A stretch of 64,000 bases of DNA from Protoeuglena noctilucae (taxonomy: Eukaryota), in the NCBI GenBank assembly GCA_958009085.1, contig OY253669.1, forward strand, positions 1,612,001 to 1,676,000. Direction: 5' to 3'. The position numbers and the translations under genes were made by a program. Below the pieces are notes generated by a model. It had not been told where the DNA came from, made no database searches, and saw nothing but the letters and a program-made list of their open reading frames with translations. Of the stretch, positions 1 to 64,000 are shown one piece after another; the stretch's first letter is position 1, and each line of letters opens with the position of its first letter.

Positions 1-205
1 CTCGTGCCACGCCGCAGCCCTCCGAGCCCGGCACCCGCCGGGCGCGTTGTCAGCAGCGTGCAGGTTGGCGCGAACGCGGCGTTTCCTCCCCCTCCGTCCT
101 GCGCTTAGCGCCTGATCATCCAACGTCCCAATCTCTTGCAGATACGCAAACCACCCCGGGGATCGTGAGTGCGGGCGCCCGGCAGGTCCCGGCGCGATCC
201 CCGCC

Positions 206-3200
206 ATGGCGGGGCGCCATGCCATCGAGCGCCCCGCTGCGGCTCCGGGTTGGTCGAGCGATGAGATTGCGGCTGCCCGCGACCTGGACCTGGACGTCCA
301 TGGCATGCGCGACCTGGCCCGGTTCGGCTGGATTGGTGAGTCGCCGCAGACGAAAGCGCAGCAGACGAAAGGGCAGCCCAGTCCACCACTGCGCCCGATG
401 GCTCGCCCCGCCTCTTCTTCTCGCTTATGGGAGATCGCACTCCGCTCGCGCTCGCAGCGAGGGAACTCGCCGGCGCCCCGCTGCCGCACGGCTGGAGCTG
501 CGAGCGAGGGCTGGATGGGAGCCGCTGCTTTGCTCTGAAGGGCCGGCTGCGGAAGGCGCATCCGTTGTTGGACGTTTTCCGAGGCGTCCTCGAGGCGGTG
601 CGGGAGCGGGAAGAGCTGAACGAGTTCCTCGCGGTGGCCGTCGGCGCCCTCTGCCGCACATGCCGTCGCCTGTGGGGCGATAGCGAGCTGGCGTCGTGGG
701 TGTTTGGGCAGATCGGCCAGGCGCACAGGGCGATGGAGCAGGTCCAGCCGGATCAGGTGCTGGAGATGGCGCGGTACATGCACATCGACGAGATCGAGGA
801 GCGGGAGCTGACGTGGGTGGCGCTGTGGGCGGTGCCCTTCACGCTGCCGCCCGACTGGGAGGAGTGGGAGGACGACCGCGGCAGGCCGTACTACTACCAT
901 CGGGGCACGCGCGTGTCCACGTACGACCACCCGCTCGACGCCTTCTTTGCTCGCCTCCTGGAGGTGAGTGCACAGATGGATGCTTTGCATGGACCGCACG
1001 CCGCCCCCTGCCATGGCCAGCCGACCCCGTTGCTCACGCCAACCCCGGCCTTCATTGCCCAGGGAGAGCGGACGGAGCTGGCGCGGGCGAGGGCGCGAGA
1101 GAAGGCCACGGGCCCCGTCACGCGCCTCCGGCAGCGGTCGGCCGTGGCGGGCGGGCAGGGGCTCCTTCCCTTCTTCGACGAGCAGCGCCGCGTCTACTTC
1201 GCGGACATCCTGGCACCCGAACGGCGCGTCTATTTCTCCGACGCATGCGACATGCACCAGCGGTGCGTGCCTGCCTGTCGCAGCTGTGTGCGCACCACCC
1301 TATGCGTTGATGAGGTCGACCGCATGCACGCTGGTCGACCCACACTGTCGAATAAACCGTCTCATTTCATTCCGCCGCATCCACGCTCGCAGTGCCGCCC
1401 GGACCATCCAGCGCGCCGTGCGACGACGCTCCCAGCGAGCGCGTGCCGCCCAGGCACCCGAGCTCCCCAAGCGCCTCGACTCCCCTGGCTTCTCCTGCGG
1501 CGAGAGCGTCCCTTACCACGCCCCGTCCGAGTCCCACGACGTCCGCCTGCCACCAGGCCTCGCCGTCCGCGCGAGCGTCCCGGAGCTGCATGGGTCCTTC
1601 CGATCGACGTCCCCATCCGAGGACCCTCGCGCCGCGGTGTCGGCATCCTACTCGGAGGAAGGGACGTCGTTAAGGGACCCTGCGGGGCCGCGGGGGCGGG
1701 ACGGCGGGAGGGCCCCGCCGGCCATATCAGTGCCGGCCGCCGCGCCCGCCGACGTCGTCCCGGCACAGTCGGGGCGGCCCGGGACCTCGGGATCCGGGCA
1801 GGTCGACGACGCGACGTCGTCGCCGCGGCGATCGAGCAGCGTGGCGCCCACGGAGCACCTGGACGCGGTGCTGGCGCCGACGGCGGTGGTCAGGCACGCC
1901 GCGTTTGGGGAGGTGCCCCGGCCCCGGACGGCGGGGTGGGGGGACCTGGGCGAGGCGGGCGGGGGCAAGCCGACGCGCGTGGCGTGGCAGACAGCGCGGG
2001 AGGAGTCGGGTTGCAGCGAGGGGTCCGGGTGCGGGTCTGGGAGCTCGGGTTCGATCGAGGTGGAGGCCTCGTCGGAGGCGGCCAGCCGGGCGTGGGCGGG
2101 CCCGGCGCCCGGCTCCGCGACGGCGCTGCGGCTGGCGTGCATGGTGGCGGTGCGGTGGCGGCTGTTCCGTGCGCGGCAGGAGGAGATGTGGGCGGGGATG
2201 ATGGAGCGTTTCCGGCACGGCATGGCGGCGCGGATCCAGGCCGCGTGGCGGGGCTACCGGCAGAACCGGGCGTGGCGGCTGGTGCGGGGCTCGGCGGACG
2301 ACCTGCGGCGGGCGCGGCAGCGGCGGGGGGTGCCGGGCGGCGTGACGCCGGCCGACCTGCGGAGGCTCATGCTCCAGGTGCAGCGCACCATGGTGCGGCG
2401 GTCGCCCCGGGAGCACTCGGCGGCCGTCACGCTGCAGGCGGCGGCCCGGCGGTGGCTGGCCCGCCGCCGCCGGCAGCGACTGGCGCACGTGCGCGAGGAG
2501 CGGCGCGAGCTGCTGAAGAGGTTCGAGGCCGCGTATAGGTGGATGTACCGGTTCCCGCAAGTGCCGCTCGACGCGCGGGCGCCGGAGGAGCTGGGCGCCA
2601 AGCAGCCCCTCCACGTCAGGCAGTGGTACTGGCTGGTGTCCCGCGCCGCGCGCATCGACGTTGGCCCGGGGCTCAGCGGCGACCTGCGGGCTGAGGAGGC
2701 CATTAACAAGCGCCTGCAGCGCCGCCTGGACCGCCTCCTGCACCTGGTGAGTGCTGTAGTATGGTGCACATGAAGCACAGGATGGGCGCCCGAGCATGCA
2801 GCGAGCGCGAGGCCCATACCCACGCTGAAACTGCGCATGCAATCGTCTGTCACACCTGCCCCCACCCCCGCGCGTCGTCGCAGGCGGCCCAGCGGCGCCG
2901 GGACAGGGAGGGCCTGGAGGGTCAGCTGCGGGTGCTGCTGGCGCTGGCGGAGGCGGGCAGGGATCAGGCAGTAGTGCTGGCGCGCATGCCGGGCCGCGGG
3001 AAGGACCTGTGGCTGGCGGAGGAGCTGCTCGCGACGCTGCGTGGCACGGGGGCGCAGCTGCTGGCGGACCTGGAGGCGGACGACATGCGCCTCTGCAACG
3101 TCATGTCCCGGGCCAAGTCTCGGCTGGTGCAGGCCTGGGACGGCTGCCGCGCGAGCGCCGAGTTCCGGCGCCGCTCCGGACTGCTGCAGCTCCCGCCATC

Positions 3201-3480
3201 CGCGCGGTCGCTGGCGGCGCTGGTGGACGNNNNNNNNNNNNNNNNNNNNNNNNNNNNNNNNNNNNNNNNNNNNNNNNNNNNNNNNNNNNNNNNNNNNNNN
3301 NNNNNNNNNNNNNNNNNNNNNNNNNNNNNNNNNNNNNNNNNNNNNNNNNNNNNNNNNNNNNNNNNNNNNNNNNNNNNNNNNNNNNNNNNNNNNNNNNNNN
3401 NNNNNNNNNNNNNNNNNNNNNNNNNNNNNGACGCCCTGCATCGTGTCGAGCGGTGTTGTCATCCGCTACACGCTGAGTAG
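206..3480 (+). CDS. Spliced gene: CEP164-like tandem WW-domain protein with IQ motifs (3' end spans the assembly gap)
   Basis: Exon 1 MAGRHAIERP...ARFGWI|gtgagt joins ARELAGAPLPHGWSC...HPLLDVFR. The second unit EMARYMHIDEIEERELTWVA...LPPDWEEWEDDRGRPYYYHRGTRVSTYDHPLD resembles the CEP164 N-terminal WW module. IQ-like motifs: AARTIQRAVRR, AARIQAAWRGYRQNR, AAVTLQAAARRWLARR. Stop TAG at 3478-3480 if the gap closes in frame. Confidence 0.7.
3230..3429. other. Assembly gap (200 N)
   Basis: Run of exactly 200 N; both flanks carry GACG. Confidence 0.99.
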
Positions 3481-3736
3481 CTCGAGCTCTCGCTGCTTCC
3501 TCTTCTCATGATTTTGATTCGCGGTCTTGTGAGGCCGCGGTTGGGTCCCCAGTTCATACTGTGCTTTCCTCCTACGCTCACTTTCCGACTGCCGGAAAGT
3601 GAGGCAGCGCTAGCGGTTTCGCCGTCATGTCTGAGCCTCCAGTCTTGAAGAGTGGTGCTCATTCGCCACGCTACAAAAGCACGCAACACAGCGCATGACG
3701 CGACAACAGCGATGTTAGTATGGGCTTGTTTGTTGC

Positions 3737-6700
3737 TCACTGCCCCAGCATCTGCGCGATGCGAGCGGACCGGAAGTCGTCCCTCAGCTTCACCATCTCC
3801 AGCGCTTTCCGCCGCAGCAGACCTGCATGGGTTACAGAAGGCAGTGAGATCGATGACACCCGCACCGTCAGCCGCGCCCAGGTCTGGTGAGCCGCCGCCA
3901 CGTGAACAGCGCCCCGTGCCACGCACCCATCGAGTCGATGACGCCAGGAATCGATGCCGGCTCCACCAAAAAGACCCCCAGGACCTCTGCCAATGCCGCC
4001 ATGTCCTGCAATGCAAGGCATGTCACACCACCCTGGCAGGGTGGCCATCATCAACGGCCAATGCAGTGCAATGCAGTGCAGTGCTGCGCTGTGCTGCGCT
4101 CTGCTGCGCCATGCTGTGCCGTGCAGTGCATGACCATGCCATGCATGCTGTGCCATGCACGCTTTGCACACTTGCACCCTCCAATCCCTCGCCTTCTCCA
4201 CTGCGGGGCATTTGAGGTCCGCGGCCACCTCCTGCAGCTCCCTTAGGTCCCGCTTCAGCTGCAGGGCGCCCGTGGAGCAGAAGGTGTACTTGCCCACGTG
4301 GGACTCGAGGGCGTCAAACATGGCACGTGCCAGATCTGCAGGCAGGTGCAGGGACTCCAGACTCCGACCTGCCCCAAGTGCGGGGCAGAGTCACATGTGC
4401 CCGCCACCCATGTGCATGCCACCCATCTGATGTCACCCATAGCATGCGCCAGTCACACCCATGTGCATGCCACCACATGCACCCTCGCATCTCGCCCTCA
4501 CCCTCCGTCAGCCGCTCTTGGTTGCCGCTGTCGGGGATGCACGCCTGGATGTCGCGAGCGGCCGCACGCACGAACGACGCCACCAGGCTGATGCCGGGCG
4601 TGGGGCGGTCCAGCTGCGGCGACGTCTCCCCCGTCACCTGCACACACAATGGGGCGATTGATGCTCATAAGACCCTGGCAGGCCGAGGCAAGGGTAGGAG
4701 CACGGAAAGGGCTACTGAGAGAGTTGCTAAAGCGCGGCGGAGAGGGCTGTCAGGTGTACCCGGGTATCCCATGTGCCACGACGGCACCCACCCCTGAGCC
4801 ATGCGCCCTGGCACCCCCGCTCGCCTTGTAGAAGGACTTCTGCGTATTCAGAGACAGCGTCTGCAGGAGCTGCTGCTTGACGGCCGCCTGTGCCTTCTGA
4901 AGGATCCCTTCACAGGCGCCCTCCGCCTCGCCAGCAAACAACCGCATCCCCGTCTCAATGTTCTGTCGCGCCTCACGGGCGCCGGGACCCTCCATGACCG
5001 GCAGCACTGCGGCGGGGAAACTGAGATAGTTTATTCAAATAACACTGCTGTGGGGTGACGGGGCAAGTCACGCTGCGAGTCATCGCGCCGTGACGCGCGA
5101 CGGCAGCAACACCCTCTCAACTGTTCGGCCCCACAGGCGCGCAGTTCTCACGTGTCGATCGGACGAAGTCGTCCACGAGCGCCGCGAGCTGCGTGGCCAT
5201 CGCCACCGCGACAAACGCGTGAGCCAGGCCCTCCCTCACGGCCTTGGTCGTCTCCTCCGCTGTCATCCCCGGCCTGAGAAGAGAAGTCATACAGGGTAGA
5301 GTATATGGCTCTGCACAGACCAAAGCCACTCTTGCTTAGCGCTTGCCTAGCGCTTAATCCCTAAGAAGCCCCTGTGTAGTCCCAATCGACTCACTTGAGT
5401 GGCCTGTCGCACCCCGCCCTCATGAGCACCTCTGCCAGCTCGAGCCCACGCACGACGCGCTGAGCAAAGTGTCCGAAGAAGCTCGCGGGCGCCAGGGACG
5501 CGCTCTTCACCCAGGTACGGGGGTACATGAGCGCCTGGACGCTCTCCAGCGATTCCCTGCACATGCATGAGCCATGATGTGCCAGTTGCCAGTTGCGAGG
5601 TGTACAACCCGTGACACGAGTAGTGCATACGAGCGGGGTTCTTGCTTGTTCCGCGGTGTGTTGCTCAACCCGCTGCCATACTGACTACAATCGTACCACC
5701 TCCTTTTCCTACACGCTCAAGCTGGCCCGCACCCGCACCCGCCCTATCGCCCGCAACCGCACTGGCACCACCACTCTCCTCACTCACCCGCTGTTCTGGG
5801 ACAGGACCACCACGCGGTCGACCATCTTGCTGAAGCGCTCCAGGGCGCCGGTGGTCACCGTCTTGCCCGCGATGGCTGATATCACCGCCGCACTGTCGAG
5901 CGTCTCATGGAGGGCCCTGTGAGAGCAAAAGCAAACAGGCTCATGTCAGACAGTGTGTTGCCTCAAACAGCATGCTCTCTCCCTCGGAGGCACAAAGGCG
6001 GTGACAGGCAAAGGGCAGGTGCGGTGCAGCAGCAACGTTTGGCGACATGGCAGCGTCAGTGTCCCTCGGCCTCCCCAGCACGTGAGAGACGACCCCCGTA
6101 TTCCCACAGAAAAAGCATCACTGGGTTGTAATAATGAGGATGATCAGCTACGCCCAGCGCCCCTCACTTGAGCAGCATGACCTCCGCGTCCACATGCACC
6201 GCCAGCATCTCTGCCAGGGCCGCCGGGCCCAGTTTCTCGATCATGGGGCACGGCACCGCGAGCTTCGAAGCCACCTCGATCCCCGCGGCCTGGGCGACGC
6301 AGTGGAAGGGGGTGAGTCAGCAGCGCAGCAGGGTCGTGCGATGATTGCGCGTCTGTGCAAAATATGGGCGATGGTGGGGTGTGCACGTCGGGGTGCGTGG
6401 GTGCCGGCAGGCAATCAGCGGCCACACGGCCACCCATTAAGCTGTTTTTGAACTAAGTGGGGCAGTCGCATATGCACCAACGCCATGCAAAGCACAGCCC
6501 ATGCCATCTCACCTGCAGCCGCTCGTACATGCTCCTGAGAGCCTCGAGGTAGTCCTCGATTTCATCCACGGTGGCATCCGAACTGCAGAAGATTAGACAA
6601 GGAAAACAGGCGTGTCGATGGACAAGCAGGTTACCACTCGCGGCCGCAGTGCCCATTGCAGACATCTAATAAGGAAGGAGAGACAATGACATGTGCTGCA

Positions 6701-8926
6701 CAAGTGACCCCCGCCGCCTTTGCTAGACAACCCAAGCAGGGCTTTAATGATCACACACCCACTGGGCGCCCGTGGCAGCTCGCCTGGGGAAGACGAGGCA
6801 GTTGCGCATGATGGGCTTGAGCTGGCTCTCGACGGCTGCCGTGAAGAGGGCGGCCATGGGCCTCTCTGGGTCCTGCAGGATGGTCCTGAGCACCTCAGAC
6901 TCCCGGCTTATGAGTTGTTGGAAGTCCAAGATGACGCGAGCCTGCAGGGAGGAAGAGCAGTTGCTCGCATTAGCGATGAAGCATGCGTGCGTGCGACCAG
7001 ACCAGTGACCATCGCGGGACGCCGCACAGGTGAGCCTGGCTGCCACCCCGCTGCGTGGCACCCCCACTACAACCCGACTACAACCCCCCCTGCCACCCCC
7101 ACTCACCAGCGCCACGTTCCTCTCCCCAGGGTCCGTGAAGTCCGAGGACGGGACCACTGGCACGGTCGCAGGGTGGCCGTCCAGGTACAGGGTCGGGAGA
7201 GTGGAGCCCCTGCCTAGCGCCTGGGAGGCACGGAGAAGGGGTGATGTGAGACGGGCAAGGGAAGCAGTCAGTCAGTCACTTTGCAAAGCTGCAAAGCCCC
7301 GCACCTGCAGCAACTCTGCGGCCCTCTTCATCCCCGCGAGGTCCTTCGTGGCACAGGCGCCTGCGTGTGTAACGATGATAGCGAACACATTGGAAGAGAG
7401 ACGATGCGGGATGCAGAGAGCTACAGAGAGGCACGGCGGGCGTGTCACGAGACAGAGCTGTCATAACCAGAGCTGTCGAATGACAGCGACAGGGCGCCAC
7501 GCTTGGGATTCCAGCTGTTGTGCAGTGATCCATCCACATCCACAAGCAGCCTTCCAGTTCCTCAAGAAACTCCTAAACAGCCATGGGAAGGCAGCCTTGC
7601 CTTGAAAGTCCTTCACCGCGGCCTCCTCGCTGCGCCGCACGTGGGCGTGGAGGTTCTCCACCGCGATGAGCAGCTGGCCCAGGTTGACCGTGCCTCTCTG
7701 CACGGGGCCGTCGTCGAAGTCCGTAGAGTCTGGGGGTGTCCAGGCAGCGAGCACGTTCACGTTTCTAGTACAAAAGAAGCAAGGAGGAGGAGCAGGAGCT
7801 GCACATGCTAAGCACCGTCTTAAAAGGACAGCCCCTGAAGAGCGTTGCCCCAACCACACCACCCTCGGCGCACCACCGTCCCAGTCACACCACCCTCAGC
7901 ACAGCGTGCCCCAGTCACGCCGCACCTGCGGGCCCTGTCGTGCGGTGGAGCAGCTCCTCCGCCACGGACAGGAGCTCTGCGGCCTTAGCACACGCAGCCA
8001 CGCGCTTCTGCTGGGCGTCTTGGCCCTGGAAAACGGTGAACTCTGGCGGCAAGTGCTGTAAATTGGGGCCCGCCTCTGCAAAGTCCACCAGGTGCCTGCG
8101 AGGGGGTCAGACCTGGCACTGGCAATCGTGACTCGACCCTGGGCGTGCTGCACTGAGAGAGGCCAACTTGTGTGCCCCATCTCAATATGACGCACCGGAT
8201 GATGCGGTGTGATTGTTCGGCCCGAATCCTCCTCTCCTCCGTGAGCTTCAGCTTCTCCACTGCGAGGGAGCGAGGCAGGAACGCTTGTCGGTCCCGGCTT
8301 CTGGGGTCCACAACCGGCGGCCCCACCGCAGGGGCCTTGCCAGGCCCACGCAACACGCACCCGTCTCTCCCGAAACGCTCAGGACGCCCTTGAGCGTGGA
8401 GTCCAGCTTCTGGCACTCTTGCAATGCGCTGGAGATGCCCGTCTCAAGCATGGCTGCGGGAATGGTGGTTGGGTTGGTTGTTGGGTTCTTGACTCGTTTG
8501 CTCATCAGCTGGTACACAGGGGCGCAGCCCTCCCGCCCGCGCTGCCCACCAGCGGATTCCAGCTGCTCTCGCCGCCTCGCCTCCACGTCCTCAATAATGG
8601 CCATCACCTGCGTGACGAGAGTGCTGGGAAGGGGATGCGCGCAAGGTACGCCTGACCCCGGGGAAGCAGCAGCAGCCTTCCGCACGCACCCTGTCTTGTT
8701 GCTGCGTCTTCACATGGTACACCTGCTCCTCCAGCTCCGCCAGGCTGGCAATTAGGCCGTCGATGGAGAGGTTTTGACCCGCTGAGAGGGAAACGGCCCT
8801 GGTTCGGTCGCGGTGGTGGGAAGCTGCGGTCTGTCAGGCTCCCACAACGACTTTCAGCACTGTACCTTGGAACGCTCGCGCCAGGACCTTGCTGGGCAGC
8901 GTCTCGCTGACGAAACCGCCCTGCAT
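3737..8926 (-). CDS. SEC10: Exocyst complex component SEC10 (EXOC5), multi-exon
   Basis: Spliced segments match Sec10 motifs: FQGACATKDLAGMKRAAELLQ, ESEVLRTILQDPERPMAALF, IEDYLEALRSMYERL, HVGKYTFCSTGALQLKRDLRELQE, LAEVLGVFLVEPASI, KLRDDFRSARIAQMLGQ*. Start ATG (MQGGFVSETL) is tentative. Confidence 0.85.
4065..4165. repeat. Degenerate pentamer (TGCAG/TGCTG/CATGC) microsatellite in a SEC10 intron
   Basis: atgcagtgcaatgcagtgcagtgctgcgctgtgctgcgctctgctgcgccatgctgtgccgtgcagtgcatg. Confidence 0.7.
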
Positions 8927-9440
8927 CCTCCCTCCCCGGGGCACAGTGCCCCGAGGGTCCCACGCCACGCCACTCCAGGGCAGTCGCTGCACAGGTGACG
9001 CGAGAGGGGACCCGCCTTGCGCTCTCGCCTCCTCTCACGCGACCAATCGCCCAGTCAGCGATGCGGTGCGCGTCGAGTGCAGGTGGTGGGCGATTTCAGG
9101 GACGGGCGAACGAAGCGAGGATAGGGGTATGGTGTCAGGCACCGCTCTCTGCTCTCGCGGCAACGAGGAATGCAAAACGCCGTCTGCGGTGATTGAAACG
9201 TGGATTTTCTGGCCTGTTTCAAGCAGGGCCGGGCCGCGCGCTCCTCCCCGCCCGCTGCGTGGTTCCCTCCACGCAGTGACTTTTGTGAAACTCCTCCACG
9301 TGGGCTGCTGTCCCGCGGACCCTCTCAGAGCCCCGCCAACGTCCGGTCGTGGCTGACCTCGCTCCGATTCGCGCGTTTCTTTGCCCACGCATCCGTTTCC
9401 CACCTCTTTGTCGGGATTTTGTGAGGGACAGCTGGGAGCC

Positions 9441-10565
9441 ATGCCCATCGACCTGTCCGAAGTGCCCGTGGGTGATCTGATGGCCGAGGTCAAGCGCCGC
9501 CTCGAGTGCCAGGACAAACCAGAGCGCCGGGTCATTCTGATAGGTGAGAGGCTCCAGGGCGCGCGCGGCGTCCGCGGTTGCGCGCGATCGAGCTCGGAGG
9601 GCGGTCTGCGCCTGCCAGGCGGGGCCACACCGGGGAGATCCGCTCCCCGAGACGTCGTTTGCAGGGCCTCCCGGTTGCGGGAAGGGCACGCAGTCGCCCA
9701 TCATCAAGAAGGACAACTGCCTCTGCCACCTGGCCACGGGTGACATGCTGCGTGCTGCGGTGGCCGAGGGGACTGCGATGGGGAAGAAGGCCAAGGCGGC
9801 GATGGACGCGGGCGCGCTCGTCTCCGACGACATCGTTGTGGGGATCATCGCCGACGCCGTGAAGAAGCCCGAGTGCCGCAACGGCTTCATCCTGGACGGC
9901 TTCCCGCGCACGGTGGCCCAGGCCGAGATGCTCGACTCCATGCTCCAGAAGGCGAGACCCGGGCGTGGCCTCCGCGCATGGACAGCGCATGCAGCACCTG
10001 TCGGCTACAGCGATCGATCCGTGACACCTCGCTCGCGTGTGCCTCGGCCCGCAGCGTGGGGTCGGCATTGACAAGGTCCTCAACTTCCTGGTCCCGGATG
10101 AGACCCTGGTGGAGCGCGTCACGGGGCGCTGGATCCACCCGGCGTCCGGCCGTTCGTACCACGAGAAGTTCGCGCCGCCCAAGGCAAGTCGACAGCATGC
10201 GCGGGCCAGGGCTCGCCGAGCGGTCCCAGCATGGGCCCACCTTTACATACGCCCGTGTGCCTGTGCAGGCGGCGGGGGTCGACGACGTGACCGGGGAGCC
10301 TCTCATTTGGCGCAAGGACGACAACGCGGAGACGCTCAAGGCCCGGCTGGTGAGGAACTGAGGCGTGGTGGGGTGAGCCGGGCTGGGAGAGAGTGGCGGG
10401 GCGAGCGTCTCAGATTCCCACCCCCACGGGCGGTCGCAGGGCGCTTTCCACGCTCAGACGCAGCCCGTCATCGAGTACTACAAGCGGAAGGGCATGGTGT
10501 ACGACCTGGTCGCGGACAAGCCCGCTGCCGACGTGACGTCTCAGGTCCGCAAGGCCCTGAGCTGA
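9441..10565 (+). CDS. ADK: Adenylate kinase (plant ADK3/4 type), 5 exons
   Basis: [15 protein letters not shown]-loop, [19 protein letters not shown], lid [25 protein letters not shown]. Introns 2 and 3 are GC-AG. Confidence 0.97.
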
Positions 10566-10652
10566 GGGCTAGAGCGCTGCGCGGGGAGATTCGCTAGCCT
10601 GACGTTCAACGCTGCTCGGCGACGCGGCCAAACAAGGCTATGTCATGGCACT

Positions 10653-11825
10653 TTACGACAGGACCGCCAGGATGTCACCCTCCCGGATAACGATGTAGCC
10701 CGCCCCATCTTTGCCCTCGAACTCGACGCCAGAGTACTTGGAGTAGAGCACGGAAGCCCCGGCGGGGACGCCGACGGCCTGCACCTCGCCATTCTCACTC
10801 CGCTTGCCCGGCCCCGCCGCCAGGACCTGTGGGGGGGTAGCGTGACGGTGCGAATGCTGCACGCGGGCGAGCCGGCCTCCGTCGCAGCGCGCTGGCAAGG
10901 AAAGCTGCGTCTCACTTTGCCGATCGTCGGCCGCTCGGCTGTCGACCCCGACAGGATGACACCCCCGGTCGTCTTGCTGCTCGCCTCGGCCAACTCCACC
11001 AGCAGCCGGTCCCCCAGCGGCTTGAGGTTGCGGACGTCGTCCCCAGCCATCAGGCCGATGCTGCGGGCGCAGAGACCGCATGCTCGCGCACGCCGCCAGC
11101 CGAGCAGAGTCGCTCTGCGTCCCCGCCACAGCTCCGCCTCACCAGTCCTCCTCCTTCAGCAGCACGTACTCTGCGTCCTTCATCTCCACCTCCGTGCCCG
11201 CGTACTTGGAGTACACCACCCGGTCGCCCGCCTTGACGTTCTTGCAGTCCGCGGAGGCGTCCACGACCTCCCCCGCGGTGGGCTTCTTCTGCGCCGTGCT
11301 GGGCAGGAGGATGCCGCCGGACGACACCTCCTCCACGTCGCCGACGCGGACGAACACGCGCTCCCCGACGGGCTTCACGGTCGAGAACTGCGGCAGCGGG
11401 CGCAGCGGGGGCGCTGCCGCGGGAAACACGTTCTAGAAGTGCCGTGCCCCTGGAAGAGGCCAGGGAAGGGCGGAGAGGGCGCGAGCTGGGCGCCAAGGGT
11501 ATCCAAGCATCTGCGTTGGCCACGCTGATTCGGGAGCCGGGCGCAGTGGCCGAAACTCGCCAAGGAGGCGAAGCCATCGAATGGATGATGGCTGCCTGGC
11601 AGCGCGGCACCGGCACGCGGTCGCCCAGTGGAGCACGTCCCCGCGACGATATACCGAAACAACGGATGGAATGCTACGGTCCTGGCTCGTGGGAGGGGAA
11701 ATCGACAGCGCCGGGACGCCGAGCGGCCGCACCTTGGCCGGGACGGTGGCCGCCGCTTGGGCAACGACGCTCCTCCGGTTCGATGCCACCGCCGTGAGGG
11801 CGGGGAGCCTCAAGGTGGACGCCAT
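10653..11825 (-). CDS. CPN20: Chloroplast co-chaperonin CPN20 (tandem GroES domains), 4 exons
   Basis: Transit peptide MASTLRLPALTAVASNRRSVVAQA. Two GroES repeats, KPVGERV...SSGGILLP...VVYSKYAGTE and KPLGDRLL...TTGGVIL...VLYSKYSGVE, ending GDILAVLS*. Confidence 0.96.
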
Positions 11826-12506
11826 CCTACGAGCCCTGAGCTGCCGTGGCTACGAGCGCGCCGCCGGGTGACGTGAAAGCGAGATTGCGCGGATGCTGTA
11901 AAGTTCTCGTGCGGAATGGGTCGGGGAGTGTCGAACAGCTGGAGATGTGAGAGCGCAGTTCCAGCACAAAACCCTACCCTCTTTGGCCCGGTCCCCGCTT
12001 GAGGACGAGGCTCGGCGTTGGCACCCCAATCAACCCTGTCCAGGCCCTTGCGTCTCGACTTCCTGGCCGGGCTGATGTGAGCGGCATGGGCCACGGTCGG
12101 CAAACGCGCTTGCAAAACTCGGCCTGTCGTGACCCCGCTCTCGGCGGCTAGCTAGATTAGACGTGAACTGAGGAACGCAGCATCGGGCTTGACGTCGCTG
12201 GGCGTCCACAGGTGCGCGCAAGGTCCAACTTTTCACACGCGTCGCCACTTCGCGGTAACCCGGCAGCGCATTCCAGGGTCCGGCGCATCCTGAGCTGGAG
12301 ATGATGAAAAACAAATCGCTCGCATTGCTCGCGGCTTTGACAGCTCCGCCCATCGGTGGCTGGGCAGCGAGGAGTGCAGCGCACACTGAAACGGTCGCAG
12401 CGCTCTGCTCCACGACGCTTCGCCGTCTATCTGTGCGGCAAGCGGCTTTAGGGATGGATGAGGTCGGGATGGCGTGGGAACGGGTGCGCGGTGGCTCCCC
12501 GCAGGC

Positions 12507-15500
12507 ATGGGATTCCTCACCTCGCGGCGCTCGTCGGGAGCCTCCCTGCCGCGGTACGCCCCAGATGGCACCCCCATCGCGCATTCCGTGACGGGCGTCG
12601 AAGGGGAGCCAACTTCTGGCGACGGCCACGGCCACCACCTGGAGCGGTCGCGGCATTCCCTGGCGGCAATCAGCATCTCGGACAGCGTTAGCCTCCGTCC
12701 CCCGGCAAGGGCAGGCTGGCTTCCGACACGCAGCCTGCCGCCTCTCGTACCCTGCAGCTCTCACAGCAGCCGGTCTTTGCTCTCAGGTCCCGAGCGAGTC
12801 TGGCAACCCGGGCCCCTCCAGCGCCAGGCCCAAGAAGCGCCTCTCCGCCATCGCCAACTTCCAGCAGTGCTTCGGCTGCGGATCCGGGAGCCGCAACACC
12901 AACTCAGACAGGCGAGAGGCGCGAAGCCCTGGGAGCGGCCCTGCCAGTCTCCTGAGCCCAGGGGAACGGACCCTGACAGCGGCCCCGACACGTGTGCCGC
13001 GCCCGCAGCGACATCGAGGAGACGTCCCAGGGGCGGCTGGTGCCGGGCGGTGATTCGTTCGACGACCCGGACCTGGCCAAGCCCTGGAAGCACGATGACC
13101 CAGCCCTTGCATGGGCACCCGACGACCCCGGGTTCGCCACTGGGCCCTCGGGACCGCAGACCTTCTACCTCCACACCCAGGCCCTCGTGGCGCCCCACGG
13201 CGGCAGGCTCGTCCCCATCACCAGCGGTGCGCCCCCGCAGCGGCTCGCTGGATTCTTCCTCATTCAGCCCCTCCAGGCCATGCACTGCATGCACACCCCT
13301 CCCCCCGCGCGCAGTGGGCGCACCAGCCCCGCCGGGCATGCCGGTGGGCATCCCGATCAAGGGAGTTTTCACGCCCATGGAAGCTCGGCCTGCGAACATG
13401 CCGATGCCCCCGGCGCCCGCCCCACCCAGCCTTGCCCCCGGCCCCGGGCCCTCGAACATGCCCCCAGATGACCTCAACCCTGCGGCCGTCACCTTTGCGA
13501 TCAGAGGCCAGGGAGGGCCCAGCCTCCACGCGGGCGGGGCGGCCCCTGCGCCCGATGCCGTGCCTGGGATGTCGTCCCCAGGGGGCCGGCCACCGCAGCC
13601 CCGGCCGCTCCCAGAGCTGACGCTGGCCATCACGTCGCCGAGCCAGGATCCGCCCCACGCGCAGCTGATCGCGTTCCCTCCGCCGCTCAGCACCGCGTCT
13701 GGCGACCTCCACCGCCACACCCAGTCCCAGGGTACCCCCCGCGCGTCCCCCAGCACCAAGATCCGCCTCGTCATCAAGGTGCGCGGTAAAGGGTTAACCA
13801 CGCCGATCCCAGCGCCCAACCCTCACCATCCACGGCCCTGGCTCAGCACCCGCCCAGCGTCGTTGTGCCATGACGTGCGAGAGGGCCATCCTTCACCCTA
13901 TCCTCTTCATTCACGTCCACCCACGCAGTGTGGCTTCCGCATGGACAACTTGAGCGGCGCGGAGCCGGGTTCCTTCTCGAAGCTCGTCGACGTCCCGCGC
14001 GAAGGGCCCCTATCACATGTCGAGAATTTGTGCAGGGGCGTGGCCGGGCTGCCGCCCCACGCAGACATGAGCCTGGCCTTCCTCCTGCCCGGCGCCGGTG
14101 CCGGCTCAGACAACGAGGTGATGGCAGCGCCGGTGCTCGCCAGGTCGCCTGCGCAAGCTGGAACGCGCCACACGCGGGCACTGGCTGCAACAGTGCACTC
14201 CTTATCACACACAACAGCCCGCACAGTCGCCCGCCCTCCCCGCGCGCGCAGTTGATGAACTTGGAGACGCCCGATGACTGGGAGGTGCTCGTGAGCGAGT
14301 ACGATGCGCTGCCCCCGGGTCAGCGCGTGCGGGTGTACGTTCTCTCGGGCCGCAAGGGCCCCAGCCTCGCCCTGTCCCGAGAGCACTCGCGAGGATCGAA
14401 CCGGTCCGGCGTGCACAGCCACGGCAGCCACGGGAGCCACGGCGGGCACGGGCCCCACGGCGCCCACCCCAGCCCCCACCACGCGACCCAGGGCTCCCAC
14501 ACGCACGCCAGCCCCCTGTCGCGCCCGCGGCCCCACCACGGCCGCTCCAACTCGGTGCCGGGGCTGGACCTCGTGCAGATCGGACTCGACCAGGCGGAGA
14601 GGATGGCGGCATCCAACGGCCCGCCCTCGGCCCGCAGCGCCACGTCCCACCTCCACGGCATCGCCTCAGGTGACTGCCACCACCACTCAAGCACTACTAT
14701 GCCACCACTGTACTGCCATTGCACCACCACTCTACCACTACTATGCCACCGCCGTTCTGCCTCGTGTGCCTCCTTGTGCTAGCTCTAACCAGCCCCACCC
14801 AGCTGCGCCCACCTCCACCCGCCCCGCGCTTCACTGCCCGCAGCCTCGCCCATTCCCATCCTGCCCCCCTCGGGTCCCCTGGCACCCGGGCCGCACTCGA
14901 ACTCCGCGAGGTCCCGCGCCCGCGTCTCCCGGCAGCACGCCACCCCGATGATCCGCATGGGCTCGGTGGGTGACATTGACGCCATGCGCGACGCCCCCAG
15001 CCCCACCCCGGGCCCCGCGTCCCTTTCCAAGTCGCCCCACGACAGCCTGTGGGCCGCGCCCCCGATCAGCCCCGGCTCAGCGTCGCGACACAAGCGGTCC
15101 AGTCACGGGGGGTGAGGAGACACGCATGTAACTCACCGCCACCCCGCACGCACACGTATGCTGCCGCCCCATCAACACCTCACCGCCTTTCCTTGGTGGA
15201 TTTACAATCTCACAAGAAGAATGACCTCGCATCTTATTCTCACCACGTCCCCCCGCCCTTGCAGGTTCGTGCACCCGCCTCCCCGCCCGCACCACCAGCG
15301 TAAGGGCAGCCTGGACGGCGACCCCCCGCGCCCCATCTCAGCGCGCGCATCGCTGCCGACCGGGCGCGCGGCGTCCCCCGTGCGCCACGGCCCGGGCCTG
15401 GACCCGGACTCTGCGCGCGGCGTGCCGCACCGGCACTCGTCGCTGCAGGGAGTGGCCGCGTGGCCGGCGGCTGCGGTCGACACCGCGTGGCCCTCCGGGT

Positions 15501-18500
15501 CGACCCTGTCCCGCCCGGAGCACTCGTCGCGGCTGGGCGGCCACGAGGACGACGCCACGAGCGCATGCAGCAACGCGAGCGTGGTCATCCACCCCTCACC
15601 CCGGGACTCTGCGCCTCGCGACAGCGCTGGGCGGCGGGGGGGCCAGGGCCCGCCCCTGCCGCACCGGGGGTCCCACTCGGACGCCGCCGCTGCCATCATC
15701 GACGAGGTGCTCCTCTCTCGCGGCCGCGGGGGCGTGGACCCATGGCACCCCTACGCCACGTCGCAGGTGAGGGGCTTTGGGGCGTGCACGGGCACGGCTC
15801 GCCCACCTCTGTGATGAACTGACAAAGTGCCGATCGGCGATGGGAGCGTTGATCCGGAATGAATGCCCCGTTTCCATCCAACTGCGTTGGTAGCACTGCC
15901 ACCGATCCAACCCTGACGCATGCCCATCTCACCTGCCCTCTGCCCCGCCGTCTGCATCCATACTGCTGCAGCTTCCCACTAAGCCCATCTTAGCTTCCCT
16001 CCCGTCCCTGCAGGGCTCCGAGGGCGACGCGCTGCCACTAGCGCGGGTGTCCCAGGGCAGCGGGGCGCGCTACAACGTCAAGTCGCCCGGCTCGCACGGC
16101 CGCCCCGACGACCCCGGGCTGCTGTCCGAGTCCGCGAGCGGCATGTCGAACGTGTCGCCCCGCGCCGTGGGCGACACGGCTACCTCGGACGCCCTGGGAG
16201 CGGGGGATTCGATGGATAGCCCCCGTGCGCCTCTGTACAGCCCCCAGTCCACTACGCCGTCCCACCTGGGCCGCATCGAGGAGGAGCCGCGGGGGCGCGT
16301 CTGGGGGAGCGGCCTCGCCAGGAAGGATGCGCACCGGTCCAGCAGGCACCTGCGCAAGCGATCCGTCGAGGACATCGGTGAGGGGCTGTATGGGCATTGC
16401 AGGCTGTGCTGGGGGAGCTAAGGGGTGCGTGCTGTGCCGGGCATGGTGGGGTGGAGTTAAGTTGCATGACGTACTTGCATATGAGCACATGGGTCGTTGC
16501 ATGGGTGGCCGTGCGCGGGCATGGTAGGCTACCATGCGTGGGGTGGGCTTGCGCACGACGGCGCTTGTGACGGCTGCCCTCCGACCCTGGGAGTCTCTCG
16601 GCGCCGCAGTGATGAAGGACAGGCAGGACGGGAACGAGGGCGACGACGAGGATGCGCGGCCGGGGTCGGGGCAGGACGCACGGCGCCGTGGGGCGTCTAA
16701 GCCCGAGACACCTCAGGCGGAGGACACGGTGGGGGCGGGCGACGAGGGCGTGGTGGGGATGGGCGTGGAGGAGATGGACGTGTCGTGGATCGCGGAGCTG
16801 ATCCGCGTCCGCGAGGCCCACGCGGCCCTGAAGCGGCAGCTGGACCGCCACCGTCGCCCCCGGTACCAGCACCGCACCCTGACGCAGCTGGTGGGGTTCT
16901 TCCGGAGGCACGAGCCGTACGAGCAGCTCTACTCGATCGAGGAGGAGCGGTCCATGTCGCAGTCGTTCGGGAGGGAGCCCGTGTACGTGGATCACGGGGA
17001 CACCGACTCGCGCAGCGCGTCGGACGGGGGGCAGGGCACGGCGGGGCCGGACCCGCGGCGGAGGGCGTGGGACGTCGAGGTGCCGCCGCCGGTGCCGGAG
17101 GACGGCGATGGGGAGCGGGGCGGGGTGCCGGAGAGCCCCGGGGGGGTTCACGCGGCGGGCCAAGTGGGGAGCGAGGGCGCCCCGCATCTGCGCATCCCCA
17201 CCGGCAGCACCTGGGCCATCACACCCTCGGACGCGTCCCAGTCGCTCGACGGCAACCTACCGGTGAGTGCCCGGCCCCAGCTGTGGTATCCGTGCTGCCA
17301 TGCGGCGGCCTCTGCCTGGCCTCCAGCACACGTCTGCTGCAGAGCTGCGTCATGGGCGGCTGTGCGAGCGAGGGAGTTGCGATGATCAACTGTACGCCTC
17401 GCCTTATCTCATGCAGACGGCCGTGTTGCCCAAGGACTTTTCAGAGACGCGGTCGGTGGGCGGATCGGAGCTGTCGCTTCGGGAGATGGACCGCATCGCA
17501 GCCAGCCAGTCCGCGGCAGAGGACGGCGCGGGGTTGCGGGGTGGCGGGAGGCTCAGTGGGGGAGGCGGGGGGTTCAAGCCGCCCACGCGCCTCTCCACGG
17601 CTTCCCTTGGGGCCGCTGCGAGCGAGGCGGGGGCCCTGGGGGACTCGTGGGGCCGGGGGCTGGGGGCCGCGCTGACGTTGCCGTCGGCGGGGGCGGAGGC
17701 GGGGCCGGCGGGGGGCGCGGAGGAGCGGGAGCGTCCCGCGGTGGTTCGCCGCCCGCCGCGGCTGACGCTGTCGAGCGGACGGGACGATGCGGGCGCGGGA
17801 GCGGGGGCGGAGGGGCCGGGCGCGGCGGGGGCAGCTGGCGCGGACGCGGCCGCCGCGGAGAGGGACGAGCCGGAGCGGGGCGGGCACGCGGGGCAGGTGT
17901 GGGAGACGATCTCGCGCCAGTCGGGGCAGGTGCGGCGCGCGGGCGACAAGACGGCGCTGCCGATGCTGGTGGTGGGGAGCCAGGCGCCGGTGGGGCGGTG
18001 GAACACGCACGGGCAATGGGAGGAGGAGGAGCCGCTGCCGGAGCCCGAGGTGCCCAGCACGCTGCAGCAGATACCCCCAGGCGACTTGACCAAGGTCCGT
18101 GAGCTGGGGCGGGGTCAGTTCGGGGCGGTGTGGCACGAGCGGTGGCGCGGGGTGGACGTGGCGGTGAAGGAGCTGCACGGGGTCGGGGTGTCGGCGCGAA
18201 CGGAGATGATTCGGGAGGCTGCCACGCTGGCCACGCTTCGCCACCCGTGCGTGGTGGGCTTCTTCGGCATCATCCTCTCCGACGGTCTGTCGGCGACCGT
18301 GCTCGAGTTCGTGCGCGACGGCAACCTCAAAAAGGCCCTGCAGACGCGGGTGCGAAGGGACGGCCGCCTGCGGGACGGCTCCCGTCTGCGGCGCCTGTGC
18401 CTGCAGATCGCGCTGTCGGCCGCGCGGGGCATGGAGTACCTCCACTCCCAGAGCATCGTGCACTTCGACCTGAAGGCCGACAACCTCCTCTGCGACCTGC

Positions 18501-18997
18501 GGGACCTGGGCAACCCGGTAGTCAAGGTCGGAGACCTGGGACTCTCCCAGCAGAAGGCCGCCACCTTCGTGTCTGGCAAGATGCGCGGCACCATCCCCTG
18601 GATGGCCCCGGAGCTGTTCGGGCCCATGGCGCGGGACCTGACGGCCGAGGGGGAGGGGTCTGGGAACGCGAGCGACTCGCCAAAGGACGAGCACGGGGAC
18701 GGGGGCGTGACGGAGAAGGTTGACGTGTTCTCGTTCGGGGTGACCATGTGGGAGATATGGACGCTCGGGGAGACGCCCTACAGCGGCGTGCCGATCCCCA
18801 AGGTCCTGCAGGGCGTCATGGGGGGCACGCTGCGCCCGGAGGTGCCTGCCGACTGCGACGCCGGGTGGGCCAGCCTCATGCAGCGGTGCTGGCACAACCG
18901 CGCGCCGTCGCGGCCCAGCTTCTCGGAGATTTGCCGGGAACTGGAGACCATGGTGTCCCTGTGCGACGCGACGGCGGACGACGCCGGGGACGAGTGA
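12507..18997 (+). CDS. Raf-like MAPKKK, B4 subgroup (N-terminal PB1-like domain, C-terminal kinase), multi-exon
   Basis: PB1-like segment KIRLVIK...SLAFLLPG...LMNLETPDDWEVLVSEYD. Kinase RELGRGQFGAVWHERWRGVDVAVK, IVHFDLKADNLLCDLRDLGNPVVKVGDLGLS, MRGTIPWMAPEL; the HFDLK-DNLL-LRD motif is typical of B4 RAFs. Start is tentative. Confidence 0.88.
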
Positions 18998-19694
18998 GCC
19001 AGGCGCTCACTCTCCACACCACAGGTCCACCTGTGGTGCTGTGCGGGGGGCTGGGGGGAGTGGGGTGCTGCGGCCAAGCGTGGGGTTGGAGTGAATGGGG
19101 TGCCCCTGGTTGTCACGGCTGCTGCCTCAAGCCTATGCCGGCGCTTACGCCGTCTTCTAGCTATCGTGACCTATCCTTGATTGCATCGTCCTAGCAGGGC
19201 CCGTCGGGGCGCCGCCCTTTGATGCGCGCTTGTAGCGCCAGCCTTTCCTGTGTCATGAGTGTTGTCATGTCCGCCGGCCCCATTGCTGGCGCCGCAGAGC
19301 GATTCGTGAATCCAGTAACAGTCCGGGGATTCGTATAGCATGGTGCAGGTCCGCGCTTTTTGAAACAGTGCAGAATGGGAGGCGTCAATTGCTACGTCCA
19401 TCTCCAGCTTGCGATTGGCGTGTTATGTCTCTTGACGACAGTGTCGCCAACACATGCCGGCCTGCACTGGCCGTCGGTCTCCCTCACGCAGGGCGAACGC
19501 CGGCAGCGGAGCTCCCTTTGCCGAAGAGCACGAAGGGGGTGTCCGGCAGACGTGGCTTGGTCGCGTCTGCCGGATCGGCCTTGCACTTGCTGCGTGGGCA
19601 ATAGAATAGAGAAGCAAGTTGGCCCATCGATCAAACCTTATCTGGCGCAAGTAATGCCCGGTCGCAGCTCCTGTCCCTTTGGCACCCCCCGTGC

Positions 19695-22600
19695 TCACCC
19701 GAGGAGGTTGAGCAGTCCGCTGGTGCGTGGCTTGGGGGACGGGTCCTGGGCGGTCGAGGTGGTGGCCGCGAGCGACTGCGTGACGCCGCGGAACGACGGC
19801 CGAGGCTCGGCGGGCGGGGCTTCGGCCGGGCGGGACTTGGCGGAGGGCGGCCCGGCGCTGGCGTCGCTGCCGGCGGCGACGCGCGCAAAGACGAAGGAGC
19901 GTGAGTTGGAGGCGTCCGTGTCGACCGTCATGCGCGGGCGCTTCCCGGCGGGGCACGCCGCGTGCTTGCCCAGGAAGGACAGCTGCGGGGGCCAGGCGGG
20001 GTGGGATTGGAGACTGGGCAGGGAGAGCTGACCGGACGCCGCACTTTAACAGGGCTGAGGTGGGCAACCATTCTCACCTGGGAGTCGCGTAAGAGCGGGG
20101 CAAAACTGAAGCAGGACCCCTCAGAGCCGACGAGCCCAGCCATGGAAAAGGACTCGCTGCCGGGCAGCGCCCCGTCACCGCCTCTCGAGGCCGCACTGGC
20201 CCGGGCAGGTCCCGCCGCCGCCGCGGGCCTCTCGGCGCGTTGAATGAAGCGGAGGATTTTCTTCGAGGCTTCGTCCAGGGGGACCTCGCTGCCGGCCTTC
20301 ACGGGCGAGGCGGCCGTGTCATCTCTCGCCGGCACCCGTGCCGCCAGCCTGCAGGGGCAATGCAAGCGTCTCTTGGCACAACGACTGGGAGCTGAGCGGC
20401 CGAGGTGCAGCTGAAGCCACCCGCAGACGCACGCAACCGCACAAGATGCCCCACTGTGGCGATGTCCGGCCGCCCCCGCACCCGCAGCCCAGCAATCCAT
20501 GGTCCCCGATACCATCCCTCACCGCGACCGCCTCCGCGCCTCCTCCGTGTACTCCTCCGCGTCCCACCCGCTCCCTGCAGCCCCGTAGACCCCAGGGCCT
20601 GCGTTATCAGCACCGTCGGCGTCCCGGTCATCCCCACCCCGCTCCATGGCCGCCGCAGCGCGCGCCGCCCGCCTCCGCCGCGCGTCCGCGTCAGTCCCCA
20701 GGTCGTCCCCCACCAGGCCCCGCTCCCGCCGCCCCAGCAGCCGCGCCCGCCACCCCGTCTTGACCCCACGCATCACCGCCTCCAAACGCCGCTGGTCCTC
20801 CTCCTCCTCCAGACGACCGTGCACCATGTCCCGAACCATCGCATCCCACCTCCGCTCCCGCGCCTGCGAACATGCAGGGTAGCGCTTTAAGTAACACCCG
20901 GCTAGCTCGTTTAGCACAGTCTGCGATCCCTGTCTGGCTCTGTCCACGTCGGCAGACTCCTGGAGCGAGCCTGCCAGCCCAACCCACCCCATGCCCTGCA
21001 TGCATCGATCCCGCTCCCACGCACCTTGGTGTCAATGAGCTCCGCCAAGTTGCCGTCGTCGTCAGCGTCCTCGTCGTCTCCATCGTCCGTGTGCCCCTCA
21101 TCCTCCGACATCTCCGCCTCCAGAGCCATCAACGCCGCCCCTGCCTTCTCTGCCTCGATCGCCTCCGCGCTCGCTTCCTCGCCCGGCCCGTCCCGCTCCC
21201 CTTCCTCCACCACCCCGCCTGCCGGGCCCTCGCCCTCCTCCCCCGACGCATCTGAGGACTCCTCTTCGCTCTCCGCCCCCTGCGACCCATCCCCGCTGCC
21301 GTCCGGGGCCGCAAACACCTCCGCGGCCGCAGCGTCCCTCTCTGTCGCCTTCTTGCGCCGCATGAAGGTGACGAGCGGAGTCTCCGGGCCGTCCCCCGTC
21401 GCAGCAACCCCTTCCGCCACTTCCGCCCCGTCGCTCTTTGCCGCCCCATCGTCCCCGCCCTCGCTCCCGCTTGCCTCCTCACTCCCCGCCTCCGCTGTCA
21501 GGCTCTTCTTCGCCCGCCGCTTGCGCCGCCGCTGCAGGAAGAGTCGGCCTCAGGTCGTCACGGTGTAGCAAGTCACACACCGATGGCAATGCCAATGGTG
21601 TGCCGCAGTCAGTCGCAACCCCACCCGACCCATACCTGACCCCTTTAACCCTCCCTTCACGTCCAGGACCGCTGACCACCATGTCGTACCACCTCTGCAA
21701 CACACAGCCCACCATCTCGTGCCCCTCACCTTCTCGTCCTCGTCGTCCTCCGCCTCGTCATAGTCCAGAGCCACGATGTCCTCATCGTCGTTGAACAAGA
21801 TCGATTCCTCGTCGCTCTCGTCCTCCTCGCCGCCCTCCTCTGCCGCCTGGGCACCTCCCGGGGCCACGCGCGCACCCTCCAGGCTACCGCCGCCGTCCTG
21901 CAAAGCCACGCCACCGCGCTCCTCGACGCTCAGCACCCGCGCGCTGCCCTTTACGACTGTATCCGTCCCGCAACACGAGCACCCGGGCCCTCACCTCTCC
22001 CTCCTCGACCACGATGTCGTCCTCGTCCTCGTCAACCAGCTTCATAACTTCTTGGATGTCCACTATGGGGCGCCGTTGCTTGCGGGCCTCTTCCTGGACA
22101 GCTGCCGCGCGCTCTTGCATTCGCGAGAGGAAGTTGGCGATGGGGCGGATCTCGGGGTTGAAGCCCTGCCCGATGCGGTCTGCATGGGGGGTGGGGCGAG
22201 GGCGGGGGACGTGAGTGGCCGTGCACAGGCACCTGGCGGCAAAGATAGCCCTGCACACATGAGCAGAGGCGAAGCAGCTGCGTTGAGGCCACAAACGCCC
22301 CACCTTTCTCCGCGGCTTCGCGAAGCATTCTCTGGGTCTCCATTCGTGCAGTCAAGGGGTCGGGACTGGCCTCCTCTGCGTCGTCGGGCGCCGCCGAAGC
22401 AGGCAGGCCGAACTTCGATTCCTCGTCGTGATCATGGTTCGCAATATCACCGGCGTCCGCCGCGTCCTCACGGCTAGCCGCAGCAGACGGGGAGCCATGC
22501 CCAGCCGTGGTTGCCGACGCCGAACGCTGGGACGACGCCGGGCCTACCTGCGCGTGGATGAGCACGCGGGAGTTCTGCTTCCTGTGAGGCGGTGTGCAAG

Positions 22601-22765
22601 CGAAGCCGACGTTCCAGCGGAAAAATACCGCGCGCAAACGCCGCGCACCCTCTCGGAGTCCACGTCCTTCCTCGGGGACCCCGAGGCCGCCTCCGATGCC
22701 TCGGGCAGGTCTATGTCTGCATCCTCCAGCGAGCAGACGGAGTCGACGGGCATGCTGAGGGCCAT
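19695..22765 (-). CDS. Mrc1/Claspin-like DNA replication checkpoint mediator, multi-exon
   Basis: Highly acidic protein. ETQRMLRE...IRPIANFLSR resembles the Claspin/Mrc1 ETQRxxRE block. LEAEMSEDEG...LAELIDTK...DQRRLEAVMRGVKTGWRAR resembles the MRC1-like domain. Confidence 0.65.
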
Positions 22766-23127
22766 GCGGGCCAGGGCGCCGTGCCACCTGGCACAGGCGG
22801 GTTTTGAAAGGGCGTCTCCCGCTGGCCACGCTGTCGCCTGGAGGGAGTTGGACGACCAAGCTCCGACGAGGTACTGCAGAGTTGGCGGGGCAGGGAGGCG
22901 CATGCGCTTCCCGCTGAGCCTTGGTCAGTTCCTGGCGTTGCGCGCGCTGGTTGGGCCGCCCCCGGTCCTGGGCTCAACGCAAGCGCCAGCAAACCGGTGC
23001 TGCTTTATTCTGCTACCACACTGTTAATGCGTTGATAGGCGAAACTTGTAGAAAACCTCCACAGTGTAGTCAGCTCTTCCACCGCCTCTTCAATTGCACT
23101 AAGGCCCGCCGCTGCGTTCCCCGCTCG

Positions 23128-23843
23128 ATGCTCAGGATGAGGAATACACGGCGAGACTACCAAAGAATCGACGATGCAGGCCCCACAGGGGTGAGGAACT
23201 GTGGTTGTCTAGGGCGTGAGCGCTCGCCACTGCTTCAATCCGCCTGCTGCTCAAGGACAAGCGGTGACGTGACGAGCTACTGTTCCACGCCTGGCTGTTC
23301 GCAGGACGCGACGCGATACGGGGCGGTGGAGGTGCGGGTGCCGTGGCGGGCCATCACCCTTGCTGTGGGCCTCCTGACGTCGGGGTGAGATCTCCAGCAC
23401 AATTCAATGCCCTTACGGTGCATCGGGATACCGCAGTCGGTCTGTTGTCGCGGCAAGCGCACAGCAAGCGTGGGTCGCGAGCGATGCACATGCTGTGTAA
23501 GCTGGCCATCAAGTTTATGATCGATATTTCTCTCCTCACGCGTTCCAGGATCACCCTGCTCATCCTGGGTGCCCTCTGCTGGGCGGACGTGATTCGGGGG
23601 AAGCCAGGGTCCGGACTTGCCCTGGTCCTCCTGGGGTTCATCACCTTCCTGCCAGGTCTGCGCGCTGTCAGCGGCAACTGTGCCGCCCTTGACACGAATG
23701 CCACCTGGCTTTGTCAGTACTTTTGTCCCTCACGCTGCATGCGGCCTCCTGCTGCTGCTGCAGGATACTACCAGGCCCGCATTGCTTACTACACGTGGCG
23801 TGGATACCCAGGATACGGCTACGACGAGATACCTGAGATGTGA
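23128..23843 (+). CDS. TMEM230: Transmembrane protein 230 (UPF0414) family, 4 exons
   Basis: VPWRAITLAVGLLTSGITLLILG...LALVLLGFITFLPGYYQARIAYYTWRGYPGYGYDEIP matches the TMEM230 signature. Confidence 0.9.
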
Positions 23844-24666
23844 ACTTGCATTGGGCCCGTGGCGCTGTGGCCTTGGGCGCAACAGGTCTGCCCTGCGCTG
23901 GCGCGATCATCACGTCGTGCTGTGGCACCCACCTGGGGCTCCCGGGCTCGCCTGCAAGCGCGCGGACGGGTTGCGCCAAGACGCTGCTAGCAAGGTAGAG
24001 GCATGCGTGTGATTCAATCGCGGACCCTCATCTTTTTGTCAGAAATGCGATACCAAGCGTCAATGACGCGCCCAGTCATAAGCCGGGCTTCGCCTCCTCG
24101 CCGCTGATACACTGTGACCAGACTCCATCACCCACAGCACCGCGAGATCATTTGAGTGGTGAGAGGCGACGACTCGCGCTTGTTTTCCCGGCGGCTCGAG
24201 TCGGAAGCGATGGCGCAGAGCTTGCAACCACCTTTCAGCTAAATGTCTTTCTCGCTGGGGCCGCGCCCGGCGGGCGGCATCAGCCTGGTGGCGGTCTTTG
24301 ATCTGCGGATGGAGTTCCCTGCGCACCGCCGGAGGGCCCATAGATTGCGGTGCTTGATGTTCGATGTAGAAGGAGACCATGGCTGGGCCAGCAAGTTCCG
24401 AGAGCGCTCCCTGGCCCGCGAGGCCCCTCGCGTTACGGAGACGGCCCGCCGGCGCCCTTCCGCCGCTTTCCGGCTTCGTTGGGAGCGATGCGGTCTCGGA
24501 AGCCAACTCGATCATGTTTGGAACCTAACCGCGAAGTCTCGGCCCCCGGCACGCAGGCATCGCGACGGAATCGAGGGGTGTGTGCGGCTGCGTCTGCGAG
24601 CAAGCACTGCGTCGTGGGCGGTGACGTTTCGCGCGGTGGCGCGGTGCTTCGTGCCTTGATAGTGGA

Positions 24667-26280
24667 ATGGCGGACATCCAGGCTCTTCAACAGCTGCTGG
24701 CAGGCCGCGGGGGCGCGGGGCTGTCGCAGCTCATGGGCATGGGCCTGCCGCGGCCTGCCGCGGGGACGGCGGCGAGGGCCAACACGAGCGGCGCACAGGT
24801 TAGGATATTTTTGACTGCCCGCGCGCCGGGTGCGGGTCCCGCGCGGTCCCTGGCGGGGCTCCCGAAGCACGTCCCGCCGCCCGCGCAGGCATGGACGGGG
24901 CTGCGGGACTTCGACGAGGTGACCATGGCGGAGCTGGGCAAGCTGCTGGAGCGCCTGAAGGCGCGTGGCGTCAAGGAGCTGCGCGTGCTCCTGCTGGGCA
25001 AGCCGGGCGTGGGCAAGACGTCCACTATGAATTCGATCCTCAATGAGAACGCCTCCGCGGTGGCCGCCTTCCGCGGCATGCCCAACGAGGTCGAGGTCGT
25101 CTCCCGGTACTCCAACGGCTTCACGCTGATGTTCCTCGACACCCCGGGCCTCACTTCCCAGGACGGCGTGTCGACTGCCGCGCTCCAGGCCATCACCGAG
25201 GAGCTCGAGGGCAACCCAGTGGATATCGGTGGGCCCCGCCTCGCGCCCGCGATCGCCGCGGCAAGCGGTGCGACCTCTCCTCACGCGCCGCCGCCCCGCC
25301 GCCCGCAGTGCTCTACGTGGATCGCTTGGACGCGTATCGCACCGACTCCCTGGACCTGGCCGTGGTGCGGGCCATCACGGACACGCTCGGGCGCGAAGTG
25401 TGGGACAACACAATTATCGCCCTCACCCACGCGGGCCTGGAGGGGCTCCCAGGTACGCGCGCCCGCCCGTGCCGGCTGGCAGCTGGTGACGGCCCTGCAG
25501 CGCGCGACATCCTTGCCCCCGCGCCGGATACCGCAGGTGGCTTCTCTTGGCACGAGTTCGTGGAGCGCCGGTCCCGCCAGGTCCAGGACCTGATCCGCCG
25601 CGGGGGCGGGCCTCGCGATGTGCCGGTGGCTTTGGTGGAGAACCGCAAGGCCGCGCTCCGGGGCGGCGTGGAGCTCCCGGACGAGTCGATGTGGCTGCCG
25701 GACCTGGTGGACATGATGGTGCAGGCCAAGGAGAACGGGCTGGAGCAGTACCGGTTCGATCCCGACACCCCGAAGGTGCATGGCGGTTGCGAGGAGTGGG
25801 CCTTTTGCCTCTCCGTGGTTGCGCCATTGACGGCGACAAGGAGGTTGATTCGCTGTACACCAATGCATGCGGGGCTCTTGGCTAAGGCTGCGGGGTGTCC
25901 CTGCAACCCCAGCGAGAGGATCTCTCATGTCAGGGCGCCGACCGCGCCCCTGTCTTTTGCCCACGCAGCGTGCGAGCCCGGACCGCCGTCGCAAGTGGCT
26001 GGTGCCGCTGCTGCTGGTGGCCCAGGTGGCGCTTAAGATGCTCGTGCTGGACCGAGTGCTGGAGGATGACGGTTGCGCAGGGGACCAGTACGGCCCGTAC
26101 GACGCAGCCACGACCGAGGCCAACCGGAAGCAGCTGGAGCAGGAGCGGACCAAGGGCAAGAGCCGGGGCGCGGAGGAGCCGGCGGGCAAGGCGGCCCCCG
26201 CTGCGGGAGCGGGCAAGGAGAGGAGGGAGCCGGAGCCCGTAAGGAAGCCGGTGGTGGCGAGCAGCGATGAGGACGAGGAC

Positions 26281-26312
<32 letters not shown>

Positions 26313-26460
26313 GGACGTGGGCAGGGGCGAGAGGGACGCGGACGAGGGCAGCGACGATGAGGATGACGACGACGAGGACGATGACCGAGGCAATGTGCGT
26401 GATGCGACGGCGTCTTTCAACGTGGTTGCGTCTCATGTTGAAGGCTGCGGCTCTGGATAG
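24667..26460 (+). CDS. TOC34: Chloroplast outer envelope translocon GTPase TOC34 with acidic C-terminal extension, 5 exons
   Basis: WTGLRDF, VLLLGKPGVGKTSTMNSI (G1), DTPG (G3), LYVDRLDAYR, LTHA, VALVEN, WLPDLV; hydrophobic anchor WLVPLLLVAQVALKMLV. Confidence 0.92.
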
Positions 26461-26562
26461 TCGGCGATGGTGCTGCGGGTGCCTAGGTGCCCAGCTTTGT
26501 TATATGAGCTGGCACGCAATGACACGCGCGGGTCATTGGGGGCTGGCGAACGGCAGGGAGGG

Positions 26563-26581
26563 GCTTGGCTTGGCTTGGCTT
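26563..26581. repeat. (GGCTT)n short tandem repeat between TOC34 and the bZIP gene
   Basis: ggcttggcttggcttggctt. Confidence 0.7.
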
Positions 26582-26750
26582 GTGAAGCTCGACTGCCCGG
26601 GGGCGTGGGAGAAGGGGGGTCGCATTCGCATTTGCTCGGGGGAAAAGCGACGGTGAAACGCAAAGTGTGGGTCGCCTGAGTTGCGCCTTGAGCACCCAGG
26701 CTTCCGCTGAACAGGTGCCCGGAGAGCCAAATCGGGTTTGGCCGTGTCCC

Positions 26751-28834
26751 TTAGACCTCGAAGTGAGGGAACATGACGTCCACGGGGAGGGGCCACCCCT
26801 GGGCGTCGTGGAAGAGCTTCTTGAGCGAAGCCGAGTCATTGACCCGCTTGTAGATGATGTTGGTCAGGGCCAGCAGGTCCGGGTACGTGGGGTAGGCTGC
26901 GTGGGCAGAGAAGCGGCACAGTGATCAAATCAAGATAGCGCTGCAGAATCAAACAGCTGGACCGCAGCGGCCCACGCCGACCATCCCACTTGCTCCCCTG
27001 GCCCATCGCACAACCGGCCCGTGAACACCGCGCACATGCCTCCCGAAACACACGCGTCGCGACCTTGAACCCAACCTCCCAGGGTCAGCCCCTCACCTTC
27101 CACGACCAGGCGCAGGTACTGCACCGCGGTGAAGACGGCCTTGCGGCAGTTGCCCATGAAGGCGAAATTGACCTGGGACTCGCGGGAGAAGTTCTCCTGG
27201 AGCTTCGTGATGAGCGCGTGGATGCGGAGGCTGTACATCTGCAGGTACACGGTGCCCTTGAAGCCCTCGGGCTGGGCGTTGAAGATTTGCGTCTGCGGAG
27301 AGCGCGGGGAGGGGCATGGTATCGTTCCTTAAGCTCTCTGTTACGTGCGACTCGCCCAGACAGCACGCTCACAAACCCCCGCTCCAGCCAAACGCACCCC
27401 CGCTCCCACGCGCACCGCCGCCCCTGCAAGCCCCATCGCTTGCACTGCGGCCCTCGCCTGGATCATCTGCCGCTCCTTGTGGATCTCGTTGAGCTTCTGC
27501 AAGTACAGGTCCCGGAACTTGACCGCGAGCACGAGCTGCTCGTCCGTGAGCCCGAGGCGGTCGATGCGGTCGGCCCAGAGCTCCTCCTGCCGAAGCGCGT
27601 CCATGAGCACCACCTCGGCGCCCGTCTCGAAGTTGGTCACCGAGAAGCGCTTGACGCTGACCTGGTCCTGGGTGGCCAGCTTGAGGGGGATGGACGAGAG
27701 GACCTCGCGCGTGTGCTCGGCCCTCGCAAGCGGCCCCGACGTCGGGGGGGTGTCCTCCACCACCCGCGCTTCGGGCGGGAGCGCCTCCACCTCCGCCAGC
27801 ACCTGCCGCGCCTCCTCCACGTACGTTTTCCAGGACTTGACGGCGCCCTGGGGGCACGGCGACCCAGCCTGGCCGTGGCAGATGCCCACGAGCCAACCAA
27901 GCAAGCACGTGGGGCGGGACCACGGCAAGCAAGTGGGCTCGAGCGCCGGCGCATTCGGCGGCCCACGCGCGTCGGCGCCCCCCGCGGGGTCGTCCGCGCC
28001 TCACCTCCACCTTGATGGGCTCGCCCGTGTGGAGCGGCACGGCCCCGATGTCCCCCGCGTTGCTCTGCAGGACCGTGATGTGCCGGTGGAGCTCTTTGGC
28101 CTTGGTGGCGTCCCCGTCCGCCCAGGCCTTGCACTCCGCCTCCAGCAGGTCGAGCATGCGCGTGGTGGTGGACTGCCGGACCTGCAGCCCCTGCAGCTGC
28201 ACCCGGAGCAGCTCGTTCTGCCGGCCCAAGTCGTCGACCTGCGTCTCGAGACCTGACACCTTCTGCTTCTGGCGCTCCCGGAAGCGCCGCTGCGCCCGGC
28301 GGTTCTTCTCCTGCATCCGCGCGATGCGCTCGGCCTGTGATGCCGACGTGTCGGCCGCGCCCTTGCGGCCCGAGGGGCGGGGCCGGTCCGAGTCGGAGCC
28401 CTCCGACTCGACTGGGGAGCGCTTCCGCGACCGCGAGGGGGCTGCCGGGGCGGCCGCGGGGGCCGAGACCGGGGGCAGGGAGGGCAGGGAGGGCAGGGCG
28501 GGCAGCGGGGGAAGCCCCAGGCCGGCGCCCGGCATCGGCCAGCCGGGCATCGGGCCGGGCATCGGGCCCGGAGCGGAAGGAGGGAGCCCGAACGACATCA
28601 TGATGCTCTGCGAGCGCGACGGGGGACGGGAGGCGGGTGCGTAATCCCACCGCAGAGCATGCGCGCGGATGAGCGCGGGGCCTGCAGGCCAAGGCGCACC
28701 TTTCGCAGCACTGGGTTCGCCAGGAGCGTGCTAGCGCTGTCCATGTCGCGAACGCTCAGGGGCGGCCGGGCCCCCAGCCCATAGAGGGCCCCCATCGGGT
28801 CGCCACTCGCCATCGCGCCGGCCATCCCGGGCAT
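26751..28834 (-). CDS. bZIP transcription factor, multi-exon
   Basis: Basic region MQEKNRRAQRRFRERQKQK with zipper VSGLETQVDDLGRQNELLRVQL. Pro-rich N-terminus; C-terminal QYLRLVVEAYPTYPDLLAL; stop TAA at 26751-26753. Confidence 0.88.
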
Positions 28835-29504
28835 CGTCGGGAAAGGGTTCTGCAATTGTAACCGAATTCGGCGAGTATGCGCCGCCGAGGCATCAAGGTT
28901 ACGGGACCAGAGGACCCTTACCGATGGCGTTGACGCAACCGCGGAGCTTATGAGGGCTCGGGGTGTGCCTCACCGGCGCGCCCGCTGGCTGGCCTCTTGG
29001 CGTGCCATATTGATGGTGAGATGGAAAATCCATCCTTGTCCTTGCCGCACGCCTCGCACGCGCCGTGGTTTTTTCCCCCCACGAGATACAGGGCTGTTCT
29101 CAAGCAAATGGCGCCCCAACTCCTTTCCTTTGTATCTCAACGAGCGACCTGCAACAAGGAATCGCTCCTAAACGCGGTGTGGCACGCGACATCCCTCTCC
29201 TCCTCCGACACAAGCCCAGCGGCCGCGAGCGGCGCCCTCCTCGCCTTAAATACCACGACCACTGCCCTGAGGCACTGCGGTCGTTGGGCGTGAGGGTCCG
29301 CGATCCTCGGGAGTCTGAACGGGTTGCAGGCCGCAGGGCTTCTGCGCGCCGGGCTTTGTCGCCACTGCTTTGACGTCTGATCGCCGGCTCTGGCCTCCAG
29401 GGACACGAGTCGCGCCCGGGGGCGTTTACCCCTGCCAGGTTTGCAGTGCGTCATTGGGTCATGGATGCCCAAGCCAACTTGCTCGTTCAATGGCCTAAGC
29501 CCCT

Positions 29505-32337
29505 TTATCCGTGCGGGGGCCGCCCGTGCGCGCCCTGGGGCGCCAGCGGCATGGGCAGGGACACGCCCCCGCCCTGCCCGGGGAGCTGCACCAGGTGCGG
29601 CGGGAGGGACAGGGGCGGCATGGTCACGGGAGGCACGTTCGGCAGCGTCGAGGACAGCCCGCGCGGCGGCAGCACCCCCTGGCTCCCCAGCGGCTGCGGG
29701 GCGCCCGGCAGTGCGGGGAGGATGAGCGGGGGCATCCCCGCGGAGCCCGGAGGGGGCAGCGAGGCGGCCAGCTGCCCCCCCGCCAGCGGCAGCGGGGCCC
29801 CGGGCAGCTGCAAGGCAGGGAAGGCGCCGCTCGCCGCCGGCGCCAACGCCGGGCGCCCCTCCGCCACCAGCGGTGCAGGCGGTGCGGCGGCCGCTGCAGC
29901 CACGCCGGCGTCCAGGGGTGCGGCGGGCAGCGCCTGCGGGAGCGGCGAGGGAAGGCCATCCGCGCCGGGAGCCCGCCTCAATGTGCCTCTTGACGTCGTG
30001 CTGTCCACCGCACCGGACCGCACCAGACCCACCTGCCCAGCCCCTGCGGCGCCGAACGCCAGCCCCGTCTTCTGAGCGCGAAGCAAGTCGAGGGGATCCT
30101 GCGGCAAGGACCTTGTTCCCGCCCCGACGTTGCTGGCGGCCATCTGCTTGACTTGGAGGTGCGACCCGTGCGGGGTGGCCTGCGACAGCTGGAACAGCTC
30201 CTCCCTGGAAGGCCGCTGCGGGCGACAAGGAGACAGATGCGAGGGTTGTCGGCTGGTGAGAAGTTGCCTCGGCGTGTCACACACAAACGACCGCAATGGT
30301 CGTGAGGCGTCCCCCCCGCCCTTCCCCATCGCTCCCACGCCGGGCCCCTCGCCTGCACGACTCTCTGCGACATGAGCTTCTTCCCGATCTCCAGCATCGA
30401 GCTCAGGTGCCGCTTCAGGGTCGAGTCGGGCACCGGGAGCGACCCCGCCAGAACATCGCGTGCCGTGTTCTTGTTCACGCCCCTCGAGGCCATGATGACC
30501 TCCAGAGACACGTGCTCCCCCTGATGCGCCTGGCTGACCTCGTTGGTCATCATGCTGCGGGGGAGGGGCGAGCGGAACGCAGCACTCACGCCCCCGATGC
30601 AACGGCAGCTCCCTGGCCTCCGCGTCGTGGCAGCGGGGGCGCCGTCGTCTCGCGCACCGGAACTTGCTCTTGCACCCGTCGGCCCGGCGGTGCAGCCCCT
30701 GCAGCGCGTTGCTGCTCGACTGCACGTCCGCCACCAGCGCCCAGTTTAACCCAAACTCGTTGATGATGCACAGGAAGAGCTTCTCCTCCTCCTTGCTCCA
30801 CGGCGGCGTGCGCAGCATCGCCTGCGTCCGCATCACCACGTCCTTCTGCCGCTGCAGCATCGCCCGGCTGCGAGGGTCCACCTGGGCCGCAGCTGCGCGC
30901 TGCGCCGGCCCCGGCTTGGGCTGCGGCCGCCGCGACCGCCCGGCGCCGTCCATCTCCACGTCCTCGTCCCGACGAGCGGGGCGCGCCGTCGACAGCGGGC
31001 GCTTGCTCGACGGGAGGCGGACCTTGGGCACCCCCTTCCGGAAGCGCGCCGAGTCCAACTCCAGCCCCCCATCCCCCAAATTGGCGCGGAGCAACTCCTC
31101 CTGCGCTTCCTGCGGCAGGTCGTCGCGGGCGGGAGCGCGGTGCCACGACCAGGCCGGCGCCGAACCCGCTCGCATGCCCATTACAACCAGGAGGGCCGTT
31201 AAGTTATCCTCCACAACAAAGAGCCTCACAACAAGCGCACACGTAGCCACACCGGAAGTCCCACGGCCCATCGCCCGCTCCAGCCACCCCCCGGCCAACC
31301 CGGCAGCCCCCACCTTGACCTTGTGATGCGCCACGATCCTCCTCGCTGCCTCCAGCTCGATCTCGTACTCCCGCAAGCGGTCCTCGAACTCCACCTGCCG
31401 CCGCTTCTCGGCCGCCTCCAGGTCCCGCAGCAGCAGGGTCACCACGTCCGCATCGCAGTCGTACACGAGAGGGAGGGCCTCGTCCACGTCCGGGGGAGTC
31501 AGCGGGCCGACGTCCGCGTCCCCGGCGGCCCGGTGCGCAGCGCCGCGACCACGCGTCGCGGGGTCCGCACGGCCACGCACCTTGCCCACCAGACCGCTCG
31601 CGTGCAGGCGGTGGTGGTAGGCGTGGTCCCCTGTCTCCTTCTCCTGGGTCATCACCGAGGGCAGGCGCGTTCAGCGCCACGCCGGCCAGCAGCAGCTGCC
31701 GCGGGGTGCGCTTGTAACGACAGGGCGGCACGCAGCAGGCTGTGATGGGGCACACAGCGCCTCGCCTTGACGGGGTGCAGGAACCCCTTCCCCCCCCGCA
31801 CGCGCTTGGCACACAGCCGCGCGAGCTGCGCTGCCAGCGCGTGCTTGAACCTCCGCTCTTGCATGAAGTCGGTGCACATCCACCGTGCCTCCTTGAGCAC
31901 GTAGTCCCAGGCGGGCTGGTTCATGGGGGGGTCCTTGTAGGGCTCCCGCATCGCTGCGTTCACATTCCCGTGCATGGCGCGGATCCGCTGCGCCTTCTGG
32001 ATGATCCGGTCCTCCTCCCTCCGCCGCTGCGTCGCCTCGGCCGCCTGCTGCTGCGCGAGGCTCGGGCCGGGCCCAGCGGGCCCGCCCCGCACGTCCCCTG
32101 CGGGCGGGGAGCGCGGCAGGCGTCCGCAGTCAGACTAAAGATCGGAGCAGACCCGCGCAGGACAAAGCATCCGGGAGCCGGGCGACCCGCGCGGGCCTGG
32201 CGGGGCGGAAAGCGCCGCAGCGTGCTCGGGCGGGCCTGGCCGCGCGGCAGGGCAGTCGCGCGCGCGGGCTCGGGCGCGCGGAGCCCCCTCGTCCCCGCAA
32301 AGGCCCGACGGTCCGGCGCGCGCGGCCCCGCACCCAT
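29505..32337 (-). CDS. EAF1: Chromatin modification protein EAF1-like (HSA and SANT/Myb domains; NuA4 scaffold)
   Basis: HSA: AWDYVLKEARWMCTDFMQERRFK. SANT: PPWSKEEEKLFLCIINEFGLNWALVADV...HRRADGCKSKFR. No SNF2 ATPase seen. A 4-nt first coding exon (ATGG|gtgcgg) is inferred. Confidence 0.82.
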
Positions 32338-32746
32338 CTGATTTCGAGTACGTGCTCTTGCCGCCCCGCGCCGAGCTCCCTCGACCCCGCGCCGGTGCCG
32401 GAGGCAGGGGCTTCGTGTGAGACGCCGCGGCGCGCAGCCCGACCGTGCGGAACCTCCCCTCCCGGGCCCCTTACGCCAGTGCCAGTCCCATGCCCGAGCG
32501 GTTCGGCGGAGCTTCGTCCGCGCCTCGCCCGTCGCCCCTACGGCACTCACCGACTTCTGCTGGCCACGAGGCGTGCATCGGGGACCAGGACACTCCCCTT
32601 GCGGTCCCCGAGCCAACCCTAACCCTCGCGTGGGACGACGCATTGCTCCTCTCGCCCCCGCGTCGGGATCTTTGACATAATTAGAAAGGGGACCTTGCCT
32701 TGCCGAGCCGCGATAGCCACCGGCCGCCCCAAAAAACCGCACCAGC

Positions 32747-34559
32747 ATGGAGGGCCAACACCGCGCGCGAGCAGGGGTCGCAGCGGGCACCCGGCAGCGC
32801 GATGGGGCTGTAATCAGCCACGGGACCGCGAAGCCGCGCAAGGCGCAGTACACGGGCGTCAGGCAGGTGCGAACCGGGGCACCGTCCTTTCGCCCCTCCG
32901 GGTACGCTGGGACGCGCACACTTGCCCGCTCCGAGCGTTCTCTGCGGATTCGGGCCGCATTCGCTGTTCAGAGTGTCGCGTGCCGCCCCCGGGGGCCGGG
33001 GCGATCTCCCCCGGCGACCCCCGGCGGGGGGAGCCAGGGCGGTAGCGAGCCTGGGCCCGGGCAGGCCCCCCCGTTTCCGCCCTCCTCTCCCCCCGAGAGT
33101 TTCAACGTTTCCCCGCGCAAACTTGACCGCACCTTTCCGTGATACAGTGCCCCCGGGCCCCGCATGCGAGGCAAGGACGGGGTGGTGGCTAGGGCCGATG
33201 CGGCCTCGCCGCCGGGATCGACCCCGCCCCCCCCGCCCGAGCGCGCTTTATGGATGCCGATGTCGCTATCGCGGACGCCGCTGCGCCGCGGGAGGGGCCG
33301 CGAGGGCCCCTCGCGGGAGTCCCGGGCCCCACCGAGCGCCCGCGGCCGTTTCGCGCGCGACGGATGGGTGCTTTTTGCGCGTTTTCTGCACATGTGATGC
33401 GCGCGGGCGCAGATTCGCATGTTTCCCGGGGCGCTTAGGCATGTCAGCCGGTAGCCCCGCGTGGGAGTGCCTCTCCCCCCCATTCCGGGACCTACGGCGC
33501 CTGCGCTTGCGGAAGTAGATCCCGTTGTCAGAGGTGCGAGCCCGGCACCCCCCCGGCCGCCTGGCTCGACGGTGGCCTTCCTTGTCGCCGCAGAGGCCGT
33601 GGGGCAAGTGGGCGGCGGAAATCCGCGACCCGTCCATCGGGGCCCGGCGCTGGCTGGGCACGTACGACACGGCGGAGGAGGCTGCGCGCGCGTACGACGC
33701 TGCGGCCCGCGCCATTCGGGGCCAGAGGTGAGGCCGCGGTGGTCTGCACCTGCGATCCGCCCGGCCCCTCCCGCCCGGCCCCTCCGGCGCCCCTTAAGCA
33801 CACGTCCCCGCGCCTGATCCCCGCAGCGCCCGCGTGAATTTCCCTGACGAGACGGAGGCGTCGCTCCCGGACCTCCCGTCCCGCTGGCGCGAGGCGTCCA
33901 CGCCCGTCTCGGTGGACGCAAAGGCGGACCCCGCGGGCACCGACGCGCGCACCATCTCCGGGGGCTCGCGGGGCGCCGAGGCCGGCACGAGCCCGAACGC
34001 GTCATCGGAGGCCATGGACATGCCCGTGCGCCCCGCGTTTGAGGTGGAGCTCGAGTTCGAGGGCGCCCGCCGGGGGGACACGGTCTACGGCGGGTCCCCA
34101 CTCGTCAACCTCCGCGGCATGCCGGGGACGCCCACGAGCGGCGCGGCGCTCCTGGCCGGCGTGGCCATCCCGGGGATGGCCGGGCATGTCTTCAGCCTGT
34201 CGACCAGTGCGGGCGCCACGCCCCCCGGGGGCGCCTGGGCCGCGGGCGTGCCCGGCCGCGCCCCAGCCGCGCCGCTCTTCTACGGCTCGACGCCCTTCGG
34301 CAAGTCCATCGACATGGTGGACATGTGCGCGGCCATCATCGACACGGGCGCGGCCGCCGACCCCGTCAGCCTGGTGCTGGGCGGCGGCGCCCCGGACGAC
34401 GGCATCATGTTCGTGGAGGACGAGGAGATGGACGCCGACGACGGCATCACCTTCCAGATTGAGGACATGCCAGCCGAGCCGCCGACGCCCCAGATGGCCG
34501 ACCACCGCCCCTGGGGGCGCACCACCATGATCAGCGTCGAGCAGCGGGCGCCGTGGTGA
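32747..34559 (+). CDS. AP2/ERF-domain transcription factor, 3 exons
   Basis: [58 protein letters not shown]. The domain is split by a ~727-bp intron (32867-33593) and a short second intron. Confidence 0.93.
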
Positions 34560-35101
34560 CCCGCGTGGTCCGCCACTTTTGCCGCGTCCGCCCCGGCTGT
34601 TTGCGCAGTGCCCCGCTCCCGCTTGCTTCCGTGTTTCCCGCCCGTCCTGCAGCGCCGCGCCCGCTGAGGTGCGCGGGACGAAACCCTTTCCCCCCTTGCT
34701 CCGTGACCCCCTGTAGCACGTGTCCCGTCAGCGAACCCGACGGGGTTGGCCAACCTGCGGGCAACCAGCCACGCCTTGCCGTGGCCATGTCTTGGGGGTG
34801 TGGAGCCGCCTACCCCTCACCGCCCTTGCCCAGCGCCCTTCACAGCGGCCGTCAGTACGAGGCGCCCGCGAGGTACCCGCAGCTGCTTTTTGGGACCCGC
34901 TGGCCCTTGCTCGCGTCGCCTGTAGACCGTCCCCCATGCCTGCCGTCAGAACCTTGCGATCTGCCTGCCCTGGAGCTTTTTTGGACCGCTGCCCGAAGCA
35001 GGCTCCTCGTTCAAAGAAACACTGCTCGAAACACCGCCGCGCGGGGAGCGGGGAGGGAGGCGAGGCCAACGGGAGGGGGGCGAGCGGGCTAGACCCGCCC
35101 C

Positions 35102-37407
35102 TCACAGCGACGCAGCCAGCTGGCGCATCGAGGCGCTCTCCTGCCCCTGCTTCTCGGCCCGCACGAGCTCGATGAACATGTCGAAGCACACGTCGGCGTC
35201 GTGGGGCCCCGGGGACGCCTCGGGGTGGTACTGGATGGACAGGCACTTGCGGGCGGCCGACATGAGGCCCGCGCACGTGCCGTCGTTCAGGTTGATGTGG
35301 GTCACGGAAACGTCCTTGGGGAGCAGCGCGGGGTCCACCGCGAAGTTGTGGTTCTGAGCGGAGATCTCGGTGCGGCCCGTTGGCTTGAAGCGGATGGGGT
35401 GGTTGCCGCCGTGGTGGCCGAACTTGAGCTTGAAGGTCTTGGAGCCCAGCGCCTGACCCATGACCTGGTGGCCCATGCAGATGCCGAAACTGCATCGCGA
35501 GGCAGGAGCAGCGCCGGTCACGCCGGCCGTCGGACCATACAGCGCCAGGGTGACGCCAGGGTGATACCAGCCAAGCTCTGGCCTCACCAGGGCTTCTTCC
35601 CGAGGATCTGCTTGCAGCTCTCGACGGCGTAGGGCACGATCGATGGGTCGCCGGGGCCGTTGCTGAAGAAGACCCCGTCGGGGTTCATGGCCAGGACCTT
35701 CTCGGCAGGGTAGCTGGCCGGCACGACGGTCACGCGGCAGTTGTACGAGGCGAGGCGGTGGAGGATGTTGCGCTTGATCCCGAAGTCGTAGGCCACGATG
35801 TGGAGCTGCGGCATGTCGGCGTTGGCGCGGGCGGCCGCGGCGAACTCCCACTCGTCCTGCGTGGGCTCCGTGAACTCGTAGGGCTCCTTCGTCGTCACTT
35901 GCGAGATGTAGTCTGCGGCGCGGGGGCGGGCGGCGCGAGGTCGCGGCCGGGAGCGCGCGCCGGGGCTGGCGCAGGGCCCTGCCGCGGATGGGTGACCGCC
36001 TCGGCCCCGCACCGGTGGCGGAGATGTCAAATGCCTTGGCCATGGCCGCAAGCTCCTCAACGGTCTTGGAGGCGTCCGTGGAGATGACGCCGTTGAGGCA
36101 GCCGTAGTCCCGGACGACCCGGGTGAGGGCGCGGGTGTCGACGTCGGCGATGCCCACGACGCCCTGCTCGGCGCAGAAGCTGGGGAGGTCCTTGGTGGAG
36201 CGGTAGTTGGACACGGAGATGGCCAGGTCGCGGACGATCATGCCCTTCATGTGGCACTTGTCCGACTCCATGTCGAGCGGGTTGGTGCCCACGTTGCCGA
36301 TGTGGGGGTGCGTGAAGCACACGAACTGCGGGAGGAGGCGGCGAGAGACGCGATCGGGGCGCGGCGGGGGCGGGGGGCGCGGGCGGCCGCGCGTGGGTGC
36401 GTGGCGGGGCGAGGCACCGGCGCCGTCGGTGGGCCTCCGACAAGACGCACCTGCCCGGCGTAGGAGGGGTCCGACATGATCTCCTGGTACCCCGTTAACG
36501 ACGTGTTGAACACCACCTCGCCCACGACCGTCCCCTTGGCCCCGAAGGACCGGCCCTCAAACACCGATCCATCTGAGAGAACCAGACGGCAGTCGCGCGG
36601 CGCCCAGGGCCGTTGGCTGGCCTCGGCACGCACCGACCGGGTCCGCGGACTTGAACGCCAGCCGCTCAACCCGCGCGCCGCCTGCAGGGGGGGCGGCAAG
36701 GCGGGGGAGAGGGCTCGTCTAGGGCGGCAGCGCGGTGCGGCCCCGCGCCGCCCGTTGCGCCCGCTATTCCCGCCTTCGCTGGCGGTCTACGATACCCGAC
36801 TGCAAAATCAAGCAGCCGGTGGGCCTAGATGCGCGGCGGGCCCGCCAGCCACGCCGACCGGCGCAAAGACCACCCCCTCTGACGGCCAGGGCGGGCGAGC
36901 GCGCCGGGCTCGTTGATTTCCGCCCGGCGGGGGCACCGTGGGCAAGCAAATGCAAAAAACCTCTCCGCGAAACCGCATGCGAGCGCAAACCCCGCGGCGG
37001 GCGCCTGGCGGAGGGGAACAAACCGTGCAGGGCGTGTCCCGCCGGCTGCGAGCGGCCATCCGCCCTCTCCTCGGTCCCTAGAGCTACATGGTATCGGAAT
37101 CAAATCGCGGGCGAGCTCATGGAGCGGGCGGCGGGGTGAAAAGGGCGCTCGGGCCGGCGAGGCCTTTCGGAGCGGAGGGACGCGCATCCGTCGCGCCGGG
37201 CGACGCGATATAGGCAGAAAGCGCGACAAGACACCCCATAGAGCTCACCTGCGCGTCGGAACCGGCGTGCGGCTGCCGCGGGAGGCGGGTCGCCTGGTGG
37301 ACCTGGGCAGAGCACGCGAGGGAGGACGGGCACGATCCCTGCCGCGCCGCGGCCCCGATGCGGGCATGAAGCGACGCGGCGCCGGACATGGTCACGGCAG
37401 CGGACAT
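35102..37407 (-). CDS. carA: Carbamoyl-phosphate synthase small chain (plastid), multi-exon
   Basis: [51 protein letters not shown] (catalytic Cys), [12 protein letters not shown]. The transit peptide is split by intron 1. Confidence 0.97.
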
Positions 37408-37767
37408 CGCCGCGGGGGGTGAGCGGGAGGCGGCGCGAACCGGGGCACCCGCCGTGGCCTAGATTAGTGCGCGCCTCGCAGAGGTTGCCAGGACCGTACG
37501 AGACAACAGGAAGAAGTCGCAACCCAAACTGCGGTCGATGCGGCCGGCGGCAAGGAGGAATGGCCACGCACGCCTGCTCTGGCACGAGGGTGCCAGAAAC
37601 TCGCACTTGCCGGCGCCTTTCGGGCGGAGAGCGGCCGTCTCGCGTGGATTGTGGTGGCCTCCCCCCAAAAGCAGTCACGTCTGTAGCAGGGCTGGCCTTC
37701 GACAAACGCGGGAGTCGCCAGGGGCGTGGCGCTCGGGGCCCCAGCGCATCGGCGCCCAGCCGCGGCA

Positions 37768-38985
37768 ATGCCGATGACCGTTTCCAGGAGCCACTTTTCC
37801 TGGCCACGGTCCGTAGTCCACACGGCATGCCGGTGCGACCTGGTCGCTCTTCGACGCGGCCGCCGCGTGCGGGCGCCACCTGCGCGCGCAGCGGGTGGGG
37901 GGGCGCGCGTGCCTGGCCCTGACGGGGCTTTCGACGAGAGTTCCCGCGGAGAAGCGAGGAGGAAGCTGTTCAACAACATCGCCCCGCAGTATGACGCTCT
38001 CAACGACTTGCTCTCGCTCGGGTGAGGCTCGCATGGCGGGGCGCGTCTCCAGGCCTCTCCTCTCCGCGCCCCGTGGGACCTAGCCCCCCTCGACCCCGCA
38101 GCCTGCACCGGGTGTGGAAGCGATGCGCCGTGATGTGGTGCGCCGCGCCTGAAGGAGGCCGCGTGTTGGACGTCTGCACGGGGACGGGAGACCTGGCCTT
38201 CCTGCTGGCGCAAAGGTGCGGGCGCCCCGCGCTGAGAACGGACGGCTCCACGAGGAAGTGGTGTGAGTCGCGGAAACCCTCGCGGCTCGCAGCGTCGGGA
38301 GGGACGGGGAGGTCGTGGCAGTGGACTTTGCGGCGGACATCCTGCGGGAGGCCCAGCGGCGCTACGACAGCCTTCCCCGGTCGGACAGGTACCGGACACG
38401 CATCACGTTCAAGGAGGGCGACGCACTTCGGCTGCCGTTCGAGGCGAGGAGAGGGTCGCGTCACATGGCGCTCTTGGGGTGGGCCTGGCGGCGTGATGCC
38501 AGAGATGCGGTGCGAGGAGCCGCACGTGCAACCCGCAGGGCAACTCCTTCGACGGAGCGACCATCGGGTACGGCCTGCGCAACGTGGGAGACCCGCTGGT
38601 GGCCCTCCAGGAGCTCTGGAGGGTCTTGAAGCCTGGGACGCGTGCGGTGGTCCTGGACTTCAATAACCCCAGGGACGCCCCCGTGGTCGACCAGTTCCAA
38701 TCGGTGATGCTGTCGCGCGTCGTGGTCCCGGTGGCCTCCATGATGGGCCTGGGGGAGGAGTACGAGTACCTGCGCCCCTCCATCGAGAGGTTCCCGACCG
38801 GCAGGTGCGAACGGCGGGGGCACCACGGAGGGCTTGCAGCTCGCAGGTCTGCTAGCGGTCAAGCCCACGCGGTCTCGCGCGTCCGCAGGGAGCAGGAGCG
38901 CCTGGCGAAGGAGGCGGGCTTCACCAGCGCACGCCACTACGAACTCGCGGGGGGGCTCATGGGGTGCTTGGTCGCAGAGAAGTAG
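37768..38985 (+). CDS. MENG: Demethylphylloquinone (2-phytyl-1,4-naphthoquinone) methyltransferase, UbiE/MenG family, plastid
   Basis: [70 protein letters not shown]...LDFN, EYEYLRPSIERF; N-terminal transit-like peptide. Confidence 0.92.
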
Positions 38986-39212
38986 CACTTGGTCCAGGCG
39001 TAGCGCTCAAGCCGACGCGTCGCACGACCTGCCTTCAAAGGCTTACCCTTCCGAACAAATCTGCTAGCGAGTGCCGAGCCTGTCGCGGCCCCTGACCCCC
39101 CGGCGGCGGCTCTAGCCCAGGAAACGGCGCTCCCAGCGCCTGTCTATGCACAGGGGCGGTGCAGCCCACGGCGCCCCAGGAGTGGCCCTGGCCAGGGAGC
39201 GCGGCACCGCGC

Positions 39213-40755
39213 TCAGGGCTTGAAGTCGATGGAGACCCCCAGCTTGGCGTCCCCGCCCTTGAGCGCGTTGAACTGGCCGCACGCGGTGGCCGTGTGCGGG
39301 CCCAGCTTGCTCTCCGTCGCCAGCTCCAACACGCCCTTGGTGCTGACCTTGGCCTTCATCTTGAGCGCACCCGAGTTCCACTGCGCCCCCGTCGCCGCCT
39401 CCAAGCCGCCGCCCGACAGCTTGTACTTGAGCTCGGCCGCCACCGCCACGTTGCGGACCTGGCTCGACACCAGCGCCCGCACCGTGGCCAGCTGGTCCTC
39501 GGCGAAGACCGAGACCGTGTGGTCCTTGTGCGCCCACCCCGCCCCCAGCGCGTACTTGCTCAGCTTGGCTGATGCCGTGTCGAACGTCGCCGTGCCGCCC
39601 ACGAGCACCTCGGACAGCTTGGTGGAGGCCGTGATGTCCAGCTTGGGCGTGGCCGTGAGCGCGGACACGAACTTGCTGTTCACGAGGCCGTTCCCGTACT
39701 GCGAGGGCGGGAGGAGGGGGCGCGATGGGGCACGGCCGCACGCCCCCCGCGCTCTGTCGCGCCACGCCCCGCGATCGACGACGCACCTCCACCGTGCCCT
39801 TCAGCGACGAGGCATCCACGGGGTTCCCCGCCAGCACGAGCTTGAGGCCCTCCACGTCCCGATCGCCTGCGGGGGGCGGGGCAACGTCGCAGGGAGGTGA
39901 CGCGCCAGGCGCCCCGGCGTGCGGTGCAGGGAGCGCGCGCGGGGGTCGGACTCACGCGTCAGAGAGATGTTGAGGTCAGCCTTGTGGTTCAGCGTCACTT
40001 CGGCCTTGGCGAAGGTCTTGGCGAACGCCGAGACGGTGGCCTTGACCTCGTGCTCAACGTCCCCCCCCTTCTGCGTCATCGTCACCTTCGCGTCCTGCGG
40101 GCGACGCCGTTGCGTGCCGGGAGTGAGGGATCACGTGACCACGCGCCGGCGGGCACGCCGGGGCCCTCCCCGGCGCGGGCGGGTCGCCCGAGAGGGTCCA
40201 GAAGGGACCCGCGACCGCTGCGACCCGTGCGCGGGGGACGCCCGTCCTTAGCCCGACCAGCGGCTTCCCGACATCCCGTGGAAAATGCGTGGCGCGCTCG
40301 GCCGCAGCGCGGGCGCGCGAGGCGAGCGGACGACAGCTAAAGGCGCGAGCCCCCGTGGCGCCGCGTCGGATCCCGCGCGCGGGAGGTCCGCAGCGCGCGG
40401 GGTCGAAAATCCGTCGAGTGCGTGCCAAGTTCTCACCAAGAAGTCCAGGGAAGGCGCGGCCGTGGCCTTCCAACCGTACTGGTACCCCCCCAGCACATCT
40501 GCGGGCCGAGGGACCGAGCGCGCATTACCGGACGATCCGACACTCCCTCTCGCCGCCGCTCGGCGGGGGCGGGGGCCCCGAACGTGCCGCGCGGGGCGGC
40601 AAGACCCGCGCTGTGGTTGTTGGCGCCCAGCGCGAGCCCAGCGGCCCGTGGAGGGCCCCAGAAGCCGGTCAGGGATGAATTCCCCGCATTCCCGGCGCTC
40701 GCTCACCCTTCGCCTTCTTCCCGATGTCGGTGTAGGCGGGGGGGACCTTCGACAT
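39213..40755 (-). CDS. VDAC: Mitochondrial outer membrane porin (VDAC), 5 exons
   Basis: MSKVPPAYTDIGKKAKDVL, GGTATFDTASAKLSKYALG, MKAKVSTKGVL, AKLGVSIDFKP*; about 270 aa. Confidence 0.92.
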
Positions 40756-41145
40756 GGTTGCCGCCGTGCTGAGAGGGCGCCGCGGGCTGGCTGGACCGGA
40801 GATGCGATGGGAGTCCGGCGAGAGGGGCTGAGGCGGCGCGGTCAGCGGTTCGGGTTTTGTCAGAACTGAAGTGTCACGACACCGCAGCCCGAGTGGCCGC
40901 CCGCCGACTTCCGCCGCCCCTCTCCCGCCCGCCGCCTCCGACATCGCGCCCTCCTTCCCTCAGCCACCGGTGGGCCCAGCCCCTTCCCCTCTGCCGGCCG
41001 CAGGTGCCCTCATCCACGGGGGGCACGCTTGCGGCGGGGCCCTGGCGTCCGCCATTCGCCCGTCTCGCCGCGATTTCGTCGACGCACCCCGTGACCCCGC
41101 CCTCCAGCCCGCCCCCGCGCAGGAGCGAGACATCGACCGTGGACC

Positions 41146-42176
41146 ATGGCCCCCCTGGCCGCGCGGGCCCGGGTGTCGGCGGGGTTTTCTCGTTCGGAGG
41201 TTTCGACGCGAAGGAGCGTGACTTGCATGGCTGCTAAGGGTGAGGCGGACGGGCCCCTCGGCTGCCAAGCACTGCTGCGGCCCTGCCGCGCGTGACCGGG
41301 CGTGGCTCGGTCACGGCGCGGTCACCCACGAGGGCGTGTGACCCCACCGGCGATCGGGGGACAGGCTGGGCGCCGGGAATCGCGCGCGGCGGCGCGGGGG
41401 GATGGGATCGAGCTGCCCACCAGCCGCGGCCCCCCGTGCCGCGCGTGGGGCGCCTCTCAGTTCCCCGCGGCTGCGCCCTCGCATCCAGGACTTTCCCACC
41501 CGCTTACGAGCGTCGTTGCTTGCCGCACACGCAGTGTCGCGCATTATCAAGCTGGCGCTGCCGGCAGGGAAGGCCAACCCCTCCCCGCCCGTGGGTCCCG
41601 CGCTGGGTGCGGCTGGTGTCAACATCATGGGGTTCTGCAAGGAGTACAACGCAGCGACGCAGGTGAGGCGCCGGCGTCCCGGGGACCCCAGGGAGCTTAC
41701 CGTTGCGACGTTTGTGTCGCCGCCGCGGCCCAGAGGGCCCGAGGCGCGGCCCCCTCGCGACACGCGCATGCGCAACTGCCACCCGTTGCTCTGACTCCCC
41801 CAGGAGAAGGTCGGGCAGGTCATCCCCGTCGTCATCACGGTGTACGAGGACCGCTCCTTCACGTTCGTGCTCAAGACGCCCCCGGCGTCCGAGCTGATCA
41901 AGGCGGCGGCGGGGATCAAGGCGGGGTCGGGCACGCCCCAGGCCAAGAAGGTGGGGTCCATCACCCAGGACCAGCTGAAGGAGATTGCGGCCACCAAGCT
42001 CCCCGACCTCAACTGCACCTCGGTGAGCGGGCGCAGCCGGGGCCGGGAGGCGTCGCGCGTTGCCCGGGGCGGTCGGAGGGCGAGCGCGAGCATGTGGCCG
42101 TTCGGACCCGCAGATTGAGGCGGCGATGCGCATCGTGGAGGGCACGTGCAAGAACATGGGCGTCACCGTGGCATGA
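41146..42176 (+). CDS. RPL11: Plastid 50S ribosomal protein L11, 4 exons
   Basis: Transit peptide [85 protein letters not shown]. Confidence 0.96.
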
Positions 42177-42541
42177 CGGAGGGGGCCTTAGCACAAGCGA
42201 GGAGACGGACGGGTTGATTGATTGATCTCTCGACAGTGGGAGGCGCGTAGACGTCCTCTGGGCTCGTGTGTGCGTGTGCTGCACATGACAGGGCCTCGTT
42301 TCGGCCCGTCGTGGACGCCCTTGAGGACTGGTGTCCTGTACGGGGTCTGGCATTACTTGTGAAGACGCGACTGCGAGGAGATCTTTGCCAAACGCTCTGC
42401 GGAAGAGCCGTGGGACCTGATAGACGTGTGTGCCCGCCGTCAACAGGCCTTTGCGCCCACTGCTTAGTCCGGGATCCTCCTCTCAAGTCACGGTCATCGT
42501 AAGCTTGTCGAGCAGCCTGCGGGCGGCTCGCTCCGGCAGCC

Positions 42542-44269
42542 ATGGCGTACTCGGAGGACGCGCGCGTGACGGCGCGCCTGCGTGCGTCGCCTTCCTTGGT
42601 TTTCCATAACTTGGCGATCCAGGGCGATCGCGTCTTGTACGCGCACATGGTGACTGCTCCGCCCGGCGCCGCGGCGATGACGGATGCCGCATCCGGGCCC
42701 CGGATGCAGATGCGCGCACATGGGCAGCCTCGATCCGCCCTCCCGAGGACTCATGCACGCTGCTGGGCTACGTAATCGCTTTTCGGAATGTGAAATTACC
42801 GCAGGATCAAGTGTGGGCCGTGGAGGTGGCTTCCTTGATGCGCGGAGGCGAGGAGACGAACGTGGACTCCAAAGGGCGCAAGATTGCCACGGCGAGTCTC
42901 TGCGCGGCTAAGAGTGGTACTATGCTGGTGTGTTCAGTCCGGTTGCCCCTGACACTGCGCAGCCGCGAGGTTTATCGGCGACGCTGCGTCTCCCGGGGAC
43001 CCCGCAGGCCCAGGAGATTTGTCAGATGCAGGCCGACCAGGCGGGGCGCGTCGTCAACCACATCTGCCCCATCGTGCTCTCAAGTGGGTCTTTCATCGCG
43101 CTGGCGACCACGCTGGGCGTCCAGGTCTTCGACGGCAGCGGCAAGGCCCTCAAGCTCTTCTGGCCCTTGCCGGAGAAGGTGCCGCCGCGCGCTGCCGACG
43201 AAGAGCGATGCGATTCGCCGCACACAGGCTCTTCTCCTCGCGTCCGTCCTGCATCGATCCCCATTTCATGATACCCGCGCCCGCAGGACGCCCCGGACCG
43301 GGCAGTCGAGCACGCGTCGACCAGCTGCTGCTGGGTGCGGGCCGCGAGCGGCGACGTGTGCCTGTGCGTCGGGTCCTCGAGCGGACGCATCTACGTCTTC
43401 GGGCTGGACGAGGGCGGGGCGCGCATGCCCCACATCGCCACGCTGGTGGACCAGATGGGCAGCTCCATCACGGCCCTCGGGTCGCACCTTCAGAGCCGCG
43501 GGGGGCGCCCATCGCCCGAAGACCCGGCCATGCTCCTCTCGGGCGACGACTCGGGGCGCGTCATCATGTACAGGTGGGCACTTGCGCCGGTCCCCGCACC
43601 TCGCATCGCAGTTGCGGGCGCGCCCCCACCCTGCCTTCTCGATGCACGTGTGGGCGGCACCCTGCCGCGCTTTCTTCTGCCTGTGCGGCCACTGCGTCTC
43701 ACGGAGCGCGCCCCTCGCACCGCCTGTGCAGCGTCCCTGACACCCGGTCCTTCACCAAGTGCGGGGAGCTGTCGGGGCGGACCATCTGCGTGGGCCTGGC
43801 GGCGCGGGGCGACCTGGCCGTCGTGGGATCGATCGACGGCGTCGTCAAAGTCTACAGCCTGTCAGCGCTGGGGCTCCGCGCTGAGGTGGTCGCCCACTCG
43901 CGCCTCATGTCGGCCCTGGGTGAGCGCGGGAGGGGCGCGGAACAAAGGCGCAGCGAGTGGTGGCTCATGGTCTGGTTGTCGCGTTTACGCAAACTCCTGG
44001 GGCACCCATCATTGGACTTCCTACCGCCCATGCTCCCTGCCCCCGCAGCGCTGCACCCAACCCGCGACGTGGTGCTGTCGTGCGGGGAGGACGCCACGGT
44101 GTGCGCTTGGACGCTCCCGACTCCCGGCAACGACGCCGTCCGCATGCTGCTCCAGGCCGTGTGGCAGAACTCGCTCCTGACGGGCGCGTGCTTCGCGGGG
44201 GACAACGTGGTGGTGGTGCCGTATGATCACGAGGAGGCGGCCGTGTACAAAGTCACGGGCACGTTGTGA
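42542..44269 (+). CDS. WDR54: WD-repeat protein WDR54-like, multi-exon
   Basis: N-terminal LRASPSLVFHNL, CVGSSSGRIYVF, AEVVAHSRLMSAL, VLSCGEDATVCAWTLP, LLTGACF...YD resemble WDR54. Confidence 0.75.
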
Positions 44270-44296
44270 GACGTGTCGTGAGACGTGTCGTGAGAC
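44266..44296. repeat. 12-bp tandem repeat (GTGAGACGTGTC x2.5) overlapping the WDR54 stop codon
   Basis: gtgagacgtgtc gtgagacgtgtc gtgagac. Confidence 0.85.
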
Positions 44297-44466
44297 TTGC
44301 GTGTCGTTAGAAGCGCAGGGGTGGGCAGGAGGGGGAATGAGGTGAAGCTCAGCGGCTGCAGCGGCTGCTTGCCCCAGCCACAGCCACGCCCTCTGCGGTG
44401 GGCGCGCTTTCGTGGTGCGATGGGAACTCTTGTTGCTTTGGCGCACTGGGTCGGTCAGAGAGGATC

Positions 44467-44495
44467 TGTAAAACGGAATCGCAGCGAACGTTACA
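44467..44495. promoter_or_regulatory. Facing TGTAA polyadenylation signals for WDR54 (+) and SMC3 (-)
   Basis: TGTAA at 44467-44471 (+) and TTACA at 44491-44495 (TGTAA on -), each about 200-230 nt downstream of its stop. UGUAA is the known chlorophyte poly(A) signal. Confidence 0.5.
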
Positions 44496-44721
44496 GGGGC
44501 TCTTGCAGCAATGACGCCTTGCAGAGAGCCACACTGTGGGCTCTGTAGCGTGGGCTTTGACAGGAATAGCCAGCTCTGAGCCTGATGGTGCGCGAGCCCT
44601 CTTTCACATGAAGCATGCCTCTGTCGCCATCTCCAATCTACCAGTATCTCATAATGATAGCAAGACAAAGCGCGCCGCAGCACAGGCCCCGTGACGCATC
44701 CGCAAACGCCATCCCTAATGC

Positions 44722-51959
<7,238 letters not shown>

Positions 51960-52416
51960 GGTCCGCGAGCCGCTAATGGATGGGGAAGGTATCCCTCATC
52001 TCACGAAAACTCCTCAGGAGTCCCAGGCCATGCGTCCTGTCCCTGCTGTTGGTTTCCCGACAATGCCAGCCCCTTCCTGCGGCGTATCCGATGATATCCT
52101 TGCTCGATGACGTCACCAACGGCACCGTCGACTACATAAGTGCGCTCAGGCCGGGGCACACGCACCTTTTCCGCGACCCAGGAGTTCCTGCAAGGCCTCT
52201 TCTCTGGCACGATAGGGGTATCGTCCCGGCTCTCCCTCCTGGCATCTCGCGGTGCCCGAGGGACGTTGCGGAGAGCGCAAGGGTTTGTTGCGTGACCTGT
52301 GGAGGCCCACTGGCGCCGCGGCCGGGGGAGTGGTGCGCGGCAGAGACGGAACTCGCGCACCCGCCCCTGGCCGACCCCTCGCCGCGCATCTGGCCCAGAA
52401 CACGCCGCCCACAGCG

Positions 52417-55137
52417 ATGGCGGGCAGCGACGACAACGCCAGTGATGTCGAGGCGCGCCTCGGCCGCGCCTTCCGTGCATTCTTCACGAGGCAGGCACGT
52501 CCCCGCTGCTCTGCTGTGTTGTGTTTTGGACCTGCTCTCTTCTCCGCGCCAGCACACTCACAGCTTCCGATGTACCGTCGCAGGCGCTCGCTCGTGTGGT
52601 GTCCTTCGCCCTCAACGCAGCCGTGGCGCGGCAAGTGGGGCCGGGTGGCGCTGCGCTGCTCACTGTGCAATACCCGCTGCTCCTCAACTCGATCCTCTAC
52701 ATCTCCCGCGAGGGGTTCCGCAAAAGCTGCATGCGTCTCGGGTGAGCGCCGGCGCTGGAACCGGGCCCAAGACGGATCGGGCCACTGCGCCAGACCGATG
52801 GGATGCGGGGGGCCGCTTGTCCCTGCAGGGACCCAGAGCTGGACAGGCGCCACCCCGGCACGTCGCACACGTCGCGGGTGCTGTCGCTGGCGTGGCTCGT
52901 GGTGCCCCTGGGCCTCGTATGGGGCCTGGTCCTGTCGGCGTGCGCCGTCGCGTGGGAGGGAAGCCTCTCATGGCGCCCCTGGGTGTCCCCGTCCGCGCTC
53001 CCCTCGCTCTCCTGGACACCCTTCGCTGCCGGCGTCGCCATGTACTATGCAGCCGCGGTGGTGGAGCTCTGTGCCGAGCCCCTCCACATCCTCGCCCTCG
53101 CGACCGGGTGACCCCTGGCGTGCCGCTCGCACCTCTCTGTCACAACGGCGGCAGCTCTGCGCGTCGCTGGCACGCAACCCACTTGCCGGCAGATTGGCCA
53201 GCCTAGCGTAGTCGCCCTGTGCGACTGCCAAGCACCTGTGGACTAGACAACCCCGACCCTGCCATGCAGGTCTTTCGCCCCGGTCATTTGGTGCGAGGTC
53301 GTCGGGTCTCTCGCCAGGAGCGCCGCGATTGTCTTCGTCTCGCGAGGAGGGGCGGGGGCGCATGCGGTCCCAGTGGCAGTGGCGGCGGGGCTGGGGCAGC
53401 TGGCGTTCGGGGCATCGGTGCTCGCCATCCACGTCGCCTTCCGCATGACGGGTGCGCGTGGGTCGCACCGCTCAACGAGCCTGCCGCTCCATCATGCCCC
53501 GGCACCGTGGCATGCACCGTGGATCGATGCAACGCACTGCGTGTGCGTTGCACCCACCGGCTGCATCTGCCACGTGTGCCTTGACTGACATTTTAGATCC
53601 AACACGTTCCCTTGCCGCGGCCCGTGCGCAGACCTTCCTTGCTGGGTCGCGGCGTGGTGGATGGGCAAGGTCACCGCCTTCCGGCCCCGATGGGCGCTCT
53701 CCATGCTGGCATCCTTCGGAGTCCAGTCGGCAGGAAAGCACGTTCTGGCCGAGGGCGAGAAGATCGTGCTGCTGACCGTGGCGCCCATGCCTCCGGCAGA
53801 CCAGGGCGTGTACGGGCTCGCCAGTAACCTCGGCTCGCTGCTGGTCCGGATGGCATTCACCCCATTGGAGGAAAGCGCCTTCCTCGCCTTCTCGAGCAAG
53901 TGCAGGCGAGGAGCGCTTTCTGACCAGTCGCTGGAGCGAGTGTGCCACAGCGAAAGCACAGTTGTGGCACTCGCTCTTTAGCAATGCGCCCGTCTTGCAT
54001 GGATGAGCGTGGTGGCTAGCGTTGTGCCGCAGGGCGCCGAAAGAGCCGGAGCGCGCGAGGGATGTGCGTAGCGCAGTCGCGGCGGCCGCCGATGGCAACG
54101 GCGCAAGCACAAGTGCCCAGAGCGCTGCGGGCGCCACCGAGGGTGGGACGGGCGCAACGGGCGAGGCATTCGGCGACGACTTGGGGGCCGCTCTGGGTCT
54201 CTCTTCGCGCCTCGTGGGAACGCTCTCCCTGCTCGCCACGGCTCTCGGCCCGCCCCTGTGCTCTCTGGGCGTCCATGTCCTCTACGGTGCCGTCTGGCGC
54301 AACACAGACCTCCCGGCCGTGCTTGCGTGGTACTGCTGGTACCTGAACGTCCTGGCGATCAACGGCATTGCGGAGGTGAGCGGAACGCTCTCGGCGCGGC
54401 GCACCCTCAGCTGCATGGCACGCACCCTAGGCTGCATGGCACACCACCCCAAGCGTAGCGTGGTTCGTCGCTGACGTTAGGACGTGTGCCTTTGCTGGCG
54501 TGCACGCAGGCCTTCCTGCACGCGACAAGCTCGCCCCGGGACCTCCACTGGTCCAACGCGGCGCTTGCAGTCTTCTCCGCCGCGCACCTGGGCGTATGCG
54601 CCCTGCTCGTGCCCGCGCTCGGGGTGCGCGGGGCGCTGCTGGCGGGGGCTATCAACATGGCCATGCGCATCGCGTGGTCCTTCTCGTTCGTCACGCGGGT
54701 GTACCGAGGCCGGCAACGCGCGTGGCTGGCGTCTGCCCTCCCGTCCGGAAGGCTGCTTGTGTCCCTTGGTACAGCCGCCGCCGTCCTCCGCATTTCAGGT
54801 GACATGCGGCGCCCTCACACCTTCCGCGACGCCGGGACTGCTGTAAGCGTGTCCTCAACGCCCACTCACGCGCCTGGCTGTCACAGAGTGGGCCACTGCT
54901 GGTCACCTTGCTACTGCAAATGGGTTGTCAGCACCTGTGGCGGGCCTGGTCGAGTGGCTTCGGGCCAGCTGGCTTGCCTCGACTTTCTCCCGGTCATGGC
55001 TCGCGGCAAGGGTCGTCTCGCGACTCGGGAATGCGTCGGGTGCGGTGCTTGCCCACGGAGCGGTGGCCGCCCTTGTGCTGCCAGGGACCCTGTGGGCGGT
55101 CCTGGCAGATGTCCGGCGGGCACGGCGCGCGACGTGA
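52417..55137 (+). CDS. RFT1: RFT1 (Man5GlcNAc2-PP-dolichol translocation protein), multi-exon
   Basis: QALARVVSFALN, LLLNSILYISREGFRKSC, VELCAEPLHIL, KHVLAEGEK, DQGVYGLASNLGSLLVRMAFTPLEESA, YCWYLNVLAINGIAEAF, AGAINMAMRI. Confidence 0.93.
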
Positions 55138-55588
55138 GTTGGATGTGGGCGGTTGGTCGCTCTCACTTCGGGTCTTGGGGCTGAGTATAACCTTCTGGCG
55201 CCGCATCTGGCGCAGTCTCTGCGACTCTGCTAGTGTTTTTTCTCCGGATAGTTATTGAAAGCTGTGAGATTTCACTGAAAAGCGCCTTGCTGGGCTTCAG
55301 CGTTTTTCGAGGTGAGGCGGGGCGGGAGAAGACCAATCGACGATCCCGGTCGAGCGGCCTCGCAGCTGCACTGAGAGCGACAACGTCGATGCCATTGGAC
55401 GTGTCTATCTCTTATAAAGTTGTCTGCGTCGACAGTTCATGTCGGGAACCCCAAGCCGGACCAGAACGGCGGTGCCTCGCTTGGGCCCGGACTCCCGCGT
55501 CTCCAGCCCCACGAGGCGCTTGGAAAGCAGCGAACCACTCAGATAATCACCTTATCATCCCGCGAATCCCAATGTAATCGCAGGAACC

Positions 55589-56350
55589 ATGCCGTTCTGC
55601 CTGATATCCGGCACGTTCGTGCCGGACAAGTCCAACATCTGGCGCGACTGCGTGGATGGCTACTACGACTGGGTCAAGGTGCAGCGCTTTGAAGACAGCT
55701 ATTCCATGAAGCCCGCGGGGTCGGGCACCCCGCAACCCGCGTGCAGGCTTCGCATCACGGAGTCACGCTGCCCACGGGCGTCGCCCGCTTCTCTCTGCAG
55801 GAGCACATTGAGGAGGGCGCCCCGCTGAACGAGCCCGACCACTGCAGGGATCCTCCGCTGCTCCTCGCGGCCGGCGGCGGCCACCTGGCCTGCGTGCAGC
55901 TGCTGGTGGAGGAGGGGGCGGACCTGGACCAGCGCAACGTGGTGGGCGAGAGCCCTTTGATCCGCGCGGCCCACAACGGCAAGCTACCCTGCGTCGAGTA
56001 CTTGCTGGACGAGGGCGCGGACGTGAACGCCATCGACATGGGCGACAACACGGCGCTCCACTGGGCCGCCATGCGGGGCCATGTGGAGATCGTGAAGCTG
56101 CTCCTCACCCGCGGTGCCGACAAGGCGAGACCGGAGCGGAGCTGGCAGCGAACGGCGACGTATGACGGCTGACGTTGCATACTGTCACACGACACGGGGC
56201 TGCGTCGTCGCCATGGCCGGGTGCTGATAGCTTCCACCCGCCCCCCCGCAGACGATCACGAACAAGCAGGGCAAGATGCCCATCGACCTGTGCCAGGCGC
56301 AGTGGTCCAACGCGTGGAAGTTCACCCGGCAGGTGCTCAGCGCCTTCTGA
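55589..56350 (+). CDS. Small ankyrin-repeat protein, 3 exons
   Basis: PPLLLAAGGGHLACVQLLVEEGAD, SPLIRAAHNGKLPCVEYLLDEGADVNA, TALHWAAMRGHVEIVKLLLTRGADK|TITNKQGKMPIDL. Confidence 0.92.
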
Positions 56351-56594
56351 TTGACTCCGTCTGCGCTTGCCGCTCTTCTGTCGAGTCTGTTGAACGAAAT
56401 GCGCCGCGCTTCAATCAGAAACTGCTAGGCACCCGGCAGTGGAAAACGGAGAGCTGCGGGTGGCGAGGCGGCAGATATGGCTGCAGCACCGACGGCACCC
56501 CAACCGAACCTCCCCTCGGTCGGGCGCACGAGGCGCTCGTTGCCCTGACGCGCTAGACAAAAAGCTCCAGAGGTGTGTTCCGCCTCCCGCGCCA

Positions 56595-57724
56595 TCAGAA
56601 GAAGACCTTGCACGTCCCGCTCTCGAGCACCAGGATGACCGCCATTGCCACCATGGCGATGCGCCCGTTCTTCAGCTCCGCCTCGGGAGTGAAGGGCCCG
56701 AAGGCCTCGTCGTCCTTCACGTTCCTCAGGATGGGCACCTGCAACGCGCGCGCGGCGTCCAGAAGGGTGACGCATGGGCAGGGGCCGAGTGCAGGTGCGC
56801 CCTCGCCACCGTCCGAGCCTCACCAGAGAGCCGTAGGTGATGAGCCCGACCAGGGCGGCGACGCGGATGGGGTCGAACGCGAAGAGCTCCACCATCGTCT
56901 TCCCCGTCCAGATCTCAGACACGAGCGCGTGCACGAACCCGAGCATGGCTAGGCGGGCGTTGATGATCTCCGGCGCCTGCGGTCAAGACCATCGGCGCAG
57001 CTTCGCGCGACGGACATGAGCTGAATTCGAATTTCTCGCGAACCGACCGGCAGCGGCGGTGGCACGGACCTTGCCATTGAAGGCCATGACCTCCACGAAG
57101 GAGGGCCCCTTCTCCGCCTTCGCCGTGTAGCGCAGCGACTCGGTCGGCGACACGATCGTCGGCTCCTTGATCGTCTTCATCGCCATTGGCTCGCTGCGAC
57201 CGGGCGAGGGTCCGCGAATCTCGGGCGCTCGGGATGCCCAGCGAGCCCAACCCGTGGCTGCAGGGCTCGGGCGCGCGAGGGCCGCCGGCGCCCCCTCCAT
57301 CCGCGCCTCCCACGCTCACCTCGACGTCGACGTCTCGGTCTTCTCGACCGTCTCGGTGGACGTCGCACGGCAGACGACGGAGGGCCGATGCGCGACGCTG
57401 CGCAGGCGGGGCCCCGCCGCGCAGGCCGAGGTAGCCTGGGGGAACGGCGGGGCCGAAAGAATTGGTGGTTGACGTTCTAGAGTGCCAGAGCGACTCGCGG
57501 GGAGAGCTGCGCGAGCGCCACGCCGCGGGGCAGCGCCGTGGCCTCGATCCAGGCGAAACCACCTCCGGCCGCCGCTGGCCCGAATCGGCCCTCGTAAGCC
57601 CCTTGAGTCGCCACTAGCGGTCTCGGGGAAGCCAAGAGCGCGCGAAACAGGTGCCGCCGGCGCCCCGCGACGCCGCCGGGGGCATGCATTTGGGGCCCCA
57701 GAACCTCACCAGCAGTGCCGCCAT
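56595..57724 (-). CDS. ELIP: Early light-inducible protein (ELIP/CBR, LHC-like), 5 exons
   Basis: VMAFNGKAPEIINARLAMLGFV and FGPFTPEAELKNGRIAMVA chlorophyll-binding helices; transit peptide MAALL|ATSACAAGPRLRSVAHRPSVVCRA. Confidence 0.9.
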
Positions 57725-57837
57725 TTCTCGCGGAGTGCACCGGCGACGGCAGAGGCGAGCGGAAGCTCCTTATTTCAACGTCTGCGTCGCTACCGTCGAC
57801 CGAGGGTGGCGTACGCCCCAATTCGGAGCCGGGACGG

Positions 57838-57846
57838 AAACCCTAG
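57838..57846 (+). promoter_or_regulatory. Telo-box (AAACCCTA) upstream of eIF3b
   Basis: AAACCCTAG about 125 bp upstream of the eIF3b ATG. Telo-boxes are known elements of plant translation-machinery promoters. Confidence 0.5.
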
Positions 57847-57968
57847 TGCCAGCCGAGGGGTTTCATCCGCGAGGCCGTGCGCGCCGCCCGGAGCGCCTCC
57901 CTGTCCTTTCACTCGGCCATTTCTGGGCACTTCGCATCCAAGGGAGGGGCAGCAGGGGTCTGGGTGGC

Positions 57969-60900
57969 ATGGTGGCGACCAACGCCGAGGTCGACCTGGA
58001 AAAGGTCGTTCTCCCGCCGGGAGAGGACTTTGGGATCCCTTCTGATTATGAGGTAGACGAGGAGCAGATCGAGCTCTCCCGGGGGTTCGAGACCTGCATC
58101 GGTGAGGCCGAAAGCGCGCTCCCGGGCGTTCCCGATATGCGTGGACGCGGCAGGAGTAATGGTATGATGGATTTGATGCCATTTGTGCTTGGCGACACCC
58201 CTGTGCGCGCGCCAGGGGAGGCACTCCGCCTGGGGTGCGCTGCCCCGGGGCCGTGCCGGGACGAGGCCTGCCTCTGCGCTGACCATGTACAACGCGTGGC
58301 ACGGGTCGGGCGGTCCGGCTGGCGGAAACCCCCGCATCGGTCGCCAGCCTTGCTTCATTGGGGGCGGCGGCCGACGATCCCTACTGCCGCCCTGCACGCA
58401 CGCGGGCCCCGCCCCTCGATTTGCGAGATGAGTGCGACGTCCCGCCATAGCGCTCCGACGCCTCCTGGATCGCAGTGGTGGACGGGCTGCCGGTGGTGCC
58501 CCCGGAGAAGACGGAAAAGCTTCTGGGCATCGTGCGCAAGGTGTTTGGGCAGGTCGGGGACATGCGGGACGGCTCGCCGTACATGCCGATGTCGGAGGAC
58601 GGCTCCACGTCGCTGGGCATCTGCTTCATCGAGTACGACAGCCCCGGGATGGCCCAGCGCGCGATCAACGACCTCAACGGCTTTGGCCTCGACAAGAAGC
58701 ACATCTTCCGCGTCAACCCATTCGACGACATCGAGCGGTTCGCGAAGGTGAGGCCCGCGGCAGGCGGCGGCGGCCGGGGCGGGCTGAGGAGCCCCGAGGG
58801 GCCTCGTGCTCCCGGCAGCCTGCGTATTCGCGCCGCCTGCGCCGCCGCCGCAGGTCCCGGACGAGTACCGGCCGCCCGAGGCGCAGAAACACTCGACGCA
58901 CGACCAGCTGCACTCGTGGCTGCTGGACCGGCGGGGCCGGGACCAGTTCTTCGTGCGTTTCGGGACGCGCGCGCAGGTCTGCTGGAACTGGGCGCAGCGC
59001 AAGGAGGCCGAGGTGGCGTACCAGCGCGACTTCTGGGCGGACTTATTCCTCGACTGGTCGCCGCTGGGCAACATGATCGCCACGGCGCACCGGCAGGGCG
59101 TGGCGGTGTGGGGCGGCCCTGACTTCACGCGCCTGCAGCGGTTTGAGCATCCCGGCGCGCAGTACATCCAGTTCTCGCGCGGGGAGAACTACCTGGCGAC
59201 GATGAGCGTGGTGGAGAGCAAGCGGGGGAGCAAGATCTCCCTCAAGGTGTTCAACACCCGCACCGCCAAGCTCCTGCGGTTGTTTGAGGGGCCTGAGGAG
59301 GACATCCTGCCGCTGGGGCTGCGCGAGTGGCCCGTGCTGCAGTGGAGCGGGGGCATCGACGACAAATACGTCGCAAAGATCTCGCCCGCGGGGGACGCGG
59401 TGCAGGTGAGGGGCGCTGGCATGAGGGGCTGTGGCAGGAGACGCTGGCATGACAGAGGCTGGCGAGAGAGGAGAGAGAGAGCGTGCATGCAAGGCGTTCC
59501 TGTTACTGCATGCGTGGCGCGATAGGAACAAGCTGCTGCACGGCTGGGTTCGGGTTCGCTTGTCCTTAGCACCACCCGCTTGCCCCTTCGCAGGTGTACG
59601 AGCTGCCGGAGATGACGCTGCTGGACCGCAAGTCGATCAAGCTGGACGCGCTGAAGGAGTGCCAGTGGTCGCCGCGGGACCCCATGCTGGCCGCGTACCA
59701 GGCCGAGGACGCCACGGGCAACCGGCCGGCACGCGTGGTGCTCATCAAGGTGCGGGGCGACCACATGTGGGGTGCCTGGCACGCCATGTCTCATGGTGCT
59801 GAGCAATGTCAGTGTTGGCGCAGTGTGATGTCGTCTGGTGGCGCTTCCTGACGCCAACAGCACACGCGTCATTGCGCTGTCGCGCTGCACTGGGTGACCC
59901 AGCTTCGGCGCCACCGCTCGCCCGACGCTGCGCCCCGCGCCTCCGCCGCAGATCCCGGAGCGCACGGAGGTGCGGCAGAAGAACCTCTTCAACGTGAGCG
60001 AGGCGCGGATGTTCTGGCACCCCCAGGGGGACTACCTGGCCGTCAAGGTGGAGCGCAAGTCCAAGACGGGCAAGACCAACACGCCCACGTTCGAGTTCTT
60101 CCGGCTCAACGAGAAGGTGCGCAGCTGTCGTTGCTGTTGGTACTGCGTGGCTCATGGCCTGGGTGCTGCGGTTCTAATGGCTTTGGGTGGCACGTTGCAT
60201 GGCAGCGTCGCCTTGGTCAGTCCCGGGTGTGTTGCGTCATGGGATGACCCTGACCCTGGGCCTGGCGCGTGGCTGCCCGCAGGACGTGCCGATGGAGGTG
60301 ATGGAGCTCCCCGTGAAGACGCACCGGGTGTTCAACTTCGCGTGGGAGCCCCGCGGCAACCGCTTCTGCGTGGTGCACGGGGACGGCCCGCGCCACGAAG
60401 TGTCGTTCTACACCATGGAGGGGGCGTCCAAGGCGGGCGTGGGGCAGGTCACGCTGCTCAACACGCTCAAGAACAAGCAGACCAACCAGCTCTTCTGGTC
60501 GCCCGGGGGCAAGAACATTGTCATGGCCACGCTGGGCGGGTCCGCGGGGCTGCTCGAGTTCTTCAACGGTGAGGGGCGGGGGCTGGGTTGACTACCCTGG
60601 ATGGGGTTGGCTGACTTGACTGGCTGGGTGACCTGGGAAAGCTAGGTTGTCATGCGCGGGTCAGGTGCGCTGGGTTGGCATTGTGAGACTGCACAGCACG
60701 CATGCCCCTGGGCCAGAGCGCCGCCCAAGCAGGCTCATGAGCAGCTCGTTTCTTGTGCCACAGTGGAGGAGATGGCGTCGATGGCGTCTGAGGAGCACTT
60801 CATGTGCGTGGGGGGCGCGTGGGACCCCACCGGCCGCTACTTCGCCTCGTGGGTCGACAGCCGGCACCAGATGGAGAACGGATACGAGATTCGGTCCTTC

Positions 60901-61479
60901 AACGGCAAGCTCCTGTACCGCGAGTCCCTCGACGCCTTCGCCCAGTTCCAGTGGCGCCCGCGGCCCCCGTCCCTGCTGGTGACAACCACGCATGCACGCC
61001 CTATGCACCAATACTGTGCTGCATCCATGCCTGCCGCCGCGTGTGGCTGCCCTCTCGTAGCCGGTGCCTGCTTATTACCCGTCGCGTGCACCGGCCCCTC
61101 CCGCTCAACAACCTGGGTTTGGGCTCGCCCCCACTCTTCCACCCCCCGACCCCCCCCGGCACGCGCATTCTAACGTTCCCGCCCCCCGCAGTCGCCCGAG
61201 GAGGAGAAGCAGATCGCGAAGAACCTGAAGCGTTACGCGAAGCGTTTCGAGGAGGAGGACGCGGCTCTGCTGAACGAGGCGGACGCGGAGGTGGTGAGGC
61301 GGCGGGAGGAGCAGTACGAGGCGTGGGCCACGTGGCAGCAGCGTCGGAACGGCATCCCGGAGGCGCGGGAGAAGGCGGTGCGGGAGAAGTACCCCTGGGT
61401 GGTGGACATGGGGCCCTACACCGTGCAGCTGGTGGAGAGGGAAGAGGTGGTGGAGGTGACGACGCAAGTCGTCGGGTGA
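57969..61479 (+). CDS. eIF3b: Eukaryotic translation initiation factor 3 subunit B, 8 exons
   Basis: VVDGLPVVPPEKTEKL RRM with GICFIEY and LDKKHIFRVN; WSPLGN, QGVAVWGG, RQKNLFNVS, FAWEPRGNRF, WDPTGRY, FQWRPRPPSLL. Confidence 0.97.
58159..58286 (+). ncRNA. Candidate intronic box C/D snoRNA in eIF3b intron 1
   Basis: Near-consensus box C ATGATGG (58164) and box D CTGA (58279-58282), closed by an ATGG/CCAT terminal stem in k-turn register. No rRNA target identified. Confidence 0.3.
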
Positions 61480-61679
61480 TGATGGGGAGACTCGTGTGGG
61501 GTGGCCCACGGGGCTGGGGGACGGGGGCAGAGTTGTTTGACTTGTGGGGTGTGTGCGGCACTATCAGATGGCCCTGTCCCTTGTGGCAGAGCGCTATGAC
61601 CATGGGTGGGGCGATGTGTGGGCGATGCGGGGGCACGACGGCCTTCAACGTCCGCTTATTGAATCGCGTGTATCTTTTT

Positions 61680-63882
61680 TTAATGGCTGAAGTCCCAGGC
61701 GATGTCTATGTAGGGCGACTCCCATGTCGGCAGACCGTGGGCCACGCTCACGCGCACGCTCTGCCCCTCGAGGGCCACTGAAAGGGAGCCCGCGTGCTCC
61801 ACCAGCCGCCGGCAGCACTGCTGGAACTGCAGCGACGTCACCCGCGGGTCCCTGGGGGCGGTGGCAGGGAAGCTGTCGTGGCAACGGGGCACGTGTTGCG
61901 CACGCACTGCAACACATGCCGCAGATGCACTGCGATACATGCCGCCGCCCGCCGACGCACCGGACCAGGCGCCGCAGCCGCAGCTGGGTGCGCGCGAACG
62001 TGGCGGCCCGTGCCGCCGCATCCTCATCCCTGGCGTGACGAGACTGCGCCTCCCTCGCCTGCCTCCCTCGTGCCGCCAGAAACGCAAGCAAGTCCGTGGC
62101 TGCCACCGCCACGTGCGCCGCCATCCGCCCCGTGGCTTCGTCCACCCAACACGGCTCGGGCATCCCGCCACCCCGGTCCTCACCCTCCTCGGTAAACGTC
62201 AGCGCCAGGCCTGACAAGTCCACGCCCCCTACGGGGTCCACGCCGAGCCTCCGTGCCGCATCCACCGCGTCCACCAGCGCTCCCAGGGCAGCGTGGTACG
62301 CGGGCGTGAAGGTGAGCGACTTGGGCGCCACGATCACCCTGCGCGCGATATGGACTGGGCGGGGTGCTGGCAGGTTGTCCATGCAGGCTTGGCTGACTTT
62401 GACATGACAGCAGCAAAGCACGGGCTCTGTGCTGTGTCACAACGACACCCTACCAGCCGCTCACCCCAGCCCCAGCGCATCTGCTGCCCGGTCCTCCAGC
62501 TTCCGAATCCGGCCCAGGCGTGCCTTGCGCAGTGCCACCTCTGCCCAGTTGACATTGCACAGGGCGTCTGCCCACGTCTCTGGCCCAGCCTGCCGCACGT
62601 CCAGCCACACGGTGCCTGAGGCATCCACGCCCGCCCTGCAGCAGCAAGGAAGAGTGACAAACTTGTTCAGCTGCAAAGAGGCTCTCGTGGGCTTGAGTCC
62701 AGCCATGTGACAATGCCGTGCAGCGTCGACCTGACCCCGGGAGCCCTGTGCTCAGATGGCCAATGCCGCTGCGTATGTGCCACGCCCGCACCCGTTCCCG
62801 AGGGCGATGGTCTGTCCACGGAGCGCCCCAGCACCCATGCGCGTCTCGACGGCGTCCACAGCGGCCGCGAGCACCGTCAGCAGCTCCGCCTGGCGACGGG
62901 GGTGCTCCCTCGCCACCTCCGTCACGCTCACGAGGACGCCCCTCGCAGTGCGGAACGCGCCCCGCATCGTCGCAATCCGGTCCCTGCGGCACGGGAGAAA
63001 GCTGATGCGGGGAATGAGACAGCCTACGGTGGGATGAGAGGTACCACCCCTGCAGCGCCCAAAGCCCTGGGCACCCGCTGGGCTACCGGCATCCTAGGCT
63101 AGGATGGTGGGTAGGCATGGTGAGCAAGCACGCTGAGCACGCATGATGCTAAGGCAACATAGCCTTCACCTTTGCGCCACGAGCTCCGCTTCCTGGCGCC
63201 TCGCCACCTCCGCGGCAGCGCGCGCAAACTCCGCGATTGGCGCGTGCGTGTCCACCTCACTGCGGCCAGGCCACGACACCGAGGCATTTGTCAAACACGC
63301 CAAATATCCAGATACAGCCAGCCAGGCAAGGTGCCAATGTCAAGAGGATGACACTCAGTGTCTGCAGAACACGCACCGCCCGAGGGCATTGTCCTCACCC
63401 CAGGTAGTCGGCTGCGAATGCCCCGAACGTGTCGGCGCCTCCGAGTGTCTTCCCCACGGCCTCCCGGGGCACCGCCCCACACGCCACCGCGAGGATGAGC
63501 AGGGCGCGGCGGGTGGAGGCAACGGGGTCACCCTCGGGGCCGACGATGGGCGCCGGCAGCTGCACCGTCAGGCGCGTCAGGCCCAGATCCTCCACCCTGC
63601 GGCAGGGGGGCAGCCGTACGCGCGCCATGGCTTCGCTTGCCCCTCACAGCGACCGTGGCTGGTTGCCTGCGAGAGTTGTCCCCCCGCCCTCCGCAGAAGC
63701 CCTCACCTGGCCTCCACGCCGGGAAGACCCTCGCCCGAATTCCTTTGCACTGTCGCGTCGTCATCGCGCGTCCTCACATAGAAGTGCAGACGCACAGGGC
63801 CCCTGTCACCGTGGGACGAGGCCCCATGCACACGCCCTCCCGTCAATCGCACGCCCGCAGCATCCAAGTAGGCCTGGAGCAG
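61680..63882 (-). CDS. TCAIM: TCAIM-like (DUF4460/DUF4461) protein; 5' end probably beyond the window
   Basis: C-terminal LRLRRLVRDPRVTSLQFQQCCRRL...LEGQSVRVS...IDIAWDF resembles the TCAIM C-terminus. N-proximal exons LLQAYLDAA and FYVR. Confidence 0.65.
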
Positions 63883-64000
63883 CTGCGGGGGAATGAGGCG
63901 TGGACAGCTCGGTTGCGCTGGAGGTGTAAGGCTCCCTTGATGGGCCAGGCACCCTAGCTAGGCGAGGACAATGGACAAAAAGACCACGAGAACGTGCCTG

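Follow-up and report, generated by a model that had tools for sequence, protein, structure and literature searches.

We analysed a 64-kb stretch of DNA (hereafter the window) that carries SEC10-like, adenylate kinase (ADK), kinase-like, EAF1-like (HSA and SANT), UbiE/MenG-type methyltransferase (MENG), WD40-like, SMC3, RFT1 and ankyrin-repeat genes. The window is 68.1% GC, with a GC3 of 0.90, and is intron-dense, with about 7 introns per gene, about 2 per kb of gene and a median intron length of about 147 nt. GC-AG introns account for about 1% of the introns in most eukaryotes, including animals and plants. A preliminary description of the window had listed 12 introns with a GC donor and, in SMC3, a probable thirteenth. 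They are given below with the evidence for each (exonic letters in lower case, slash at the exon–intron boundary).

4006–4192, reverse strand: predicted GC-AG intron, SEC10-like gene, aag/GCGAGG; gene model only
4638–4824, reverse strand: predicted GC-AG intron, SEC10-like gene, aag/GCGAGC; gene model only
7361–7600, reverse strand: predicted GC-AG intron, SEC10-like gene, aag/GCAAGG; gene model only
9952–10054, forward strand: GC-AG intron, adenylate kinase gene, aag/GCGAGA; Pfam ADK positions 98 and 99 continuous
10184–10268, forward strand: GC-AG intron, adenylate kinase gene, aag/GCAAGT; Pfam ADK_lid positions 19 and 20 continuous
30216–30352, reverse strand: GC-AG intron, EAF1-like gene, cag/GCGAGG; HMM and gene model
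31644–31765, reverse strand: GC-AG intron, EAF1-like gene, aag/GCGAGG; HMM and gene model
38444–38538, forward strand: GC-AG intron, UbiE/MenG-type methyltransferase gene, gag/GCGAGG...CAG; RNA, Pfam and gene model
44890–45094, reverse strand: GC-AG intron before the last SMC3 exon, aag/GCAAGG; homologue alignment and gene model
47927–48149, reverse strand: GC-AG intron, SMC3, tag/GCGAGG; homologue alignment and gene model
51716–51944, reverse strand: GC-AG intron after the first 5 SMC3 codons, cag/GCGAGA; homologue alignment and SMC_N profile
52495–52583, forward strand: predicted GC-AG intron, RFT1, cag/GCACGT; profile and gene model
56125–56251, forward strand: predicted GC-AG intron, ankyrin-repeat gene, aag/GCGAGA; gene model only

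When the 12 listed introns were re-read, all of them ran from GC to AG on the coding strand with exonic AG directly before the GC, and 11 read AG/GCRAG as described, the exception being the RFT1 intron (AG/GCACG). The word AGGCRAG occurs 49 times on the two strands of the window, versus 26.3 ± 4.8 in dinucleotide shuffles (0 of 100 shuffles reached 49). None of the 12 introns can be retained in frame. The support was examined using metatranscriptome contigs from marine samples, protein homology and a two-strand gene finder whose only training sequence was the window. Among the RNA joints listed (15 of 41), direct RNA support was found for one of the 12 claims, the MENG intron. RNA for this intron and protein continuity for five more (two in ADK, three in SMC3) support the existence of these introns. 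Homology support for the two EAF1 introns is modest, and the three SEC10 introns, the RFT1 intron and the ankyrin intron are predicted by the gene model, with margins of 3.9–10 bits over the best alternative.

For MENG, RNA contigs from 3 runs and 2 samples join position 38443 to position 38539. The joint as aligned (38441 to 38537) has 3 ambiguous letters, and its sole canonical register, at +2, is GC..AG. Positions 113 and 114 of the Pfam Ubie_methyltran profile are continuous over this junction, and the intron scores 12.4 bits above the best alternative in the gene model. The two ADK introns were both retained by the gene model when the GC prior was set to 1e-6; the first lies 17.9 bits above its best alternative, which is likewise GC, and the second 11.8 bits above its own. 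An ADK exon word had no match in an exact-word scan of metagenome contigs.

For the whole SMC3 protein, the GC model scored 1486.4 bits and the GT-only model 1443.6 bits, a difference of 42.8 bits in favour of GC; an SMC3 exon was 63–76% identical to the chlorophyte proteins found. Splicing at the GC donor of intron 51716–51944 gives a stretch of 15 protein letters that matches 11 of 12 homologues, whereas the GT alternative gives MESVA. The SMC_N profile begins at position 5 in the exon that follows, and the gene-model margin for this intron is just 1.9 bits. The probable thirteenth intron, 47927–48149, is supported by both homologue alignments and the gene model: its GT alternative inserts six residues (RGAVGL) that are absent from every aligned homologue, and the GC donor scores 8.1 bits higher. 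At intron 44890–45094 the GC model retains VALVTK in a gap-free alignment with 12 of 12 homologues, whereas the GT alternative loses 6 residues and is 12.9 bits worse in the gene model. As counter-evidence at this intron, RNA contigs from 3 runs depart at 45122, next to the GC donor, into sequence absent from the window.

Introns are needed in the EAF1-like gene to join conserved motifs, and homology lends the GC donors modest support. At 30216–30352, two conserved motifs, RHL... and PHxSH, can be connected only through a frame-shifting intron; with splicing the model scores 285.5 bits, versus 116.9 bits for the unspliced open reading frame (ORF). Here the HMM puts the GC donor just 2.0 bits ahead of a GT donor lying 6 nt away, which may be the true one; in the gene model the lead is 6.8 bits. 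At 31644–31765, an HMM of 13 homologues prefers GC by 7.7 bits in that half of the protein, and the gene model by 13.3 bits over the GT alternative; no RNA evidence for this intron was found among the joints listed. Overall, the GC model of the gene is favoured by 9.3 bits. The sole public protein found for the locus (P0121, 100% identical) is one stop-free ORF, 31652–29508, that runs through the introns without splicing; it therefore provides no independent evidence for them and was rejected as support.

The SEC10 intron 4006–4192 scored 5.0 bits above a GT donor 15 nt away, and its upstream exon corresponds to positions 537–581 of 637 of Sec10_HB. Intron 4638–4824 was 6.5 bits better than its second-ranked donor, likewise GC, and holds stop codons in both reading directions; intron 7361–7600 contains an in-frame stop and lies 8.9 bits above a GT alternative that shifts both ends. 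The first two of these introns have the same length, 187 nt. In RFT1 an intron is needed because the downstream exon (Rft-1 profile 15–64) has no in-frame ATG upstream; the donor margin of the predicted intron 52495–52583 is 3.9 bits, and the second-ranked donor is again GC, as it is for the ankyrin intron 56125–56251 (10.0 bits). In the ankyrin-repeat gene, the upstream exon ends 27 positions into the 33-position Ank repeat, and read-through meets a stop after 45 nt. Homologue searches with one SEC10 exon and one RFT1 exon gave no matches, nor did a SEC10 exon word in the exact-word scan of metagenome contigs. Of two SEC10 exons searched against the PDB, one had a chance match to Spc24 (E = 1.2), which was rejected, and the other none.

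The gene finder re-derived all 12 claimed introns, 10 of them at round 0, before retraining on its own predictions. It recovered 16 of 19 RNA junctions, missing 41004–41122, 54799–54886 and 36682–37248, and the final gene model wrongly fuses RFT1 with the ankyrin gene. Among 139 introns predicted in the window, 20 were GC-AG at a GC prior of 7%, 17 at 1% and 15 at 0.2%. The following were found beyond the earlier list:

6583–6783, reverse strand: predicted GC-AG intron, SEC10-like gene, cag/GCGAGC; gene model only, 6.5 bits
12912–13008, forward strand: predicted GC-AG intron, kinase-like gene, cag/GCGAGA; gene model only, 8.5 bits
42892–43007, forward strand: GC-AG intron, WD40-like gene, acg/GCGAGT; indirect RNA and gene model
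53906–54032, forward strand: GC-AG intron, RFT1, cag/GCGAGG; indirect RNA
63883–63997, reverse strand: predicted GC-AG intron at the window edge (upstream exon truncated by the window end), cag/GCACGT; gene model only, 8.2 bits

Indirect RNA evidence bears on two of these. In RFT1, an RNA contig piece begins at 54029, the start that an upstream exon with ...GCAG as its last letters at 53905 would produce; with the GT alternative it would be 54033. In the WD40-like gene, one piece of an RNA contig ends at 42648 and another starts at 44048; exactly 733 contig letters separate them, the length of the predicted exon chain, which the GT alternative would extend by 36 letters. The GC donor is 8.3 bits better. 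Two further predicted GC introns are probably false: 13999–14064 (3.1 bits), which can be retained in frame, and 26390–26699 (1.1 bits), which leaves a last exon of 3 codons.

The preliminary description had put the GC-AG share at 10% or more, in unrelated genes. GC-AG introns are indeed spread over 10 of the 20 predicted genes. By prediction the share in the window is 17–20 of 139 introns, or 12–14% (the 12 claimed introns alone make up 8.6%); the RNA junctions listed (15 of 41 joints) comprise 18 GT-AG and 1 GC-AG (5%; 95% CI 0.1–26%). The rate is that of one 64-kb window, in which a high GC-AG frequency of roughly 1 in 10 introns, in a GC-rich marine green alga, looks real.

The flanks of the GC donors are stronger than those of the GT donors. 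Of 8 GC donors with independent support, 7 combine AG at −2/−1 with AG at +4/+5, as do 4 of the 18 GT donors backed by RNA (p = 0.003); the mean number of consensus matches was 5.13 for GC and 4.22 for GT donors (p = 4e-4). A at +3 occurs in 6 of 20 GC donors versus 2 of 119 GT donors (p = 1e-4), despite the gene-model matrix penalising A there. The entire donor motif is GC-shifted in the window, with G at +3 in 111 of the 119 predicted GT donors. Small as the sample is, the GC donors still follow the usual compensation rule, and their more U1-complementary flanks are therefore in keeping with the usual U2-type splicing plus compensation rather than with a changed machinery. All 20 predicted GC introns begin with GC and end in AG. 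U12-type donors have the consensus RTATCCTT; no U12-like donor was found among the 139 predicted introns, and a branch-like word with one mismatch was all that three GT introns showed. An Rfam search of the window gave no matches, hence no snRNA gene within it. Selection at +2, proposed earlier to be relaxed, is so only relatively: the C/(C+T) ratio stands at 0.62 for intron interiors and 0.88 for codon position 3, but at about 0.09–0.14 for donor +2. T at +2 is still strongly selected, C being six to nine times less frequent there than where sites are unconstrained.

We consider it quite likely that these are ordinary major-spliceosome (U2-type) GC-AG introns, making up about 9–14% of the introns of the window, in a GC-rich (68%), intron-dense marine core chlorophyte in which GC-driven T-to-C changes at +2 became fixed at well-pairing sites. 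GC-directed mutation or biased gene conversion would repeatedly turn the donor +2 T into C, and this C would be tolerated and fixed only where U1 snRNA can pair strongly, through its 5′ end, with the remainder of the donor site, namely an AG preceding the junction and RAG in positions +3 to +5. Nearly all GC donors would then read AG/GCRAG because +2 C is fixed only with strong U1 pairing elsewhere. We infer both the mutational cause and the genome-wide extent of the GC donors; a link to GC pressure is plausible in view of the composition of the window and its GC-shifted donor motif. In mammals, GT-to-GC conversions are more numerous than the reverse, according to the accessible part of PMC2490688.

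The share had been called exceptional, which is not supported: comparable or higher shares are published for GC-rich algae (PMC3033335, PMC4028052, bioRxiv 10.1101/2024.10.30.620910), and their authors put the raised algal share down to GC content (PMC3033335; bioRxiv 10.1101/2024.10.30.620910). Chlorella NC64A, with 1611 of 21048 introns GC-AG (7.65%) at 67.1% GC (Iwata & Gotoh 2011, PMC3033335), resembles the window in being a green alga of about 67–68% GC that is intron-dense and has short introns (mean 177 nt there, median about 147 nt here); it is a different organism, and the share here, 9–14%, is estimated from one window, with marine RNA. Micromonas pusilla (22.2%) and Aureococcus (39.6%; PMC3033335) likewise combine high genomic GC with many GC-AG introns; Aureococcus stands at 14–17% in newer annotations, as do pelagophytes generally (14–17%), with Pelagomonas at about 14% (bioRxiv 10.1101/2024.10.30.620910). 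Those picoalgal genomes are intron-poor (0.2–0.9 introns per gene in pelagophytes), whereas the genes of the window average about 7 introns, among which no introner-like families occur. In Emiliania huxleyi (65% GC genome) GC is the majority donor (56%, 135/241; Feldmesser et al. 2014, PMC4028052), whereas here GT is (18 of 19 RNA junctions listed, 119 of 139 predicted). Compared with ordinary U2-type GC-AG introns of animals and plants, those of the window share AG/GCRAG, compensating U1 complementarity and the AG acceptor and differ in being about 10 times more frequent. The window is thus another case of a GC-rich alga with a high GC-AG share, a pattern already published, and adds an intron-rich green alga to a short list. 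It opens no new question, as PMC3033335 had already in 2011 tied the GC-AG share to GC content and pointed out exceptions that it left unexplained. A literature search found no published share for a marine GC-rich chlorophyte, and the accessible part of Pucker & Brockington 2018 (PMC6310983) held no algal GC-AG figures.

One such exception, Micromonas RCC299, has 64.1% GC and yet 2.7% GC-AG introns (PMC3033335); GC content alone thus lacks predictive power, and the causal link is therefore incomplete. That equally GC-rich relatives like this one stay at about 3% would be explained if GC tolerance, at one donor in seven to ten, came partly from a lineage-specific reading of the 5′ splice site (U1C/LUC7, U6 m6A or U5 loop 1) and not from GC pressure alone, which we regard as unlikely. 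Nothing in the window speaks for altered U1, U6 or U1C recognition, which the preliminary description had put forward. A spliceosome changed in this lineage (U1 5′ end, U6 ACAGAGA or m6A, U1C/LUC7), reading +2 C nearly like T, would suit a share about 10 times the usual and the failure of GC content alone to explain algal shares (PMC3033335). We find it quite improbable, since flanks have to be stronger at GC than at GT donors, as an unchanged U1 predicts, since +2 C is so much rarer than at unconstrained sites, and since, in the accessible part of PMC3033335, the U1 5′ end is canonical in Aureococcus as well as in the two Micromonas species studied, Aureococcus and Micromonas having far higher shares.

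Little credence can be given to a modelling artefact, in which the true donors would be nearby GT sites, or no intron would exist, and the real share would be 1–2%. In-frame GT alternatives do lie 6–36 nt away at 4006, 30216, 44890, 47927, 51716 and 31644, the RNA junctions listed are 18 GT-AG to 1 GC-AG, and the gene finder picked decoy dinucleotides as donors 3–8 times, a yardstick by which 3–8 of the 17–20 predicted GC donors could be false. However, MENG is proven by RNA, and six junctions are set by profile or homologue continuity, GT alternatives there producing deletions, insertions or a wrong N-terminus. In seven GC introns, including six of the claimed ones, the second-ranked donor is likewise GC, and one GC-AG junction in 19 is compatible with a 14% share (P = 0.23). 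Allowing GC donors adds 159 bits to the total gene-model score, whereas decoy donors (GG, GA, CC, CG, AC) add almost none (4968–4980 bits versus 4971.5 bits for GT only).

It is just as hard to credit that the GC donors are deliberately weak, having been selected so that splicing can be regulated or introns retained. GC donors are enriched in alternatively spliced genes of human, nematode and Arabidopsis (accessible part of PMC2490688) and come with high intron retention in Emiliania (PMC4028052), but the genes here are housekeeping and unrelated, and retention would truncate 19 of 20 proteins. Least credible is the spread of a mobile introner family with a GC donor, for which one might point to the equal length of two SEC10 introns and to the introners that Huff et al. 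reportedly described in Micromonas pusilla and Aureococcus in 2016: all-against-all blastn of the 139 predicted introns gave 3 weak pairs (longest match 39 nt), none joining two GC introns, and the 20 predicted GC introns share no sequence similarity.

At one donor in seven to ten, thousands of GC donors would be expected if the share were genome-wide. In Emiliania huxleyi, where GC donors were validated by RT-PCR, ab initio models mis-predict junctions (PMC4028052). Gene prediction restricted to GT-AG would mis-model about 1 in 10 introns of the window, touching 10 of its 20 genes.

The preliminary description had listed 12 GC-AG introns in genes for SEC10 (three), ADK (two), EAF1 (two), a UbiE/MenG-type methyltransferase (MENG), SMC3 (two), RFT1 and an ankyrin-repeat protein, and had proposed SMC3 47927-48149 as a probable thirteenth. 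The pattern is real and exceeds chance: none of the 12 introns was refuted, and several additional ones were found. All 12 follow an exonic AG, start with GC and end with AG on the gene strand, and 11 of them read AG/GCRAG (the slash marks the exon-intron boundary), the exception being RFT1 with AG/GCACG. On the two strands of the window together there are 49 copies of AGGCRAG; 100 shuffles that preserved dinucleotide composition gave 26.3 ± 4.8, and a count of 49 was reached in none. The window contains dense, intron-rich genes on both strands and has a G+C content of 68.1%, excluding a run of 200 N (a gap or masked stretch at 3230-3429, just before the 3' end of the SEC10-like gene); an Rfam search of it returned no matches.

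We wrote a two-strand generalised hidden Markov model gene finder, trained on the window alone. Its coding model, second-order and three-periodic, was bootstrapped from GC3, and its splice matrices were seeded with 19 RNA junctions; donors could be GT or GC, the latter under a prior share. Before retraining on its own output it recovered 10 of the 12 listed introns and 15 of the 19 RNA junctions, and after retraining all 12 and 16, respectively, in a set of 139-140 introns and 20 genes. With GC priors of 7%, 3%, 1%, 0.2% and 1e-6, it predicted 20, 19, 17, 15 and 3 GC-AG introns, retaining 12, 12, 11, 10 and 3 of the listed ones; the survivors at 1e-6 were both ADK introns and that of MENG. When GC was swapped for a decoy dinucleotide (GG, GA, CC, CG or AC) at equal priors, the gene finder picked 6-8 decoy donors at 7% and 3-4 at 1%. 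The total score was 5130.3 bits with GC donors, compared with 4971.5 bits for GT only and 4965-4980 bits with decoys. Since decoys were picked without raising the score, perhaps 3-8 predicted GC donors are false, and the overall signal does not stem from modelling freedom. Forbidding single GC donors one by one cost 1.1-17.9 bits, and for seven of the predicted GC donors the runner-up was likewise GC. In-frame retention is impossible for all 12 listed introns; among the 20 predicted, it is possible only for 13999-14064.

To assess protein continuity, single exons were searched against Pfam and profile positions were compared across junctions, which showed gapless continuity at four of them. 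RNA contigs from four metatranscriptome runs were aligned to 37200-57199.

GC-AG introns with profile continuity or RNA support
9952-10054, ADK: Pfam ADK continuous from position 98 to 99
10184-10268, ADK: Pfam ADK_lid continuous from position 19 to 20
38444-38538, MENG: Pfam Ubie_methyltran continuous from position 113 to 114; RNA junction in three runs (two samples), contig depths 273, 83 and 80
SMC3, after a five-codon first exon: SMC_N profile begins at position 5 in the next exon
53906-54032, newly found: indirect RNA support, a contig piece starting at 54029
42892-43007, newly found: indirect RNA support from the length of a contig gap

With 12 full-length SMC3 proteins of chlorophytes as the reference, the SMC3 model with GC-AG introns scored 1486.4 bits and the model restricted to GT donors 1443.6 bits. 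The former yields a 15-residue start, as in 11 of the 12 homologues, where the latter yields MESVA, and it retains the six residues VALVTK common to all 12. The thirteenth intron, 47927-48149, was confirmed in the same way, since the GT model adds a six-residue insertion lacking in every aligned homologue. SMC3, the one gene placed by its relatives, is closest to core chlorophytes in sequence; its C-terminal exon shows 71-76% identity to proteins of Volvox, Chlamydomonas and Pedinophyceae as well as to two further records, and the homologue search with this exon returned no near-identical match.

For the EAF1-like gene, which has HSA and SANT domains, scored against 13 homologues from a representative search, the GC model reached 285.5 bits, the GT-only model 276.2 bits and the unspliced ORF 116.9 bits, indicating that introns are required. 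At 31644-31765 the GC donor has an advantage of 7.7 bits; at 30216-30352, with a GT donor 6 nt away, the margin is only 2.0 bits. A public 715-residue 'protein' (P0121; 29508-31652, minus strand), 100% identical to the window, is a single stop-free ORF that reads through three introns plus an out-of-frame exon, and scores 116.9 bits with the EAF1-like HMM compared with 285.5 bits for the spliced product. For the GC-rich P. noctilucae, ORF-style gene calls are misleading.

No usable relatives were found for the SEC10, RFT1 and ankyrin genes, and the GC-AG introns of SEC10 (three), RFT1 (52495-52583) and the ankyrin gene are predicted from the gene model. As supporting details, no in-frame ATG lies upstream of the RFT1 domain exon, and the remaining SEC10 exons fit the part of the Sec10_HB profile that is left. 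Two SEC10 introns, 4006-4192 and 4638-4824 (minus strand), are both 187 nt long, with no detectable mutual similarity. At 52091-56350 (plus strand), the gene finder merges RFT1 and the ankyrin-repeat gene that follows it, and junction 54799-54886, which has RNA support, is absent from its prediction; the RFT1 terminal exon most likely starts at 54887.

The set of 19 RNA junctions comprises the best-supported 15 of 41 joints, with ambiguous registers resolved, two junctions from contig pieces and two from located loose ends; 18 are GT-AG and one, in MENG, is GC-AG. The MENG junction has four possible registers, of which only GC..AG is canonical. The start at 54029 is the left-justified alignment expected with an upstream exon ending in GCAG at 53905, whereas the rival GT donor predicts 54033. 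In one contig, exactly 733 letters separate the piece that ends at 42648 from the piece that starts at 44048, which equals the predicted exon chain across 42892-43007; the GT alternative would lengthen it by 36 letters. However, contigs of three runs lose their match at 45122, 27 nt upstream of an SMC3 GC donor, and continue into sequence absent from the whole window. About one third of the aligned contigs extend into sequence unlike the window. Match is also lost at 54816, 55816, 53390, 41102 and 40180, in several runs, and the non-matching extensions, 20 to 255 or more letters long, occur nowhere in the window. Such divergence possibly reflects chimeric contigs, strain differences or alternative ends.

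The 12 listed introns make up 8.6% of the 139 predicted, or 9.4% including the thirteenth, and all gene-finder predictions together give a GC-AG share of 12-14% in this one 64-kb window, spread over 10 of the 20 predicted genes. Among the directly visible RNA junctions the share is 1/19 (95% CI 0.1-26%), which is compatible with 14% (P=0.23).

Eight GC donors are backed independently of the splice matrix: three in SMC3, two in ADK, one in MENG and both newly found ones that RNA supports indirectly. Seven of these eight combine AG at -2/-1 with AG at +4/+5, compared with 4 of 18 RNA-supported GT donors (Fisher p=0.003), and mean matches to the U1-complementary consensus were 5.13 and 4.22, respectively (p=4e-4; 8 vs 18 donors). 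In the full predicted set, A at +3 occurs in 6/20 GC and 2/119 GT donors (p=1e-4), despite the matrix penalty on A. The GC donors look like ordinary U2-type GC-AG sites. Stronger flanks are the compensation expected if an unchanged U1 5' end must offset the +2 mismatch. The altered snRNP recognition proposed earlier is unsupported here, with some evidence to the contrary. No U12-type donor was found among 139 predicted introns, nor any sequence families among them, which leaves a mobile introner origin unsupported in the window. The predicted GT donors follow GTGAG or GTGCG, not GTAAGT (+3 G in 111/119, +4 C in 40/119, +6 T in only 30/119), the 5' splice-site motif being G+C-shifted throughout; together with 90% G+C at third codon positions, this fits T>C pressure, which at donor +2 would be the mutational cause of GC donors. 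Selection at +2, previously suggested to be relaxed, is far from it: C/(C+T) is ~0.09-0.14 at donor +2, compared with 0.62 in intron interiors and 0.88 at third codon positions.

High GC-AG shares have precedents: 39.6% in Aureococcus (69.5% GC), 22.2% in Micromonas pusilla (65.9% GC) and 7.65% (1611/21048 introns) in Chlorella NC64A (67.1% GC), compared with 2.0% in C. reinhardtii, 2.4% in Volvox and Ostreococcus lucimarinus, and 2.7% in Micromonas RCC299 at 64.1% GC (Iwata & Gotoh 2011, PMC3033335). The window most resembles Chlorella NC64A in its G+C content and the length of its introns, with a share of the same order. The same study terms the origin an enigma and describes the U1 5' end as canonical in Aureococcus and in the two Micromonas. 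A preprint of 2024 (10.1101/2024.10.30.620910) reports 14-17% for Aureococcus strains, ~14% for Pelagomonas and 0.32% for low-GC Aureoumbra, and credits GC content for the differences. Feldmesser et al. 2014 (PMC4028052) describe 56% GC donors in Emiliania huxleyi, nine of them RT-PCR-validated, and genes mis-modelled by GT-only predictors; for mammals, 298 GT>GC and 40 GC>GT conversions were inferred by Churbanov et al. 2008 (PMC2490688). Our literature search found no report of GC-AG introns for a comparable marine GC-rich chlorophyte. Frequent GC-AG introns are, as a kind of phenomenon, already known.

Marine metatranscriptomes (four runs of one study) contain RNA contigs that match the window with 99% identity or more. 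Back-joints 44800->37341 and 51305->44977 in RNA contigs, with 28-37 inserted letters, are possibly assembly chimeras via GC-rich low-complexity sequence. Poly(A) tails of RNA contigs mark transcript ends at 42376 (plus strand) for a ribosomal protein L11-like gene and at 56396 (minus strand) for an ELIP/one-helix-like gene. Only ~46 nt separate the end at 56396 from the stop codon (56350) of the convergent ankyrin gene, and therefore the 3' UTRs of both genes probably overlap.
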